From a virus, in the IMG/VR virus record IMGVR_UViG_3300009430_000001, positions 1 to 64,000 of that record: 64,000 nt of DNA, one strand, 5' to 3'. Both the position numbers and the translations under genes were made by a program. Every line of letters begins with the position of its first letter. Position 1 is the first letter of the stretch. A model generated the notes under the pieces. The model had not been told where the DNA came from. It was given only the letters and a program-made list of their open reading frames with translations, and did not search any database. Shown piece by piece: positions 1 through 64,000 of this stretch.

Positions 1-17
1 ACAATGATTCGGCCGTA

Positions 18-1100
18 ATGGGTGCTGGCGGCTTCCGCCTGCAGTCCCCGGTGGACGACAGCGCTTCGGGGCTGTTGGCGTTGACTTTCACGGATGCCAC
101 GGGACTGAATCTGCTGCGCGCCGGTGATGCAGTGGAGCAGGATAATGCGGCCGTGAGCACAGCATCTCTTGCGCTCAATACGGGAAGCCTGCAGAACGGC
201 CTGAGCACTGCTAATGCGCTGCCTTCTGCGCTGATCTCGGGGGCCCAGTCGCAGCACTTGACAGCACTACCGGGCTTCCGCTCTTCGAACGGTAGATTGC
301 GATTTACATTGACGAATTGCCCTATCGGCACAACTCTTCAGTTTCAGGCTTGTTATGACAGCTCGATGGGAGCAGACGGGGAAAGAGATTTAGCGCTTTC
401 AGGTTCTGGATGGACAGGCGCTGCAGCTCGAAGCATTTGGGGCGGTGACACCAGTGGCATCAACCCTTCTGATGCTAAGTATGTGTTTACTTTGACGACG
501 ACTGCAGCAATAGTTGTTGTCGATCTTCAGCTTGATACTTCGACGCGCACGATTTCGTTGTTCGCCTTGACCCGTGGCAGTGGGGTCCGCGGCCCCGCCG
601 GCATTGTCGAATCCGTCAGCGTGCTCGATCGCAAGATCACCTTGCGCGATACGGTCGGCACCTTCACGGTCGGCCGCACGGTTCACGGCCCGGAGCGCGC
701 TCTTGAGCAGGCGACGCGCTACCTGCTGATCAACGGCCAGGGGCAGATCACCGGGCTGTCGAGCACGCAGCAGGCGCCGGTAGCGGTGCCGCTCAATGGC
801 GAGCGCGCCACGCTCACGTTCCCGGCGACATTCCCGTCGGGCCATCCGCCGGATACCGACATTCCTGATGGTTCGCACATGGTGATTCGCGCCGTGGCGG
901 AGAACATCCATGGTGCGAACCAGAAGGAGAGCGGGCCGTTCCTGCCGGCTGGTTCTGCACAGACGATCACGGCCGCCACTGCCGCGATCGGCTTCAACGG
1001 CTATGACGCGGCGGTCGCGACGCTCGAGCAATCAGCGATCACCAAGCTGCAGGGCATGGGACTGACGGATGCCGAGATCGCCGCGATCCTCGGCCGCTGA
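18..1100 (+). CDS. Tail/virion structural protein, probably 5'-partial
   Basis: Frame is open back to the window start; Thr/Gly/Ala-rich; first gene of the tail-fibre array; C-terminal KLQGMGLTDAEIAAILG helix resembles phage tail-associated proteins. Confidence 0.55.
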   Translation: MGAGGFRLQSPVDDSASGLLALTFTDATGLNLLRAGDAVEQDNAAVSTASLALNTGSLQNGLSTANALPSALISGAQSQHLTALPGFRSSNGRLRFTLTNCPIGTTLQFQACYDSSMGADGERDLALSGSGWTGAAARSIWGGDTSGINPSDAKYVFTLTTTAAIVVVDLQLDTSTRTISLFALTRGSGVRGPAGIVESVSVLDRKITLRDTVGTFTVGRTVHGPERALEQATRYLLINGQGQITGLSSTQQAPVAVPLNGERATLTFPATFPSGHPPDTDIPDGSHMVIRAVAENIHGANQKESGPFLPAGSAQTITAATAAIGFNGYDAAVATLEQSAITKLQGMGLTDAEIAAILGR

Positions 1101-1136
1101 AGCAGCTCTACCCTGATGCCAACAGCGCTCTGAGCC

Positions 1137-1955
1137 ATGCCTCCGGTCCAGCCCACAGATCTGCTGGTCGTGCAGAGGGGGCAGAGCCTGTTCAAGGTGC
1201 CGGCTTCGGCGTTCGCCACGGCCGGCGCCGGGGCTGCTGGCGCGGGCGGCCCGACAGTGAAGCCGGACTGGAATGCCGCGGTTGGCTCCGCTGCTGAGAT
1301 TGTCAATCGGCCGCTGCTGGCGTCGATCGCGACCAGTGGCCGCTACACCGACCTGATCGGCGCACCGGCGATCCCGCCGCCCTATGTGCTGCCACCGGCC
1401 ACGGGCACAACGCTCGGTGGCGTCAAAGGCGGCGGCGTGCATGTCACGATCCAGGCGGACGGGACGATCAGCGCCAACCTGCCCGGTGCACTCATCTACC
1501 GCGGCGTGATCGATGCGACGGCCAATGGGCCCACCTCTGCGCCTGGAATGGCCGGCATCGCGGCCGGCGACACCTACATCAACAACACTGATGGTGTTGC
1601 TACAGCAGCATGGACGGGCCTGACCGGTCAAGCGGTCAAGCGGCATGCGTTGATCGTCTTCGATGGCACCAACTGGCAGGAAGCTGGTGACATCGGCACC
1701 GCGATCAAGCCGGATTGGAATGCAGCCGTTGGCGGCATCAATGAGATCCTCAATCGGCCCAATCTGCATGCGGTGGCCACCAGCGGCAGCTACACCGACC
1801 TGATCAATCGGCCGCAGATTCCCGGGCCCTATACGCTGCCGGCTGCAACAGAGACCGCGCTGGGTGGCGTGATGGTGCCAACGCATTCAGGCCTGACCGT
1901 CAACAGCACCGGTCAGATCCAGGTCGACATCGCTTCTCTGCCTGCTTTGCCCTGA
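1137..1955 (+). CDS. Tail/head fibre protein with internal duplication
   Basis: Two copies of KPDWNAAVG..EI.NRP.L...ATSG.YTDLI..P.IP.PY.LP.AT.T.LGGV; fibre-like LGGVK motif. Confidence 0.75.
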   Translation: MPPVQPTDLLVVQRGQSLFKVPASAFATAGAGAAGAGGPTVKPDWNAAVGSAAEIVNRPLLASIATSGRYTDLIGAPAIPPPYVLPPATGTTLGGVKGGGVHVTIQADGTISANLPGALIYRGVIDATANGPTSAPGMAGIAAGDTYINNTDGVATAAWTGLTGQAVKRHALIVFDGTNWQEAGDIGTAIKPDWNAAVGGINEILNRPNLHAVATSGSYTDLINRPQIPGPYTLPAATETALGGVMVPTHSGLTVNSTGQIQVDIASLPALP

Positions 1956-1956
1956 G

Positions 1957-3060
1957 ATGGTCCTGATTCCCCCGCATCGAATTCCGGTCCGCATCGCACG
2001 CGGAGATCTGGTCGACCTGGAGCAGGCCCGCGATGTCGGCGAGCTCCACGAAGGCGAAGCGGTGTTCGCCAGGGATCAGGATGCGCTCTATGTCCTCGAG
2101 AATGTCGGCGGTGCGCTGGAGCTGACGAAGATCGGCGGCAGCAGCGGTGCGACGCAGATCGCGACGACGCCACCGGTGGCTGCGGTGCCGGGTTCGAGCT
2201 ACTTCAACCCGACGACGAACCAGCTGTTCGTCAGCATCCCGAATCCAGCGGTGCCCGGGGCACTGCAGTGGAGTCCGGCCGGTGGTGGCACGAAGGTGAT
2301 CGTGTCCGATACGCAGCCGGCGCTGCCGGACATCAATCACCTCGGCACGCTGTGGTTCGACACGAGCCGCAATGGGCTGCTGGTGGCGATCGAGCAGCCG
2401 CCAGGCTCGGGCATGGTGATCTGGGATCCTGCCGCGGGCCCTACGGCTGCGGGCGGGGTGATCATCAGCCCGACGATGCCGCCAGGCACGCATGCTGCCG
2501 GTACGTTCTGGTTCGACAGTGCTCACGGTGAACTATTCATCTGGTACGACGACAGCAACACCCAGCAATGGGTGAGCGCCAATGCGATCGGTGGCCATGG
2601 CGCTGCGGTGCATCAGATCCCGGTGCATGTCGGCGATACGCCGCCACCGACGCCGCAGGAAGGTGATCTCTGGTTCGAAGCCGCATCAGCCACGCTGTAC
2701 GTCTACTACGACCAGGGCGGCACGCCGAACTGGGTGCAGTCGGTGCCAGTGGCGCAGCCAGCCATCCAGAGCGCGATGGTCTACTGCGGTGATGTGGCGC
2801 CGGCCAATCCTATTCTCGGGGGGCTGTGGTGGAACAGCACAACGGGTACGCTGTATGTCTACTACGCTGATGGCACGAATCCGCCGGCGTGGGTGGCGGC
2901 CAACCCGATTACGCAGACTCATGCAGCAGGAGGCGGCGGCGGAGCTGCTGTCGGCGGTGGCGCTGCTACGGGCGTGACGCAGAACGTCTCGATCGGCAGG
3001 CCGCCTGATGAGGTGATCCTGCAGATCGTCGATGGCCTGATTGTCAACGTCATCGCCTGA
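1957..3060 (+). CDS. Tail fibre protein (G.LWFD..G.LYVYY repeats)
   Basis: About five P..P..G.(L/F)WFD/N....L(Y/F)(V/I)YY.D....WV repeats typical of cyanophage fibres. Confidence 0.75.
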   Translation: MVLIPPHRIPVRIARGDLVDLEQARDVGELHEGEAVFARDQDALYVLENVGGALELTKIGGSSGATQIATTPPVAAVPGSSYFNPTTNQLFVSIPNPAVPGALQWSPAGGGTKVIVSDTQPALPDINHLGTLWFDTSRNGLLVAIEQPPGSGMVIWDPAAGPTAAGGVIISPTMPPGTHAAGTFWFDSAHGELFIWYDDSNTQQWVSANAIGGHGAAVHQIPVHVGDTPPPTPQEGDLWFEAASATLYVYYDQGGTPNWVQSVPVAQPAIQSAMVYCGDVAPANPILGGLWWNSTTGTLYVYYADGTNPPAWVAANPITQTHAAGGGGGAAVGGGAATGVTQNVSIGRPPDEVILQIVDGLIVNVIA

Positions 3061-3062
3061 CC

Positions 3063-3377
3063 ATGACTGCAACTCCAACTGCTCCACTGACGGCCGCTGG
3101 CGCCATCGATTTCCCCGACACAACGGGACAGCCGACTGATGGCAGCTTTCAGGTCATCGCGGCAGGTCGCACGTACTCCTGGAACGGTTCGGCCTGGCGG
3201 AACATCGGCGCAGCCGATAACGTCTCCGCCATGCATGATCTCTCGGATTTAACGGATGCTGCGACGCAGCTGGCGGGGTCTGCCATTCGCGGCATCGTCG
3301 TTCGTCATGCGACGCGGCCGGACTACGACCCGGACTCCTTCGCTGTCATTGACACCATCGACTACGGCACGTACTGA
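3063..3377 (+). CDS. Small tail-fibre module protein
   Basis: DFPDTTGQPTDGSF N-module, YSWNGSAW, DLSDLTD and C-terminal ID.GTY. Confidence 0.7.
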   Translation: MTATPTAPLTAAGAIDFPDTTGQPTDGSFQVIAAGRTYSWNGSAWRNIGAADNVSAMHDLSDLTDAATQLAGSAIRGIVVRHATRPDYDPDSFAVIDTIDYGTY

Positions 3378-3379
3378 TC

Positions 3380-3760
3380 ATGGCTATTCAGCTTCCCGAC
3401 CCTCAGGTCAGCAGCACTTTCACGGCGAACAACGGCGTCACTTATAGCTGGAACGGAAGCGCCTGGGATTTTTTCGTTCCTGGTGGTGGCAATCTCCCCG
3501 GTGGTGGCGGTGGCGTCGCTGGCGGACTGGCAGCGCTGGGCCAGGAGGGCGTGAGCATCTCGCCGACTCCGCCGCAAACAAATGTGGTTGGAGCGTTCTG
3601 GATTGATTCAGCAGGCGGGCGGCCGGATCTGAAGTTGTGGGATGGCACCCGCTGGATTTCAGCCGTCGAGGGCATTGATGGCATCGTTGACAAGACCGAT
3701 GCCAGTGGCCAGCGGCAGGTGCTGGGCATCGGCACCATTGATGCAGGCCTGATGCCCTGA
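3380..3760 (+). CDS. Small tail-fibre module protein
   Basis: TYSWNGSAW and GAFWIDS..LKLWDGTRW motifs; C-terminal IDAG. Confidence 0.7.
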   Translation: MAIQLPDPQVSSTFTANNGVTYSWNGSAWDFFVPGGGNLPGGGGGVAGGLAALGQEGVSISPTPPQTNVVGAFWIDSAGGRPDLKLWDGTRWISAVEGIDGIVDKTDASGQRQVLGIGTIDAGLMP

Positions 3761-3800
3761 GGTTCCGGCCGTACCCTGAGTCCGAGGCGACAGGCGGAGC

Positions 3801-6800
3801 GTGACCCTTCACAAAAAAGAGAGGCGATCTGCTGCCCTGCATCAGGGTGCTGCAGCTGCGCCAACGGACACCGGCGCTGTCGGCGGCAGCCCCGTAGCGC
3901 CGGATCCGAATCGGCCTGGACTGGCGTATCTCGAGATCGGCGAGATCGCGCTGAATTACAACCACAGTGATCCCGCCATCTTCTTTCGGCTGGATGATGA
4001 CACGGTTGCGAAGTTCTCGCCAACTGCCGGCCTGAAGATCGTCAATACCGCAGCCAATCTGCCGGCACCAACAGCAACGGTTGCGCCACCGCCAGACGGC
4101 GCGTCGTTCCTGGTTCGGTTCGCCGCTGACGCAGTCACGCCGCTCGGGAGAATGGCGACGTGGGACTCGAGCCTGCCGGCTCCAGCCACTGCGGCTCCGG
4201 GCGCACCGCAGGGTGATTGGCGCTGGGACACCGGTGAGGTGTTCGTCAAGGCCCAGGCGGCCGATCCGGACTGGCTGGCCACGGGCCCTCATGCGGTGCC
4301 GCTGGCGCCGGGGGATTTCCAGATCACGACGGAGGCTGGCGCGGAAGCGATCCAGCTCTGGGACGGAACGGCCTGGGTGCCGGTGTTCGATGCGCAGGAG
4401 CTCCACCGGCGCTTCGCCGGGATCCTGCGGGTGGACCGGGCGGCGAATCTGCCGGCCTCGAGCCTGGCTTCTCCGCTGACGGCCAACCAGCTCGCCTTCA
4501 TCGAGCAGGATGCGGCCGGCGGGCTTGATCCGCATCTGGCGATCTGGCGGGAGACGACGGCTGCAGTGGGTGGCGCCACCCCGGCCGCGTCGGTGGGCGA
4601 ATGGCAGGAGCTGCGGCCCTTGTACCGCGGGTCCGTGCAACGGCCGAGCGACCTGCCGACTCCAGCGCTGGGTGCGCCACTGCAGGAGGGGCTCACCTTC
4701 CTGGTGCGCACCACGCAGAACGGTGATCCGCTCAATCAGCTGCAGGTGTTCCACGAGACGGCGCCTGAGGTGCCGGGCACCACGGCGCAGCAGGGTCAGT
4801 GGTCTCCAATCGATCAGACGATCTTCGCGAAGGGGACGCGCAACGATCCCGATCCCACCGCCGGCATGACGCACGGCGATCTGCTCGTCACCACCGAGGC
4901 GGATCACGAGCAGATCAAGGTCTACGACAGCGTGGCTGGTGCATGGCATCTGCTCTACTCGGAGGACATTGTCAAGGGCTGGATTGCCGCTCTGAGCCTG
5001 TTCCAAGGGACTGTCGCAGAAGATGGCACCACACAGCCTGGTGTAGTGGCGTTCAGTGATCTGCCTTATCTGCCCTCCAATACCCAGCAGATGGCGGAGC
5101 TGGCGGCGCATTATTACACCTTCGTCGGCACGCCTGGTTATCACATCGTCGGTCCCAGTCCGACAGGTGGTGGCATTTCGACGCTGGGCAGTCCTCAGCC
5201 GGCGACGCTGACGCCTCTGCCACAGGCAGGGCTGCCGTACACGAGTCCGGAGTTGCCGCTGGTTCCCTCCGTCCCCGGAGCAGCCAATGGTGTTGGCGGC
5301 CGTGCGGTGCTGCAGATCGACGCCGCGGGTGTGATCACGGTGGCGTTGCGCCGTGCCGGCCGCGGCTACGCCAGGAATGATGTGCTGACGCTCGCGGATC
5401 CGAGCGCACCGGGTGGACTGCTGGAGCTGACGCTCGACGTGTCGGCCGCGGGCCAGAGCGGTGGTGATGCCTGTGGCCTGGGTGTTGACCTGGCGGGCGC
5501 GGTGCTGCAGGTGGGGGACTGGCTGCAGGTGGTGAACCGCGGCACCCCCCAGGCGCCGGACATGCACTGGACGCATATCGGCGGTGACCTGCTGGCCAAG
5601 GCGCGGGCGGATCTGCTCTATGGCCTGCAGAGCTGGGCGCAGGGCACCTGGGAGGCCGGTGCGCTGGTCGTTTACAACGGCAAGGTCTGGCGTGCGGCGC
5701 GGGCGATCACCGCTGCTGATGGCGCGCCGGGCTCGAGGCTGTTTCCGTTCACGGTTGCAGCTTCGCCATCGGCAGGCCTGGTTGGTGTGTCGATGGGCAC
5801 GGCTCTCGCGCGGCTGTCCGGATCAGCGGCGGGTGACTGGATTGAATGCACTGCCGACACGAACCTGGGCAGTCAGGGGCCATTCGCCACTACAAGCATT
5901 CAGCGAGGAGATCGTTTTGTTTCTATCGGCGATCCGGTGATCAATGGTGTCACTATCGATGGCTACACCGTCAGCCGGGGCGTGATTCGCGTCCCGGCTG
6001 CGGCAGTGGCAGCAGGTGGAACGAACTGGGTGCCGATCTCACCGGTGGAGATCCCGTCATCGACCTGGACGCCGATCGACATCGACGCCGGCCTCAAGAC
6101 CGTGGCCGATGATGCCGCCCTGCCGCGGGTGCCGCTGCCGAATGATCTGATCTTCGTGATCAGCTCCGCGCGCAACCACAACAAGCCGTCGCTGCTGATG
6201 TGGGACGTGGTGGCCCGTGACTGGGTGGTGGTCGGCGGCGGTCTGCCGATGGATCTGTCCGGCGGCGTGGGCCTGACGAACATCGGTACACCGATCGGCT
6301 CGATCGTCGCCTGGCCGTCCGTCACGATTCCAAGCGGGTGGATCCTGTGCGATGGCCGCACGCTGAATGTGGGCCAGTACCCGCAGCTGCAGGCGGTGCT
6401 GGGTGGCCGGCAGATTCCGGATTTGCGCGGGCAGTTCATCCGCGGCCATGATCCGCGCTGGACGACCCGGTACCTGGGGCAGCAGCATCCGTGGACGACG
6501 GGCCGGCCGCGTGGGGCTCCGTTCACCGGCAACAGCAACGCGGCCGGTCAGCACAACCACGCTGCGCACCCTACCCTGCGGTGGCACGGCTTGTCCGGTG
6601 GCAGCGGTTCATCAAACCTGGAGTGGGGCCTGGAGTGGGGCAGTGGTTCGAGCATTAAGAAGGACGAGTGGACGCAGCTTGACGGTGATCACTACCACAC
6701 CACCAACATCTCCAGCGGCGGTGATGCTGAAACCGCGCCGGATCATGTGACCTTGAACTACATCATCAAGGCCTTCGAAACCCTCGTCACCGCACAACCA

Positions 6801-6803
6801 TGA
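3801..6803 (+). CDS. Long tail fibre protein with C-terminal tail-collar domain
   Basis: N-terminal GEIALNY module; C-terminal PIGSIVAWP...GWILCDG...YPQL...IPDLRGQFIRG...LNYIIKA collar signature. Confidence 0.85.
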   Translation: MTLHKKERRSAALHQGAAAAPTDTGAVGGSPVAPDPNRPGLAYLEIGEIALNYNHSDPAIFFRLDDDTVAKFSPTAGLKIVNTAANLPAPTATVAPPPDGASFLVRFAADAVTPLGRMATWDSSLPAPATAAPGAPQGDWRWDTGEVFVKAQAADPDWLATGPHAVPLAPGDFQITTEAGAEAIQLWDGTAWVPVFDAQELHRRFAGILRVDRAANLPASSLASPLTANQLAFIEQDAAGGLDPHLAIWRETTAAVGGATPAASVGEWQELRPLYRGSVQRPSDLPTPALGAPLQEGLTFLVRTTQNGDPLNQLQVFHETAPEVPGTTAQQGQWSPIDQTIFAKGTRNDPDPTAGMTHGDLLVTTEADHEQIKVYDSVAGAWHLLYSEDIVKGWIAALSLFQGTVAEDGTTQPGVVAFSDLPYLPSNTQQMAELAAHYYTFVGTPGYHIVGPSPTGGGISTLGSPQPATLTPLPQAGLPYTSPELPLVPSVPGAANGVGGRAVLQIDAAGVITVALRRAGRGYARNDVLTLADPSAPGGLLELTLDVSAAGQSGGDACGLGVDLAGAVLQVGDWLQVVNRGTPQAPDMHWTHIGGDLLAKARADLLYGLQSWAQGTWEAGALVVYNGKVWRAARAITAADGAPGSRLFPFTVAASPSAGLVGVSMGTALARLSGSAAGDWIECTADTNLGSQGPFATTSIQRGDRFVSIGDPVINGVTIDGYTVSRGVIRVPAAAVAAGGTNWVPISPVEIPSSTWTPIDIDAGLKTVADDAALPRVPLPNDLIFVISSARNHNKPSLLMWDVVARDWVVVGGGLPMDLSGGVGLTNIGTPIGSIVAWPSVTIPSGWILCDGRTLNVGQYPQLQAVLGGRQIPDLRGQFIRGHDPRWTTRYLGQQHPWTTGRPRGAPFTGNSNAAGQHNHAAHPTLRWHGLSGGSGSSNLEWGLEWGSGSSIKKDEWTQLDGDHYHTTNISSGGDAETAPDHVTLNYIIKAFETLVTAQP

Positions 6804-8833
6804 CGCAATCTGGATCTCAACCCACGGATCGAAGGCTTGTTATTTGGGAGGCGCAGGCAGGCAATCCCGATCAGGGCCGCATGTTCGCGCTGCCGCCAAA
6901 TCAGGCCAGTGGCGTGCCGCTGCCGACGGCGCGCATTGCCGCCGGGATTCCCGCCGTGGGCGGTGTTGTCGGTGAGCTGCTCTATGACACGATCACGCGA
7001 CGCGGTGTGGTGTGGACCGGCTCGAACTGGCTCGACATCAGCGCCAGTGCAATCGTGCGCTTCCCCACGGATGCGGCCCTGAAGGCCGACACCACGCAGG
7101 TGACGGGCACCTATGCGGTGAGCCAGGCAACGGGCAACCCCTACGTCTACACCGCCACCGGCTGGCTGAAGGTCGGGACGCAGGAATACCCGGATGTGCG
7201 GACGCTGCTGGCGGACAATCCGGCCCACGGCACCGTCGGCCTGGCGATGGATGAAGGTTCGCTGTGGGAGCGCGGGCCGACCGCCTGGCAGTCGCTGTCG
7301 ATGCGTGAGCTGGTCGACACCGATGAGGTGTTCAACTGGCGGTCCAATGAAGGCGGCAGCATTGGCGATCGAGCCCTTGCGGTGGATGTGAATGTGCAGT
7401 ACATCCGCACTGCTCACGGCTGGCGGCCGGCCTCGATCTATGAGGACACCGAAGCGGCCATCAAAGCGGCGACCTGGGCGATCAATGGCCAGCAGGCGAT
7501 CAGCACCGACACCGGCCAGACGTTCGTCTATGTGCGCGAGAGCTGGAGCGATCTGCCGGCTGCCGCGGCGATCAGCGTGGTGGCGGATCAAGCAGCCCGC
7601 CTGGCTGTGGCCACCCCGGCCACGGGCAAGATCGTCGCGCAGCGGGACACGCAGCACGCCTGGCGGTGGGATGGCAGTGCCTGGGTGGATCTCGATGAGA
7701 TCCACATCTATGCCACCGACGCCGATCGGCTGGCCGCCGAGCCACCGGTGGACACCGTGGCCCTGGTGCGGGCCGCAGGCGTGACGGCCTTGAGCGGCGC
7801 GTGGTCGATCCGCACGGCAGGGCAGTGGCAGCAGGATCCGATCCAGCACTACGCCACCGAAGCGGCGCTGCTGGCTGACAGCCCGCCGGACGGGACGCTG
7901 GCCTGGGGCGATGACACCGGCCTGGTGTACGCCCGCCACGGCGGGCAGTGGACGCGGGTGAATAGCCCGACGATCACGATCGGCGCTCACCCGACCACCC
8001 CGGCAGCAGGTGACCTGAACTACCGCGCCGGTCGCGGCCTGCAGGTCTGGGATGGGACCGCCTGGCAGGAAGTGGGCGGTTCAGCCGTCACGGTGGCGAC
8101 GACGGCGCCTGCGGGTCCACAAGCTGGTGATCTCTGGTATGCGACAAATCGCCTGGGACGGTTCAAGGTCTATGACGGCAACAGCTGGCAGGAAACCAGT
8201 GGCGTCAAGTACACCCGTGGCGCCATTGCCAGCAGGCCTGCATATAGCAACTCGGATTATGGCGACATCTTTGAGGACAGCACCACAGGCGAACTGTGGA
8301 TGGCGCTCCGGCATGACTGGCGCCTGATCTCCTTTCCGGCCGAGGACTGGTCGAGTCTGGCAATCGCTCTTGCTCCCGAACGTGTCACAAAACTATCCGG
8401 CCGGATGTATGTCCACCCGCTCGGCGGCAATGGCGGTGGCGCTCATCTCATTCTGGCTTTCAACAAGCAAGGCGGCGGCAAGTTGATGAATAGCGACTTC
8501 ACCATCAACAAGACAGGTGCTTACAATCTTACCGCTAACAACTGGGCGTCGAGAGATTATGATGGCGGCGGCGGGGGCGGCAATGGGTGGTATGGCTGCT
8601 CTTTTCACCCTGTGAAGCCAGGTTCATCTGCTGGATTTGACCTGACGGCAACAACAATCGGCGACAGCTGGTGCATTGAAGTTCGCGCTTCTTTTGTCGA
8701 TAGTAGCAATGATCTTTGTCATTCGGTTGCGCTGTTTGAGTGGAATCAACCGGCCCACCCGCTATCGGAGATTTATTTCTCCACTGTTCAAGGACAGTCG
8801 TCCGTTAGTTACAACGTCGCGCAGATCAGCTGA
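6800..8833 (+). CDS. Tail fibre / receptor-binding protein
   Basis: Repeated W(D/T)G..W and GDLW modules; visibly AT-richer C-terminal domain; ATGA coupling to the upstream gene. Confidence 0.75.
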   Translation: MTQSGSQPTDRRLVIWEAQAGNPDQGRMFALPPNQASGVPLPTARIAAGIPAVGGVVGELLYDTITRRGVVWTGSNWLDISASAIVRFPTDAALKADTTQVTGTYAVSQATGNPYVYTATGWLKVGTQEYPDVRTLLADNPAHGTVGLAMDEGSLWERGPTAWQSLSMRELVDTDEVFNWRSNEGGSIGDRALAVDVNVQYIRTAHGWRPASIYEDTEAAIKAATWAINGQQAISTDTGQTFVYVRESWSDLPAAAAISVVADQAARLAVATPATGKIVAQRDTQHAWRWDGSAWVDLDEIHIYATDADRLAAEPPVDTVALVRAAGVTALSGAWSIRTAGQWQQDPIQHYATEAALLADSPPDGTLAWGDDTGLVYARHGGQWTRVNSPTITIGAHPTTPAAGDLNYRAGRGLQVWDGTAWQEVGGSAVTVATTAPAGPQAGDLWYATNRLGRFKVYDGNSWQETSGVKYTRGAIASRPAYSNSDYGDIFEDSTTGELWMALRHDWRLISFPAEDWSSLAIALAPERVTKLSGRMYVHPLGGNGGGAHLILAFNKQGGGKLMNSDFTINKTGAYNLTANNWASRDYDGGGGGGNGWYGCSFHPVKPGSSAGFDLTATTIGDSWCIEVRASFVDSSNDLCHSVALFEWNQPAHPLSEIYFSTVQGQSSVSYNVAQIS

Positions 8834-8889
8834 TGGACACCCGCCGCTCCGGTTACGTCCTGGCCTTCCTGCTGACGATGCTGGCCTGA
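8833..8889 (+). pseudogene. 18-codon truncated paralogue of the 9119..9499 membrane protein N-terminus
   Basis: MDTRRSGYVLAFLLTMLA* versus MNRKAGLVLAFLLALMA; TGATG coupling to the upstream fibre gene. Confidence 0.55.
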
Positions 8890-8906
8890 TTTGTGGGATA
8901 TAGCAA

Positions 8907-9122
8907 ATGCCTAAGTACCTGCAGCGATGGATCCTAATGGTGCTCGCCACCATCTCGATTTTGGCTGTAGGGCAGACGGTCGGCTGCGAAGTGAAGGCAT
9001 GGCGCGGCCATGTAGACGAGAAGTGCGTGGATGTCGAGACACGTACCCTGGCTGTGCTGCTGTCCATGCTCACGACGCTGCTGGGCTTGTCTAGCAATCC
9101 CAATACCGGAGACGAGCCGTGA
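8907..9122 (+). CDS. Two-TM membrane protein, holin candidate
   Basis: Two hydrophobic segments around a Cys-bounded loop; upstream of lysozyme. Confidence 0.55.
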   Translation: MPKYLQRWILMVLATISILAVGQTVGCEVKAWRGHVDEKCVDVETRTLAVLLSMLTTLLGLSSNPNTGDEP

Positions 9123-9499
9123 ATCGCAAGGCCGGGTTGGTGCTGGCATTCCTGCTGGCATTGATGGCTTCATTGATGGTGGGCAGCCTTGGCGTGCTGG
9201 TCTGGCGCGCAAAGGAATGCAGTGACTACGAGCAGGCGCTGCTGAAGCGACTGGAGAGCGTCCCCGCCGGAAGCCTGCGCGCACGGGAGATCCGGCAGGA
9301 GATTCAGCAGAGCTTCAGCGGATCGCTGCGTGATTGCAGCGCCGTGGAGCGCAACTTCGGTGAGAATGTGGACAAATTCCTCGCAGTTGTGCTCAGCCTG
9401 CTCACTGGAGCCGGCATCTCCGCTGCAGCCGCCAAGCCATGGGAGGCCAGCACCGCGGATCGACTCATGGACAACGCTGATTCCAATCGCATCGACTGA
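9119..9499 (+). CDS. Two-TM membrane protein, holin candidate
   Basis: N- and C-terminal hydrophobic helices with two Cys; directly upstream of lysozyme. Confidence 0.55.
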   Translation: MNRKAGLVLAFLLALMASLMVGSLGVLVWRAKECSDYEQALLKRLESVPAGSLRAREIRQEIQQSFSGSLRDCSAVERNFGENVDKFLAVVLSLLTGAGISAAAAKPWEASTADRLMDNADSNRID

Positions 9500-9501
9500 G
9501 C

Positions 9502-9912
9502 ATGGACAAGCACAAGCTGATCGAAGAACTGAAGCGCGACGAAGGGTGCGTGTTGCATCCTTACAGAGACAGCATGGACATTCTCACGATCGGCGTCGGC
9601 CGCAATCTCGAGGCCCATGGCATCAGCATGCATGAAGCTGAGGTGATGCTCAGCAATGACATCGACAATCACTGGAAAGCGCTGCTCGAGGCGCTGCCGT
9701 GGGTGGAGCAGCTGAGCGAGGCACGGCAGCGTGCGATGCTCAACATGGCCTTCAACCTGGGCATCAGCGGTCTTCTGCAGTTCAAGCGCAGCCTGGCGGC
9801 ATTGCAGGCTGGCGATTATCCCCGTGCAGCGGACATGTTCCTCGACTCGCACTGGGCCATGCAGGTAGGCGATCGCGCCAAGCGTGTGTGCAAGATGATC
9901 CGCGAGGGTTGA
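9502..9912 (+). CDS. Phage lysozyme (GH24) endolysin
   Basis: LKRDEG...Y.DS....TIGVGRNL catalytic E-8-D-5-T pattern; NMAFNLG; DSHWAMQVGDRA. Confidence 0.92.
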   Translation: MDKHKLIEELKRDEGCVLHPYRDSMDILTIGVGRNLEAHGISMHEAEVMLSNDIDNHWKALLEALPWVEQLSEARQRAMLNMAFNLGISGLLQFKRSLAALQAGDYPRAADMFLDSHWAMQVGDRAKRVCKMIREG

Positions 9913-9943
9913 ATCGTACCCTGGACGGAGTCACAGCAGAAGC

Positions 9944-10141
9944 ATGCCATTGCGCCCTGATGAGCTCCGGATGGTGGAAGCCATCGCCACCCAGGCGGCC
10001 CAGGCGGCAGGCGCCGCTCAGCCAGCCCCCGCGCCTGCGCCGGCCCCGAGTGGATTCACCGGCACGGTGCATGTGGATGATGGCTCCGGCGCCATTCAGG
10101 CGCTCACCTTCGCGAACGGCCTCCTGAAGACGGTGGCCTGA
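9944..10141 (+). CDS. Small hypothetical virion-associated protein
   Basis: Preceded by a TACCCTGG box; C-terminal LTFANGLL like fibre ends. Confidence 0.55.
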   Translation: MPLRPDELRMVEAIATQAAQAAGAAQPAPAPAPAPSGFTGTVHVDDGSGAIQALTFANGLLKTVA

Positions 10142-10143
10142 TC

Positions 10144-10842
10144 ATGGCATTGCTGACCCCGCAGCACTTCCAGAAGATCTTCGAGTGCTATCGCGGTGAA
10201 CCCCAGCAGGTGAGTGCTGTGTGGCAGCTTTATGCAAAGCTCGGCAAGATCTCACCGCTGTTGCTGGATGATGGAGCTGAATGGTTCCAGAAGTTCAGGG
10301 AAGCACCGCCACATCCGAATCCCCTGCACACGCCGTATCAGAGCCAGCGGGATAACTATCGCGATGCAAACCGCACGTGCTTTTCAAGCAGCTGTGCGAT
10401 GCTGCTGATGACGCTGAAGCCTGGTGCCGTGCATTCCGATGATGACTACATCCGCACGGTGTTCAGCTATGGCGATACGACCGAAGGCGGAACACAGGTG
10501 AAGGCGTTGGCGCACTATGGCGTGCAGGCGAGTTTCATCACGCATGGCGACAAGGCGCTGATCAAGAGGCAGATCGATGCCGGCATCCCGGTGCCGTGCG
10601 GGTTTCTGCACCACGGCACCCCGCAGGCCCCCAGCGGCGGCGGACATTGGTGCTGCGTGATCGGGTATGACGAAAGTGGCGTGTTTGTCAACGATCCCTG
10701 GGGGGAGTGTGATCTGAGCTCCGGCACTTATCCAAGCGCGAATGGGTGCAAGTTGCACTACAGCGATGCGAACTGGACGAACACCCGCTGGATGGCAGAT
10801 GGCCCGGGGACGGGCTGGTGCATTGTTGCAACGCAGCCGTGA
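10144..10842 (+). CDS. Peptidase C39-like cell-wall hydrolase (endolysin type)
   Basis: PYQSQRDN..RTCFSSSCAM (catalytic Cys), GGGHW..VIGYD, VNDPWG. Confidence 0.85.
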   Translation: MALLTPQHFQKIFECYRGEPQQVSAVWQLYAKLGKISPLLLDDGAEWFQKFREAPPHPNPLHTPYQSQRDNYRDANRTCFSSSCAMLLMTLKPGAVHSDDDYIRTVFSYGDTTEGGTQVKALAHYGVQASFITHGDKALIKRQIDAGIPVPCGFLHHGTPQAPSGGGHWCCVIGYDESGVFVNDPWGECDLSSGTYPSANGCKLHYSDANWTNTRWMADGPGTGWCIVATQP

Positions 10843-11312
10843 GCACGGAGACGATCTGGGAGGGGCCGGATGTTCCGCGGCCGCAGGTGCAGCTGTTCCA
10901 CCACCGCTTCGGGCCGGGCGGGATCGAGGAGACGCTCGAGGCCTGGATCCGCCGGGCGCCCCGGGCGATCCGGCCGCTGCTGCGGCTGCTGATTCCGCTG
11001 GCCAAGCGGCTGATCGTGTGGCTGCAACTGCACCGGACGATGCTGAGCGTCGATGCGCAGGCCGCGGCGATCGGCCGGCAGATCGAGGCACACGAGCGCA
11101 CCAAGCAGGTGGAGAGCGCAATCGCCAAGGCGAAGGAGCTCTACCCAGGCGCGCAGGTGGAGCGGGTGTCGATGCCGAAGATGGGTGCTGATGCGGTGGC
11201 GATCACGCACCCGCCACGGCCGGAGCATCCGGCGGAAATGGCGCTGGGGTTCTCCGAGATGCGGATTGCGGCTCCGTGGACGATCGAGCAGGAGCACGAG
11301 GCGCGTGGTTGA
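10839..11312 (+). CDS. Hypothetical protein
   Basis: GTG overlapping the upstream stop (GTGA); typical codon usage. Confidence 0.6.
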   Translation: MSTETIWEGPDVPRPQVQLFHHRFGPGGIEETLEAWIRRAPRAIRPLLRLLIPLAKRLIVWLQLHRTMLSVDAQAAAIGRQIEAHERTKQVESAIAKAKELYPGAQVERVSMPKMGADAVAITHPPRPEHPAEMALGFSEMRIAAPWTIEQEHEARG

Positions 11313-11324
11313 GTGCCACAGTGC

Positions 11325-11519
11325 TCACGCAGGTTCAAACGGCTTGATCTCACCATAGACGACCCCCGGCTCCGGGGCGCCGAAGATCGTGGCGCCCCAG
11401 AATGTGACGATGCGCCGGGAAAAGATGTCCTGGTGGGGAGAGGGCTGGCTGTTGATCCACCAGATGTTGCCGAGGTGCCCGCCCCAGTCGAACACTTCAA
11501 GGAAGGCCTGGTGATTCAT
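11325..11519 (-). CDS. Hypothetical protein
   Basis: Fills the gap; preceded on the minus strand by TACCCTCG 26 nt before the ATG. Confidence 0.5.
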   Translation of the reverse strand: MNHQAFLEVFDWGGHLGNIWWINSQPSPHQDIFSRRIVTFWGATIFGAPEPGVVYGEIKPFEPA

Positions 11520-11599
11520 GGCGGATGCGGTCTTCCCCGAGGGTAGGCGGCCGATCATGGCCCGCACCCTGAGCCCAGTGATACCTCACCTCCCCGGCC

Positions 11600-12070
11600 A
11601 TGCCTCAGATTCAGTTCCTGCGGACGACGACTCCGACCAAGATCCCGGCGGGACTCGAGGCCGGTGAGATCGCCTTCAACCTGGCCAACGATTGGATGTT
11701 CGTTGGCGTTGGCGGCAATGACATCCTCGTCGACGATGCGCCCGTCACTGGCTATGGTGCCACGGCCACCATTCTGGGTGTGGCGAACGTCGCGGTGCCG
11801 GCGCAGCCGACCGGCAAGGGCTACGAGATCTATGAGCTGGGCTCCACTGGGGTGAAGAGCGGCACCACCGCTCCGACCGCTGCCGCGTCGAAACCCGGCC
11901 AGCTGTTCGTTGATACGACCACACCGGCCGCGCCGGTGCTCAAGGTGTTCGACGGCACCAGCTATGTGCCGGTGGTGAGTCCAGCGCGGGTGCTGTCGAT
12001 CGGGGACGATCTGGTCAATGCCGGCGCCGGGGGGCGAGCTTCACGGCCAAGGCGAATGCAGCGCTGGTGA
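11600..12070 (+). CDS. Tail fibre protein, N-terminal part (frameshifted at a G6 run)
   Basis: L.AGEIAFNLA module, GQLFVDT..LKVFDG; reading turns nonsensical after GGGGGG at 12029-12034. Confidence 0.7.
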   Translation: MPQIQFLRTTTPTKIPAGLEAGEIAFNLANDWMFVGVGGNDILVDDAPVTGYGATATILGVANVAVPAQPTGKGYEIYELGSTGVKSGTTAPTAAASKPGQLFVDTTTPAAPVLKVFDGTSYVPVVSPARVLSIGDDLVNAGAGGRASRPRRMQRW

Positions 12071-12804
12071 CGGCGACTTCGATCACAGCGGCGGGTGACC
12101 TGAAACCCGGCAACACGCTGGTGGTCACCCCCGGCACCGGTAGCCCGTTTGCGAACGCACCACTGGGCGCGTACATCTGGGATGGCACCAACTGGCTGCC
12201 GCTGGGTGGCGGCACGTTGCCGGATGCCACCACGACTGCCAAGGGTGTGGTGAAGCTGGCGCTCGACACTGATGTGCTCGAGGCTGGCGCACCGGCGCAG
12301 ACGACGCCGGATCCGCTGGCGGTGGCGACCGCGGCGCAGCTGAAGGCCCTGGCCGGCGAGGTGGGCGCCCTGGCAACGGGCCATGCGCTGCTGGGCACCT
12401 ATGACGCCAGCACCAGTGGTATCGCGACCGCCAATGCCGAGGCTGCTCGCGGAAGTCGAGCCGGCTTCACCACTGCGGCGAAGATTTCCAGCGGCACCGG
12501 CGCCAAGCCCGGCGACTACTTCGTCGTCACCACGGCGGGCACACCGACCGGTGATGCGGCGGCGATCAATGTGGCACTCAAGGCCGGCGACCAGATCCTG
12601 TTCGATGGCCAGGAATGGCGCATCGTGGGGATCGGCACCGCCGGCGGCGGTGATCTGCTGCACGGGCTGGTGGACGTGAATGATTCGGCGGTGGCGACCG
12701 TGGCAGACATCAAGGGCCTGCTGGTGCGCGACAACGCGATTGCCGATGGCCTGCCGGGTGCCTACCGCCTGGTGAGCGTGCTCGACTGCGGCACGATTCC
12801 CTGA
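12067..12804 (+). CDS. Tail fibre protein, C-terminal part
   Basis: PDATTTAKGVVKLA fibre repeat, GDYFVVT..G, GDQILFDG.EW; frame open upstream to the G run. Confidence 0.75.
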   Translation: MTATSITAAGDLKPGNTLVVTPGTGSPFANAPLGAYIWDGTNWLPLGGGTLPDATTTAKGVVKLALDTDVLEAGAPAQTTPDPLAVATAAQLKALAGEVGALATGHALLGTYDASTSGIATANAEAARGSRAGFTTAAKISSGTGAKPGDYFVVTTAGTPTGDAAAINVALKAGDQILFDGQEWRIVGIGTAGGGDLLHGLVDVNDSAVATVADIKGLLVRDNAIADGLPGAYRLVSVLDCGTIP

Positions 12805-12823
12805 ACGCTGCTTGCCCTACATG

Positions 12824-12841
12824 GCCCCCTGGATAGGGGGC
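12824..12841 (+). terminator. GC hairpin GCCCCCT-GGAT-AGGGGGC
   Basis: Perfect 7-bp stem followed by TTCTCTGTATT between two fibre genes. Confidence 0.45.
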
Positions 12842-12866
12842 TTCTCTGTATTCCTGCATAGGAGCC

Positions 12867-13304
12867 ATGTCCTTTTCGATCAAGCACAAGAACACGTCGG
12901 TGCCGGGCAAGGTCCCGCAGCCGGCGGACATCGAGCGCGGCGAGATCGCGGTCAACCTGGCGGACAAGAAGCTGTTCACCAAGGATGTCAACGATACGAT
13001 CGTCGAGCTGGGCGGGGGCGGCATCACGATCGCAGACACGGCGCCGGTCGGGGCAAAGGCGGGTGACCTGTGGTTCGACAGCGCCAATCTGCGGATGATG
13101 ATCCGCTATGACGATGGCTCGACGCAGCAGTGGGTGGTCACCAGCGGCACTCCTTCCGGTGGCGGGACAGTGCCTGATGCCACGACGACGGTCAAAGGCA
13201 TTGTGCAGCTGGCCGATCAGGCGGCCTGGACGGCGGGCACTGCCGGGCGCGTTGTTGATGCGCCGACTCTCAAGACTCTCATTCTCAGCGCAGGTACTTG
13301 GTGA
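12867..13304 (+). CDS. Tail fibre module protein
   Basis: ERGEIAVNLADKKLFTKD N-module; GDLWFDS; PDATTTVKGIVQLA; GGAG SD. Confidence 0.75.
   Translation: MSFSIKHKNTSVPGKVPQPADIERGEIAVNLADKKLFTKDVNDTIVELGGGGITIADTAPVGAKAGDLWFDSANLRMMIRYDDGSTQQWVVTSGTPSGGGTVPDATTTVKGIVQLADQAAWTAGTAGRVVDAPTLKTLILSAGTW
12933..12987 (+). repeat. 55-bp exact direct repeat, copy 1 (copy 2 at 14211..14265)
   Basis: GAGCGCGGCGAGATCGCGGTCAACCTGGCGGACAAGAAGCTGTTCACCAAGGATG identical at both sites. Confidence 0.9.
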
Positions 13305-13669
13305 TGGCAGTCGATTTTCCGGCAACGACGGGTCAACCAACCGATGGCAGCTTCAAGTTCACCGATCCCAATGGCCAGGAGTGGTCGTGGGATGGTACGG
13401 GATGGTCACCGGTGGCACCTGCGGCAGCGGCAGGACCACGCGTGTTTCAGCAGCCCACGGCACCAGCAAGCCCGCAGGCGGGGGATGTGTGGGTGGATAC
13501 TTCAGATCCAAATCACGTCGATCGCGTTTTGAATGACGTATATATGTTTGGACAGAAAAGCAAGGGATACTTGAAAATGAATGGCGGCACCAACGCCGCG
13601 CCTACGGCCGCTTCAAGCGCCGCTGTGGCTGACCTAAGGTCTCGCGGCTGGACTATCACCACCAACTGA
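13304..13669 (+). CDS. Chimeric short tail-fibre protein
   Basis: N-module shared with 3063..3377; C-terminus GGTNA.P....A...L..RGWTIT.N shared with 14148..15614. Confidence 0.7.
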   Translation: MAVDFPATTGQPTDGSFKFTDPNGQEWSWDGTGWSPVAPAAAAGPRVFQQPTAPASPQAGDVWVDTSDPNHVDRVLNDVYMFGQKSKGYLKMNGGTNAAPTAASSAAVADLRSRGWTITTN

Positions 13670-13680
13670 TTCTCATCGTC

Positions 13681-14094
13681 ATGGCCTCCCCCATCACCTT
13701 CGCTTCCAACAAGTCCGTCATCTGCCACGGTGCCGGCGCCGTGCATCTGGTGGACTACGAGCCCGGCACCAAGATCTGGACCGGGCAGCCCAATACCGAG
13801 GACTTCGATGATCCGATCGAGGCCATCAAGCGCGCCTGTGAGCTGGGCCTGAGCCCTGGCGAGACCACGACCTTCTGGCCCGAGGGCAAGTTCTACGACC
13901 CTGCGGGCAAGCGGTTCGTCGATGCACCGGCCGATGTGCCGATCTGGGAGCCTGATGGCGACTACCCGCAGGATGCGGTGGTGCGCCACCAGGGCCAGAC
14001 CTGGCTGCACATCTCAGGCAAGCAGGGCGCACCGGATGAGGTGTATGACATCGATGCCGGGACGGGAGACTGGATCCCGGTGACGCTGCCTTGA
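13681..14094 (+). CDS. Hypothetical protein with C-terminal CBM5/12-like carbohydrate-binding motif
   Basis: WEPDGDYPQDAVVRHQGQTW...P......W pattern. Confidence 0.55.
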   Translation: MASPITFASNKSVICHGAGAVHLVDYEPGTKIWTGQPNTEDFDDPIEAIKRACELGLSPGETTTFWPEGKFYDPAGKRFVDAPADVPIWEPDGDYPQDAVVRHQGQTWLHISGKQGAPDEVYDIDAGTGDWIPVTLP

Positions 14095-14147
14095 GCTTCA
14101 ACGGCCGTCTGCATAGGCGGCCTCATTCCATTGCTGCATAGCACATC

Positions 14148-15614
14148 ATGACCAAGTACGTTCACAAGCATTCGAGCACTGCCGGAAGCAAGCCCACGGC
14201 TGCGGACCTGGAGCGCGGCGAGATCGCGGTCAACCTGGCGGACAAGAAGCTGTTCACCAAGGATGCCAGCGATGCGATCGTCGAGCTTGGTAGTGAAGAT
14301 TCTGTAATTATTGCGGCTTCCGCGCCACCAATTACGCGTGCGGGTCAGCTTTGGCTAAATAATGCTCAGCCAAGCGGCCCGGCGTTGATGGTAGCTCGGC
14401 TGGAGCCCGTGGCTCCCATGCCAACTACTATTTATGTTCCACCAGCCAATATGTATTTTAGCAGTGGAACACTTTATTCCGATGCCAGTGGTGCTTATCG
14501 GGCTCTAACTGGCGGCTCTCACGGTGGCGCAAGCCTCGCTGCGATTGCGGCAGCAAACCCAGGAACATTCGCGGTTGAGCCTGCTTACGATCCGAATCCT
14601 CCGTCGGTTTTGCGCTGGGTGGATGTCTTCGAGAACTTCGTTATTGACGATCACCATGCGCTTGCTCTTGAGGTTTACCCAGATGCCACGCAGACCCCTA
14701 ATTTCAATGCAACCATTAAAGACAAGAATGGGGCTGGGGCAGACCTATTTGTGGACTATGGCGATGGCCACATTGAGCTATTTAGCGTTCCAGGAGGGAA
14801 CAGAGGTATAGACACTAGCCATCAATACGCCAATTCCGCGGCCAAGCAAACTATCAAGCTATACACAAAAGCCAATCTTGAAGTGGTTGTTCCTGTCGGA
14901 TTACTGGCCAAACTAGGGCCGCAAGGGAAAAATTTTCCGAATTTGACTGACTTTGGCGCCAGTAAATACTACGATCCAGCCACTCCAAATCCAAACTGCA
15001 TAGACACTACAGTAAGTTTCTCTGGAATAGAAGATGGTAAAAACATGTTCGCAGGCTGTACATTTTCACAGGCTTCAGACAGATTGGGGACCCTTGAACC
15101 ACGCAATCTTTCGCTTGAGGGTTGCTTCTCCGGCTCGCTATTGACGCGTGACGCTAACATCCGCAGCCTTACCACGAGTATCAAGAATGCGTCATCAATG
15201 TACTATAATTGTGTTCATCTTGCGTCAGCCAGCCTGATATTGAACCCCACTGGGACATTAGTGGACATGATGTTTGCTGGTTGCTCGGCGCTGAGGTCAC
15301 TTCTAAATGCAAATGGACAGTTTTTGAGCGCTAAGTGGATGGTTCGCAACTGTTCGATGTTGACTAGCTTTAGCTTTAATGCTAACGCAAATACGCGATT
15401 CTGCAGGACATGGGAAGGCGCGTTTGATGGGTGTGCGTTAAGCCAGACTTCGGTTGACAACATCCTGGCAAAGCTTGATAAAGATAGCCTACAAGCTAAC
15501 AGCCATAACATTCTGCTCGGCGTGACGGGCGGAACCAATGCAACGCCGGGGGCAAATGGGCTCGCAGCTATAACTAGTCTCACTGCTCGCGGCTGGACCA
15601 TCACCCACAACTGA
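14148..15614 (+). CDS. Receptor-binding tail protein with BspA/DUF285-like repeats
   Basis: GEIAVNLADKKLF N-module, PKD-like VDYGDG, repeated MF.GC/MY.NC, SVDNIL...RGWTI end; AT-richer body. Confidence 0.7.
   Translation: MTKYVHKHSSTAGSKPTAADLERGEIAVNLADKKLFTKDASDAIVELGSEDSVIIAASAPPITRAGQLWLNNAQPSGPALMVARLEPVAPMPTTIYVPPANMYFSSGTLYSDASGAYRALTGGSHGGASLAAIAAANPGTFAVEPAYDPNPPSVLRWVDVFENFVIDDHHALALEVYPDATQTPNFNATIKDKNGAGADLFVDYGDGHIELFSVPGGNRGIDTSHQYANSAAKQTIKLYTKANLEVVVPVGLLAKLGPQGKNFPNLTDFGASKYYDPATPNPNCIDTTVSFSGIEDGKNMFAGCTFSQASDRLGTLEPRNLSLEGCFSGSLLTRDANIRSLTTSIKNASSMYYNCVHLASASLILNPTGTLVDMMFAGCSALRSLLNANGQFLSAKWMVRNCSMLTSFSFNANANTRFCRTWEGAFDGCALSQTSVDNILAKLDKDSLQANSHNILLGVTGGTNATPGANGLAAITSLTARGWTITHN
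14211..14265 (+). repeat. 55-bp exact direct repeat, copy 2
   Basis: Identical to 12933..12987. Confidence 0.9.
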
Positions 15615-15864
15615 CCTCTTCCCCCGCCTCGGCGGCGGCGTCAAGCAAACGTTGGCGGATGCGCTGGCGTTCGCGCCATGCTGTCCACTCTTTTGTGGGG
15701 CGGCCTTGTGGATGCGGCGCACTTGGCACCACTGCATCTGCGATGGCGCGAAGTTCGGCGGCGCACCCAATGCGCATCATTCCAGTCTTGACTACTTCAG
15801 GTATGTGATTAGCCTCGCAATAGGCTTCCGCCATCACTTCCCATAGTGGCTTTGGCTCAGCCAT
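15601..15864 (-). CDS. Hypothetical protein (AELRAIAD motif)
   Basis: MAEPKPLWEVM..; overlapping-gene chain; motif shared with 16310..16573. Confidence 0.6.
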   Translation of the reverse strand: MAEPKPLWEVMAEAYCEANHIPEVVKTGMMRIGCAAELRAIADAVVPSAPHPQGRPTKEWTAWRERQRIRQRLLDAAAEAGEEVSCG

Positions 15865-16084
15865 TGTTCGCATCCTCCGCCTGGGTTGCTCTCGGCGCTG
15901 CATTCCACGCCTCTGCTGCAAGAGCATCCAGCGCTTCAATGTCGCGTCCGTAGTTGCTGCGAAATTCGATCATCCATTCGCCGCAGCAGTCACCAGTGCA
16001 TTGCGCCCACTTCTCGTAGATGCTGTTGATGTTGAGGCGTGTCGGCACTTGTCCGCATGGGCAAGACTTGAGAGGTTCAGGCAT
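15857..16084 (-). CDS. Lar-like restriction-alleviation zinc-finger protein
   Basis: LKSCPCG..P...C..CCG...A.EAWN pattern. Confidence 0.6.
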   Translation of the reverse strand: MPEPLKSCPCGQVPTRLNINSIYEKWAQCTGDCCGEWMIEFRSNYGRDIEALDALAAEAWNAAPRATQAEDANNG

Positions 16085-16313
16085 TGGTCTTCTCGAGGGT
16101 GCGACTAGGGCAACGAGCCCAGAAGCCATGACCGGCCGCATAGTCGATCAGCCCTCGGCGGCGCATGTCGCTCATGCAGCGGCGGATGCTATTGCGTGTG
16201 TAGTAGGAGCCGAGCGCATCAAGGATCGAGCGCATGTAGTGACCGAAGCCGGGGCGGAGGTGCTCCCAGATGGCGCGCTCCAGCGCTGTGCCGGTCCAGT
16301 CGTCGCGATTCAA
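16077..16313 (-). CDS. Small winged-helix-like protein
   Basis: SIRRCMSDMRRRGLIDY..GHGFW pattern. Confidence 0.45.
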   Translation of the reverse strand: MNRDDWTGTALERAIWEHLRPGFGHYMRSILDALGSYYTRNSIRRCMSDMRRRGLIDYAAGHGFWARCPSRTLEKTNA

Positions 16314-16573
16314 TCCCCCACCTCCCCCGCCTCGGCGGCGATGGCGCGGAGTTCATGCGAGTTGGGAGATGCGGCATCCGCACCCCACCTGACTCCATTG
16401 TCGTTGTAACAGTCCTCCCAGGCGCGGGCGTCCCCCGCCTGCGCCAGCCGCTCCAGGATGGCCGCAGCGGCAGCCTGCCACCGGTCCTTGTATCCCATGT
16501 GCATCGGCTGGTTAAAGGCATTGCGGGCCAGCTCTCCCAGCTCTGCCAGGGTTAGCGGTTTTGGCTTAGCCAT
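16310..16573 (-). CDS. Hypothetical protein, paralogue of 16566..16871
   Basis: QAAAAA.L..LA.AGDA.AW...P.S.ELR.IAA shared. Confidence 0.65.
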   Translation of the reverse strand: MAKPKPLTLAELGELARNAFNQPMHMGYKDRWQAAAAAILERLAQAGDARAWEDCYNDNGVRWGADAASPNSHELRAIAAEAGEVGD

Positions 16574-16871
16574 TGTTCACCTCCTCCGCTTGGGCAGCAA
16601 TGTTACGAAGCTCTTCCGATGATGGGAGCGTGGAGAGCAGCCCTCCCGCTCCCCATGCATGTGCATCTCCAGCATCGGCCAGGTGCTTCAGAAGCGCAGC
16701 CGCTGCCGCCTGCATGCCAGCCCGATGCCCGGCCACGTGCGCGGCGTCCTCGTCCCAATCGTGATGAGGTTCAGGATGCCAGGCGTTGAAGGCCGTGGTG
16801 TAGGCCGCGTCGTACGCGAGACTGGCGATGCTGGTGAGTTCGTCCAGGGTTGGTGGCGTGGAATCGGTCAT
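16566..16871 (-). CDS. Hypothetical protein, paralogue of 16310..16573
   Basis: Same shared motif; tandem position. Confidence 0.65.
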   Translation of the reverse strand: MTDSTPPTLDELTSIASLAYDAAYTTAFNAWHPEPHHDWDEDAAHVAGHRAGMQAAAAALLKHLADAGDAHAWGAGGLLSTLPSSEELRNIAAQAEEVNNG

Positions 16872-16944
16872 GCGCTATTGAGCGTTTGCCAACGTGTGGG
16901 CTTGCATAGCGCACAATAGGTGGGAACAACGCTTTGAGTCAACA

Positions 16945-17322
16945 ATGCGCCTGGGGTACGCCCGCTGCAGCACCGACGAGCAGGCTGAAGCCCTTGTCGC
17001 CCAGGTGACACGGCTGCGGTCCGCCGGCTGCGATCGGGTGATCGAGGAGCTGGTGAGCGGCGGCCGCAACGATCGTGAAGGCCTGCTCGAGGCGATGACG
17101 CTGGTGCGCCGCGGCAGGGTGAAGGCGCTGGTGATCACCCGGGTCGATCGGCTTGGTCGTGATGCCGCCTATGCCGATCAGCTGATCGCTCTGTTGGCGC
17201 GGGATCCTCGATTTTTCAGCGAAGCGACACCAGCGGAGCAGCGGGCGTTGTTTCGCGGCGTGCTGGCTTCGGTGCAGGTGCTGCCGGGAGGGCGATGCCG
17301 TGCTGTGCGGCGTAGCTCCTGA
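16945..17322 (+). pseudogene. Serine recombinase, internally deleted (catalytic N-terminus fused to a short tail)
   Basis: GYARCST (catalytic Ser), SGG..DR.GL, ITRVDRLGR; only 125 aa, with no helix E or DNA-binding domain. Confidence 0.75.
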
Positions 17323-17426
17323 CGCGTTGCTCGACAGCTTGCTGGAAGGTCAGTTCAGCGCGACGGCGTGACGTGGTGTCCACTGCAGCGTGACAACTGC
17401 AAGCAGTGTACCGCACGATGGACACG

Positions 17427-17460
17427 AAAAAACCCTGACCGTTCGCAGCGGCCAGGGTTT
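17427..17460 (-). terminator. Intrinsic terminator downstream of the AbrB-like gene
   Basis: Minus strand AAACCCTGGCCG-CTGCGAA-CGGTCAGGG-TTTTTT. Confidence 0.65.
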
Positions 17461-17500
17461 GGGACCATTAAGCAAGCCGGGTCGATGACCCGCCTGCAGT

Positions 17501-17902
17501 TTACACCAGGGCGGGCTGGGGTGCTTGCTGGAGGACAGGCGGCTGCTCGGCGGCCTTGTTCTGGGGCACCAGGCAGATCATGTCGTTGTCGAACTCGACC
17601 TTGTAGGTGTCGCCGGTGACAGCACCGATCTTGCTGAGGTAGGCCTTGCCGACGCTGATCGTGTTGGTCTTGCTGACGGTGAGCACGCCAGTGGCGACAC
17701 GACGGGGGCGGGTCGGAGCGAAGCTGTGACCGTTGGCTTCCAGCATGGCTTCAAGGAAGGCGGGCACATCGACGCGTTCCTTGCCTTCCTTGGTGAGGGC
17801 GAGATAGCCGCAGGCACGGGCTTGCTCGGACTTGCTCTTGCCGTCGAGCTCGGCGGCCTTGTTGAGCAGAGCGGGGCCGGTGAGGCGGGGAGTGTCGGGC
17901 AT
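17501..17902 (-). CDS. Cyanobacterial AbrB-like transcriptional regulator (cyAbrB)
   Basis: LTG.ALL.K..EL...SKSE.ARACGY...K.G.ER....F.EA.LEA.G and V.K...I.VGKAY....G...GD. Confidence 0.85.
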   Translation of the reverse strand: MPDTPRLTGPALLNKAAELDGKSKSEQARACGYLALTKEGKERVDVPAFLEAMLEANGHSFAPTRPRRVATGVLTVSKTNTISVGKAYLSKIGAVTGDTYKVEFDNDMICLVPQNKAAEQPPVLQQAPQPALV

Positions 17903-17992
17903 GGAGGACACGAGTGTTCGAATGCAAGTGTAAGCGGTATCGCGTGCAGCTGGCGAGAGGAGCCATGCAGCGCGCGTGCTGTCTGTTGCGGT

Positions 17993-18190
17993 TTACGCGG
18001 CAAACTGCCAGGCGCGCAATGCGGTGCGCTGCGTGGACCGGCGAGCGCGGCGAGGGAGCTCCACTGGCAGGGAGCGATCACGGCTGCCGATCATCTGGCG
18101 AGTGAGGCGGTGCACCTCATCGGCGAGGTCGTGGATGCCGCGCTGACGCAGGAGGCCTTCGATGGTGAACAGCGCGGCGGTGGGTGTCAC
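17993..18190 (-). CDS. Hypothetical protein
   Basis: GTG overlaps the sigma stop (GTGA). Confidence 0.5.
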   Translation of the reverse strand: MTPTAALFTIEGLLRQRGIHDLADEVHRLTRQMIGSRDRSLPVELPRRARRSTQRTALRAWQFAA

Positions 18191-19131
18191 GCCGGCACCG
18201 GAGCAAGCCGCGGCGGGAGGGATGGGCTCCATCCCGGCAGCGGCAGGGGCGTGCTGTCGATCATCGCTGGTGGACACCAGTCGCTCAGCAGGGGATCGAG
18301 GCGCAGCTGCTGGATCGCATGCCGTTCGAGCTGGGCAATGTGGTCCTTCGTGCAGTTCAGCTGCTGGGCGATCTGGGAGGGGTTGAGCGGCGGGTCGTTC
18401 AGGTAGAGCGAGCGCAGGATGAAGCGTTGCTGCGGTGTCAGCGCTGCGCGTCCATGGATCGCCTGGTCGAGACATCGCCTGAGATCGTGTTCTTCCAGAG
18501 TATGAGCGCCATCATCGCCAATGACGTTGTGGCTGAGGACGCCGCGCTCGTCTTCGTCGGCCTGCGGGTCGATCGCGATGATCCTGTTCATGTGGAGTGC
18601 CTGCTCCACCTCGAGGATCTGCTCCTCGCTGAGCTCGGTGGCGGCCGCCAGTTCGGCGAGCGTGGCCGGCCGGCCGAGCTCCTGGCTGAGGTCGCGGCGG
18701 GCCCGGGTGAGCTTGCGGATCGCCGTGTGCATGGCCGCCGTCAGCCGGATCGTCGTCGACTGCTGGTGGCAGATCTGTTGGCAGGCAGCCATCGCGTACC
18801 ACGTGGCGTAGCTGCTGAAGCGGAAGCCGCGGGTGGGATCGAAGCGCTTGCAGGCGGTGATCAGATTCTCGAGGGCCGCCATCGCCAGGTCTTCCAGTGG
18901 GATGCCGTGGCCGTCGAACTTGGCGGCGTTGTGCAGGGCCAATCGCTGGTTGGCCAGGACGAAGGAATCCAGCGCTCGCCTACCTTCTCGCTGGATGGAG
19001 CGCGGCGCTGCATCGGGCCCGCCGGGCCATTGCTGCCAGGTCTGGATGGTTCTGCCGAGCTCGATTTCCTGTTCTGGGGTCAGCAGGCGGTATCGCCCGG
19101 CCGTCCGCTTGAGCGCCTCGAAACCGTCCAA
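18187..19131 (-). CDS. RNA polymerase sigma-70 family factor (RpoD/group 2-like)
   Basis: Region 1.2 RYRLLTPEQEIELGR; region 2 ANQRL..., KRFDPTRGFRFSSYATW; region 3 LSQELGRPATLAELA; region 4 HTH. TTG start at 19131 is inferred. Confidence 0.9.
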   Translation of the reverse strand: MDGFEALKRTAGRYRLLTPEQEIELGRTIQTWQQWPGGPDAAPRSIQREGRRALDSFVLANQRLALHNAAKFDGHGIPLEDLAMAALENLITACKRFDPTRGFRFSSYATWYAMAACQQICHQQSTTIRLTAAMHTAIRKLTRARRDLSQELGRPATLAELAAATELSEEQILEVEQALHMNRIIAIDPQADEDERGVLSHNVIGDDGAHTLEEHDLRRCLDQAIHGRAALTPQQRFILRSLYLNDPPLNPSQIAQQLNCTKDHIAQLERHAIQQLRLDPLLSDWCPPAMIDSTPLPLPGWSPSLPPRLAPVPA

Positions 19132-19224
19132 GGGAGGAGGGATTGCCGTCCTGATTCTCGCATGGCGAGCAGCCAGCTGCAGAACTGCTGTACTCTGCTG
19201 GGAAGCAGCAAGGAGGGCTGCACC

Positions 19225-19443
19225 ATGATCCTTTCCCCTGAAGCTGAATTCCGTCTTCGCCAGATTGCGCTGGAAGCTGAAGAGCTCGACGCCCCGCAGC
19301 TTCGTAAGGTGCTCGTGCGCACCTGGCAGCTGTGGCTCACGGAACGCCAGACGCTCCGTGAGGCCTTGGCCGCCGAGGGCATCGCGATGAACGTCGAGGT
19401 CAACGGCGCTCATCCGAAGCAGCTGGCCGCCAGCCTGGGCTGA
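19225..19443 (+). CDS. nblA: NblA-like phycobilisome degradation protein
   Basis: 72 aa; LSPEAEFRLRQI...A..LD..QLR..LV..WQ.W matches the NblA L(S/T).EQ.F.L helix-loop-helix; AGGAGG SD at 19211. Confidence 0.7.
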   Translation: MILSPEAEFRLRQIALEAEELDAPQLRKVLVRTWQLWLTERQTLREALAAEGIAMNVEVNGAHPKQLAASLG

Positions 19444-19478
19444 GGGGATTCCTACCCTGAGCCCGAGGCTGGGGTGGC

Positions 19479-20162
19479 ATGGCATTCATCACGGGAAACA
19501 GCGGCACCTCGACGGGCGCGCACCTTGATTTCCGTGTCTTCGATCCGGCGAAGGGGTCGTACATCGACCCCAACCCTTTCGCCGGCCGCCTTCTTGTCGG
19601 TGGCAAACGCCTGAGCGATCAGTTTCAGGTCACTTCTCCGTATGGCGATCGCGTGCATCCGGTGCATGGCGATCGACGGATGCATCACGGCATCGACTAC
19701 GGAACACCAGAAGGGACGAGAGTCGATTTCGAGGGTGGCACGTTCAAGGGCTGGTCGTTCGACAAAGGCGGCGGCGGCCACATGGGCGTCTTTGGGTTCA
19801 CTGATGCCAACGGCCGGCAGCTTGAGGCTGTCATGTTGCACGGCAGTGACCCAGGCAAGGGCGCGCCATCGGCACCACCTGCTGGCGGAGGTGGATCCTC
19901 GGGCTCCAGCGGCGGCGGGGATGCTGAGCCGATCCCCATGCCGGAGCCGATCAAGCCGCAACCGATCAAGCCGCCGGAGCCGATCCAGCCATCGCAGCCG
20001 CTCACTGCGGGCGGGAGTGCGACGCCGCAGATGGGTGAAGGCCAGAAGCTGTGGGAGTCCCTGCAGAAGGACAGCCATCGCAAGGCCGGTGATCAGCGCA
20101 TGCAGCTGCTGGTGCAGTTGATGGCTGGCGGGTTGAAGGATTTGTTCGGAGGCTTTGGCTGA
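19479..20162 (+). CDS. M23 family peptidase (virion-associated muralytic enzyme)
   Basis: TGNSG.STGAHLDF and TSPYG.R.HPV.G....HHGIDYG.P.GT; Pro/Gly linker. Confidence 0.8.
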   Translation: MAFITGNSGTSTGAHLDFRVFDPAKGSYIDPNPFAGRLLVGGKRLSDQFQVTSPYGDRVHPVHGDRRMHHGIDYGTPEGTRVDFEGGTFKGWSFDKGGGGHMGVFGFTDANGRQLEAVMLHGSDPGKGAPSAPPAGGGGSSGSSGGGDAEPIPMPEPIKPQPIKPPEPIQPSQPLTAGGSATPQMGEGQKLWESLQKDSHRKAGDQRMQLLVQLMAGGLKDLFGGFG

Positions 20163-20356
20163 TGGACAACGCGCACCCGAGCCATCAGGTCCGACGTGAC
20201 AGTAGTGAGCACGGCCGCCTGATTCCCAGGTACGCCGGAGAAGCGTTCCTGCACATGGCGGGATCTCACGATGTGCCACGTTTGCGGCGGCTGGTGAGCG
20301 ATGAGGCCTACAAGAAGCCGCCATCGGCCAGTGTGAAGGCCGAAGTGTCGACCTGA
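20162..20356 (+). CDS. Hypothetical protein
   Basis: TGATG coupling. Confidence 0.5.
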   Translation: MDNAHPSHQVRRDSSEHGRLIPRYAGEAFLHMAGSHDVPRLRRLVSDEAYKKPPSASVKAEVST

Positions 20357-20397
20357 GGCCGCAGCCCGCGTACGATGGGCCGGACACGCCATTGATC

Positions 20398-20979
20398 ATG
20401 GAGTTGACCATCGAAACCGCTGCTTTGGCCCGGGCGGCCGAGGTGGCTGCCGGCGCCGGGCTGACAGTGCTCGCGATCGCTGCGCTGACGCCGCGGCTGA
20501 TGCGGCCACTGGAGCGCCGGGTTGATGAGCTTGAGCGGATGCCTGAGGCACTGAGCCGCGAGATCCAGAAGGCCTTCCTGACGCTTCAGGGCGAATCGCG
20601 AGATCTGCAGCAGCGTATCAGCGCCGTGCTGCAGCGAACTGGTGAGGCCCTCGAGCAGATCGGCCAGCAGCAGGATGGACTCACGCAGGTGCTCACCGGC
20701 GTGCAGGCTGCCCAGGTTGCGCTCAACGCCCAGGACCAGCAGTTCCAGGCGGCGCTGCTGGAGATGAATGAGCGACTGGGGCGCCAGTCGGAGGTGCTGA
20801 GCCGGCTGGTCGAGGTGTCGCAGCGTCCGCCGGCGATGCCGACACCGCCGGATCCGTGGAGCGGCGGCCTGACGAGTGAACTGAATGAGCGACTGGCCGC
20901 TCAGCGCGAGGAGTTCCTGCGCCGCCAGGCTGAGCGCGGCCGCGCCTTCCAGGCTCCGCAGCCGGAGGGAGCCCAGTGA
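20398..20979 (+). CDS. Membrane-anchored coiled-coil protein
   Basis: N-terminal hydrophobic helix followed by Gln/Leu heptads. Confidence 0.6.
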   Translation: MELTIETAALARAAEVAAGAGLTVLAIAALTPRLMRPLERRVDELERMPEALSREIQKAFLTLQGESRDLQQRISAVLQRTGEALEQIGQQQDGLTQVLTGVQAAQVALNAQDQQFQAALLEMNERLGRQSEVLSRLVEVSQRPPAMPTPPDPWSGGLTSELNERLAAQREEFLRRQAERGRAFQAPQPEGAQ

Positions 20980-21587
20980 AGCTGCTCGTGATCGGACTGA
21001 CGAGCGACGCCCCCGGCTGCGGAAAGAGCACCGCGGCCTTCGCGATCCATGCGTGCCGCGATGGCTGGCACACGGTGCCGTTCGCCAAGACGCTCAAGAC
21101 CATGACGCGAGCATTGCTGGCGGACATCGGCATGAGTGAGCCGGAGATCATTCATCACATGAATGCGGGCAAGCAGGACATCATTGATTCACTGGGCACG
21201 AGTGCGCGGCGGGTCATGCAGGTACTGGGCACCGAGGTGGGTCGTCATATCAGTGAAGACTTCTGGGTACGGATCTGGATGAAGCGAATCCTTGATCTTG
21301 AGCTTGTTAATGCCAAAGGAGTCATCGTTGATGACGTTCGATTTCCCAATGAGGCAAAAGCCATCAAGCAAGTTGGCGGCGAGTTGTGGCGCATTCAGCG
21401 CGACAGTCATATCAAGCTGGATGTGACACATGCCAGTGAAGGCAGCTTGCGGCATTTTGCCGTGGATCGCATTATCGAGAACAGCAGTTCGGTGCGCGAT
21501 TTTGCAGCGGCTGTGAAGACGGCCCTGCATGCTGCTGAACGGCGTCACCTCGAGGCGTTGGATCTTGCTGATGTTGGAGGACGCTGA
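20976..21587 (+). CDS. Deoxynucleoside monophosphate kinase
   Basis: P-loop GCGKST, FA..LK, R..MQ.LGTE.GR, DDVRFPNE, HASE. Confidence 0.9.
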   Translation: MKLLVIGLTSDAPGCGKSTAAFAIHACRDGWHTVPFAKTLKTMTRALLADIGMSEPEIIHHMNAGKQDIIDSLGTSARRVMQVLGTEVGRHISEDFWVRIWMKRILDLELVNAKGVIVDDVRFPNEAKAIKQVGGELWRIQRDSHIKLDVTHASEGSLRHFAVDRIIENSSSVRDFAAAVKTALHAAERRHLEALDLADVGGR

Positions 21588-21588
21588 A

Positions 21589-21963
21589 ATGGGTACCGTA
21601 CGCACACTGCCATTGGCTGTCACCATGGAAGGACTTGATTTCACCACGTATCAGATGAAAGCTCGGGAGACTGGGATTTGCCCTGCGATTGGCGGCTCGG
21701 AAATTTATCCGTGTCTAGGTCTCGCATCAGAGGTTGGCGAGTTGATGGGGAAAGTCAAAAAGATATATAGAGATCATAAAGGCCAGTACACAACAGAAGA
21801 TCTTGATGCTATTGCCTCTGAGGTGGGGGACTGCATGTGGTACTTGGCGACGATTGCCACGGAGTTGGGAATTTCACTCGAAGGCTGTGCGCGAGGCAAT
21901 CTGGAAAAACTCGCCTCACGCAAGGCTCGTGGAGTGCTCGGTGGTAGCGGGGATAATCGATGA
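21589..21963 (+). CDS. mazG: MazG-like nucleotide pyrophosphohydrolase
   Basis: LGLASEVGE...KVKK.YRD; EVGD.MWY; N..KL.SR..RG.L.GSGDNR. Confidence 0.9.
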   Translation: MGTVRTLPLAVTMEGLDFTTYQMKARETGICPAIGGSEIYPCLGLASEVGELMGKVKKIYRDHKGQYTTEDLDAIASEVGDCMWYLATIATELGISLEGCARGNLEKLASRKARGVLGGSGDNR

Positions 21964-22111
21964 CAGTAGATTTCGTTATTCGTGTTGTCCCTGGTGGTGG
22001 TAACATCGGTCGTTTTTGTTGGCGTAATTCCATGCCGTTTCCTTGCCGTCCCTGGACTTGGTGCTTTGGCCGATGCTGGTGGGCGAGGGCTTGAGACCCG
22101 AAGGCTCGCGG

Positions 22112-22384
22112 ATGCACGAGGATGGCCCACTGGTTCTCGAGCCGCGGGCCCTCTACGATTCGGCACTGGCTGGCTGGGCCCGGCGACCCGGCGATGCCAC
22201 GGCGATCCTGATCTATGACGGGCCGCTGCTGGTTGAAGCGTTGGTCGCCGATGGAATGAGCGAAGAGGAGGCGATTGAATGGATCGGCTACAACATCGAA
22301 GGTGCGTGGCTCGGGCCTGGCATGCCGATGGTGCTTAACCGCATTGCACAGGATAAACTGGATGAGGTGCTGGAGAGTCTCTAG
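22112..22384 (+). CDS. Conserved phage hypothetical protein
   Basis: YD.A..G...IYD....L..DGMSEEEAIEW..YNI.GAW.G...P family pattern; start uncertain. Confidence 0.7.
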   Translation: MHEDGPLVLEPRALYDSALAGWARRPGDATAILIYDGPLLVEALVADGMSEEEAIEWIGYNIEGAWLGPGMPMVLNRIAQDKLDEVLESL

Positions 22385-22416
22385 CTGGTAGACTGTTCGT
22401 CCATCCGACGAGATCA

Positions 22417-22800
22417 ATGCGTCAAACGCGAGTCGCAACACCAGCAGAAGTCAAGCGAGCGCTGGAGCTGGCAGCCGAAGGCATGAGCTCGTTTGACATT
22501 GCCAAAGAGCTTGGCAGGAACGATCGCACGGTCCGCGACTGGCTTCGGCGTGGTCATCCGCGTGCTCCATCCATCAAGCCGAAGGAGCGCAGCAACATTC
22601 ATGACTACGGAACGCGGGTGTCAGCGCTGCTCGAGCCGGAGGCCCTGGAGCGATTGGATGTTGTCTGCCAGGAGCAGGGCGGTGTTCCGCGTTCATTCGT
22701 GATCAGGAATGCTGTTGAGCTCTATCTCGATGCCATGGACCGCTTGCGTGGTGGCAGCAGCCGCCCGCTCGATGTCCGTGGCTACCGGCCGGGGTCTTGA
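22417..22800 (+). CDS. HTH plus ribbon-helix-helix DNA-binding protein
   Basis: GMSSFDIAKELGRNDRTVRDWL HTH; RVSALL....LERLD.....RSFVIRNAVELYL RHH. Confidence 0.75.
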   Translation: MRQTRVATPAEVKRALELAAEGMSSFDIAKELGRNDRTVRDWLRRGHPRAPSIKPKERSNIHDYGTRVSALLEPEALERLDVVCQEQGGVPRSFVIRNAVELYLDAMDRLRGGSSRPLDVRGYRPGS

Positions 22801-22803
22801 GTC

Positions 22804-23013
22804 ATGGCGCGAAGCCATCGTCGCCAGAGTCGCTGGGGGCGATCGGGAGATGACTTCAAGATCTTCCATCGCCGGCAGTTGGTTGAGGTCTACATGGGCG
22901 ACTCGTGGGTGCCTGGGTGGGTGGGCAAAGTCGGCAAAGATCGAATCGAGGTCGACCTTAAGCGCGGAGGTACGACCTGGGTCTATGACGCGCGCAATGT
23001 TCTTGTGATCTGA
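22804..23013 (+). CDS. Hypothetical protein (SH3-like)
   Basis: VEVYMGDSWVPGWV...IEV; operon position. Confidence 0.55.
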   Translation: MARSHRRQSRWGRSGDDFKIFHRRQLVEVYMGDSWVPGWVGKVGKDRIEVDLKRGGTTWVYDARNVLVI

Positions 23014-23018
23014 AAACC

Positions 23019-23321
23019 ATGGCATCTGACAAAGCCGCACAACTCGAAGAAGATCTGGTGATTGCCAAGCAATTGCCGATTGCAAATCCAAAAGATCCAG
23101 ACTATGTCAATGCAGGGCGCCTGCTTATGCGGTATCCGTCTGCACAGGATGGGCAGTTTGGTGCAGAGGTTCGCTTGATCGTCTTGGCTCGGTTGAACAA
23201 CTGGAACATGGAGCTGCGTGAGCTGTTCGAGATTTCCAGAGAGATCTGGGCCAATGGGTATCGGCCCGCTCATTTGCATGAAGCTTACGGCAGTGGAGCC
23301 GATGCTAGTTCTCCTGGTTGA
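23019..23321 (+). CDS. DUF3288-like cyanobacterial protein
   Basis: D......L.......D.V.A.RLLMRY...L..W.....L....R.IW..GYRP...GSG.D pattern recalled from picocyanobacterial DUF3288. Confidence 0.65.
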   Translation: MASDKAAQLEEDLVIAKQLPIANPKDPDYVNAGRLLMRYPSAQDGQFGAEVRLIVLARLNNWNMELRELFEISREIWANGYRPAHLHEAYGSGADASSPG

Positions 23322-23326
23322 TCAGC

Positions 23327-23770
23327 ATGCAATTCTATTGCCCTGAATGCGGCGCGGAAACCCGCGTCATGGAAACACGAATCACGCAGGGCCTGGGAAT
23401 GCGGCGTCGGCGCATTTGCGAGTCAGGCCATCGCTTCACGACACGGGAAGTGCCCGTGAAGGAGCTGAATGAATTGTTGCGGTTAAAGGCTTTGGCAGAG
23501 CCGAACGATGTAGTCCTGGAGTTGACGCCGATCAAGAGAGACGAGCAATGGGAGTCCGTGGCCCTCACCTACAAACCAGTAGGTGTCCACAGCTTCCTCT
23601 CTGGGTCTCGGCGTCTGGAAGGAAAGCAGTCCGCGCTCGCATTGCGGAGCGTTGCGGATCTTGCGCAGGATGCCAATGGGTTGCTCGCCCCAGAAGGCCC
23701 GGGCGCCATTGAGGGCCTCGAAGGTGATCTGGCTGATCGGATCGTGCCAGAGGTGAGGGCCAATCGGTGA
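23327..23770 (+). CDS. NrdR-like zinc-ribbon protein
   Basis: CPECG.ETRV.ETR.....RRRR.C..GHRFTTRE. Confidence 0.7.
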   Translation: MQFYCPECGAETRVMETRITQGLGMRRRRICESGHRFTTREVPVKELNELLRLKALAEPNDVVLELTPIKRDEQWESVALTYKPVGVHSFLSGSRRLEGKQSALALRSVADLAQDANGLLAPEGPGAIEGLEGDLADRIVPEVRANR

Positions 23771-23815
23771 GCCGAAGCGAAGTTCAAGGCGTGCGGAAGG
23801 AGCGAGTGTCGCCAT
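23483..23815 (-). CDS. Hypothetical protein (antisense overlap with the zinc-ribbon gene tail)
   Basis: Protein-like composition; continues the minus-strand chain from 24071. Confidence 0.4.
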   Translation of the reverse strand: MATLAPSARLELRFGSPIGPHLWHDPISQITFEALNGARAFWGEQPIGILRKIRNAPQCERGLLSFQTPRPREEAVDTYWFVGEGHGLPLLVSLDRRQLQDYIVRLCQSL

Positions 23816-24071
23816 GTTCGAAGCGTGTCTCTTGCCGTTGCAGGCCGCGGGCCTGGTTGATGGAGGCCTGATTCAGGCCGCCTGCATCACCGCGAGTGAA
23901 GGCCGGCGGTGGTGCTTCGGGGTTCTGGGCCTGACTCTTGGAGCGCCACCTGGCGGCTGCCACACGAGCACGAGCGTAGGATCCGCTGCCACCACCATCG
24001 GTGGCCTGACTGGAGGGGCGACCACGTCCGCGGCCGGGGAGTGTGGCGCCGGAGAAGGATCGTGCGGCCAT
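23784..24071 (-). CDS. Hypothetical low-complexity protein
   Basis: TGATG coupled; ARARVAAARW resembles ARAKVAAGKF in 62392..62748. Confidence 0.5.
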   Translation of the reverse strand: MAARSFSGATLPGRGRGRPSSQATDGGGSGSYARARVAAARWRSKSQAQNPEAPPPAFTRGDAGGLNQASINQARGLQRQETRFEHGDTRSFRTP

Positions 24072-24277
24072 CAGTACCCCGCCAGATCACTGGGGTTGAT
24101 GGTGACGCCATGCCTGGCGGCCTGCTCGATAATGTCGAGGTAGCTGGGCACCTGATCCTTCGGCTGCGGAACGGGCGGTGGCGGCGGAGGCGGGACGTTG
24201 ACCTCTCCGGTGTAGATATTTCCCCAGCTGTCGGAGTCCCACGATGTGGTCTCAACGCCAGGCAGTTGTTGTGACAT
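24071..24277 (-). CDS. Hypothetical Pro-rich protein
   Basis: TACCCTGAG box 27 nt upstream of the ATG at 24277. Confidence 0.55.
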   Translation of the reverse strand: MSQQLPGVETTSWDSDSWGNIYTGEVNVPPPPPPPVPQPKDQVPSYLDIIEQAARHGVTINPSDLAGY

Positions 24278-24296
24278 GGAGGCTCTCCAGCTGCGC

Positions 24297-24716
24297 TCAG
24301 GGTACGGGCATTCTGCGCAGCTCCAGCCATGCCACATCACCAAGCTGCAGGAAATCTAAAATCTCGCTCTTCTTCAGGAGCCTGTGATTGCGGACATAGC
24401 GATAGAAGACCGCGGGGCCTGTGGTGGTGAAGCAGATGTGCTCGGCAGTGGGCCACCACAGGACCTGGAAGCCATCGAGTTGCCAGAGGCAGCGGGAGAA
24501 GAGGCGATGCAGGGCGTCGGAGGTCTTGCGCAGGGCTGCCAGGGTGGCCTTGTCGAGCGGCGTCGGGTGACCACTGGCGATGTAGTGGTGGAGCAGGACG
24601 TGCGGGCTGTTGCGGGTGATCGAGCGCTCAGGACGCAGCCAGCGGCCTTCCATGTCGATCGGCTCGGGATCGATCGCCAGGGCGTCGATGCGGCACAGGG
24701 GATGGAGCTCAGGCAT
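24297..24716 (-). CDS. Hypothetical protein
   Basis: Overlapping minus-strand chain. Confidence 0.6.
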   Translation of the reverse strand: MPELHPLCRIDALAIDPEPIDMEGRWLRPERSITRNSPHVLLHHYIASGHPTPLDKATLAALRKTSDALHRLFSRCLWQLDGFQVLWWPTAEHICFTTTGPAVFYRYVRNHRLLKKSEILDFLQLGDVAWLELRRMPVP

Positions 24717-25434
24717 TGAACCTCCGGGTTAGCAGCGGCTTGATGCGCGCATGGGCGGTGCCGATGTGGCAGTCGGCTTGCCAGTCGAAGGGGAGTTCTT
24801 CGGTGAGGAGAATGCGGCCGAAGCTGCGGAAGTTTTCGCAGAAGCAGCGGAGGCGATCTTCGTCGATCTCGATGCCGAGCTTGCGGGGGAGGTAGAAGGT
24901 GGTGGCGGGTGCTGCGGTGTTGACGCGCACGAAGCTCTGGTTGTGCTCGGACCAGCGCACCATCGGTAGTCGGCGGTAGTGGATGGCGAAGGGGAAGCTG
25001 AAGAGCAGTGGCTCACGCCGGTGGAGCTCGGTGTGGCAGATCAGGAGAATCGCCTCACTGCAACGATCGGTTAAGTATTCCTTCAGCAGTTTGCGAATCT
25101 GTTGGCGGGCGATCCTCGCGCTTGGATGTACCTGCAGGAAGATCCGTCCATGCCAGGGCTCCTCGAACGATCGCTCGACGGCCTCCACGGGAAACCAGGA
25201 GCCGGCTTCGATCAGGGCCTGGCGCCTGGGGCTCGAGCAGGGATCGAGGTCGATGATCGGCAAGGTGCGACGCAGCGCATCGAGGTAGGCCTGCTCCGGG
25301 GTGAACAGCTGCTCATCGGGTGACTCGATCACGGCGAAACGGTCCTGGGGTAGGGGCCCGTCGGCGTTCACCTGGGGCGGTGTCGAGAGGATCTGGAAGC
25401 GCTCAGGCACGCGCGGCGTCACGGAGCACGGCAT
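24709..25434 (-). CDS. Phage Dam-type adenine methyltransferase-like protein with degenerate catalytic motif
   Basis: FTP......R..L..IDLDPCSS and PW.GRIFL, but QVHP instead of NPPY. Confidence 0.55.
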   Translation of the reverse strand: MPCSVTPRVPERFQILSTPPQVNADGPLPQDRFAVIESPDEQLFTPEQAYLDALRRTLPIIDLDPCSSPRRQALIEAGSWFPVEAVERSFEEPWHGRIFLQVHPSARIARQQIRKLLKEYLTDRCSEAILLICHTELHRREPLLFSFPFAIHYRRLPMVRWSEHNQSFVRVNTAAPATTFYLPRKLGIEIDEDRLRCFCENFRSFGRILLTEELPFDWQADCHIGTAHARIKPLLTRRFNA

Positions 25435-25816
25435 CCAGCTGCATGCCGGGGGAATCGTTGTCGAGCTCGTAGGCGCGCAGGCCGGCGGGATCGGCGATCG
25501 CGATCAGCGTCTTGCCCTTGGGGAGAGCCTCCAGCCGGGCGAGCAACCGGCGGAAGGTCTCGCGCAGATCCTCGTCGCTGTTGCGTTCGGCGAGGTCCAT
25601 CTGCGCCTTGAGGCCCTCAGCGGATTCCCAGATTGCGCCCTGGTCGAAGGCGGTGAAGACGAAGAAGCCAGGGCCGCGCTTGCGACGAATGGCTTTGCTC
25701 TGGCCGACGATGTCATCGAGCACAGCGGTGCCGATCGCCCGGGCCATGCCGATGGCGGTTTCGGAATCGCCAGGCTTGAGACCGAAGAGCCGGCGGGCGA
25801 GATCAGTGCGATCCAT
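25403..25816 (-). CDS. Hypothetical protein
   Basis: MDRTDLARRL..; overlapping chain. Confidence 0.6.
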   Translation of the reverse strand: MDRTDLARRLFGLKPGDSETAIGMARAIGTAVLDDIVGQSKAIRRKRGPGFFVFTAFDQGAIWESAEGLKAQMDLAERNSDEDLRETFRRLLARLEALPKGKTLIAIADPAGLRAYELDNDSPGMQLDAVLRDAARA

Positions 25817-26213
25817 CGGCGATGAGCTCGAGTTGCTGGGGGTTGGCCTTGCGCCGCGGCCGGCGCTGCAGGCGCGGCTTGGTGCGGATGGCTTGGGTCT
25901 CGAGGCCTGGGAAGAGCCAGGCGCCCTGCAGCCGATCCGGTGCAATCAGGCTCCAGTGGACTTCGATGGCGGTCTCGCTCTGGTAGAGCTCGCCGAGGCT
26001 GGTGAGGCGGTGAACGGAGACCCGCTCGCGGCGGCCCGGCTGGCCAGCGGCATCGAGCCAGGTGACCTGGACGGAGTTGGAGGTGATCGTGGCGTCGGAG
26101 ATGAAGCCGGCGCGGCGACCGATCATGCCGTCGCGCCGGGTGTCACGGACGAGAGCGGAGCTGCCGCCATGTCGGGTGACGAGCAGGTTGGGCCGGACCT
26201 CGACGTGGCGCAT
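25803..26213 (-). CDS. Hypothetical protein (SH3/KOW-like)
   Basis: G.I.......VQVTW pattern; chain position. Confidence 0.5.
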   Translation of the reverse strand: MRHVEVRPNLLVTRHGGSSALVRDTRRDGMIGRRAGFISDATITSNSVQVTWLDAAGQPGRRERVSVHRLTSLGELYQSETAIEVHWSLIAPDRLQGAWLFPGLETQAIRTKPRLQRRPRRKANPQQLELIADGSH

Positions 26214-26244
26214 GAGGCGGACGTTGTGTCCGGCCGAGTCTACT

Positions 26245-26454
26245 TCAGCTGCTCCTCCTCAGCGCACGCAGGGAATCGGAAAGCTCAAGGCTGCGACGGC
26301 GCAGAGATTTGGTCGGTTCCTTGCCAAGAGCCCAGCCGTGTTCATCAAACAGGGTTTGGGCGTCAGGGCTTTCTGCGACTTGAAGGATTTCGTTGGCGCG
26401 CTCGAGGAAGCGTTCGCATTCCTCGACGCAGCCACGGATGTTGTCAATGTGCAT
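26245..26454 (-). CDS. Hypothetical protein
   Basis: E.ERFL.RA...SLRR.SLELS..L.ALRR, a pattern seen in small phage proteins. Confidence 0.6.
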   Translation of the reverse strand: MHIDNIRGCVEECERFLERANEILQVAESPDAQTLFDEHGWALGKEPTKSLRRRSLELSDSLRALRRSS

Positions 26455-26457
26455 GAT

Positions 26458-27159
26458 TCAGAAGGCCTCCTCGTCTGAGAGCGCGGTTTCGCTTTCGGGT
26501 GCATACGCGGAGCCGAGGGTCTTGCCTTTGACGGCGCCATTGCCGAGCAGGTCAAAGCCCTTGAGCTGGACGTGAACGCGAGATTCGTTGTTGTATTCGT
26601 AACTGGTGAGCACGCCAGCGCAAAGCAGGCGAGTGCCTTTCTTCTGCTGCAACAGCATCTGTGCGAGTGCATCAGGCCCTTCGCTCTTGGCGAATTCAGC
26701 GCAGACGTTGACCCAGGCGGTGGGGGAATCGCTGTCGCGGGGACCGCTGTGGTAGGGGATGGCGACGGACACTCGATCGCCGCGGGGGTTCATCTCGGGA
26801 TCCTTGTTCGTGTTCCCGGCCACGATCGCGGTGAGCTCGCTTTCCTCTTTGGCGACCGCGGTGTCGGCGCTGCCTGGAACCCGGAGCAGGGTGAAGTGGG
26901 CGCGGGGTTCGGCAAGGTTGCGGTTGGAGTCGTTGCCGGCCGGGCAGGTCTCGAGCAGGCCCTGGAAGAGGAGGAGCTGGCCGTCGTAGGCGGAGATGTC
27001 GGGGACGGGCGTGGCGCCGTTGGGAAGAAGCGTGAGGGGCTGGTGAAGGCGCTTGAAGGCCAGGCCGAAGGTGCCGTCTGCCAGGCGCTGAACGCGGCCG
27101 GTGCCGAAGACGAGGCGCATGGAGGTGGGGGTGTGTTGTGGGGCGTGCGGATCGTACAC
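26458..27159 (-). CDS. ssb: Single-stranded DNA-binding protein (OB fold)
   Basis: GN..KDPE, T.WVNV, KKG.R....G.L....Y......V......LLG; acidic tail DEEAF. Confidence 0.75.
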   Translation of the reverse strand: MYDPHAPQHTPTSMRLVFGTGRVQRLADGTFGLAFKRLHQPLTLLPNGATPVPDISAYDGQLLLFQGLLETCPAGNDSNRNLAEPRAHFTLLRVPGSADTAVAKEESELTAIVAGNTNKDPEMNPRGDRVSVAIPYHSGPRDSDSPTAWVNVCAEFAKSEGPDALAQMLLQQKKGTRLLCAGVLTSYEYNNESRVHVQLKGFDLLGNGAVKGKTLGSAYAPESETALSDEEAF

Positions 27160-27636
27160 CTGCGTGGTGGGGGGTGTCCAGCGGGGTGTACAGAGGTGGA
27201 ATTAGGCGGGGGCTGTCTGCACGCGCCGGTCAGCCAGCCGGTCGGCAGCCGGGCCTGCGGCCCTGCCGTCCGTCTGTCTGTCCGTCGCTTGGCGGGGGGT
27301 GTGGGGAAATCGGGAGGTGGCCGACCGATCGGCGAGTCTCACCGGGGCGGAAGGCGTCTGCTTGGACAGGTGCTCGGGCGGCGCTGGCCGATCCGGCGCA
27401 AGAGCCGCGGTGGTGACTGGGGTGGATCGGCCAACTGGGGTGCACGGGTGGGCGACCGATCGGTCGGCGGCGGAAGGTGTAGGCTGGACGATCTGAGAGA
27501 TGCCCTCGCTCCTTAAGGGAAGTAAAGGGGTAGGGAGTCTGTATCTATATCTATAAAGATTATACCAGAATAGCCCATAAAAAAGAGTCTCATTGTAGAG
27601 ACTCAGCAGGGATTGAACGGAGCCGGGGGGGGGTGG
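27160..27636. other. Candidate replication origin / long intergenic region
   Basis: About 470 bp without a credible ORF between ssb and primase-helicase; G-rich + strand with CGATCG repeats, then an AT pocket and the GAGTCTC-N6-GAGACTC dyad. Confidence 0.4.
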
Positions 27637-30063
27637 TCAGAAGTCGAACTCCTCCGTGGCCGGGCTCGCTTCGCCGAGGGTTGGGACGTAGGTGGCGGCT
27701 GAAGCGTTGCCTCTGCGCTCGATGCGACCGGCGCTGACCAGGGAGGCAAGTGTGGTTTTGATGGTTGTGTCGGATGCTTTCTGATCGCTTGATTCACGAA
27801 CGAGGCGAGTGAATGTGCCACGTTGAATGCCTGGGTAGTTGGCAAGCAGTGTTCGTGGTGAGACGTCTGGTGCTTTGGCGCGGTAGCCGTTCCAGTCTTC
27901 AATGAGCTTGCGAAAGAGGAAGTCACTCAGGGATTCCTGGGGCTCATCATCGGTGCCGGTGCTCTCGACGACGCGGACCTCTGGCTTGCTCATGAAGTCA
28001 AGCAACAGCTGTCGCGATTTACCTTGACCACGTAGCTTCCTGATTTCTGTTTTGATGAGTCGTTTGTCTTTGTCGTATTCAAGATGAATGAGAGCTGAGG
28101 TCTCTTCACCGATTCTGCTGATGCCTTGAGTTTTGCCATTGTCATGGGAATGGTGAATCCAGAGCAGCGCCGCGTTGTGTTTGTAGACGATGCGGTTGCA
28201 GCAGCGAAAGTATTGCAAGATGCGTTGGTCGCCGACTTTCACATCGTCAGGGCAGACGGCTTTCAAGGAGTCGATGACGACAATGGAATAAGGGCGGCCG
28301 TTGTCTCTGGCTTCCTTGAGCTTGCGATCAAGTTCGACAAGACCTCTGAGGCTTAGCTCGAATGGAGCAATGCCTTGCTCGAAGTCTTCAAACCACCAGT
28401 CAATTCGGTTGAGCAGTGGCTCGTTGCTCATGAGTGACAAACTTTCTAGCATGTTGCACGTGTTATCGTGACCGATGCTGAGCATGTCGGTCTGGATGAA
28501 CAGTGCCTGGGTCTTGTCCCAGTTGTCAGAGTTGCAGAATGTTCCTGAGTCGGCAAAGCTGTTGAGAGTTGGATCGCCAAGCGCGGCTCGCACGAGATGA
28601 ATGGCGAGCTGGGTCTTGCCGCAGCCGGGTTGGCCGTACAGGATGTGGTCGGTGCGTTGCAGCAACCAGTTGGGGACAAGGAAAGGAATGGAGCGGGCTC
28701 GATCGGAAGGTGTGATCTTGGTCAATTTGTATTGAATGTTGCGTTTGGGACGGATGCCCAGTTCGTAGGCCAGGCGCTCAAGCAGGGAGAGGTCTAGGCG
28801 TTCTGCGCTGCGGTTGTAAAGCTGGCTTTCGTAGAGGTGTTTGAGAATGTTGTCCTCAATGGTGCGGAAGTCTCTGTCATCGCACGGCAGCCATAGGCCC
28901 TCGGCCCAGAATTCTCGATATGCGCGCAAGCGAAAGAGTTGATCGAAGTGATCGGGTTCTTTGGTTTCTGGTTGTGCTTCGGATTCTTTTTCTTTGAGAG
29001 CGGTAGCTCTGTGTTTGGCAAGCGCTGCTTTGCTAATGGAGTCGGGGACGTTGCTGTTGTAGCTGCGAGTTTCTTCGAGCGCTGTTGAGTCCAGGGTCAT
29101 GGCCGACCCCAGCGTCTTGCCAACCGCGGTAAAGTCGTTCTTGTACGGACATTCTTCGCGCCATTCGGGGCAGATGTCATCAGCAATGACGAAAAGTGCA
29201 GGCAGCTCAACATCGCGTATGGCTTCGAAGCGCTTGAGTGTGACACGTTCTCCGGTGTGCTGACCCTGGTTGTGCCAGACCAGGAAGGCATCCTCGAGGT
29301 GGTGGATGTTTTTGGCGACGGCGCAGAAGACGGGAAACCAGTACTTTTCGTAGCCCAGGCGTCCAGCTCCATGCTGAGAGCCTGGCAACTTGCTGCGCAA
29401 CAACCAGTCCGCGCGAGAGATGTCGTTGTTGGTGAACTCCAGGTTCAGCGCTGCTGATCGCTGCCTTTCGTGGCGTTCAACCTCAGCGAGCGCGGCATCC
29501 TGGGCTGTCTCGATCCAATTCCATGGCAGTGGTTGTGCTTCAGGGTTCTGCTGGACTTCGCTCTGGTCATTGCCGTAGAACAAACGCTCTGGTGTCTGGC
29601 CGGCCCAGTCGCTGAGTGTGAACGGCAGTCGATCGGCGATCTGCGCAAAGATATGCTTGTAGTGGTTGCGATCGTCAATCGGCTTACCAATGTTGAAAAT
29701 GGCGCGGAAGCTGTCATCGCATGGCTTGCCTTCAGCCAGGCGCTTGCCTGTGCGGTGACTGACGCTGGTGTAAGTGGCCAGGCAATGTTGCTTGACGATT
29801 GGGTAGCACCAGAAGTCATCGATCGGTATGTCGCCGTCAATGTCCAGGCAGATCAGCTGGGCGCACTCGATGTCTGTTGCCTTGCGTCCACCGTTGGTTG
29901 TTACGCCACAGAGAAAAGCTTTGCCGCTGCTGACGTGGTGGAGCAGTTGCTCGATTGTGGCATCAACTGCACTCCACGGTTGGCGTTCCGCTTCCTTGAA
30001 GTCGGATGTCTTGTTATGATGCGCAGGATGTACACTGACGCGAAACGCCACATCTGGTGCCAT
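27637..30063 (-). CDS. Primase-helicase (AEP primase-polymerase plus AAA_25/RecA-like helicase)
   Basis: CLDID, YTS.SH, FRAIF, RLFYG primase motifs; Walker A GQPGCGKT; Walker B VVIDS; IHH. Confidence 0.85.
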   Translation of the reverse strand: MAPDVAFRVSVHPAHHNKTSDFKEAERQPWSAVDATIEQLLHHVSSGKAFLCGVTTNGGRKATDIECAQLICLDIDGDIPIDDFWCYPIVKQHCLATYTSVSHRTGKRLAEGKPCDDSFRAIFNIGKPIDDRNHYKHIFAQIADRLPFTLSDWAGQTPERLFYGNDQSEVQQNPEAQPLPWNWIETAQDAALAEVERHERQRSAALNLEFTNNDISRADWLLRSKLPGSQHGAGRLGYEKYWFPVFCAVAKNIHHLEDAFLVWHNQGQHTGERVTLKRFEAIRDVELPALFVIADDICPEWREECPYKNDFTAVGKTLGSAMTLDSTALEETRSYNSNVPDSISKAALAKHRATALKEKESEAQPETKEPDHFDQLFRLRAYREFWAEGLWLPCDDRDFRTIEDNILKHLYESQLYNRSAERLDLSLLERLAYELGIRPKRNIQYKLTKITPSDRARSIPFLVPNWLLQRTDHILYGQPGCGKTQLAIHLVRAALGDPTLNSFADSGTFCNSDNWDKTQALFIQTDMLSIGHDNTCNMLESLSLMSNEPLLNRIDWWFEDFEQGIAPFELSLRGLVELDRKLKEARDNGRPYSIVVIDSLKAVCPDDVKVGDQRILQYFRCCNRIVYKHNAALLWIHHSHDNGKTQGISRIGEETSALIHLEYDKDKRLIKTEIRKLRGQGKSRQLLLDFMSKPEVRVVESTGTDDEPQESLSDFLFRKLIEDWNGYRAKAPDVSPRTLLANYPGIQRGTFTRLVRESSDQKASDTTIKTTLASLVSAGRIERRGNASAATYVPTLGEASPATEEFDF

Positions 30064-30162
30064 GGAGCGGGAGAATCACCAGATACAGTGTACACTATGG
30101 CGACTACGCTTGATCGGGCATAGGGTGTTACGATTGCTGCAGTCACAGATGGCGGATAAACG

Positions 30163-30711
30163 ATGGCTCTTGAGCGCAATCGCAATTTTGGCGCTGTTGT
30201 CGCCTATGCGTTGGACGTCTTGTCTGGCAATGGCGTGGTGCGGGCGTCACAGCGTGAGCTTTCGCGCTCCATTGATATTAGTCCAACAATGTGCGGACGA
30301 TACCTGAAAGGTCTTGTTGATCCGTGGACCGTGGGCGCTGGCACCATGCTGGCCCTGGCCAAGGTCGCACGGCTGGAGCCCAGCTCGCTGTTCGCCTGGA
30401 TCGAGCGCGGCCGGGATGCGGCGATGGAGATCGAAGCCCGGCTCCGATCTTGCTCTGCCTACGCGACCAGCCTCGAGCTGGCCGAAAAGCTCGTTCGCCG
30501 GTTGAAAGAGGAGTCTCACGAGTCCAAGGCGGAACCTGACTTGGAGTCGTTGCGCCAGCGCCTGGCTGCAGAGCGTGAGCTTCTGGGTCCGCGGTTTGAT
30601 TTACTGCTTGCTGGAGTGGACGGCGCAGCAGCTGCAGTGGAAGCACTCGAAAGTGGAACGTTTCTCGAGGAAGCGGATCTCGTTGCGCTGGAGCGTGTTC
30701 TTGGTAGCTAG
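30163..30711 (+). CDS. XRE-like HTH transcriptional regulator
   Basis: SQRELSRSIDISPTMCGRYLKG..DP....TM.ALAK; divergent from primase-helicase. Confidence 0.7.
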   Translation: MALERNRNFGAVVAYALDVLSGNGVVRASQRELSRSIDISPTMCGRYLKGLVDPWTVGAGTMLALAKVARLEPSSLFAWIERGRDAAMEIEARLRSCSAYATSLELAEKLVRRLKEESHESKAEPDLESLRQRLAAERELLGPRFDLLLAGVDGAAAAVEALESGTFLEEADLVALERVLGS

Positions 30712-30753
30712 AGTGGTCGTGTAGTAAAGTGATTCGCGACACGCGGCCTAGGA

Positions 30754-31077
30754 GTGAATCTGAATCTTAAGCGCACAGAAGCGTCGGATGCGCTGCAGCT
30801 AATTCTAACACTGACTCCGCGGTCAGGGATTGATTGTGTCTTTTGTCGCGTGCTAAAGGAGCGACCTGGGCGCCTGGTCGAGTGGCATGGGTCCGAGGAT
30901 GGCACCAGCTTCTGGGCTGAGTTTGTTTTGCCGGACAATGCAGTATGTGAATTCTTAGTGGAACAGCTGGAGGCGGAATCGGTGATCGAGGATCGAGCGC
31001 GACTGCACCGTCTGGTGGAACACCTGGAAATTGAACTGGACAGCGCGATCGGCGACGGTGATCGCGTGGTCGGTTAA
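30754..31077 (+). CDS. Hypothetical acidic protein
   Basis: AGGA SD before GTG. Confidence 0.55.
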   Translation: MNLNLKRTEASDALQLILTLTPRSGIDCVFCRVLKERPGRLVEWHGSEDGTSFWAEFVLPDNAVCEFLVEQLEAESVIEDRARLHRLVEHLEIELDSAIGDGDRVVG

Positions 31078-31090
31078 AAAAAACAACGAA

Positions 31091-31127
31091 AGATCCCCCG
31101 TATTACGAAGTGTAACGTGGGGGATCT
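31091..31127. terminator. Hairpin between convergent genes
   Basis: AGATCCCCC-N19-GGGGGATCT preceded by an A tract. Confidence 0.55.
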
Positions 31128-31141
31128 GTGTTGGTGGATTG

Positions 31142-32044
31142 TCAGGCAGCAGCCAACACAAGCTCGGGCGTGGGTTCAGGTTGGCGTAGTTCATGCACGC
31201 TGTTCCAGAATTGCTGGCACAGACGCAATGCATTGGCGCGCTCTTGCTCGCGCTCCCAGGGATCAACCCAATACTCACGAGCACCGGTCGGAGTGCCGAC
31301 GATGATGTGCAGCTTGGCGATCTCGATGTTGAGCGTCTCCTTGATCGCTTCAGCATAAAGGCACAGCTGGCGCACGGTCTTCTTGTACTTCTTGAAGTTG
31401 GTACCTTGGCCGGATGGCACGGGGATACTGCGTTGCGCTTGGAAATATGGTGCTTTGGCGGTCTTGAAATCGCTCAGCACGTAGCCACCGTGTTCATCGC
31501 TGTGCGAGATCAGGTCGGGCGTACCGCTGTAGCCCCAGGTTGAAGACCACACGCGAGCCAATCGCCGTGGATCAGACTCATCGGTCGTGCTCCATGTGTG
31601 TTCCCAGCCCAGGCGCAGCGGCTGCTCTGACCAGACGTGATAGTCGAATGGCTTGATGAATTCGTACATGCCGTTATAGAACGCCATCACTTCATCGGTG
31701 ATGCGATACGGCTTGCCATCGACCTGCACCACATCAGGCAGTGAGAGTCCACGGATGCGAGCTTCGAGTAATGCATGCACAGCACTGCCGCGATAAGCAG
31801 CCGCCAGTGGGTCACGGCCAGCTGCGATCTCACGCAGTCGCCAGCGTTCCAGGAACTCACGATCTGCAGGCGGTGCTGTGGCGCTTAGGATCGAGGTGCA
31901 TCCCGGGAGCAGCACCAGGCCACGACCATCCGGCGACGGACAGGGATAGACGCGCAGTTCCTGGCCGTAGTCGTTAATGAGTCTGCGCTCGATGTCAGTC
32001 TCGGAGACGCGGCGTACCGCTTGCGTCCAATTCATGGCGATCAC
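31142..32044 (-). CDS. PD-(D/E)xK exonuclease (lambda-exo/Cas4-like)
   Basis: P..TSIL, RGSAVH..LE, YSGTPDL, DFKT, QL..YA. Confidence 0.85.
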   Translation of the reverse strand: MIAMNWTQAVRRVSETDIERRLINDYGQELRVYPCPSPDGRGLVLLPGCTSILSATAPPADREFLERWRLREIAAGRDPLAAAYRGSAVHALLEARIRGLSLPDVVQVDGKPYRITDEVMAFYNGMYEFIKPFDYHVWSEQPLRLGWEHTWSTTDESDPRRLARVWSSTWGYSGTPDLISHSDEHGGYVLSDFKTAKAPYFQAQRSIPVPSGQGTNFKKYKKTVRQLCLYAEAIKETLNIEIAKLHIIVGTPTGAREYWVDPWEREQERANALRLCQQFWNSVHELRQPEPTPELVLAAA

Positions 32045-32352
32045 CTCTGCAGTGTGTTTTCCAGTTGTGCTGCAGCCGTCTGGCGATGGAAGGCGTCAAA
32101 CGTTTCGACAGCGCGATAGGCCAACACGACAGCAGACTGGACTCGCTGCTCGATGTCTTGTGGGTGGAGGTGCGGTGTCTCGCGGGCCAGCATTGCAGCA
32201 GTGACGGCTGCTGTCATCACCATTTCGCTGGTGGGCGTCGACTGCTTGAGAGGAAAACCTTCAGACGAGAAGGAGTCAAAGGCCTCGCGAAGCAGTCGGA
32301 CCTCTTCAATCAGTTCCTTCAGTAGTGCTACCGTCGGCGGCTCGGCTGTCAT
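32041..32352 (-). CDS. Hypothetical protein
   Basis: TACCCTGA box 26 nt upstream of the ATG at 32352. Confidence 0.6.
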   Translation of the reverse strand: MTAEPPTVALLKELIEEVRLLREAFDSFSSEGFPLKQSTPTSEMVMTAAVTAAMLARETPHLHPQDIEQRVQSAVVLAYRAVETFDAFHRQTAAAQLENTLQR

Positions 32353-32584
32353 CGGGATCTCCAATTCCATTCAGGGTATTCGCCTCGAAGATCTGTGAAT
32401 CGGTGCTCGAATGCACAGGCTTCCAGCTGTCGTTCCTGAAAGCCCGGGCCAGCTTGGCGGCCGCCAGCTCGAGTGGGCTCAGGCCCCGGGCTGCGGCGCG
32501 CACCTGCTCGATCGACCACTCGTTCCGCAGGGCCTGGAGCTCCCGGCCGGTCCGGGCGTCGCGGAGATCGTCGCTCAGGCTCAT
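32306..32584 (-). CDS. Hypothetical protein
   Basis: ATGA coupling with 32581. Confidence 0.55.
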   Translation of the reverse strand: MSLSDDLRDARTGRELQALRNEWSIEQVRAAARGLSPLELAAAKLARAFRNDSWKPVHSSTDSQIFEANTLNGIGDPDDSRAADGSTTEGTD

Positions 32585-33156
32585 GCCGGCAGGCCGATTG
32601 AGATCCGGGATGGCACCTCGACTCCAAGCAGCCCGCGGTCCGTCAGCTCGCTGCGGATCTCACGGCTGAAGTCCTCGAGTCGGCGTGGATTCAGCCTGAT
32701 GCGTGGGTCGCATAGTAGCACACTCCTGATATATTCGCCGTTTTCGTGGTTGTAGTAGTGGAAGATCGCGCAGGTTTTCTCGATCGAGAACCAACCCCAG
32801 CCGAATTGGCAGGCGTGCAGAGGTGAGATTAAAAAGAATGGGATCGCGCGCGTGACGCTGAGTTCTTCAGTGGGTGGCGTGTTCCAGGGATTGGCTTTGC
32901 TATTGGCGATGAACGGTGGCGGGCGCCAGCCTGGGTCGCTGGGGGCGAGGAAGTTGATGCCGCCATCGCCGCGATATGGGGCGTAAGACTCGAAATCGCC
33001 GAGCTCGCCGCACCAATGGACTTCAGCGATCGTGCGCGGAACCTCGATCAGGTGATGGAGGTGCTCGCCAGGCAGCGTGAGCTTGGCGGTGGCCTGGTTG
33101 ATCGTTTCGATGAAACCGCCGGGCAATGGCCGTGCTGCGGTGGTCGGCGACGTCAT
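32581..33156 (-). CDS. Hypothetical protein
   Basis: Aromatic-rich protein-like ORF; TACACT 30 nt upstream of the ATG at 33156. Confidence 0.6.
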   Translation of the reverse strand: MTSPTTAARPLPGGFIETINQATAKLTLPGEHLHHLIEVPRTIAEVHWCGELGDFESYAPYRGDGGINFLAPSDPGWRPPPFIANSKANPWNTPPTEELSVTRAIPFFLISPLHACQFGWGWFSIEKTCAIFHYYNHENGEYIRSVLLCDPRIRLNPRRLEDFSREIRSELTDRGLLGVEVPSRISIGLPA

Positions 33157-33206
33157 GGCTTGATCGCGTTGACGTTGCAGAGTGTACGCCATGGCGAGCA
33201 GGCTGA

Positions 33207-33647
33207 TCAAGAGCCGGAGGATGAACAAGGTTCGATCGTGATCGGTTGAAACGAAGTGACTGGTCCTTTGTAACCAGGGAGCTGCTCGGCGAGCGAGAAC
33301 ACCAGCATGTCAATCAAGTGCTTTGCTGGAGACCGTGGCCAGTCGATTTCATTGGCGCAAAGCGCGTCGTAAGCTTCGACGGCGCCGATGAGGCGGCCGG
33401 GCGCAACCTTGCGAAGTGTTTCAATCTGCAGTCGTGGAAGCAACACGAACTGCTCCAGACGCAGCGGCTCGAGCGATCGATGGCCGGAGATGAGTGCATC
33501 GTAAATGCGGAGAAACACAGGCGAGTCGCTGACGCGGATCAGATCGTCGAGGTATTTGGGGGTGATTTCTGGCGTGAAAGCAAGGGCTGATGTCAGTACC
33601 TGAAGAACCGTTCGATCGATTGTCATCACGAAAAAGCCCAGCTTCAA
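33207..33647 (-). CDS. Hypothetical protein
   Basis: Chain position; start uncertain. Confidence 0.55.
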   Translation of the reverse strand: MKLGFFVMTIDRTVLQVLTSALAFTPEITPKYLDDLIRVSDSPVFLRIYDALISGHRSLEPLRLEQFVLLPRLQIETLRKVAPGRLIGAVEAYDALCANEIDWPRSPAKHLIDMLVFSLAEQLPGYKGPVTSFQPITIEPCSSSGS

Positions 33648-33680
33648 AGCTGGGCATGAAGGTTGAAGAATGAATGAAGC

Positions 33681-34349
33681 TCACCAATCGTCGTCGCCGC
33701 CAGCAGCAGGAGCAGCGGCTGTTGGCGGTGCGGCGCCGTTGGTACTCATCGGCACGCCGGCTTGAGCCGGTGGAGTGACCGGAGCAGTGAATGGGTCGTT
33801 GCCGCCATTGCTGTACTGGTCCGGAAACCAGGACTCTTGCGCACTGGCGATGACTTTCGGGCTATCCGCGGGCTTGATGTGAAATCGCACCGAATACATG
33901 ATTTGCGGAGGAGCGTCTTTGTCATAAGTCACCTCGGCAATCGCATTCAGAACATTGTCGTCAGTGAGGAAGATGTTTGGATTACTGGTGAAGGTCTTGG
34001 CGATTGCCTTCTGAACCGAGGATTTGTCGATGATCCAGGCGACAGGGCGCTTCAGTTCACGACAATATGCGCGAACGAACCATACGCATTGCGGCTTATC
34101 TTTCTCGGTACTCTGGTACGCGTTGCCGATCTCGTTGATGTACTGCTCGAGCGGGGGTTCCGTTGGCGTGATCACGCAGCTCTTGTCTTTTCGGTAATAC
34201 CGATAGCACTTGCTGATCTGCGATGTGATGTACAGATTGTAACTCTGCCCGGGAGGGATCGTGGACATAATGAACATCCACGGGGGAATTCCCGAAAGAT
34301 CGTGCGTGAATTCAGCGGGGAGCAAATCGATCGCCGGGATCGGAGCCAT
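33681..34349 (-). CDS. Probable ssDNA-binding/annealing protein
   Basis: W....Y.......W.I.K.SVQK.I pattern; Pro/Ala linker and acidic-aromatic tail GGDDDW; near the exonuclease. Confidence 0.5.
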   Translation of the reverse strand: MAPIPAIDLLPAEFTHDLSGIPPWMFIMSTIPPGQSYNLYITSQISKCYRYYRKDKSCVITPTEPPLEQYINEIGNAYQSTEKDKPQCVWFVRAYCRELKRPVAWIIDKSSVQKAIAKTFTSNPNIFLTDDNVLNAIAEVTYDKDAPPQIMYSVRFHIKPADSPKVIASAQESWFPDQYSNGGNDPFTAPVTPPAQAGVPMSTNGAAPPTAAAPAAGGDDDW

Positions 34350-34387
34350 AGGTTGTGGGGAGCGATTGGCGGGCCCAGGTCCGAGGC

Positions 34388-34597
34388 TCAACTCCGGGCG
34401 TCGTCTCCGGCCGGAACCAAGCTGCTCGAGGACCGAGCCGGCTCCAGTATAGCATCAACTGGAGTATATCGAAACCCCGAGCCGCTCGAGGCGAGGCGGG
34501 CATTTGCTGCAGCGATCTCTTCCTCGGTTGCGCTCTTCACGATATAGCCGGCGAGCGTTACTCCGCTGGGGATGCATGTCATCTGCCAACTGGCCAT
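34388..34597 (-). CDS. Hypothetical protein
   Basis: ATEEEIAAANARL...RY.P motif; TACCCTGG 31 nt upstream. Confidence 0.6.
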   Translation of the reverse strand: MASWQMTCIPSGVTLAGYIVKSATEEEIAAANARLASSGSGFRYTPVDAILEPARSSSSLVPAGDDARS

Positions 34598-34733
34598 GGG
34601 GTCTGAGGGTCGTGCGTTTTCCAGGGTAGAAGCGCTGGCCTGGACTGGACCTTAGGAGACACAGCCTGTAAAATGGGGAGGACCCGCGGCGCGTCAACGC
34701 TCGGGTCCCTGATCAACCTGGGGAAACAGGCCG

Positions 34734-35414
34734 ATGAGTCGAGAGTATCACATCCGCGGCGGCGTGAAGGTGCTGAAGCTGCCGCCGCTGGAGCGCGTGC
34801 AGGAGCTGCTCTACGAGGACCCGGAGCAGCCTGGGGTGCTGCGGTGGCGGGTGAGCAGAGGCTGCCAGCCCGCCGGCTCCGTGGCGGGCGGCCTTAATGG
34901 TGGTGGCCGTCGGCGGATCATGATTGATGGCGTTCTTTGTTACGCCTCGCGGTTGTTGTGGCTATTGCGCACGGGCGAGGATCCAGGGGCTGGGGTCATT
35001 GATCATGAGGATCGTGCGAGAGATAATGATCGCTTTGAAAATCTGAGGCTTGCGCCGAATGGCCAGAGCTCTAATACCGCGCACAGTGGCAGGCAGAGCA
35101 ATAATACAAGTGGCTATACGGGTGTGAGCTGGGACGATCGTTGTGGCAAGTGGCGCGTGAAACTTCAATACGAAAACAGGCGCATTCACTTGGGCTTTTT
35201 TCGCAACGTCAAAGATGCTTACGCTGTTTATCTTTGCGCAAAGTCAAAGTTTCACGGTGAAGAGTGGCTCGGCGAGCTTGCGCCTGGCTGGACACTCGAG
35301 CAAGCAAAGCAGCGCGTTATTGAAATGAAAAATGCTCGGTCCTGGGAGCTCCGGGATGAGATCTACAAGGCCGAGCGGCAGTTTGTCAAATGGTATAACC
35401 GGCTAAAACTCTAG
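34734..35414 (+). CDS. HNH homing endonuclease with AP2 domain
   Basis: IDHEDR.RDNDRFENLR HNH; NTSGYTGVSW....KW......I.LG.F AP2; opposite strand to neighbours. Confidence 0.88.
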   Translation: MSREYHIRGGVKVLKLPPLERVQELLYEDPEQPGVLRWRVSRGCQPAGSVAGGLNGGGRRRIMIDGVLCYASRLLWLLRTGEDPGAGVIDHEDRARDNDRFENLRLAPNGQSSNTAHSGRQSNNTSGYTGVSWDDRCGKWRVKLQYENRRIHLGFFRNVKDAYAVYLCAKSKFHGEEWLGELAPGWTLEQAKQRVIEMKNARSWELRDEIYKAERQFVKWYNRLKL

Positions 35415-35431
35415 ACTTAGACACAATGCGG
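35415..35431 (+). repeat. 17-bp motif ACTTAGACACAATGCGG, copy 1
   Basis: Exact match; intergenic between convergent genes. Confidence 0.85.
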
Positions 35432-35435
35432 GGCT

Positions 35436-35810
35436 CTACTTCCCTCTTTCCATTCTGTCCAGCAGTCCTTTGATTCCCGCTTGGTGTTCCCGAAAACCTT
35501 CAGCTGCATTGTCATCTGCGAGTTCAGTCGTGAAGTCTGCAATCGCTGCCAACATGCAATGCATGCATGCGCATGTCAGGCGCGAAGCTCTGGCGATTTC
35601 GTCATTGAACACCGGGCCGTCGAGGTATGCAGCAATGTTGGCAAACAGATTGCGCGCAGCTGGTGTGGTGAACGGCGGCATCTTGTCGTCACAATCTTGC
35701 TGGGTTGCAATTTGTGTGCCAAGAAGTATAAGGAAAGACCGCACGAAGTCCATATCATGCGCCAGGCTTGAGTGCCGCAGGTGCTCAGCAATCTGCTTTT
35801 GGTATGTCAT
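35436..35810 (-). CDS. Hypothetical protein
   Basis: MTYQKQ.. 27 nt downstream of the UUCG hairpin. Confidence 0.6.
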   Translation of the reverse strand: MTYQKQIAEHLRHSSLAHDMDFVRSFLILLGTQIATQQDCDDKMPPFTTPAARNLFANIAAYLDGPVFNDEIARASRLTCACMHCMLAAIADFTTELADDNAAEGFREHQAGIKGLLDRMERGK

Positions 35811-35828
35811 GGGGGTGAGTTGGGTGAA

Positions 35829-35854
35829 GAAAGAAAAGCGCCCCGAAGGGCGCT
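35829..35854 (-). terminator. Intrinsic terminator with C(UUCG)G loop
   Basis: AGCGCCC-TTCG-GGGCGCT-TTTCTTT. Confidence 0.75.
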
Positions 35855-35880
35855 GGTATTGGGGAGCTTCTATTATCGCG

Positions 35881-36801
35881 TCAGAAGCCGGCGTCGTCAA
35901 GCACGGTGTCCGCGGTGGCATCCACGGTGGACAGCTGTTGTCCGGTGGTGTCGTAGTAAGCTTGCTCGCCTGCCACGGCAGCGGAACCAGCCGGCATCAG
36001 GCCATAGCCCTGGAACGCACGCTTGATGCGCTTGACTGTTTCCAGCAGCTCTTCGATCGTGCTGGGTCCGTTGTACCAGCTGTTGTCGGAGAGCTTCATC
36101 CAGCTTTTGCGATCAGGAGTGGGCACGGAGATCTCGAGGAATCGGGCGCGCTTGCCATTCCGCAGATCGATCCTGCACACGTCAAACAGCTGGCGGCTGT
36201 CGTCTTCCGACTGGCAGATCTCCGCCAGCGCGCCAAGGAAGCTGCGCACCGGGCCGGTGACGCCTGTGCTGCCATCGGGGCGATAGCTGACGGCATTGAA
36301 GTTCAGTTCGATGGCACGACCCTCGGTGTCGCTCATCAGGAAGCGCAGCCGATAGTTGAGCGCATAGGATGCATTCTCATCGGCGGGAGTCACCAGAAGA
36401 AGCATGTCCCGGGCAAATCCGATGATCTTGGATGTTCCGCTGTCTTCGTTGGTGGTTCCACCATCATCGGATACCGTGAAATTCACGGGCTTGTTTGCAG
36501 TCGCAGGTGTGACGGGCTGGAAAGGATTCTTGTACGCGCGGATCGGGGTGTGACCGACGACAGCTGCATCGTCCGGCGGCAGCTGGATCACCGCGGCTTC
36601 GGTCGGGGCCAGGGCGGAGGTCTCCTCGACTTGCTCGGCGACTTGCTCGGTGGCTTGCTCGACAGCTTGCTCAGCGACTTCGGGGATGCTCACGATCTCA
36701 GTTTGAACAGTGGTTTCAGTGGACGGCTCGAGCACTTCAGGGCTGAGTTTGGCGGGCTCGCGGGTACGGGTGGCGCGGGTACGGGTGGAATTCGTAGCCA
36801 T
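35881..36801 (-). CDS. Hypothetical protein with acidic ends
   Basis: Glu/Thr-rich disordered N-terminus, globular core, tail DTVLDDAGF. Confidence 0.65.
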   Translation of the reverse strand: MATNSTRTRATRTREPAKLSPEVLEPSTETTVQTEIVSIPEVAEQAVEQATEQVAEQVEETSALAPTEAAVIQLPPDDAAVVGHTPIRAYKNPFQPVTPATANKPVNFTVSDDGGTTNEDSGTSKIIGFARDMLLLVTPADENASYALNYRLRFLMSDTEGRAIELNFNAVSYRPDGSTGVTGPVRSFLGALAEICQSEDDSRQLFDVCRIDLRNGKRARFLEISVPTPDRKSWMKLSDNSWYNGPSTIEELLETVKRIKRAFQGYGLMPAGSAAVAGEQAYYDTTGQQLSTVDATADTVLDDAGF

Positions 36802-36898
36802 TGGAAACAGATGAAGCAGATGAACGCGCTGCCTGTCACGCAGCACAAAGAAAAAAGGCCCCCGTGGAGGGAGCCTTTGAGTGGGAGGGAAAATCAAA

Positions 36899-36915
36899 AC
36901 TTAGACACAACGCGG
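36899..36915 (+). repeat. 17-bp motif, copy 2 (ACTTAGACACAACGCGG)
   Basis: One variant position; intergenic. Confidence 0.85.
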
Positions 36916-36925
36916 AGCGCAGGTC

Positions 36926-37543
36926 TCAGTCTTTGAATCTGTAGTGGTATGGCTTGTAGTGACTGGGATACATCGCATTGATGGGCCCGAGACGTGCATT
37001 CTGTGCCTCAAGCTGCTCGAGGTCACGGCATGCACGTTCCATGGCGCTGTCACTGTCGAGCTTGGCGAGTAGTGGCAAGCAGGGAATGTAGTGCGTTGCG
37101 CCTTGGAATTTCTTGTTGCCATGGCAAATGATCGTGATGCCGCTGGTCAGCGTGTGATAAGCGCCGGTGCGCATGATCAAGCCGCTAGGCATATGGATCA
37201 TGAACAGCGGTTTGCAGATGCGCGTATTGTGGCTGGCATCATCGGGAAAACCTTCAGGCTCAGGAAGCCGTGGGTCGTCATGTGCCACGAGCTCGATGCG
37301 ATAGTCGCGTTGAGCATTGAACTCATCGAGTGGATCGTAGAGATCGCCGCCCCAGCCGACAGCGATCTTGGTCATGTCGTTAGTGTCAAGCTGTTGCTTG
37401 AGGTCTTGCCGGCGATCTAGTTCGATCGCAATGCGACCGAGGAAGTCGCGGTGGTTGTTGGGGAGTCGGGGTTCGATGTAGCTGTTGAGCATGAACTGCT
37501 TGGTTTTCTTGTCGGTGATACGTGATCCACGGACGTTGTTCAC
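36926..37543 (-). CDS. Hypothetical protein
   Basis: GTGA coupling at 37540-37543. Confidence 0.6.
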   Translation of the reverse strand: MNNVRGSRITDKKTKQFMLNSYIEPRLPNNHRDFLGRIAIELDRRQDLKQQLDTNDMTKIAVGWGGDLYDPLDEFNAQRDYRIELVAHDDPRLPEPEGFPDDASHNTRICKPLFMIHMPSGLIMRTGAYHTLTSGITIICHGNKKFQGATHYIPCLPLLAKLDSDSAMERACRDLEQLEAQNARLGPINAMYPSHYKPYHYRFKD

Positions 37544-38088
37544 GTTTCCTCCTGCTTCTTGCGGTCTTCGCTCTCTTGGTGCTTCCATGTGCCCCACTTC
37601 TCGATGTACTCTGTGGCGGTTGGCACGCGCTTCAGCTTGTGCACTTTGCGCCACTGCTCTTCAGTGGTGTCATGGAACTTGGCAGGGCCGCTGATTTCGT
37701 AAAGCTCGAGATCGAGGGTATCTATGCCTGCTTGAATCATCTGCGTCCACGTATTTGTGGGAGTCCAGGCTTGATCGTCTTCGCTCAGGTTGCGTTGCTG
37801 TATCTTGAGCTCTTCGACGTAACCCGTGCGAAGCACGGCCAAGGCCGCTCGCATAATGACGTGAATAACTAGCGCTGGCTGATGTCTGCTGATGCACTCA
37901 CGATAGGTGAAGTTTGTATAATTAAGTTTGTTCTCACAGCGTCTGATTATCGTGATCAGCTCTTTCACTGTGATGATGTCGTGGCGCCAGGCCACGTGCA
38001 GCAGTGCGTTGGCAACGTCTTGGTGAAGCTCAAGCAAATTGTTGTGGGCTTTGCCGTTTTTTTCAATCAGTCGGTTGTAGATGCTCAT
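37540..38088 (-). CDS. Hypothetical protein
   Basis: GAGG SD before ATG. Confidence 0.65.
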   Translation of the reverse strand: MSIYNRLIEKNGKAHNNLLELHQDVANALLHVAWRHDIITVKELITIIRRCENKLNYTNFTYRECISRHQPALVIHVIMRAALAVLRTGYVEELKIQQRNLSEDDQAWTPTNTWTQMIQAGIDTLDLELYEISGPAKFHDTTEEQWRKVHKLKRVPTATEYIEKWGTWKHQESEDRKKQEET

Positions 38089-38117
38089 GTTGCCTCTTGT
38101 GGTTGAAGTGAATCCAG

Positions 38118-38432
38118 TTATTGATTGGCAGGTTCTTGGAGGATGTCAAACAGGCTGGCCCAGCCTTCAACAGAACCGCCATGGTTATTAATTACCTCTT
38201 TGGCCCTGGAGTTGAGTGGATCTATTTGCTGAACCATGAGGAAGTTGATTCCAGTTTGAGCGATTGCTATTTGACGGGCGTATTCGCTTTTACTGCGTGA
38301 CTTGCGCATGGCAAGACTTGTAACTGTTGCTAGTGTGCAATCGACAAGATAGACGAATGCATGCTCGGTCGTGGTAAATTTTTTGGTGCGAAAGATGTTT
38401 TGATCTTTCTCGGATTTGGTGGCTTTTTTCAT
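38118..38432 (-). CDS. Hypothetical phage protein
   Basis: CTLATV..LAM.KSR.K.EY.RQI.IAQ motif; GGAGG SD. Confidence 0.65.
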   Translation of the reverse strand: MKKATKSEKDQNIFRTKKFTTTEHAFVYLVDCTLATVTSLAMRKSRSKSEYARQIAIAQTGINFLMVQQIDPLNSRAKEVINNHGGSVEGWASLFDILQEPANQ

Positions 38433-39142
38433 GCTGCCTCCTGTAGTTGAATGAGTTTCTGGTCGAGTTGTCGTTTCCTGCTGCCGTGGGCGGGGAACGC
38501 GATAATCACATGGGGTGGACGCTTCCAGCACAGGCGACAGCCGACACATTGCGGCGCACGTGGATCAGGTGCCAGCCTGGAGTGGGGGCACAGCACAGCG
38601 CGGTTGCCGCCGGCTGTGGTCCACGCCGTGCGCTTCTCGCCGGAAGGCACGATCAGGACGGCGTGCAAGCCGATCGCCACCGCGGCATCAGCCTGGGCCT
38701 CGAGCTCGAAGCTGAGGTTGATCGTGATCCGATGGCCCAGCAGCGCATCGAGGTGCGCCGGCTCATGTCGCCACTCCCGCCTGTGGGAGTACATGAAGGC
38801 GGGGCGCTTGCCCACGGCTGCGGACAGGGCGCCGAGGAAGCTGCGCACCTGGCCTGGCGTCTCCCCGGGGACGTCCCCTGCGACACCATATCGCAATGGT
38901 GTTGTGGGCGGAAGACGAAAACGGACCCAGTCGATCATTTGGTCGAACTGCATCACGTCTTTGCCGATGCCGGCGCTGTAGTTGTCCCAGTGCCATGCCA
39001 TGTAGCCCTGGTCGTGATAGCAGGTGCCATCATTCAATGGACAATCGCTGGGGCATGTGTTGCGGCTGGCGGTGATGGCAGCGATTGGGCCCAGCTTGTC
39101 GTTGTTGGTGGGGTACTTGCAGTGGAAGAAGTATTTGGTCAT
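38429..39142 (-). CDS. Gp88-like Cys-rich (possibly Fe-S) phage protein
   Basis: N.K.G......TCP..CP....CY, R..VAGD, YSH, INLS.E, CP...C..C.LC, FPAHG. Confidence 0.7.
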   Translation of the reverse strand: MTKYFFHCKYPTNNDKLGPIAAITASRNTCPSDCPLNDGTCYHDQGYMAWHWDNYSAGIGKDVMQFDQMIDWVRFRLPPTTPLRYGVAGDVPGETPGQVRSFLGALSAAVGKRPAFMYSHRREWRHEPAHLDALLGHRITINLSFELEAQADAAVAIGLHAVLIVPSGEKRTAWTTAGGNRAVLCPHSRLAPDPRAPQCVGCRLCWKRPPHVIIAFPAHGSRKRQLDQKLIQLQEAA

Positions 39143-39149
39143 GGTTTGA

Positions 39150-39383
39150 TCAGTATTCACCAGGAAACAGCACAATCTCGACTGGATAGCGGATCTCGCC
39201 TTTGTCATTGATCTCCACATCGTAGGGATCGCCAACGACGAATTCGCTTGGCTTGAGTCCAGCTCGAAAGAGCTTCTGCTCAACATCACGCATGATGCTG
39301 TGCCAGTCGGGTTCGGGATTCCAGTATTCCGGCGGCTCACTTGGTCGTGGGTCGCGGAACTGGCGGGGGTCGGTGGTAGCCAT
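39150..39383 (-). CDS. Hypothetical protein
   Basis: Chain position. Confidence 0.55.
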   Translation of the reverse strand: MATTDPRQFRDPRPSEPPEYWNPEPDWHSIMRDVEQKLFRAGLKPSEFVVGDPYDVEINDKGEIRYPVEIVLFPGEY

Positions 39384-39462
39384 GGAAGTGATGGAAAGTG
39401 GGTGGGGACTTATATGCCGTCAGAGCGCTTACAGTTGGCCAGCGACGGCAATGCCCCGGGGA

Positions 39463-40443
39463 TCAGGCCTTGATGCCGGCGAGTTCGCGGCAGAAGTCGC
39501 GAGCGACTTCGATGCGGCCCTTGTTGACTCCGAATAGCACGCGGCTGAACTTCTTGATGGCGTTCTGGCCGCTGGGGCTGGTCAGCACCTCAGTGACGGC
39601 ATTGAAGCCGTGCCAGGCGGTGCCGCGGACTCCAGGGATGTCGGTGCCGAGGCCGGTGGTCAGCGCTTCGACCATCGGGTTCCAGTCCCTCAGGTCCTCG
39701 AGCGTCTTGGCACGCACCGGCTTGCCGTCAGCCATGATCGGCCGGGCCAGCTCGGGGGCGTAGACGCGCTTGAGCATTTCGCGGAAGGCCTCGGTGTTCA
39801 TCCTTGTTTCCGCGAACAGGTGGTAGTCCTGGACTTCGTCGTTGAAGGACTCCGTGGCGACATTGATGCTCTTGATCAGTCGCGTGATGTCGCTGTTGAC
39901 ACCTTTGCGGTGGGCCAGGCTGCGCTGGTTCTCGCTGCACATTGCAACTTGTAAAGTATTGCAACAAACCACACGCGTATCGGTGTAGAGAGTGCCGACG
40001 CCAGTCTTGCCATCGTGGCCGAGGTAGCCGACGATGTAGCGCTCGATCTTGTCGTTGGCGAGTACGTTGTCTTCCAGGCCTTTGATCAGGCCAGTGAAGG
40101 CGACCTTGCGGCCTTCGTCGAGCACGACGAAAGTGTCGAGGATGATGTGGTCTTGAATGGCTTCAGCCATCTCGACCAGGCGCTCATTCTGCGCGACCTC
40201 GTACTCATGCCCGGCAACGCCGAGCAGTTCGCCGGTGGTGCCGTGGATCAGGGCGCAGCGGTTGGCTTCGTGGGTCTGGTCGTCCCAGTTGTAGAACAGG
40301 GGCTTCTTGATGACTTCGTAGTTGGCTTTGGCCATCTCGTAAGCCTGGCGGGGTGTGATGGTGATGTCATTGATGCAGAGCTCTTCGCCGTGCCAGGAGC
40401 GAATGCCGCGATTGGTGATTCCGGATTGGAAGTAGCTACCCAT
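39463..40443 (-). CDS. DUF932 family protein
   Basis: WHG, LGV....Y...QN, HDG, T.TRVVC.NTL, H, GTAW..FNAVTE. Confidence 0.85.
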   Translation of the reverse strand: MGSYFQSGITNRGIRSWHGEELCINDITITPRQAYEMAKANYEVIKKPLFYNWDDQTHEANRCALIHGTTGELLGVAGHEYEVAQNERLVEMAEAIQDHIILDTFVVLDEGRKVAFTGLIKGLEDNVLANDKIERYIVGYLGHDGKTGVGTLYTDTRVVCCNTLQVAMCSENQRSLAHRKGVNSDITRLIKSINVATESFNDEVQDYHLFAETRMNTEAFREMLKRVYAPELARPIMADGKPVRAKTLEDLRDWNPMVEALTTGLGTDIPGVRGTAWHGFNAVTEVLTSPSGQNAIKKFSRVLFGVNKGRIEVARDFCRELAGIKA

Positions 40444-40557
40444 TTTCAGGAAGAATGCAGGTTTGGAAGGGGGTGGTGAATGCCCGTGTGGGCAATGAAG
40501 AAAGGCCCCCGCATGATGCGAGGGCTAGGAATCAGCGCAGCATCAGCTGCATGACAT

Positions 40558-40785
40558 TCAGAGCGACAGCGACTGTAAAGCCAATTTCGAGTAGGTCCCG
40601 GTAGCGTGCAGCTCTCTGATGATGTTCGCGGCGCGATTCAAGTCCACGTACTGTGTTGCCTCCCTTGGGTCGTTGACGTGCTGAATGCCGTTGGGCGGCA
40701 ACGTCGATGAAGAAGGAAGGTGATTTGCCTTGAGGAAGGACGCGGAGTCTTGATCCAGAATGACGAAGCGGCATGAGCGGTGCAT
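40558..40785 (-). CDS. Hypothetical protein
   Basis: V.DPREATQY pattern; between hairpins. Confidence 0.5.
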   Translation of the reverse strand: MHRSCRFVILDQDSASFLKANHLPSSSTLPPNGIQHVNDPREATQYVDLNRAANIIRELHATGTYSKLALQSLSL

Positions 40786-40817
40786 GGGGTGGATGGGATG
40801 TCGGGTCGATTGTACGA

Positions 40818-41102
40818 TCAGGCAGACGCTACGGCAAGTCCATTGTAGTGGACTGAAACACTGTGTCCTGCGTCTGTAGTCGCAAGCACAGTTGATAGGT
40901 TGTTCTCGTTGGCGAGGTAGGAAGCGTGCATTTCCATGGCATGGAGCAGCTCAGCTTCGCTGGCGGCTTCGAATACGTAGCTCTCGAGTAGCAGGTTGTT
41001 GATCGGATCTTCGAAGCACACGTGAACCGTGGCCGGTCGCTTGACTGAGCGCACGGTGCTGTTGATCTTGCTGGCAGACGGAATGCGAAGTTCGCGAGAC
41101 AT
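40818..41102 (-). CDS. Hypothetical protein
   Basis: ATG 28 nt downstream of hairpin 41130. Confidence 0.6.
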   Translation of the reverse strand: MSRELRIPSASKINSTVRSVKRPATVHVCFEDPINNLLLESYVFEAASEAELLHAMEMHASYLANENNLSTVLATTDAGHSVSVHYNGLAVASA

Positions 41103-41180
41103 GGGTCTCATGGCGAAGGACGCAGAACAAAGGCCCCCGTGGAGGGACCACGGGAGCCGGAGGGTTCTGTGTTTAGTCGG

Positions 41181-41197
41181 ACTTAGACACAATGCGG
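41181..41197 (+). repeat. 17-bp motif, copy 3
   Basis: Exact ACTTAGACACAATGCGG. Confidence 0.85.
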
Positions 41198-41265
41198 AGC
41201 ATCGGCCGGGGGATCAATCGTCGGGCGGCTCCAGGACCAAGTGGAAACGAAGCCGTGACGATCAA

Positions 41266-41562
41266 TCAGCGGGAGTGTAAACGTCGTCGTCGTTGTGCGC
41301 GGTCGAGTGCTTCGCTCGTTTCCAGGATTGGAGCTTCGCCGCGCTGGATCTTTTTTCCAGCTAGCACACGCTCGAGTTGATGGCGCGGGATGCGCTTCCA
41401 GTCGTTCTCGTGTTTGACATAGAAGTCAACGCGATCGATTCGCTTTGTTCCGCGGCTGTAACGAAAGATTGACGTCTTGATCTCAATGTTGTCGATGATG
41501 GTCTTTTGAGATTCACGCTTATCAAGCGTAATGGCCTTGAGATCGTCGAGGGTGAGTGTCAT
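41266..41562 (-). CDS. Hypothetical protein
   Basis: ATGA coupling. Confidence 0.55.
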   Translation of the reverse strand: MTLTLDDLKAITLDKRESQKTIIDNIEIKTSIFRYSRGTKRIDRVDFYVKHENDWKRIPRHQLERVLAGKKIQRGEAPILETSEALDRAQRRRRLHSR

Positions 41563-42311
41563 GAGGCGGATTCGTCGTTGGTGTACTCCGATGTCCAATA
41601 CAGGAAGTCGTCACGCTTCTGCACGGGCATGATGATGAAGCGCAGAGACACGTCGCCCCAGGGCTTTTTGGTCTTGGACTTCATCTTTTCCCAGCTTTCT
41701 GAATTTATGCCGGAGCGGATCTCCATGGGCATGATGCTGGAGCTGAAGGCGAACTGTGGATGCTTGGCCTCCAGCTTGATGATGATCTCATTGATTACCT
41801 TCATGTAGATCGGATCCCAGAGAATGGGCCGCAAAGCGTTCATCGAGTAGTGACAGGGGAAGATGTTATCGAATGCTTGTACGGTTGGGAATGCGTAAGT
41901 CGCTGGGATCGGCTCATGCGCCAGGCGCGCGTTCTCAAGGAAGATCGTACTGATCTTGCCTTCGTCGTTGAATGCGAGAACAGCGGCGTCATTGGACATC
42001 CACTTTTCGAAGACCTTGAAGTGGATCAGGAGCTCGGGGATCTCCTGGAAATCACCGGGAGTGTGATCACTGAGGCCTGCTCTCAGCGCAACATGGCCGT
42101 TGGTCGCTTCGATGTAGTAGCACTCGAGCGTGGCATCTGAGCGGATGCGCACGAATTCGAGTGCTTCTATGCCCAGGGGTTTGGCGAGCTTGGCGATTTG
42201 TGAAGCGGCCCAAAGCAGGGCGGTGGGCAGGCGCAGCGTACCGCCGGCCGCGGAAGGAGTGTCAGGCACGGTGTGAATGACGGTGGAACCGTAGCTGATG
42301 ATGAGAATCAT
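41559..42311 (-). CDS. DNA polymerase III beta-clamp-like protein
   Basis: IEATNGH.A (cf. ATDGHRL), ..FP...D.IFP, D..YM, IIMP. Confidence 0.55.
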   Translation of the reverse strand: MILIISYGSTVIHTVPDTPSAAGGTLRLPTALLWAASQIAKLAKPLGIEALEFVRIRSDATLECYYIEATNGHVALRAGLSDHTPGDFQEIPELLIHFKVFEKWMSNDAAVLAFNDEGKISTIFLENARLAHEPIPATYAFPTVQAFDNIFPCHYSMNALRPILWDPIYMKVINEIIIKLEAKHPQFAFSSSIMPMEIRSGINSESWEKMKSKTKKPWGDVSLRFIIMPVQKRDDFLYWTSEYTNDESAS

Positions 42312-42520
42312 GGGTTTTCAAAAGTAAATTGCTTGGCAATTCCCGATTCGCCACACTCTATGCACTCGATGTAGCTGTTTTCGTTGAAGTTTAGGTCTCC
42401 TCCACACACGTCAGAGCCATTGTCATACATCAGCACGAGTGTGCTGACTTCAATGCGAAATGGCTCTTCGTTGCCGCACTTGGGGCAGCGTATGCCGGCA
42501 AGACAGTTGGTGTTGGTCAT
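42308..42520 (-). CDS. Zinc-ribbon protein
   Basis: NTNCLAGIRCPKCG...CIECG. Confidence 0.65.
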   Translation of the reverse strand: MTNTNCLAGIRCPKCGNEEPFRIEVSTLVLMYDNGSDVCGGDLNFNENSYIECIECGESGIAKQFTFENP

Positions 42521-42723
42521 GAGTGGTCTTCAACGGATTTAAGGAATTCGATCGTTCGAATTTTGGGCCATGTGGCCAGTGCTGTGAGCCTGGCGGTTTC
42601 TTGGTTGTCTCCGGCTACCCATACGCGATCACGCATGGGGCAGCCGAAGACATCTTCGATCAGGACGTCGAAGACGTAGTAGGTGGTGGTTTCAGGTTTC
42701 ACGGGCAAGACGCTGGTGGGCAT
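42517..42723 (-). CDS. Hypothetical protein
   Basis: ATGA coupling. Confidence 0.55.
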   Translation of the reverse strand: MPTSVLPVKPETTTYYVFDVLIEDVFGCPMRDRVWVAGDNQETARLTALATWPKIRTIEFLKSVEDHS

Positions 42724-43123
42724 AAAGCCTGTAGAATGGTTGAACGGATCTCAGGCCTCCTGCTTCTGAAATACGTTTGATAAGGCCAGAACCTCCTTTG
42801 TGCTTTTGTACTTCATGGATAGATGGGATCTCAAGCGGATAGATGTTGCAGGACTTGAGAAAGTCGTAGATTTCTTCGTAGAATCCAGTGGGATCAAGGT
42901 CTTTGTTGGGGCCGTGTCTGCCGCTGAGGTATTCTGCGGTTGGCATGTAATGCTTGGGCAGTAAATCAGGATGATGGCAGATGAGATAGAGGATCAGGGC
43001 GCAGTCGAGCTCCATGGATGGGCTGCGACGGTCGCGCTGGGCGGCCTCTTCCAGAGCCGTAATGAGATCGGCTGGTGCGGTCCAGTTGACGCGCGGCCGA
43101 TTCCCGCGGTCGCCGGTGCTCAT
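42692..43123 (-). CDS. Arc/RHH-like N-terminal DNA-binding protein
   Basis: RVNW..P.DL..ALEEAA..DRRSPS. Confidence 0.55.
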   Translation of the reverse strand: MSTGDRGNRPRVNWTAPADLITALEEAAQRDRRSPSMELDCALILYLICHHPDLLPKHYMPTAEYLSGRHGPNKDLDPTGFYEEIYDFLKSCNIYPLEIPSIHEVQKHKGGSGLIKRISEAGGLRSVQPFYRLYAHQRLARET

Positions 43124-43320
43124 TGCTTCTCCTCCGGCATCCAGGGATCGGCATCGGCGCGGGCTTCAGCTTCGGAATCGAAGGGCCCGCTCATCTCGCC
43201 GTCAGGCAGGCAGCTGGGAAAGCAGGCTTGCCAGTACCAGTCAATGTCGGAAAAGAGCGTGAATGTTTCGTAGGAGCCGAAGCTTTCACCGCTTTCGTTA
43301 TGGAATTGGTAGAAGGTCAT
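43120..43320 (-). CDS. Conserved small phage protein
   Basis: WYW..CFP.CLPDGE..GPFDSEAEA..DA motif. Confidence 0.7.
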   Translation of the reverse strand: MTFYQFHNESGESFGSYETFTLFSDIDWYWQACFPSCLPDGEMSGPFDSEAEARADADPWMPEEKQ

Positions 43321-43556
43321 CGTTGCGATTGCCTCCAGCGCTGGGTTTCGCCGGGATTCTCTTCGTAGAGATGCCGCCATTCGTCGGATCCACTGACGAG
43401 GTGTTCGTCAAGCAGAATGCGAAGCGCGCAGTCGAACGCTTCACTGGCGCTCAGCTCACGGCCGTTGGGTCCCTTGATCGGGAATGTTCGGCAGTACCGC
43501 AAGCGGCGTGCGGCGTTGTAGAGCGAAGCGGTGGGATTGGGGGTGGATAGGGTCAT
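43317..43556 (-). CDS. Hypothetical protein
   Basis: ATGA couplings on both sides. Confidence 0.55.
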   Translation of the reverse strand: MTLSTPNPTASLYNAARRLRYCRTFPIKGPNGRELSASEAFDCALRILLDEHLVSGSDEWRHLYEENPGETQRWRQSQR

Positions 43557-43960
43557 GGCAGATAGCTCTGATAGCGGTTGGCGTTCCCGACGGCGTGCTT
43601 GAGGGCTGAGGCGAATGCCTCGGCGATGGGCTGGGGTACGTTGAGCTCGAAGATGTCAACTTCGCCTTTGTCTTCGAATATGGGTTCGTGGTGCGGGCTC
43701 AGCGGTGCGCGCCAGAGTTTTTCGCCTTGCATCCAGTAAGCAAAGCCTGTTGGCTTGTGTACCAGATACGATTGCGGATCGCGGCCGGTGCAGTCTTCGT
43801 CAGGGCAGTGGTTTTGGAATTGATGAAGTTGCTTGAGGGTGAGCTCGGTGTAGACGCGGCTGCAGTGGGGGCAGTGAAAGTAGCTGCCCTTCTTGTCCAT
43901 TAAGGCTATGAATCGGCTGCCAAGACGAATGTCGTTTGGCGTGATGGCGGGTTCGCTCAT
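43553..43960 (-). CDS. Zinc-finger hypothetical protein
   Basis: CPHC...CPDEDC. Confidence 0.55.
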   Translation of the reverse strand: MSEPAITPNDIRLGSRFIALMDKKGSYFHCPHCSRVYTELTLKQLHQFQNHCPDEDCTGRDPQSYLVHKPTGFAYWMQGEKLWRAPLSPHHEPIFEDKGEVDIFELNVPQPIAEAFASALKHAVGNANRYQSYLP

Positions 43961-44012
43961 GACCATGCAGTGGAGATTTCGCCGTAAGGGGCGGGGTGGT
44001 AGGTGGGGATAC

Positions 44013-44207
44013 TCACGGATTTTCTTTGGCGAGGTGTGAGCGCAAGTCGACGACGGCCCAACCGGCTTCGATGAATTCATCTCGAATCCGGTCGGCCTCT
44101 ATGGAGTGACAGAGACTGCTGATTCGCTCAGAGTCGCCTTTGAACTCCATGAGTAGCGTGCAGTAGCGGCCCGTCGCGGTGGGCGGAATGATGATGACTG
44201 TGTTCAT
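44013..44207 (-). CDS. Hypothetical protein
   Basis: Chain position. Confidence 0.5.
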   Translation of the reverse strand: MNTVIIIPPTATGRYCTLLMEFKGDSERISSLCHSIEADRIRDEFIEAGWAVVDLRSHLAKENP

Positions 44208-44226
44208 GGCTTAGGTAGCAATGGAT

Positions 44227-44484
44227 TCAGATCGGTTCGTTGCAGAGGCCCGAGTGGTCTTCGTAGATCGGCTCTTCGTTGTCTGCCGTCGGGTTGCCGG
44301 CCTCTTCGTCGCGCTCGGCGTCGATTTCGGCCCATTCGATCCAGATGTACGCCTGGATGTACGCGGTGCCTTCGGTGCGCTGGATTTCTGGGTTGTCCGG
44401 GACGCTGATGCAGCGTCCTTCGAGGGCTCGAGCTCGATTGATGAGCTCCTGGTCGCTGATGTCGCTGCGGATCTGGTTGGCCAT
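44227..44484 (-). CDS. Acidic hypothetical protein
   Basis: GTAYIQAYIWI motif. Confidence 0.55.
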   Translation of the reverse strand: MANQIRSDISDQELINRARALEGRCISVPDNPEIQRTEGTAYIQAYIWIEWAEIDAERDEEAGNPTADNEEPIYEDHSGLCNEPI

Positions 44485-44656
44485 TGGCGGGCGAGGCGGT
44501 CAGAGAGTCGATGAATGAAGCAGCCAAATGCGTATCTGGCTGCGATGGTGAAGGCGATGGCATGAGCCAGGCCGCGGGCCAGGGCCTCGAGCCGATGCTC
44601 GAGATCCCAGGTGCGGTAGGCTCGCCACGCCTCGAGGGGCGTGAGTTGCATGGCGA

Positions 44657-45115
44657 TCAGATGAGGTTGAGCAGGGTGAACCAGGAGTCCGGGGCGTCCG
44701 GTTCTACGGAATCGCCGTCGGGATTTTCGATGACGGAATCGAGCGACCATTGGTCGAACTCAGCTGATGCTGGGATCGGCATCCATTGGCCTTTCCAGTA
44801 CATGCCGAAGATGCGACCTGCTTCGGTTTTGAAGCAGGCCACATCGCCACTGGTGTGCAGTGGCCTGTTGGTTTCTGGATCACGAAGCCGGGGCTTGCCG
44901 GCTACGATGCGGCTGAGGCGAACAATCGGCTTCCCGGTGTTCGGGTTCCGTCGTCCGGTGGGGCGAATCGTGGGCTCGGGCTGGAATTGCTCGGCGTCGC
45001 CGTAAAGGTTGCGGTACTCGAGCATGAGTCTCTCGCCGATGGTGGGCGTGCGCTTGTCAAGAAGTTGCTGGATTTCTTTTGTCATTTCGTTGCTAGCTGT
45101 TTCTTTTGTGTTCAT
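44657..45115 (-). CDS. Hypothetical phage protein
   Basis: C-terminal DSV.E.PDG..VEPD..DSW..LL.LI motif. Confidence 0.65.
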   Translation of the reverse strand: MNTKETASNEMTKEIQQLLDKRTPTIGERLMLEYRNLYGDAEQFQPEPTIRPTGRRNPNTGKPIVRLSRIVAGKPRLRDPETNRPLHTSGDVACFKTEAGRIFGMYWKGQWMPIPASAEFDQWSLDSVIENPDGDSVEPDAPDSWFTLLNLI

Positions 45116-45345
45116 TGGTCGTCTTTGAACAGCATATGAGCAGGAGGCTCTGGCTTTGTGCGCCAGAGCTTGCTGTGAGTGGCTTGATCGATCAAGCCAA
45201 TCCTGTAGTGGCGGAGGATCCAGTTATCCCACAGCTCGCGAAGCTCGATTGTGGGCTTGAGACCGCGTTGCAAGAGAAACTCGAGATATTCCAGGAAGAA
45301 TTTCTCGACTTCTTCAGCGGTCATCGGGGTGGAGTGAAGGTTCAA
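45112..45345 (-). CDS. Hypothetical protein
   Basis: Coupled chain. Confidence 0.55.
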   Translation of the reverse strand: MNLHSTPMTAEEVEKFFLEYLEFLLQRGLKPTIELRELWDNWILRHYRIGLIDQATHSKLWRTKPEPPAHMLFKDDQ

Positions 45346-45596
45346 GGGTTTTGTCGCTCCAGTCGGATGGGTGATTCGGAGGAGAAGACGCAGCAGATGA
45401 CAGCGCCACAGCCGTTCTCGTCGTTCATGCGTTCCTCGATCTCTTTGGCGGTGTGGCCGTTCTCTTCGAGTAGGTGCCGAAGCATGCTTGTTGTTGCTTC
45501 GTCTTCGGTGCAGGAACCGAACACATGGCCGGTGTCTTCGTCGTCGAACAACACACGGCCCGTGACGGCCCAGTAGCGGATGGGCTTGTCAAACAT
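45342..45596 (-). CDS. Hypothetical protein
   Basis: WAVTGR...DDEDT...S.SPI motif. Confidence 0.6.
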   Translation of the reverse strand: MFDKPIRYWAVTGRVLFDDEDTGHVFGSCTEDEATTSMLRHLLEENGHTAKEIEERMNDENGCGAVICCVFSSESPIRLERQNP

Positions 45597-45805
45597 TAGG
45601 ATTCGGGATAGAAGAAGCTGATGTCGCTGCCTTGCTGCACAAGCAGCTCTTTGCATTCATCATCGGAGATGGCGTTTGTTTCCGAGGTGTAGGCGCCGGA
45701 GTAATCTCCTTCGACTGCTTCTCGCCAGATTCCAGCTGGGGTCATGTCATCGGGGATGGGATCCTGGCTCAGGATTTCCATCGTGATCGTGGTGAGGTAG
45801 GGCAT
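45596..45805 (-). CDS. Hypothetical protein
   Basis: EILS..P...GD.SG...L..QGSD..FF motif. Confidence 0.6.
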   Translation of the reverse strand: MPYLTTITMEILSQDPIPDDMTPAGIWREAVEGDYSGAYTSETNAISDDECKELLVQQGSDISFFYPES

Positions 45806-46160
45806 GGCTTTCTTGTGTAAGCTTGGAGTGGAGGAGCTTGGCTCGCTGGCTGGCCCAGCGCGGGCAGCGCAGGAGATCGACGTAGTCCTGGAGCGTGGGC
45901 ACCATGCCCAGGTCCTCCAGGACGTGTTGCTCGGCGAGCAGGGAGGTCGGTACGCGCCGGCCTCGGGAGTTGGTGATCGTGTCACCAAACAGGGCAACCG
46001 CATCGGCGATGCCCTGGGTGTGATGGGCCAACATGCGATGCATGAGGCGATCAGTGCCAGCGCGGCCGCGGTCCATCCAGCGATGCAGCGCCATGTAGTC
46101 ATCGGGGTCACCCCCGAATGCATTGGCGCTGCTGATGGCGTGGTAGCTGTAATGGCTCAT
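45747..46160 (-). CDS. DUF6915-like protein
   Basis: H.Y.HA.SSA..FGG.P.DY..LH.WMD..HR...HH..GI....FG..ITNS.G..VP...AEQHV.EDLG. Confidence 0.7.
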   Translation of the reverse strand: MSHYSYHAISSANAFGGDPDDYMALHRWMDRGRAGTDRLMHRMLAHHTQGIADAVALFGDTITNSRGRRVPTSLLAEQHVLEDLGMVPTLQDYVDLLRCPRWASQRAKLLHSKLTQESHALPHHDHDGNPEPGSHPR

Positions 46161-46717
46161 AGTGTTATGGTCGAGTAGTCTTGGGTGATGACGTTGTTGT
46201 TGTGGTTGATCTCGATGCTGACGCCATGTTCGATGCCGTCCTCGAGCTCTTCCTCGGTGGCTTGGCGAATGATGATTTCACCGAATCCACCTTCATTGAT
46301 CTCGAAGCCCGGGTGGTAGCCGTAGGCCACATCCCAGGCGATGGCGTCAAGCGCCTCGCTGATGCTGCTGGGATCGGGAGCGACCACGGGTTTCCAGCAC
46401 ATGGCTTTGCTGTCGTATTGCTGTCCCACGGTTCGCTGATAATTAAATTCAGCGGGCATGTCTTCATCGAGGAGCTGGTTGAGTTCTTTTAAGATTTCGG
46501 TGTTGCACTCGGCGGGTTCGACGGTGATGTCGGAAATATCGCCGGAATCGCCTGAGCCCTCGTACGTGATCGTGATCTTGTGGACACGTTCGTCCTTGGA
46601 GCGCAGGTAGAGAAAGATGCCCTTGAGAAGGAGGCATCCCTTCTGCGCTTGATCCTTGAGTTGTTTTTGGTACTCGATGATTTCGGCGAGAACTTCGTTG
46701 ATGTTGATGGGGTTCAT
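46157..46717 (-). CDS. DUF6878-like protein
   Basis: YEGSGDSG.I and GFEINEGG.G. Confidence 0.7.
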   Translation of the reverse strand: MNPININEVLAEIIEYQKQLKDQAQKGCLLLKGIFLYLRSKDERVHKITITYEGSGDSGDISDITVEPAECNTEILKELNQLLDEDMPAEFNYQRTVGQQYDSKAMCWKPVVAPDPSSISEALDAIAWDVAYGYHPGFEINEGGFGEIIIRQATEEELEDGIEHGVSIEINHNNNVITQDYSTITL

Positions 46718-46734
46718 GGGATTGGTGCGGGTGG

Positions 46735-47433
46735 CTAGGGGTTGGTGAGCGATGGTGGAAGCGGGTAGATACCGCGCGGCTTGCCGGGCGGAGTGGTCAC
46801 GGTTTCGGCTTCACTCCAGCCGCATTTGTCTATTCGACTTTTGACAAGCCAGTCGTTTCCCTCGAGTGAGCGTGACCAGTCTGTTAGGCATAGTGTTATG
46901 CCTTGGTAGGTGACGAATCTAGTGTCAGTTCGGTTTCGTGCTTGTTGCGCATAGGTAGCCCAACGCACGTTGCCTGGTTCGTAGTTTCCGTGGCGGTTGG
47001 GAAATCTGTCTAGCTGATGCAGCGAAGATGGTCGTGGGCCTATTAAGCTTAAAATGTCGTTGTAGAATGTTTCAAAATCGTTAATCCATGGCGGGTGAAT
47101 TTGAATGCTCTTTTGCAGGTAGTGCAAAGAAGATGTTGAATTCGGATTGAGGCATCTGGTTTTCATGCCACACCAAATGCTGTAGTATATGGTTCGCTTC
47201 TTTGTGCGCGCCTGTCCATGGGTTGAGTTTAGGAGACTAAGGCTTTTGATTCGCTTGCATCCGCAGCTTGTTGTGCGGCCGGAGGCTAACGCAGTTGCGA
47301 TTACCAACACGCAAAGACGTTCGCAGGAGCAGGTGCACCACCACTGCGCGTTTTTGTGCTTGTTGTTCCAGCCGCGTTTAATAGCTGTCAGATTCCCGAA
47401 TGTTTGATTTTTGAGATCGAGTGGGAGTCCCAT
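46735..47433 (-). CDS. HNH-type homing endonuclease
   Basis: DL..Q.FG.L, W.C.CSC, SG.TTSCGC, W.GMK.RC, LDR.....GNYEPGNVRWAT..QQARN; lower GC. Confidence 0.85.
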   Translation of the reverse strand: MGLPLDLKNQTFGNLTAIKRGWNNKHKNAQWWCTCSCERLCVLVIATALASGRTTSCGCKRIKSLSLLNSTHGQARTKKRTIYYSIWCGMKTRCLNPNSTSSLHYLQKSIQIHPPWINDFETFYNDILSLIGPRPSSLHQLDRFPNRHGNYEPGNVRWATYAQQARNRTDTRFVTYQGITLCLTDWSRSLEGNDWLVKSRIDKCGWSEAETVTTPPGKPRGIYPLPPSLTNP

Positions 47434-47436
47434 GGT

Positions 47437-47772
47437 TTATAGGTCAATGATTTTACCTTCAAGGGTAATGCGTTGCAGTTTGTTGCACTGCAGTCGACCA
47501 ACAAGGTTTTGTTCACTGTCAAACCTAAGGCGGCACAGTTGCTCGACGGCATTTTCGCCGGTTATGAGCTGTAGCCGCCAAAGCAAGCAGCGTTGTTGGC
47601 TGGTTATGAGCGTCCAGCGGGGATACTCTTGCCCTTTGGACAGCTCATTCCAGTATGCCATTGCGGATTCAAGCGAGTCTTGCTCGACTCGCCTGACTTC
47701 GCGGAATAGCTCTTTGGCGGCAGGTTCCCATTTGTAGCGATCGAAGGTAGGCCGCTGTTGGCTTAGCGGCAC
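47437..47772 (-). CDS. Hypothetical protein
   Basis: Protein-like from the GTG at 47772; start uncertain. Confidence 0.5.
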   Translation of the reverse strand: MPLSQQRPTFDRYKWEPAAKELFREVRRVEQDSLESAMAYWNELSKGQEYPRWTLITSQQRCLLWRLQLITGENAVEQLCRLRFDSEQNLVGRLQCNKLQRITLEGKIIDL

Positions 47773-47900
47773 TAGCTCAACAGTGGAGCCGGCCTCGGTG
47801 GGGGTGGAAGCGGTGGAGATGATGGTCACGGGTGTCCATGAGAGGGGACACAGAACGAAGGCCCCCGTGGAGGGGGCCATGGAGCGGAGGGGCTTGCTGG

Positions 47901-48428
47901 TTACCACCAGCCGTGGTATTTGAAGGAGATCCATTTCTTGGCCTCTTCCGGGAGCTCAAGCCAAGGCTTGAGCTGGTTGACGGTGTCTCGGAGATCACTC
48001 CAGTACCAGTCGCCCATATCGGCAGGGCCGAAGAAGAAGCCGGAGCTTAGCGGGAGTTCCTGCATAGCCGTTTCTTCGTTGCGGCTTTTGAGCAGCTGTT
48101 CGCATAGCTTGACAAGTTCTGCGAGTTTGTCGAATGTGACTTCGATTTCCTCGCAGTTCTCGAGGCCGTCGGGGCCTTTCAGCCTGTCAAACCAGCGATG
48201 GATCTGGTTTGCTTTGCGCCAGTAGGCGCAGTCGAGTTGGATGCTGAGAACGCCCGGGACATCGAACAGTCCGAAGACCTGATTGGTCGATGTTTTGAGT
48301 TTGAGTGTTCCCAGAACGTAGGTGCGGAGTTCGCTCCACGCCTTGGTGGTGGGGTTCTTCGCTTCTTCGCGAAGAGCATCGTGATCGGGAAGAGTGATAG
48401 ACGCCTTGAGGTACTGATCGAGTCCCAT
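47901..48428 (-). CDS. Conserved phage protein (MGLD..YWRK.NQIH.WF family)
   Basis: MGLDQYL, YWRKANQIHRWF, LP..SGFFFG, Y..WW. Confidence 0.8.
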   Translation of the reverse strand: MGLDQYLKASITLPDHDALREEAKNPTTKAWSELRTYVLGTLKLKTSTNQVFGLFDVPGVLSIQLDCAYWRKANQIHRWFDRLKGPDGLENCEEIEVTFDKLAELVKLCEQLLKSRNEETAMQELPLSSGFFFGPADMGDWYWSDLRDTVNQLKPWLELPEEAKKWISFKYHGWW

Positions 48429-48500
48429 TGGTTGGTGAGTGAAGGACATGAAAACGAGGACCCCGCCTGATGGCGAGGGCTCGTGGTGGGCATAAGCCCG

Positions 48501-48517
48501 ACTTAGACACAATGCGG
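48501..48517 (+). repeat. 17-bp motif, copy 4
   Basis: Exact ACTTAGACACAATGCGG. Confidence 0.85.
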
Positions 48518-48545
48518 CACGCAGTGGACGCGCCGTCACATTGCG

Positions 48546-48713
48546 TCAGAACGACACGTTGCGCGCGCGGCGGAAGCCGACCGTGCCATCAGGGAACTGG
48601 ATGCGCACGAAGCCGTGCGGTGCAGGCGTCAGTTGACGCACAGGGCAGCTGGGGCCTTGCACGGGCACAGCGGCGGAAGCGGTGGCGCGAACGGTCGTGG
48701 AAGTGGGGGCCAT
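48546..48713 (-). CDS. Small hypothetical protein
   Basis: MAPTSTT..GFVRIQFPDGTVGF; 30 nt after the hairpin. Confidence 0.55.
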   Translation of the reverse strand: MAPTSTTVRATASAAVPVQGPSCPVRQLTPAPHGFVRIQFPDGTVGFRRARNVSF

Positions 48714-48774
48714 GGAGTGTTCCATGAAGTGGGCAGCAAACCGAGGCCCCCGTGGAGGGGACCAGAGGCTGGGG

Positions 48775-49242
48775 TCAGGACCACTCGTCTGGCCATTCGT
48801 CTTTGGTGATGAGGATGTACCGGAGGTTGCACACCTCGGTGGGATTGTTGAAGCGATCTTCTGGTGCTTGATCGACAGGCCACCAGTCATCTTCGTGAGG
48901 CGACGATGCATAGTCGATGCAGGTGACGTCGATGGTCTTGAGCCAGGCGGCCGGCGCCTGGAAGTGGACCCAGAGGACAGCCGTCGGTGAATCCTTGGGC
49001 CAGTCGAGGCGGAGCTCGGCTTCGGACAGGTCGGCGCCCGGGAGCTGGCCCTGGGCCCAGTCGGCGAGCGATGGGTCGTAGCTGGCCCAAAGTTCGGGGT
49101 CGTGCGAGGCCACGAGAGCACTGACGGCTTCGAGAGAAAAGGCCTTGCATTGGTCATCGAGCACGGTGAGGGCGTACTCGATGGATTTGGTGCGATCGGG
49201 ATCGCTGAAGGCGCGGACGGTGGTGGGAGTGAAGGGGGCCAT
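48775..49242 (-). CDS. Acidic hypothetical protein
   Basis: MAPF start 25 nt after the hairpin. Confidence 0.65.
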   Translation of the reverse strand: MAPFTPTTVRAFSDPDRTKSIEYALTVLDDQCKAFSLEAVSALVASHDPELWASYDPSLADWAQGQLPGADLSEAELRLDWPKDSPTAVLWVHFQAPAAWLKTIDVTCIDYASSPHEDDWWPVDQAPEDRFNNPTEVCNLRYILITKDEWPDEWS

Positions 49243-49302
49243 GGTCAGATGGAAGGGCAATGAGCCAAGGCCCCCGGGGAGGGGCCAATGGGGGCAATGA
49301 TT

Positions 49303-49767
49303 TCATTGAACACCATTTGGGTATTCAATGATGCCAGGGATGTCGCGATCTGGCAGTTGATTGGAAAACCAGCGAAGCAGGTTTTCCTTGACTTTTGGGT
49401 TGTGGGTTCTGCCGGCCTGGTGGAGCAGGGCCATCAGAGCACCTAAAGGGAAGCCCTTGGATGGTTGTCGGAGTGTTTTCCAATCAGTGATTCCATGTTC
49501 ACGAAGAATGTGTGTGGCCTCGTAGAAGATGCATTGGGCAATTGCCAGTTCCTGGGAGTAGGCATTATGGATTTCCCATTGTTCAGGGGACTGATCGGTG
49601 GTGGGCAGGTAATCGTCGATGATGTAAGGCCAGGGGAAGCCATTGTCGATTCCTTGCGGAAGGACGATTTCGCCGTTTTCATGGGCATGTCCCAGGAGGT
49701 CAGCCGCCTTGAGTGGGTCAAGTTTGGCCATCAGGAGCAGGTTTGTGCGATCGAAGGGGGCAGTCAT
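49303..49767 (-). CDS. Hypothetical protein, paralogue of 51028..51561
   Basis: APF.RT..L.+A.++P..AA+.L..AH, F.WP, GFPL.A, I.YPNG shared. Confidence 0.7.
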   Translation of the reverse strand: MTAPFDRTNLLLMAKLDPLKAADLLGHAHENGEIVLPQGIDNGFPWPYIIDDYLPTTDQSPEQWEIHNAYSQELAIAQCIFYEATHILREHGITDWKTLRQPSKGFPLGALMALLHQAGRTHNPKVKENLLRWFSNQLPDRDIPGIIEYPNGVQ

Positions 49768-49852
49768 TGCGAAATCAGCAGAACACATGAAAAAGGCCCC
49801 CGCGGAGGGGGCCATGGAGTCGGAGGGTTACTCTGCATCCAGGAGTTGAACA

Positions 49853-51031
49853 TTGCCAGCGAGGCTTCCGAATTCTGAGGAGTGGCGCAGGGCCGTGATC
49901 GATGCCGCCGGCTATGGCGCCGCGGCTTCGGGAGCTGGTGCCCTGGCGGCGCTGTTGATGCGCCCCGAGCAGGCAGAGCCTGGGATCGAGGGCCGGCCAG
50001 ATCCGGATGCACCGCCGACGCAGGAGCGTGATCAGGCGGTGATCGATGGTGCATTGGCCGGCCTGGCCGGTGGTGCACTGGGGGCTGGTGCCGCTTCGCT
50101 GTGGATGAACCGCAAGGCGGGTAGCCCTGAAGTGGTGGCCCGGGTGCAGAGCACTCGAGGGGGTGGGGGTCAGCCGCCTGCTGCGGCGCCTCCCCCCGCT
50201 CCGAAAGGACCCCCGGGGGGTGGCGGTGAGATCGAGATCGATCTGGATGGCAGTGCCAGGATGGCATTGAAGGCCGTGAATGATCAGGTGATACGTGCAG
50301 TGCCGACACTTTCGAAGGCACTGGGGATTCCGGTTGAAGAGATGGCTGAGATTGTTGCAGGTGAAGCTGCTGATTTTATGGCAAAAGCTGATCCAGCTTT
50401 GTATGGTGAGATGATTCAGATGGCTCGCAAGTATGATTTTGATAAAGCTGAGAATCTTGATAATTTTGGCGCAGAGGCAAGGCGGAGACTGGGATGGACA
50501 ATGAGGGAAGCAGCTGATAACGCTGCGGCGGAAATACGCAAAAGTGAAGACAGCCTTAGTGGGGCTGTCCAGAATGCCTACAAAGAAATGTACGATGTGC
50601 ATCCTTTGAATAAAGCATTGTACTTGTTGATGCATGGAGTTGGCTCTGATCCTGACAAAGAGTCAAGAGCTGCGCGGATGGCGGCAGCTGCCATGATTGA
50701 TGCATCAATGGCGAAAACGCCGTATGGCGGGGTGTTTGGGCATGGAATCAGGGCACCTATCATGAATGCAGAGAATACGCTAGATATGGCAGATCAGTTG
50801 ATAGCGGAAACCGGCAGTGGTCCTTACCACCTTCTGCGTGAATTGGCTCATGGTGTTGGTGACAATTCACTGGATGACTGGGAGCTGCCAGAGCATTTGC
50901 GGCCTGGCGCTCCGGTGTCTCCTCATGAGAACTGGTGGTATGCGACGCCTGAGAATCGATGGCTGAATCGCCACGATCCCCAGCAGCCCATGAGACACCC
51001 GGCCTGGCAGCCGCGGCCACGCAGGACCTAG
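49853..51031 (+). CDS. Gly-zipper protein, possibly virion-internal
   Basis: Two GxxxG-rich hydrophobic segments; AGGAG SD before TTG. Confidence 0.6.
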   Translation: MPARLPNSEEWRRAVIDAAGYGAAASGAGALAALLMRPEQAEPGIEGRPDPDAPPTQERDQAVIDGALAGLAGGALGAGAASLWMNRKAGSPEVVARVQSTRGGGGQPPAAAPPPAPKGPPGGGGEIEIDLDGSARMALKAVNDQVIRAVPTLSKALGIPVEEMAEIVAGEAADFMAKADPALYGEMIQMARKYDFDKAENLDNFGAEARRRLGWTMREAADNAAAEIRKSEDSLSGAVQNAYKEMYDVHPLNKALYLLMHGVGSDPDKESRAARMAAAAMIDASMAKTPYGGVFGHGIRAPIMNAENTLDMADQLIAETGSGPYHLLRELAHGVGDNSLDDWELPEHLRPGAPVSPHENWWYATPENRWLNRHDPQQPMRHPAWQPRPRRT

Positions 51032-51561
51032 ATGGTCCCGTTGGGGTAGAAGATGTTGCTCTCGCTTGCAGTGGGGAACACCCTTGCCAGGTGATCAGCA
51101 CCGATCACCAGTGATTCTGGGTGTTGAAACCTGCTTGCGAAGTCAAGGTAGACGTAAACGGCTTGCAACGGGAAGCCGGGAATGGAAGGAGCTGACTCGA
51201 GGCCAAGCTCGGCCTCGATCTGGGCTTGACGCATGCCAGGCCGACTGACGTTGCCGGTGGCCTGAAGGACTTGGCTGACTCGTCGTTGCAGGTGGTAGGC
51301 GTAGACGAGGATCTCGTCTGCAATTGCTGCGATGGTGGCGTAGTCAGCCTTGATTGAGGCGAAGTATGCCTCTTCTGCGTCGCTCAGTTCGTCGTCTTCT
51401 GGCTGGGTGTGAGCAAGGAGCTCAGGCCAGCCGAAGGGGCCACCTTCTCCTTCAGGAAGAGTGAAGTGGCTCTCGGTATGCGCTGTGCGCAGAAATTCTG
51501 CTGCGCCTTGGGGGTTGATGTGAGCGAGGTCGAGGAAATGCGTACGGTTGAAGGGGGCCAT
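51028..51561 (-). CDS. Hypothetical protein, paralogue of 49303..49767
   Basis: See paralogue; ATG 26 nt after the hairpin. Confidence 0.7.
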   Translation of the reverse strand: MAPFNRTHFLDLAHINPQGAAEFLRTAHTESHFTLPEGEGGPFGWPELLAHTQPEDDELSDAEEAYFASIKADYATIAAIADEILVYAYHLQRRVSQVLQATGNVSRPGMRQAQIEAELGLESAPSIPGFPLQAVYVYLDFASRFQHPESLVIGADHLARVFPTASESNIFYPNGTI

Positions 51562-51648
51562 GGAGAAGATGCAACAGCATCGAACAAAGGCCCCCGAGGA
51601 GGGCAAGGGAGCGTGTGTACTCTGTGGGACAGCAGATGAGGGACCGCA

Positions 51649-51849
51649 ATGATTGGCAGGCTTGCTGTGGGAGCATTGCTTGGCGCTGCAGGCGGTGGCC
51701 TGCTGGGGACGATCCCGGGAGTGCTGGCGCAGAACAATGTCGGAATTGATTTGGGCCCAATGGGCGCCTGGGGCTATAGCTTGGATCCCGTTAGCGGAAA
51801 TGTAGTGTACACCGGCAGAGGGCCGGGTGGATTCAGTGAGCTCACTTAA
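51649..51849 (+). CDS. Small Gly-zipper membrane protein
   Basis: GALLGAAGGGLLG. Confidence 0.55.
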   Translation: MIGRLAVGALLGAAGGGLLGTIPGVLAQNNVGIDLGPMGAWGYSLDPVSGNVVYTGRGPGGFSELT

Positions 51850-51855
51850 TCGACA

Positions 51856-52074
51856 GTGCCGGGATTTCATCCAACCGTAGGCGCCTTGTCTGGCGCTTTG
51901 GTTGGCGCGATGGCCTTGGCAGCGCTTGAGATAATTGATCAGGCTTATGACAAAGAGGGTTGGGATGCGGCGAAGCAGCGGGTTGATGAATTCATCAATA
52001 ATCTGCATCGCCAGAGGGCTGAGCGCCAAGGGGCTGAACGGCCTAGGCGGATGATCCGCATTCAGCAGGCTTGA
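51856..52074 (+). CDS. Small Gly-zipper membrane protein
   Basis: GALSGALVGAMALAAL. Confidence 0.55.
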   Translation: MPGFHPTVGALSGALVGAMALAALEIIDQAYDKEGWDAAKQRVDEFINNLHRQRAERQGAERPRRMIRIQQA

Positions 52075-52104
52075 GTACCCTGGGGGCACAGGCTTCTTCT
52101 TTCC

Positions 52105-52716
52105 ATGGCAGTCAAGAGATACGCCGGTAGTAGCAATGTCGTGGATGACATCTTGGCGGCTGTTGGCGACAATGCATATACTAGGGCGTGGAGTGACGCC
52201 ATGGGAAATGCGATACGGCCTGTGGATAGAATGATTGCTTCTGACTCTGATCGGTTTGCGTCTTCCTTGAAAGAAATGGAAGGGCTGATTAACCGTGGAG
52301 TCGAGGAAGCGAAAGGGCAGGGGTTATCGCAGGCTGCAGGGGAGCAGCTGCTTGCAAGGTTGAATCGGCTTGATCCTAGCGGTGCTCTCGCTGAAAACAT
52401 GGGAGCTGGGCTGAGTCAGGCAGTGGAAAGAGCAAAGCGGAATGGGTCTTCGGTGGGGAGTGAATTTGCGGGTTTGGTATTTGATGCTCGAGAAGATCTG
52501 AAACCGGAGTTGATCGATGCGTATCTGAAGCAGCATCCGCCCTCTGATGTTCACATGATGACCAAGGCGGGCGGATTGCTTCATGCAGCAGCAGGCATGG
52601 CGCCTTCTGCGTATGGCATCCCGGCTGCGGGAGCAGGTCTTGCTGCGTGGGGCCTGCATGATTATCTGCAGGCCCAGCAGCAGGCGGAGAAGGAGTCTCA
52701 GCTTCCAATGAGCTGA
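52105..52716 (+). CDS. Hypothetical protein with C-terminal Gly-zipper
   Basis: YGIPAAGAGLAAWGL; TACCCTGG 29 nt upstream. Confidence 0.65.
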   Translation: MAVKRYAGSSNVVDDILAAVGDNAYTRAWSDAMGNAIRPVDRMIASDSDRFASSLKEMEGLINRGVEEAKGQGLSQAAGEQLLARLNRLDPSGALAENMGAGLSQAVERAKRNGSSVGSEFAGLVFDAREDLKPELIDAYLKQHPPSDVHMMTKAGGLLHAAAGMAPSAYGIPAAGAGLAAWGLHDYLQAQQQAEKESQLPMS

Positions 52717-52720
52717 GGGC

Positions 52721-53047
52721 TTAGCAGTGATTGAGCTCTTCTGCGAGGAGCTGGTTGTCCAGTAAGGCTGCCTGGATCTCGTCGGGAGACATGTTGTCAG
52801 CTCCTCTACTGCGGTTGAGATCAGCGGCTTCGGGAATGATGTTACTCCAGTCGTCGGTGAGCTCGGGGCAGTTGTGTTGGCTGATGACGTGAGAAAGATC
52901 TCGCTGCTCCCAGAATTCTTTGATTTCATGGGGGTCATCGAGTTCTTCAGGCGTAACAGCCAGCATGTCGGAGAAGTCTCCTCCGTAGGGCTCGGCTCGA
53001 CTGTCGAGGTATGAGGTGAGATTGAATGGTAGGTTCATCGTGGTCAA
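52721..53047 (-). CDS. HNH-like small protein
   Basis: DLSHVI......EL....SNI..E...LNRSRG..NM. Confidence 0.5.
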   Translation of the reverse strand: MTTMNLPFNLTSYLDSRAEPYGGDFSDMLAVTPEELDDPHEIKEFWEQRDLSHVISQHNCPELTDDWSNIIPEAADLNRSRGADNMSPDEIQAALLDNQLLAEELNHC

Positions 53048-53931
53048 GAGGAGAAGAAGGCTGTTATGTTGTAAGTCGTGGTGTTGGTGATTATTCTTGC
53101 CAAGGTGACGGCATTAGAGTTGGTGAATTTTGTTGATTGTTTTTGATGTGGTTTTAGCAACAGGGTGTTGACATCTAGGGCGTCTTCGAGCAAGAGCTGG
53201 GGAAAGAAGCCGTGGAGTGGGTTGTTGATGTATTTTCTGTGCCATTGAATGGACTTGCGGGGAGCAGCTAAAGATGATATAGCTAAAGAATTGTCTTTGA
53301 ATTCGTTTAGGATGTTTTGGTAGTCTGCGACAAGATGTCTGTTGGTGATTTCCTTTGAAGAAATAAATGCTATTTCTTCGTCTTCCAGTTGGGTGATAAG
53401 TCGCTTTCTGCCTTCGATCCTCTGGGTTAGAGGTGAGCTGATGATGCCAAGTGAGGCAAATGCCAAAATGCCCGTTGCAGCATCGCCCAAGAAGGCTGGA
53501 AAGTCGTATTGCTTTGCTCTTTTAAGTCGGCTTTCTTTGATTCGTAGTTCGTTGTAGTAGATTTCGTTGAAGCGGGTGATTTTGGTTAAAATGGAATGAG
53601 CGTCTTTGGCAATGCGCTGATTCTTGAGGATTTTACGTTCAAGATTTGCATGTAGTGATCCCGGCTGTATGATGTCATATAGCCGGGTTTGTCCTGATGG
53701 TTTTTGATAGACCTGGGCAAATAGGTGATCACCTGCCCTGTATTGACAGAACAGGTCAGCAGCCTCTGATCGATGTTGTGACCGTCTGTCGAAGCAGGTG
53801 ATTTCAGTTGGTGGTCCGTTTTCAGGGATGAGGGTCAGGCGCCTGCCAAGTCGGAATGGGATGACTTCAGCGACGGCGCCACTGATGAGTCTGGTAGTAG
53901 CGAAAATGTTTGGATTTTGAAAAGTAGTCAT
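53044..53931 (-). CDS. Low-GC hypothetical membrane/coiled-coil protein
   Basis: AT-rich ORF with one hydrophobic segment. Confidence 0.6.
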   Translation of the reverse strand: MTTFQNPNIFATTRLISGAVAEVIPFRLGRRLTLIPENGPPTEITCFDRRSQHRSEAADLFCQYRAGDHLFAQVYQKPSGQTRLYDIIQPGSLHANLERKILKNQRIAKDAHSILTKITRFNEIYYNELRIKESRLKRAKQYDFPAFLGDAATGILAFASLGIISSPLTQRIEGRKRLITQLEDEEIAFISSKEITNRHLVADYQNILNEFKDNSLAISSLAAPRKSIQWHRKYINNPLHGFFPQLLLEDALDVNTLLLKPHQKQSTKFTNSNAVTLARIITNTTTYNITAFFSS

Positions 53932-53982
53932 GTTGGCGATGGGGTGAAAGATTGAGCGAGCGTCAGCGAGCTGGCGCTAATG

Positions 53983-54013
53983 AAAAAAACCACCCCGTAG
54001 TGGGGTGGCTTTT
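53983..54013 (-). terminator. Intrinsic terminator
   Basis: CCACCCC-ACTAC-GGGGTGG followed by T7 on the minus strand. Confidence 0.7.
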
Positions 54014-54033
54014 GAGTCATGAAGGCTCTGGAC

Positions 54034-54444
54034 TCACTTGGCGCGACGCAGCGCGTTCCCTTCCGGGTAGCGTTTGTCAGCCAGATGGTCCGAGAAGGCG
54101 TAAACGCCAATGCCAGACCGCTGAACGGTCTTGTTCTCCTCGTCTCGGGTGACGACGCCGAGACTTAGTCCGCAGCCGTTTTCAACGGGAGACTCGAACG
54201 AGATGAACAGAGGGCCTGCCTCGTGAAAGACGCCGTCGGCGTTCTCGAGGGTGATGCGGGCGTCCTTACGGGCAGCCGCAGCGGACTCCTTGCGGCACTC
54301 GGGAGAACCAGCAACGGGAGCACTGGCGGACTCCTTCTTGGAGTCCTGGGGCGCCGAGCCATTGCCATTACTGGCGGGGCCTTCGACCTTCCTTTCGGTG
54401 GTCTCGGCACTGGTCTCGACGGTTTGGGTGGCGGCTTCAGCCAT
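54034..54444 (-). CDS. Hypothetical protein
   Basis: Strong codon bias; bounded by a hairpin and a terminator. Confidence 0.7.
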   Translation of the reverse strand: MAEAATQTVETSAETTERKVEGPASNGNGSAPQDSKKESASAPVAGSPECRKESAAAARKDARITLENADGVFHEAGPLFISFESPVENGCGLSLGVVTRDEENKTVQRSGIGVYAFSDHLADKRYPEGNALRRAK

Positions 54445-54534
54445 GATGGATGAACTTGGGATTGTGTGGTGCCCATCTCCACTGAGGGCATAAAAACAAG
54501 GCCCCCGTGGAGGGGCCTTTGGATGAGGAGGGGA

Positions 54535-54693
54535 TCAGCGCATGACGCGCTGAATGACTGGAGACGGCACTGGCCGGTCTAGTTGACCGAATGTGCCGTA
54601 TGCGGAGCGGAGCTCGCGCCATTGCACGATGGTCATGCAGATGACCATACCTGCAATGGTGACGCAGGCATGAGGGGTGTAATCGCGATTCAT
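54535..54693 (-). CDS. Small hypothetical protein (52 aa, below the ORF track cutoff)
   Basis: MNRDYTPHACVTIAGMVICMTIVQW..; ATG 28 nt after hairpin 54721. Confidence 0.5.
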   Translation of the reverse strand: MNRDYTPHACVTIAGMVICMTIVQWRELRSAYGTFGQLDRPVPSPVIQRVMR

Positions 54694-54750
54694 GGTGAAT
54701 CACGCGAAGGGCATAAAAGGAAGGCCCCCGATTACTCGAGGGCCTTGAGG

Positions 54751-54924
54751 TTAGATATTGGAATTGATGGCGATCAATTCTTCGCATTCTTGATGAATGC
54801 GATCAAGGATTTCCATAAGATCTGGATCTTGATCCATCTCCCATGCAATCCAGAAATGATTGCGGGAATCCTGTTCAAAGGATTCAAGGGCGGCCTGAGC
54901 GGCCTCGGAGTATGGAGCATCCAT
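54751..54924 (-). CDS. Small acidic protein (57 aa, below cutoff)
   Basis: MDAPYSEAAQAALESFEQD..; TGATG coupling. Confidence 0.55.
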   Translation of the reverse strand: MDAPYSEAAQAALESFEQDSRNHFWIAWEMDQDPDLMEILDRIHQECEELIAINSNI

Positions 54925-55127
54925 CAGAGGAGCTCCAGGACGATTTCATCTATGGCGTCCTGAAGGGAGGCGCCAGCCTTCATGCGGGAATCGACATCCC
55001 GAGCCACGTGGCCCAGGTTGTCATAGCCCATCATGAAGACGGATGAAAGAGGCTGATACGCCTCAATGGCCAGCGCGATGCGCTGGAGATGGAGCGGCGC
55101 GGCGCTCCAGGAAGGATTGAGAGCCAT
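54924..55127 (-). CDS. Hypothetical protein
   Basis: ATG 25 nt after the hairpin. Confidence 0.6.
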   Translation of the reverse strand: MALNPSWSAAPLHLQRIALAIEAYQPLSSVFMMGYDNLGHVARDVDSRMKAGASLQDAIDEIVLELL

Positions 55128-55179
55128 GGCTCTATTGAAGGACACTGATGAAAGGCCCCCGTGGAGGGGCCTTGTGGGG

Positions 55180-55416
55180 CTAGCCGTAGTTGGCTGGGAG
55201 TTCAACGTCTTTGGCGAGGATCTCGTGGAAGAGATCGTCGGCCTGAGGTGTGAACTCAGTGCCTTCACGGCGTTGATCGAGCACTTGCTCGAAGGTGAGT
55301 GGGGAGTCGCACGGCATGAGTGGTGCCGTGCGGATGATGGGAACGTCCCACATGTCGTGGAGCGATCCCATGGAGTCCTCCATGGTGTAGGAGGACATGA
55401 AGAATTGAGCTTGCAT
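55180..55416 (-). CDS. Hypothetical acidic protein
   Basis: ATG 28 nt after the hairpin. Confidence 0.6.
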   Translation of the reverse strand: MQAQFFMSSYTMEDSMGSLHDMWDVPIIRTAPLMPCDSPLTFEQVLDQRREGTEFTPQADDLFHEILAKDVELPANYG

Positions 55417-55478
55417 GATGCTGCGCTCGAGGGACAGTAAACAAAGCCCCCCGTGGAGGGGGCCTTGTGGCGATGGAG

Positions 55479-55652
55479 CTACTCGAGCTCTGCAAGCCAC
55501 ATGGATTCCATGTGATGGCCAATGAGCATTGCCGCAGCATAGTCAGGGTCTGTGCTGGGCGGAATGTCAGTGTTGTGGCGAAGTCTTGCACGCTCGATTG
55601 CTTGATTGAGTGAGTTGATCATCCATGAGTGATCAACGAGTGAGATTGTCAT
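55479..55652 (-). CDS. Small hypothetical protein
   Basis: ATG 29 nt after the hairpin. Confidence 0.55.
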   Translation of the reverse strand: MTISLVDHSWMINSLNQAIERARLRHNTDIPPSTDPDYAAAMLIGHHMESMWLAELE

Positions 55653-55849
55653 TGCTGATGCAATTGAAGGACACTGATTAAAGGCCCCCGCGGAGGCCAA
55701 TGCCGGCTCCAGAGAGGGTTTGCCGGCCAACTCCTGCGCCTGAAATTGCCTCCAGGGGGCAAAGTGTAATGACCGGGGGTAATTGTGAGACTGCTTGCTA
55801 TACTAGCCGTCGCAGTTTGATATACCCCCGGGGTGTAAGTGTGGGACTT

Positions 55850-55866
55850 CCGCATTGTGTCTAAGT
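55850..55866 (-). repeat. 17-bp motif, copy 5 (inverted)
   Basis: CCGCATTGTGTCTAAGT on + strand; extends to 21-bp identity with 35411..35431. Confidence 0.85.
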
Positions 55867-56301
55867 CTAGCCAAAGCGAAAGATCCCTGTGGTACCAACG
55901 GGTCTGGGGCCTGTGGGTATAGCTGAATAGCTGGATGCATGGCTGTATGTCGACATGCGCCGCTGGTCGCGGCAGCAGTCGTATTGAATGTGGAGATGGG
56001 CTGATGGATGGGTGAGATCCCTTGCAGCGACTGGGATCTCGAGGAATATGCGCCCGGTGCCGCACCGTCTGGGCGGTATGCGGCGGGGCTTATGAAGGCT
56101 TACGTGCGTTTGCTGTAGATGTGCACAGGGGGGCACTAGCAGCCGAGGTAGCACGTGACGCTTATGAGGACGCATGCACGTGAGCTGCAGATGCACACGG
56201 GGGCATTGGCAGCTGATGATGCGCATGGAGCTGATGCAGCATTGGTATGCTGATGATTCATTTGCTTTCATGCGAGCGGAAGCGAGCATGGGGAGCAAAT
56301 G

Positions 56302-56326
56302 AAAAAAGAGTCCCCGTAGGGACTCT
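56302..56326 (-). terminator. Intrinsic terminator
   Basis: AGAGTCCC-TACG-GGGACTCT-TTTTT. Confidence 0.75.
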
Positions 56327-56332
56327 GGTGCA

Positions 56333-56596
56333 CTACTTGGCGTAGATGCAGACGCGGGCATTGCCCGCCTTAGATTTGATGACCTTTCCGAAGGCGTCAG
56401 GCGCCTCCTCGTCTGGCCCGAAGCCAGACAGGACGTGCACGCCGATGAGGGAAGCCAAGAACTCTTCGGCCTTGACTTCAGACCCGAGGGCCTGAGCAAG
56501 CCTGGCCTTGAACTTCTTGGTGAAGCCCAAGTTACCAAGCCAAAGTACGTCCTTGGTGTCGGTGGAGGCGTTGGCCTGAGTGGTGGCGTTAGCCAT
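56333..56596 (-). CDS. Hypothetical protein, first gene of the minus-strand early array
   Basis: Strong codon bias; hairpin 29 nt upstream, terminator downstream. Confidence 0.7.
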   Translation of the reverse strand: MANATTQANASTDTKDVLWLGNLGFTKKFKARLAQALGSEVKAEEFLASLIGVHVLSGFGPDEEAPDAFGKVIKSKAGNARVCIYAK

Positions 56597-56840
56597 GTGT
56601 CGCTACTGCGAACTACAGCAATCAAAGGTCCCCGTGGAGGGACACATGATTCTGTAGTGGTATGTGTAGCTTTGGTATGTGTGTCCTGATTTAGGGGTAG
56701 GTGGGGTTTTTTATGCAGGGCCCCCGTTGGAGGGCTAGGGAGGGGCGTGTCTCGATTATGTTTTTAACGATTTTCCGCGCGCGTATAGCGGCTAGTTGGC
56801 TTGTACTAGCTGTGTACCCTGAGGCGGTCGCATGCTGCTG

Positions 56841-56969
56841 ATGGCAAAGTCACCAACGATCGCCGGCAAGATCGTCATCGTCTCGAAGCCGAAGAAGACC
56901 ACGCAGGGCCAGGGCCAGCACAGCCGGCCGCGGAACGGGCGGAAGAAAATGCGGGGGCAGGGGCGGTGA
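56841..56969 (+). CDS. Small basic phage protein (42 aa, below cutoff)
   Basis: KPKKTTQGQGQHSRP..GRKKMRGQGR pattern recalled from aquatic phages; TACCCTGAG 26 nt upstream. Confidence 0.7.
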   Translation: MAKSPTIAGKIVIVSKPKKTTQGQGQHSRPRNGRKKMRGQGR

Positions 56970-57688
56970 AGCCGCGCTATCAAGCCATTCATTTGCCACC
57001 TGGGCGCCCAAAAGAGCGCAATGAGGCCTGGCGGGTAATGGAGACCCTCGGCTCGATGGAAGCGTGGGGAAAAGACGATCCAAGAACTGATCGCATCTTC
57101 ACGCTTCTTGGTCATGGCGGTGAGCTCAATGAAGATCGCCTCCTTGACCCAACTCATGCGCCGCGGCTTGAGGTGCAGGATCTCGAGCTTCTGGCTGATG
57201 CGCATGATGAGATTGTTCGCGCAGACCCTGCATTACGCGAGGAGATGGAGTTCATCCCTCGGATTCTTGCCAGAGCCACAGAGCCTCGCGATCTACCCTC
57301 TTCATCAAGTGACGAGGCGCAGCCGGGCAACATGAGGCAGTGGAAGCGAAGCGGCAAGCAGCCTTCATGGGCGGCCGGTGTCGCGGATGACGTCCTCGGC
57401 GGGGAGGCGCCGCCAGCGCCAGACAAGGAGGTCACGCCGCCCGATCCTCAGGTGCGGCAGCCGGCCGAGCGGAGCAACCCCACCGGGCAGGAGACGCCGC
57501 AGACGAACCTGAAGACGAAGAAGGATGCCGAGGAGGCCTGGGACTGGGGTCGATTCGCCGGGGATGCCCTGCCCTGGCTTGCGGCCGCAGGTGGCGGCGC
57601 CGTGGGTGGCGCAGCGCTCATGCACTTGCTCTCGAGGCCGGCTGTCGCGGCTCCGGCCATTGCTCAACCTGGAGCGGAGAACTACTGA
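56966..57688 (+). CDS. Hypothetical protein with C-terminal Gly-zipper
   Basis: GTGA coupling; WLAAAGGGAVGGAAL. Confidence 0.65.
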   Translation: MKPRYQAIHLPPGRPKERNEAWRVMETLGSMEAWGKDDPRTDRIFTLLGHGGELNEDRLLDPTHAPRLEVQDLELLADAHDEIVRADPALREEMEFIPRILARATEPRDLPSSSSDEAQPGNMRQWKRSGKQPSWAAGVADDVLGGEAPPAPDKEVTPPDPQVRQPAERSNPTGQETPQTNLKTKKDAEEAWDWGRFAGDALPWLAAAGGGAVGGAALMHLLSRPAVAAPAIAQPGAENY

Positions 57689-57918
57689 TGCCGATCACAC
57701 GATTTGCTGGAGAGAAGCTTCGGAGCAAGGTCGAGAACGGCCCGTCTGACATCACGAATCCAATGGAGCCACTGCGGGAGAGGATTCTCAATGCGGCTGC
57801 TCTCTTGACTTCCTTGGGTGAGAGGAATCCCGTTGGAGCCGTTTGGGCTGGCATTAACGCTGGAAAAGCGGGTGCTGTCACGCTCGATGACGCTCGCAGA
57901 AACGGCTGGATGCAGTGA
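57688..57918 (+). CDS. Hypothetical protein
   Basis: TGATG coupling. Confidence 0.55.
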   Translation: MPITRFAGEKLRSKVENGPSDITNPMEPLRERILNAAALLTSLGERNPVGAVWAGINAGKAGAVTLDDARRNGWMQ

Positions 57919-57926
57919 TTTTCCAC

Positions 57927-57943
57927 ACTTAGACACAACGCGG
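57927..57943 (+). repeat. 17-bp motif, copy 6 (ACTTAGACACAACGCGG)
   Basis: Ends 4 nt before the ATG at 57948. Confidence 0.85.
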
Positions 57944-57947
57944 AACC

Positions 57948-58202
57948 ATGGCACTTCGAAAAGCGGGCGACAAGCTGCGAGAGCACGCTGAAAAGAGCAA
58001 AAAGCCGGTTGTGCCCAAAGATGCACCGATGACGCATGGCGGCAAAGGCGGGACGAAGGGCACGTTCACGGCTGCTGCATCACGTCACGACATGGGCGTG
58101 CAGGAGTTTGCGAGCCAAGTCAAAGCACATCCGGAAAATTACAGCCCGGCGATGCGCAAAAAGGCGAATTTCGCCGCAAATGCCGCAAAATGGAAGCATT
58201 GA
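57948..58202 (+). CDS. Small basic protein with KG.FT...ANFA.NA.KWKH domain
   Basis: KGTFTAAASRHDMGVQEFASQV......YSPAMRKKANFAANAAKWKH. Confidence 0.7.
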   Translation: MALRKAGDKLREHAEKSKKPVVPKDAPMTHGGKGGTKGTFTAAASRHDMGVQEFASQVKAHPENYSPAMRKKANFAANAAKWKH

Positions 58203-58249
58203 TCGCCTGAATTCAGCGCCTACCCTGGTCGTAGGCATGGATTCCTAGC

Positions 58250-61200
58250 GTGGTTGTACTTGCTCCCACTGATTTCGTCGCATTTTCGCAGGCGATTGGC
58301 ACTGATTACGCCGCCAGTGATGAGGAAAAGGCCCGCATCGCGCCGATCGTGGCGCAATGGAAGGCCGAAGTGGCGTCTCAGCAGCGCGAGGACCGCGGGC
58401 CCAACGCTCTCGGCGGCGTCCTGGCCGGCGCGGGGATCCTCGGGGCCGGTCTTGGTGGGGCCTGGCTGGCGCGCCAGCTCAAGAAGCAGGGCGTCAGGCC
58501 CGAGATCGCCGAGCAGACCGCGGCTGCGGTGGCCGCCAAGGGCTCGCCCCCCCCGGCATCGGGCGGTGCGCCACCGGCTTCGGTTGTGGCGTCACCTGCG
58601 ACGCGGGGCCTGGATCGGGTTACCCGGCAAGGCGGCGGGATCTCCCGGGCGCGCGGCGAGTACGACCCCGCCAGCTTGATCCAAAATCCAAAGCTGGGTC
58701 CGCAGATCATGCAGGCCGACACGCCAGAGAAGCGATCGGCACTCGTTCAGGACCTGGCCGCCGCTGGTGACTCCCGGGCCGAGCGTGTTCAACGTTTGCT
58801 CGAGGTTGGCGAGCAGGATTGGCCGACTGAAACGGCTGGGGTGGGCCGGGAGTCGGGCCAGCCTTTCGAGGTCACCTACCAGTCGGCGGCTGGAGCGCTC
58901 GCCGGGATCGGCGGTCGGCAGCGTTACGGCAGCACCACCTATGGTGAGACCGAGGCCGATGCTATGGCTGCGGGCTTCAATGCGCCTACATTGGGTCAGA
59001 CGCGGCGCACCGGTGCTGGCATGTATCAGCCTGGGTATTACGAGCCAGAGGAGCAGTACGGGGCGAACATCGAGCTTTCAAATGGCAAGCTCTTAATGCG
59101 CAGTAACGGCAAGGGAGGCCAGACGCCGGTGCGCTTTGGAGAGCAAAATGCTGCTTTGAACTTTTACAAGGCCGAGAAGCGGCCAATTGCGAAAAGTGAT
59201 CTTGTCGCGGCCGAAGATCCGGAGCGCGACGAAAAGGTTCGTGGTTATATTGATCGTGAAGATGCGACTACTGCAGGAATGATTGAGTCGCTGCCAGCGA
59301 CATCGAAGCAGTGGCCTCGTACTGGCTATGTGGATACATCTGCGGCTCGCATTCCAATTACGCCGCCTGAGCGCGTTCTCAATGTTGATGCGCTGGGCTT
59401 GGCCGGTGAACTTCCTATTGATCAAATGTCAATGTATGATATTTACGAACATCAGGCAAATCCCTCGCTTGCAAATCCTTCGTTGACGCAGGGGCAAAAG
59501 TATTTGGTTTTGAAGCCGGAATGGCAAAGTAGGATCGACGCATTGGCAGATAATCTCGAGCCTGGTCGGCCGTATCCGTATAAGTTCAATCAGCCTGAGG
59601 AGCCATGGTCATATCAGGCAAATAAGGGCTACACGATTGGCAGTGAGGCTGTTCCAGGTGGCAAGGGCGCGCGTCGTCAGGTCTTTCGTAGAGAGACTTA
59701 CACGGAGTACGATCCCAATTTGGTTCGCGAGATTCCGATTTATGATAAAGAGGGTAATATCACTCGCATGGAGCGTGTTGTCGGCGGTTTTGGTCCAACG
59801 AGGGAGACGGTTGCTGATCGCGATATTGAATTGCCAACTCTCGAAAGAGTTCCGATTGATGCAAGCGCCTATCGCGGCAAGACGTCGCTTGAGACGGCTG
59901 GAGCCGAGGGAGAGCCGGTGGATTACAGCATTAATCGGTGGCAGGATCGCATTGTTCCGCGCGATGACGATTTTACGTCTTCGTTGCTTGATTATGCCGC
60001 CAAAGCGCATCGGCATGTTCAGGCCCTTCGCGCACAGGCCCAGGTCCTTGAATTTTCCGACCCTAGAGGGGCAAAGCAGCTTTTAAGGGAAGCTGGCGTC
60101 GCGGAACAGGCGGTGATCACTGTTCAGCGCAAGATAGAGGATCTACGCTATCAGACAGCCGAACAGGAGGGTCGAATTAAATCGGTCAACGCGAGTTTCG
60201 CGCAGGGTCCTTACATTCTCAAGGAGTTTGGCGAATCTGGCATGCGTGCTGGCGCACGCTTGAGAGTTGCTGCCAAGGATCACTTGTCGCGCACGGGAAA
60301 GCCGTTGACGCAGCGGCAAGAGATGGATCTGGCCACTGATCTGGCGGTGCAGCACAACACGGATCTTTTCACGGTGTTGCGTGCTTCTCGTCTTGGCACC
60401 GTGACGCAACCGGAACGCTTGGATGCTGGTGGCGGAAGACTGACAGATCCTCAGGAGCGTCAGCGCGGTGGCGATGTCGTGGGCCTTCGCCAGTTCAAAG
60501 AGTCTGGTGCTATTGTTGGAACCGCTAAGCCGATTGGCGGTAAAGAGCCAGATTTTCTTGAGCGCGTGTATGAAGTGCTCGAGCTGCAACCGCGGCTTGG
60601 CCGTTCCGCTGAGCGCAATGCGGCGTTGGAGGGCAAGGCAAGGGAGTTGGCTGACTCCTTTCAGAACCAGATTCCGGAGCTCGGTAAACTGCTCAAGCTT
60701 GGTGGTGTTTCTGAGCAGGAAAAGGTTAGCCTTGTCTTTGAGGCGATTTCGATGGCTGCCAAAGACTATCACAAGGCGATCAAGGTATTTCCGGAGCTTG
60801 GCGCAAAGGCCTATGCGGGCGGGCCTGGCACGCACTTCTTTGAGGCTTTCATGAAGACCTACGTGCGCAAGGCTGCAAATTTGATGGGTATTGAGTTATC
60901 CGGTGGCCAGGGCACACAGGCATCATTGATGACGCTTGCCGCCGGCACCAGTGAACGCTTGATTAACAAGGCGCGTCGCGAGGGGGTTTCGCCTCGTGTT
61001 GTGTTAGATGAGGTGATTGCTGGCGCTGAATCGCCGGCCGAGGCTTTCGAGCGTCTCGATGCGCGTATCAGCAATGTGCAGAAGACGGAAGCGGCGGATG
61101 ACCCGAATACCAATGGATCGTTGCTGGCTGAAAAGCTTTGGCAGTTGCCAAGCAGTGAGATTGGTGATACTGCTGCGGGCCAGTTGAAGCAGCGCCTGGC

Positions 61201-62392
61201 GGCACGCTCTTCCGGCACCGGAGGTCGCTTGGGGCCCAGCCGTTTTCCCGTGGCGATCAAGCTGGCGACCACGTTGCCAGATGAAAGCATGTTCCCGGGC
61301 CGTCGGTCTTCTCAGGAGGTGGATGCGGTGCGTCGTCAGGGGATCACGGGAACTTATAGATCATCGCAGGATGATTCCGTGATCGCCGAGGGAACATTCA
61401 AGCGGAATAAGCAGGAGACGTTGCTGGATCGCGCTCGTGACCCTGAAGCACGTCGCTTTGGCTCCAATGCAGAATTGAACTCAGAGTTCAAGGCGCTGGA
61501 GACTGAAAAACAGTTGCTGCTCAAAAAAGACAAGGAATCGCCTCGCTTGAAGGAGATTGGCGATTTGCAGCAGGGTTTGATTGATGAACAGCGTGAGATT
61601 GACGAGCATCGCTTTGTGATTGAGCAAGCAATTGGCCGCTTCAATACGGAGTCGATGTCAAGCGGTCGTGTTGTGGGTCCTGGGCATGTCATCATCAACT
61701 CTGGCGTTGGGGTTCGCATTGAGCCGGATCTGCGTGCAGCGCCACGCTCGATGGAGGCGCAACCGCAAAGGGGGGAGATCAGTGATTCGGCCGAGACAGC
61801 TGAAGATGCGCTGGATATGCGTGACGTGGCCGCAGATCGCGATGTGGCTCGTGATTATTTGGCGGACGCTCTTTCGAGAGGCGTGGATGTTGACGTTGAG
61901 GTCCTTGGTGAGGGTGCCGAGCGGGATGCTGATGCGCTGAGCGCTCCGCGCCGCCCGGAGGTGACACTGACAGATGCAGAGGTGCGTGATATTCAGGCTC
62001 GTGGAGGGCAAGGCATTGCGCCTCGTCAGCGAGAAGGCGAGCCGATGCGAATCGACGAGCGACAGGTGGCTCATGTTCTTGACCTTGTCCGTAGGGCGAA
62101 ACCTACCCTGATCAGAGCGAGGAAGTCGTCCGTGCCGGAGATCGCACCGCAAGAGCGAGAGCGCGCTGAGTTTGGCCGCAAGGTTGACTTTTTCATCAAC
62201 AATCCGCAGAGCAAGCAGATCGGCTACAAGGACCTCGAGAGTGGCGCCTTCCGTCCGATGGCGCCGCTTTCGGATGCGGCAATCCGGGCCAGCATGGCGG
62301 CGGAGGGCTCCAGGCGCGCCAGGCGAGAGGAGCTCATTCAGCAGGTGCTCAGTGACGTGGCCCTGCGTCGTCGCATGGGGGTTCGGGGCTGA
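58250..62392 (+). CDS. Large (1380 aa) probable internal virion/ejection protein
   Basis: N-terminal Gly-zipper helix, charged helical body, no enzyme motif recognised; TACCCTGG 29 nt upstream. Confidence 0.6.
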   Translation: MVVLAPTDFVAFSQAIGTDYAASDEEKARIAPIVAQWKAEVASQQREDRGPNALGGVLAGAGILGAGLGGAWLARQLKKQGVRPEIAEQTAAAVAAKGSPPPASGGAPPASVVASPATRGLDRVTRQGGGISRARGEYDPASLIQNPKLGPQIMQADTPEKRSALVQDLAAAGDSRAERVQRLLEVGEQDWPTETAGVGRESGQPFEVTYQSAAGALAGIGGRQRYGSTTYGETEADAMAAGFNAPTLGQTRRTGAGMYQPGYYEPEEQYGANIELSNGKLLMRSNGKGGQTPVRFGEQNAALNFYKAEKRPIAKSDLVAAEDPERDEKVRGYIDREDATTAGMIESLPATSKQWPRTGYVDTSAARIPITPPERVLNVDALGLAGELPIDQMSMYDIYEHQANPSLANPSLTQGQKYLVLKPEWQSRIDALADNLEPGRPYPYKFNQPEEPWSYQANKGYTIGSEAVPGGKGARRQVFRRETYTEYDPNLVREIPIYDKEGNITRMERVVGGFGPTRETVADRDIELPTLERVPIDASAYRGKTSLETAGAEGEPVDYSINRWQDRIVPRDDDFTSSLLDYAAKAHRHVQALRAQAQVLEFSDPRGAKQLLREAGVAEQAVITVQRKIEDLRYQTAEQEGRIKSVNASFAQGPYILKEFGESGMRAGARLRVAAKDHLSRTGKPLTQRQEMDLATDLAVQHNTDLFTVLRASRLGTVTQPERLDAGGGRLTDPQERQRGGDVVGLRQFKESGAIVGTAKPIGGKEPDFLERVYEVLELQPRLGRSAERNAALEGKARELADSFQNQIPELGKLLKLGGVSEQEKVSLVFEAISMAAKDYHKAIKVFPELGAKAYAGGPGTHFFEAFMKTYVRKAANLMGIELSGGQGTQASLMTLAAGTSERLINKARREGVSPRVVLDEVIAGAESPAEAFERLDARISNVQKTEAADDPNTNGSLLAEKLWQLPSSEIGDTAAGQLKQRLAARSSGTGGRLGPSRFPVAIKLATTLPDESMFPGRRSSQEVDAVRRQGITGTYRSSQDDSVIAEGTFKRNKQETLLDRARDPEARRFGSNAELNSEFKALETEKQLLLKKDKESPRLKEIGDLQQGLIDEQREIDEHRFVIEQAIGRFNTESMSSGRVVGPGHVIINSGVGVRIEPDLRAAPRSMEAQPQRGEISDSAETAEDALDMRDVAADRDVARDYLADALSRGVDVDVEVLGEGAERDADALSAPRRPEVTLTDAEVRDIQARGGQGIAPRQREGEPMRIDERQVAHVLDLVRRAKPTLIRARKSSVPEIAPQERERAEFGRKVDFFINNPQSKQIGYKDLESGAFRPMAPLSDAAIRASMAAEGSRRARREELIQQVLSDVALRRRMGVRG

Positions 62393-62748
62393 TGGCATTT
62401 CGCAACCAGGCTCTGCCAGCCCAGATCCGCTCCGGGAACGACAGCCGCCTCAGGCAGCTGGGCCAGCCGCCTGCCGGGTTCAGCCAGGGCGCCGCGGCCC
62501 GGGCGAAGGTGGCCGCCGGCAAGTTCAGCGAGGGGGATCCCGGGGCCGATGCCGCTGCGCCGTGGTTCGTCGGCATGCAGCCGTTCAGCCAGATCCGGGC
62601 GGCGAACCAGAACGTGTTCAATGACTGGGACGATCGATTCACCAACGCCACCGACATCGGCTTCCGGTTCCGGCCGCCACCGCCTGAACCCGAGCCGGCA
62701 CCGGTCGAGGGCGGCTCGAGCTCTGGTGGCGAGGAGGTGAAGGGCTGA
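62392..62748 (+). CDS. Hypothetical protein
   Basis: TGATG coupling. Confidence 0.6.
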   Translation: MAFRNQALPAQIRSGNDSRLRQLGQPPAGFSQGAAARAKVAAGKFSEGDPGADAAAPWFVGMQPFSQIRAANQNVFNDWDDRFTNATDIGFRFRPPPPEPEPAPVEGGSSSGGEEVKG

Positions 62749-63329
62749 TGGCGGTCACACGATTGGCTGGCAAGGCATTGCGCGGGGTCTGGCATCGCAA
62801 GCCCTTGAAGGATCTGGGCACCTGGGAGCACACGCGGCAGGCCGTGATGCCGCGGGGAGCCCTGGAGTGGGGGGTGGAACTGGCGCCGGACCTGATCGGG
62901 GCAGGCATGATGATGATGAACATGGAGGGCGCCACGCCACTGGAGCGGGCGATGGCCGGGGCCTTTGATCTCGGCGCCGGGCTGGGCCTGTCGTTCGGCG
63001 GTCGCCTGGCCGGCGGAGCCATCGGAGACGCTGGGGCCAGGCTGGGCGGCGCGACTCGCGCACGGGATTTGCGCCGCGCGGCGAGCACCGGCGCCGGCAT
63101 CGGTGGCTACGTCGGTCCGATGTCGATGATAGTGATGCCCTACGAGAAGCTCAACCCGGCCTATGGCGGTTACGTGGAGCGCATGCAGGCGCAGGGCGCG
63201 CAGCAGCAGGAATTGTCACCGGAGGAATACGGCATGCTTCAGCAGCTGTATCTCAATGCTGCGCAGAGTCCGAAGGTGACGGGCCTGCAGGAGGCGTTGG
63301 GAATGTCGGGGATGCCGATGTATGGCTGA
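62748..63329 (+). CDS. Gly-zipper protein, possibly virion-internal
   Basis: GAGLGLSFGGRLAGGAIG; TGATG coupling. Confidence 0.6.
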   Translation: MAVTRLAGKALRGVWHRKPLKDLGTWEHTRQAVMPRGALEWGVELAPDLIGAGMMMMNMEGATPLERAMAGAFDLGAGLGLSFGGRLAGGAIGDAGARLGGATRARDLRRAASTGAGIGGYVGPMSMIVMPYEKLNPAYGGYVERMQAQGAQQQELSPEEYGMLQQLYLNAAQSPKVTGLQEALGMSGMPMYG

Positions 63330-64000
63330 AGTCGTTGTCAATGAACAGCAGGGCACCGCGCAGCACAAGCGCAATGTGTGGGAGCAGCTTGTCGAGGGCT
63401 TCTATCGTGGTGCAGAGGATCGGTCTTATGAGATAGGTGCCACGCCGGTTGAACACATCATTCACGATGCGGCGTGGAATCCGAAAAACTGGCAGCAGGC
63501 CTATCGCGGCACCGGCGATCGTCCACCGACATTTGCTGAGCGCATTGGTGCGACGATGGGTTTGGCGGTCAAGGATTTGATGCGAGATGGCTCTCGCATT
63601 CCCTACTGGGCGCTCAATCACCCATTGGCGATCTATGGTGTTGCCAGTGATGCAGCGGCAGAAGCGGCGGGGCTGCGGCCTGATTATGCGGCGCTTGAAA
63701 AGCATGCTAAGAAAAACAAGACATCGATTGACAGGGATGTCCTGCAGGCGCAATGGGAAGAGCACATGGGCTTCGACAAGAAGCGCATTCCGCTTGTCAT
63801 TGCCGGCCGCGCTGCTCCATTCATTGGTGCTGCGGCATTGGTGCAAGCGTCCGGCAACCATGATTTGCTGAATCCACTCGAAGGTGGGCGCTCTCCGGGC
63901 TTTGAGGCTGTCATTCCACAAGAGGGGGATCCGACAAAGTCGGCGAATGTGCCGGGTGAAGTAGTTGCTCGTTACCTCTTTGGCCGTACGGGGCGCCTGT
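63322..64000 (+). CDS. Hypothetical virion-region protein, 3'-partial (absent from the ORF track)
   Basis: ATG at 63322 opens MAEVVVNEQQG...DGSRIPYWALNHP...DPTKSANVPGEVVARYLFGRTGRL to the window end. Confidence 0.7.
   Translation, partial: MAEVVVNEQQGTAQHKRNVWEQLVEGFYRGAEDRSYEIGATPVEHIIHDAAWNPKNWQQAYRGTGDRPPTFAERIGATMGLAVKDLMRDGSRIPYWALNHPLAIYGVASDAAAEAAGLRPDYAALEKHAKKNKTSIDRDVLQAQWEEHMGFDKKRIPLVIAGRAAPFIGAAALVQASGNHDLLNPLEGGRSPGFEAVIPQEGDPTKSANVPGEVVARYLFGRTGRL

Follow-up and report, generated by a model that had tools for sequence, protein, structure and literature searches.

An almost invariant GC hairpin stands 24-29 bases ahead of about sixteen small early genes in a 64,000-nt window, the whole stretch analysed here, from the complete 96,597-bp (96.6 kb) genome of a cyanophage-like virus, and the question is what an element repeated in this manner does. 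A first-pass annotation had offered three options: a hairpin promoter for a phage polymerase, an RNA processing or stabilising signal, and a junction that makes each gene an exchangeable cassette.

Distribution of the hairpin element

In RNA sense the hairpin core lies on the minus strand and reads CCCTCC-N-CGGGGGCCTT. With up to two mismatches allowed, AAGGCCCCCGNGGAGGG matched 12 sites, every one on the + strand, where shuffled sequence would give 0.11. A covariance model (R1) trained on 30 copies recovered 15 members over the genome, all in minus-strand sense, comprising the 12 core matches and the variants at 54707-54752, 48442-48491 and 40488-40534, while a sixteenth variant at 56720-56735 was spotted by eye and lies under the model threshold (Table 1). 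The copies had a single orientation, were exclusively intergenic and were confined to 36.8-56.7 kb, and no further family members came up beyond this region when the entire genome was scanned with a looser 12-mer. The most over-represented 11-mers of the genome were those of the hairpin element, and their reverse complements had zero occurrences. The one-way, intergenic, array-confined family described earlier was thus borne out by the whole-genome motif scan that had been proposed for it, with none of its members inside genes. An upstream same-strand gene was missing at copies 49809, 51603, 55697, 56641 and 56720, as had also been pointed out.

Table 1. Copies of the hairpin element and neighbouring features in the window
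Feature	Position	Strand	R1 score (bits)	Details
Loop variant GCCCUCCAACGGGGGC, array head	56720..56735	-		Divergent gap, no upstream same-strand gene; seen in sequence
Element copy	56611..56653	-	38.4	ATG 56596; short stem GUCCC/GGGAC with compensatory C>U / G>A change, plus 12-bp lower stem
Element copy, 5' arm weakened	55667..55709	-	29.9	ATG 55652; preceded by 570 nt without same-strand gene
Element copy, 12-bp stem	55430..55472	-	48.1	ATG 55416
Element copy	55138..55180	-	47.4	ATG 55127
Loop variant AAGGCCCUCGAGUAAUCGGGGGCCUU, tail and box unchanged	54707..54752	-	26.9	ATG 54693
Element copy	54484..54526	-	47.5	Conserved gene 54034-54444 begins 53 nt downstream
Element copy, stem broken	51573..51615	-	34.2	ATG 51561; in divergent gap, adjoins + strand TACTCTG box at 51618
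Element copy, perfect 7-bp stem, U5 tail	49779..49821	-	43.5	ATG 49767; in divergent gap, adjoins + strand TACTCTG box at 49829
Element copy	49253..49295	-	45.8	ATG 49242
Element copy	48729..48771	-	42.1	ATG 48713 (or 48725)
Stem variant CCUCGCC-AUCA-GGCGGGG, tail kept (UUUUCAUGUCCUUC)	48442..48491	-	20.1	CCGCATTGTGTCTAAGT motif precedes
Element copy, head of 6.5-kb close-packed operon 47829-41266	47844..47886	-	47.8	
Element copy	41116..41158	-	41.4	CCGCATTGTGTCTAAGT motif precedes; 'loop' bases usable in alternative 11-bp stem
Stem variant GCCCUCGCAUCAUGCGGGGGC, tail CUUUCUUCAUUGCCC	40488..40534	-	18.7	
Element copy, U.G pair in stem	36841..36883	-	44.0	CCGCGTTGTGTCTAAGT motif precedes; ATG 36801
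Ordinary strong terminator, unrelated stem, tail UUUUUCAUUUGCUCC in common	56307..56326	-		
Ordinary strong terminator, unrelated stem, tail UUUUUUUCAUUAGCGCC in common	53990..54008	-		
45-aa Arg/Lys-rich ORF beside array head	56832..56969	+		tblastn; kept in all motif-bearing relatives; candidate binder only

Array genes and start codon spacing

The array genes are carried by the minus strand (Pfam DUF932 at 39463-40443, DUF6878 at 46157-46717, overlapping stop and start codons, paralogues), and embedded among them are + strand genes at 52105-52716 and 56832-56969, both conserved in relatives, and at 49853-51031 and 56966-57688. The fixed spacing between hairpin and ATG is real but partly dependent on the choice of start, as the first-pass annotation had admitted. 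With starts picked by shared N-termini the window copies gave 24-29 nt, except for 53 nt at 36871 and 54514. When the first ATG opening an ORF of at least 40 codons was counted after ...CCTT, 16 of the 31 copies in the window and relatives fell within 23-31 nt and most of the remainder had an earlier ATG at about 6 nt, inside the TG box itself. A Shine-Dalgarno-like tetramer preceded none of 14 hairpin-led genes versus 8 of 24 TACHCTG-led genes.

Structure of the element

Each unit opens with HP1, a GC hairpin of conserved sequence, (A)AGGCCCC-UCCNC-GGGGGCCUU, followed by a U-rich linker of 7-9 nt and an invariant UG (TG) 9-10 nt past the stem, which usually begins HP2, a second and copy-specific small hairpin; the start codon, without a Shine-Dalgarno sequence, comes after HP2 and 24-29 nt past HP1. 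The HP1 loop has 5 nt (U-C-C-x-C) with one free position only across five genomes, and the core was constant letter for letter across genomes with saturated synonymous sites. Conservation of this kind suggests that some factor probably reads the sequence besides the structure.

Several features were RNA-like. G.U pairs numbered 29 in the sense fold versus 15 in the antisense fold of 30 copies, and the sense fold was the stronger in 20 of the 30. Lower stems were partner-specific (p=0.005), leaders folded more than shuffles (mean z -1.46, 31 copies), and the leader pairing of HP2 was partner-specific in the window and relatives together (p about 1e-4), although the partner-swap test on the window copies alone was not significant (p=0.10). 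The sense G.U pairs, the compensatory change in copy 56641 and the copy-specific lower stems and leader hairpin make an RNA processing or stabilising signal the best fit of the three earlier options.

Stems were strong in the presence of an upstream gene and weak without one (Mann-Whitney p=0.0014), which argues that the hairpin itself serves the upstream message. Weak-stem copies without an upstream same-strand gene retained the 3' half, in agreement with the broken stems reported previously (weak or broken at 55697 and 51603). In the relatives the 'U-tract' was often within an extended stem.

Related phages and cassette exchange

The same 17-mer was present in one orientation in four related uncultured phage contigs (G001, 7 copies; G002, 5; L064, 6; L115, 3), whose portal proteins are about 60% identical to that of the window phage. 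Only one minus-strand array gene (54034-54444) had a homologue in the relatives, as did embedded + strand genes such as 52105-52716. The host would be cyanobacterial, the sole basis being a portal protein 49% identical to that of Synechococcus phage S-EIVl.

The 17-nt core is a seam at which single-gene cassettes are inserted, deleted and replaced among related phages. G002 carries an extra 241-bp cassette flanked by two cores where G001 has one core, another cassette was replaced between two cores, and the alignment of L115 with L064 (92.6%) stops 16 nt into the core with a different gene beyond. These three events between close relatives support the exchangeable cassette as an evolutionary role, though not as an integron-like site-specific system. 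No tyrosine integrase or recombinase was found in the genome and the only serine-recombinase (resolvase) domain, at 16894-17322, lies 20 kb away among tail-fibre genes, and homologous exchange is therefore the likelier route.

In a more distant relative (G006, IMGVR_UViG_3300017766_004544) neither the 17-mer nor a phage sigma was found. Like the window, it has a terminator hairpin, a tail (UUUUUUAUUGCCC), a second hairpin and an ATG, repeated one-way in a small-gene array. Unlike the window, its first hairpin is variable with a full U-tract, and the conserved part is the second portion (CAGCAGTGCAT, 7 copies), about 24 nt further downstream.

Alternative explanations

Plain intrinsic terminators copied along with duplicated genes, alike through shared ancestry only, would fit the GC-rich stems and U-rich tails of the copies; 49809, 47874, 41146 and 36871 score well as terminators, and some downstream genes are paralogues. 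This reading is already disfavoured and we regard it as very unlikely. A rough terminator score was passed by about 5-6 of the 16 copies and about ten have poor tails, the core was kept in the elements of paralogues with only 29% identity, most downstream genes were mutually unrelated and of no known family, the loop and 3' arm were identical in distant relatives, at least five copies follow no gene, and the distance to the next ATG is fixed. The earlier statement that termination alone is insufficient agrees with the loop kept in relatives and with about one third of copies scoring as terminators; the ordinary terminators it was set beside, with other loops and full U-tracts, are present at 56307-56326, 53990-54008 and 35837-35854. 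An integron-like recombination site or an N4-type template-strand DNA hairpin promoter seems scarcely credible, even though cassette breakpoints fall at the core, the orientation is single and extrusion of the inverted repeat into a DNA hairpin is conceivable. Besides the lack of a tyrosine recombinase and the place of the resolvase domain, the conserved part is the hairpin tip and not the base as in attC; for the N4 type, no virion polymerase gene was found, the loop has 5 nt and not 3, the + strand hairpin would have C.A mismatches where the RNA has U.G, and the phage sigma tracks another box, which leaves that option of the first-pass annotation without support.

The element's 3' half may have a promoter-like role, in which the core, its start region being the invariant TG some 10 nt further on, would recruit a polymerase or the host polymerase in modified form. 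Conservation is of sequence more than of structure, and broken-stem copies together with a hairpin-less half element (G001:8976) retain CGGGGGC-TT-N7-TGYCC at 24-29 nt from the ATG. The 3' half, the tail and the TG box persist in three divergent gaps of 67-87 nt (window 49.8 kb, window 51.6 kb and G001:8976) that have no same-strand gene upstream and contain no other promoter that can be recognised, which is how a promoter would look; the single-gene minus units 51561-51028 and from 49767 have gaps of 85-87 nt without other promoter-like sequence. Sigma-70-like sites were at chance level in 18.5 kb (7 found versus 6.8 expected), and HP2 would be a 5'-terminal stabilising hairpin. Such an unconventional promoter is nevertheless unlikely. 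The proposed search of the rest of the genome yielded no phage RNA polymerase gene, T7-type polymerase domain, two-barrel motif, DxDGD-type motif or conserved large unknown enzyme. The phage sigma goes with the TACCCT box rather than the hairpin, both being present in the window phage and G001 and absent from G006, and TACHCTG was not found on the array's own strand. Core and box are, in our reading, unlike -35/-10 elements at any workable spacing, strong stems go with an upstream gene, and AT-richer -10-like hexamers (CATAAT 56755-56760) lie upstream of the array-head copies, which can therefore lie within a 5' UTR. We consider it rather improbable that the element is an operator for a sequence-specific RNA-binding phage protein that reads the HP1 loop and upper stem on every early message. 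Over the five genomes the loop varies at one position only, as contacted loops do, and in the lambda N-boxB complex one pentaloop base is flipped out. Each of the four motif-bearing genomes has the conserved 45-aa Arg/Lys-rich ORF beside the array head, and it was not found in motif-less G006; hairpins in series would otherwise have a cumulative blocking effect on a polycistronic transcript. On the other hand, this ORF shares its TACCCTG-box transcript with virion-type proteins and may simply encode a DNA-condensing or ejected protein, copy 41146 pairs 'loop' bases into a longer stem, and the co-occurrence is based on very few independent genomes.

Comparison with known systems

The three hairpin promoters of N4 form 3-nt loops on the template strand and are used by a giant injected polymerase. 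These early promoters resemble the hairpin array in their small hairpin, conserved loop bases and fixed distance upstream of early genes, whereas the array has 16 copies, a 5-nt loop, sense-strand G.U pairs and no polymerase gene that could be found. The RNase III sites of T7 and T3 are hairpins that immediately precede the individual early genes in the polycistronic message made by host polymerase, and after processing the upstream product retains a protective hairpin; the T7 sites are not known to be conserved at the loop. The array likewise has a hairpin before each early gene, and several copies in relatives combine lower stem, internal loop and upper stem into about two turns, but most window copies have only a 7-9 bp stem with no lower stem, and cleavage is putative.

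The promoter-early stem-loops (PeSLs) of the T4-type phages RB49/phi1, T4/PST and KVP40/nt-1 (PMC2839356, PMC4122927) are also composite intergenic units that recur in one orientation and cluster where genes are small and of no known function, each with its stem-loop immediately behind the stop codon; related phages differ by insertions, deletions and replacements that have their breakpoints at the unit. Unlike PeSLs, the array has a spacing of only 24-29 nt with no such promoter, its conserved part is the stem-loop sequence with the loop included, and the next gene has a second small hairpin and lacks a Shine-Dalgarno sequence.

A proposed punctuation unit of the early array

There is about an even chance that the element, besides being a recombination seam, acts at the RNA level as punctuation between the genes of the early array. 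On this reading it is a compact PeSL-like variant lacking a sigma-70 promoter, and not an N4-type hairpin promoter. The gaps between array genes are only about 60-75 nt and thus leave no room for a promoter. Host RNA polymerase would start at a few upstream sites and transcribe through the array, with each cassette read in the minus-strand sense. HP1 would terminate or insulate the upstream message: copies with a good U-tract would cause partial intrinsic termination, and once the single-stranded linker has been cut the hairpin would shield the 3' end. The linker and HP2 would then form a short structured leader at the 5' end of the following gene. A host-type RNase III was present in a control cyanobacterium. 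RNase E or J would be the likelier enzyme to cut the linker; the RNase E of cyanobacteria cleaves single-stranded stretches that have A at -3 and U at +2 (PMC8682795).

The conservation of the core could also reflect a sequence-specific binder or an unconventional promoter. An RNA-binding operator can coexist with the punctuation unit and, if true, would mean antitermination read-through, or later shut-off or destruction of early messages in the manner of T4 RegA. If the promoter were real, each cassette would be its own transcription unit in which the 5' arm terminates the preceding gene, a compact overlapping terminator-promoter.

Genome and gene map

The record is complete (96,597 bp, terminal repeats, 61% G+C) and the window is its first 64 kb. 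The portal-like protein was 49% identical to the portal of Synechococcus phage S-EIVl, the sole match among 50,697 phage records, and the genome also encodes a terminase, tail fibres, a primase-helicase and a full-length sigma-70-family factor; on these grounds the phage is treated as cyanophage-like, with a presumed host. Its layout is the same as that of S-EIVl, a genome with no repeat of the kind described below, and there were no near-identical phage records. The closest phage homologues of the sigma factor were only 27-29% identical and uninformative on the host. The genome's sole DIDGD-type acidic motif lies near residue 74 of the primase-helicase and fits a primase-polymerase N-terminal domain. 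A tRNA search gave none, and Rfam gave no match at gathering thresholds, with two sub-threshold chance matches in the array only.

The array of small early genes (36.8-56.7 kb) is on the minus strand, as indicated by Pfam matches (39463-40443 and 46157-46717), stop/start overlaps and paralogues (49303-49767, 51028-51561). These two paralogues (29% identity, E 2e-14) belong to a minus-strand family with N-termini MAPF.../MTAPF... that includes 48775-49242 and 48546-48713; the two were duplicated jointly with their hairpin and the adjoining + strand TACTCTG box. The downstream proteins of the array had no Pfam or PHROG family. The GC skew of the + strand was +0.1 to +0.26, G-rich throughout and independent of gene direction (35-57 kb versus the rest), and for this reason the minus-strand early genes have G-poor messages, with C at 50% and G at 23% of third codon positions. 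The gene map was corrected to include + strand genes embedded in the array, each preceded by a TACYCTG box, which places the hairpin copies 56641/56720, 51603 and 49809 in divergent gaps. A protein-pattern search with the 203-aa embedded protein gave no match.

Positions of boxes, genes and a hairpin variant
Feature	Position	Strand	Remarks
TACYCTG box, examples	1109, 3772, 19453, 49829, 51618, 52076, 56815, 58221	+	TAnnnT-type -10
Sigma-70-family gene of the phage	18187-19485	-	co-occurs with the TACYCTG box
Further hairpin variant	56720-56735	-	outside the 15 covariance-model members
Embedded gene	49853-51031	+	TACYCTG box upstream
Embedded gene	52105-52716	+	TACYCTG box upstream; conserved in relatives
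Embedded gene	56966-57688	+	TACYCTG box upstream
Arg/Lys-rich ORF	56832-56969	+	45 aa; embedded gene, TACYCTG box upstream; C-terminus ...RPRNGRKKMRGQGR; conserved in relatives
Primase-helicase	27637-30063	-	808 aa, AAA_25 domain
Serine-recombinase ORF	16894-17322	+	142 aa, Resolvase PF00239, E 2.7e-18

A repeated hairpin unit in the early gene array

The first-pass annotation had described a repeated GC hairpin held in one orientation and confined to the array, and this was borne out. The + strand pattern AAGGCCCCCGNGGAGGG with at most two mismatches had 12 matches against 0.11 expected, with nothing comparable in the rest of the 96,597-bp genome, and a covariance model built from 30 copies found 15 members, every one in minus-strand sense and within 36.8-56.7 kb, with none elsewhere in the genome. 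The component 11-mers are the genome's most repeated words, and their reverse complements occurred 0 times. Written in RNA sense, the unit is (A)AGGCCCC-UCCNC-GGGGGCCUU, followed by 7 variable nt, a near-invariant UG and then YCC. The distance from ...CCUU to the start codon was 24-29 nt in most copies, the exceptions being two copies at 53 nt and some with an earlier ATG within the box. Where an upstream gene exists the hairpin lies 7-22 nt past its stop codon; five copies have no same-strand gene upstream.

One of the copies, 55697, is preceded by a strong terminator (56307) and about 570 nt (55730-56300) in which no convincing minus-strand gene was found. This stretch could be a promoter region or encode a small RNA, and it holds several -10-like hexamers (e.g. 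TAGTAT) and the sole + strand copy within the window of a 17-nt asymmetric motif, CCGCRTTGTGTCTAAGT. The motif has seven copies, on the minus strand at 57938, 48512, 41192, 36910 and 35426, on the plus strand at 55855 and at 76709 (minus) in the genome, three of them 21-34 nt upstream of family hairpins in the window. It was rejected as part of the hairpin family since it is absent from G001, a related uncultured phage contig, and is therefore specific to this phage.

Structure of the two hairpins and the leader

Several features point to folding as RNA in the sense direction. U.G pairs numbered 29 in sense folds versus 15 in antisense, the sense fold was the stronger in 20 of 30 copies, and in copy 56641 a C>U / G>A double change keeps the pair. 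A lower stem of copy-specific sequence was present in several copies, mostly those of relatives, and swapping of partners among copies gave p=0.005. The 34 nt after this first hairpin (HP1) were more strongly folded than shuffles (mean z -1.46; 24 of 31 below -1), with a second hairpin (HP2) usually starting at the invariant UG. The two halves of a native leader also gave better folds with each other than with swapped halves (p about 1e-4, 26 non-redundant copies), with p=0.10 for the window's 12 copies alone.

Stems were about -17 kcal/mol where an upstream same-strand gene exists and about -10 where none does (p=0.0014), and HP1 therefore serves the upstream message. In a divergent gap of G001 (8976) only CGGGGGC-UUUU-N-UGCCC is left, 27 nt before an ATG, and the tail and box are also found behind the ordinary terminators 56307 and 53990, whose stems are unrelated; the 3' half therefore serves the downstream gene. 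A Shine-Dalgarno-like tetramer was found in the 20 nt before the start in 0 of 14 hairpin-led genes versus 8 of 24 TACHCTG-led genes. The invariant TG was considered as part of an NTG start codon and rejected, as it was in frame with the gene in 4 of 12 cases, no more than expected by chance.

The stem is always GC-rich and is followed by 2-6 U in the first 8 nt. By a rough hairpin-plus-U-tract terminator score, four copies were positive (49809, 47874, 41146 and 36871), three were borderline (55460, 54514 and 48461v) and the remaining copies were poor; only about 5-6 of 16 copies pass. The weak copies in the run at 54.5-55.7 kb would permit read-through; the block at 49.8 kb starts with a strong copy.

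Distribution among relatives and cassette exchange

Exact-pattern scans identified seven copies in G001 (90 kb, complete) and five in G002, both viral contigs from the same metagenome, and six and three in the lake-metagenome contigs L064 and L115, with one orientation for all copies within each contig. The G001 portal is 60% identical to that of this phage, and a handful of array-region proteins are in common. Despite this divergence, the 17-mer varied across this phage and these relatives solely at the free loop position. It was absent from the more distant complete relatives G006 (IMGVR_UViG_3300017766_004544) and G007 (47% portal identity). G006 has its own cassette at about 60.3-74.5 kb (L225-L229), consisting of a variable strong terminator, UUUUUUAUUGCCC and, about 10 nt later, CAGCAGTGCAT, which is present in seven copies of one orientation and folds into a second hairpin immediately ahead of each ATG; the layout is the same as in this phage, whereas the sequences are different. 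The other pattern matches listed from viral contigs, metagenomes and 185,579 species genomes were single and about as many as estimated for chance, which argues against a host repeat. Among the matches listed from all scans, each cellular genome had a single one and the multi-copy contigs were phage-like relatives of this genome, and a REP/BIME- or MITE-like host repeat was rejected.

The element had also been suggested to be a recombination junction, and breakpoints in the relatives agree with this, as cassette gain and replacement break at the core. G002 and G001 are 80-98% identical in the compared array region, and G002 has an additional 241-bp cassette between two cores where G001 has a single core, the alignment resuming at precisely the core's first base. 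The same pair differs in a second cassette, swapped between two cores; here homology ends 42 nt past the start of one core and picks up again 28 nt ahead of the following one. Over one cassette L115 and L064 share 92.6% identity, and the alignment stops 16 nt into the core, after which the genes differ. No tyrosine recombinase (PF00589) was matched in the genome and its sole resolvase domain lies among the tail-fibre genes, so that homologous recombination is the simplest route of exchange. The Resolvase ORF adjoins the tail-fibre genes and, at 14-16 kb, a stretch of low GC (53.5%), and may be a tail-fibre-switching invertase.

Promoters and comparison with known systems

A hairpin promoter of the N4 type, as proposed in the first-pass annotation, was not supported. 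N4 promoters have a 5-7 bp stem and a 3-nt loop on the template strand, whereas the loop here is 5 nt and each U.G pair in the sense direction would turn into a C.A mismatch in a template-strand hairpin. No phage single-subunit RNA polymerase was found: a PF00940 search gave no candidate, a weak negative because the controls were equally silent; among ORFs of 250 aa or more the primase alone had a DxDGD-type (two-barrel) motif, and no conserved large enzyme of unassigned function was found. The 1380-aa protein is low-complexity and had no usable match in a protein atlas. A very divergent phage polymerase may be present in the genome. Sigma-70-like sites in the array were at chance, and there was no -35/-10 geometry in the core, box or element alignment. 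Sigma-70 readings of the box (-35, -10 and extended -10) were rejected because the partner element is not conserved, and a sigma-54-like GG-N10-GC because of wrong spacing. AT-richer -10-like hexamers do occur upstream of the first hairpins in the array-head gaps (CATAAT, 56755-56760), and the 3' half of the element may have a promoter-like role, which is kept in play mainly because of the three divergent gaps. The promoter used by the phage sigma factor is probably the TACCCT/TACYCTG box rather than the hairpin. The box is found 24-32 nt before middle and late genes, with 25 TACHCTG on the + strand of the window, 29 TACCCT in G001 (19 as CCATACCCT) and none in G006, and the sigma factor is likewise present in the window and G001 and missing from G006. 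The box never occurred on the array's own strand within the array; if it is the phage-sigma promoter, the early genes should depend on the host polymerase.

The closest known system is the promoter-early stem-loop (PeSL) of T4-type phages, a terminator-capable stem-loop right after the upstream stop codon, where gene gain, loss and replacement have breakpoints at the element (PMC2839356, PMC4122927). As with PeSLs, the array is clustered in a variable region of small function-unassigned genes, few of them common to relatives, and the breakpoints of cassette gain or replacement fall at the core (G002/G001, L115/L064). Unlike a PeSL the unit has no sigma-70 promoter, as the stem is just 24-29 nt from the ATG and promoter-like sites are at chance. 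Integron attC sites differ in that their boxes are at the hairpin base while the conserved part here is the hairpin tip, and the integrase of integron cassettes (PF00589) is missing. T7-type RNase III sites have an irregular stem of about 20 bp between genes of one transcript; extended stems were seen here in window copy 56641 and in roughly half of the copies in relatives, and RNase III is missing from the phage but encoded by a control Synechococcus. In nut sites a boxB hairpin, its loop read by a protein, stands beside a linear boxA that binds NusB/S10. The loop pattern here fits the boxB type, and in two copies the box, UGUCCUUCAAU, matches the cyanobacterial boxA GAACCUUGAAAA at 7 of 12 positions. 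This likeness was rejected as a family feature, being confined to those two copies and missing from the other copies and the relatives. A trans-acting ribozyme or guide RNA was also rejected, as C, not U, precedes the free position, which is itself G in two copies, and no complementary sequence was found elsewhere in the genome.

Interpretation of the element

Our preferred reading, to which we give roughly even weight, is that the element is a punctuation cassette acting at the RNA level and serving at the same time as a recombination seam. HP1 would terminate, insulate or protect the upstream message, and the single-stranded U-rich linker between the two hairpins would be cut by RNase E, a step suggested by the preference of the cyanobacterial enzyme for single-stranded sites of this kind (PMC8682795). 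HP2 and the short G-poor leader would then offer the start codon independently of a Shine-Dalgarno sequence, and the common core would enable cassette movement. The punctuation reading leaves a core that is conserved letter for letter, with one free loop base, unaccounted for, and conservation of this kind is typical of a site recognised by a protein or by another RNA. A rather improbable alternative is that a factor dedicated to this phage lineage recognises the 17-nt core and acts on all early cassettes simultaneously. One candidate factor is a 45-aa arginine-rich protein, whose ORF adjoins the array head in all four motif-bearing genomes, with G001, G002 and L064 among the relatives, and was not found in G006; the protein may enter the cell with virion ejection proteins. 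Such a factor would provide a hairpin-dependent start for the host polymerase, act as a processive antiterminator or impose a RegA-like global shut-off, and its site would be the common currency of cassette exchange between phages.

The early small genes of phages with no assigned function are where host-takeover and anti-defence functions sit, and to our knowledge their expression and exchange are known in detail for few lineages. With the punctuation reading, a freshwater cyanophage-like lineage related to S-EIVl would have the T4-type principle, in which one repeated control unit is both expression punctuation and recombination seam, in a far more compact form with no host-type promoter, genes without a Shine-Dalgarno sequence and a hairpin conserved in sequence. 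If the core is read by a specific factor, the two would constitute a new regulatory protein-RNA (or protein-DNA) pair and a handle for finding early genes in uncultured relatives.
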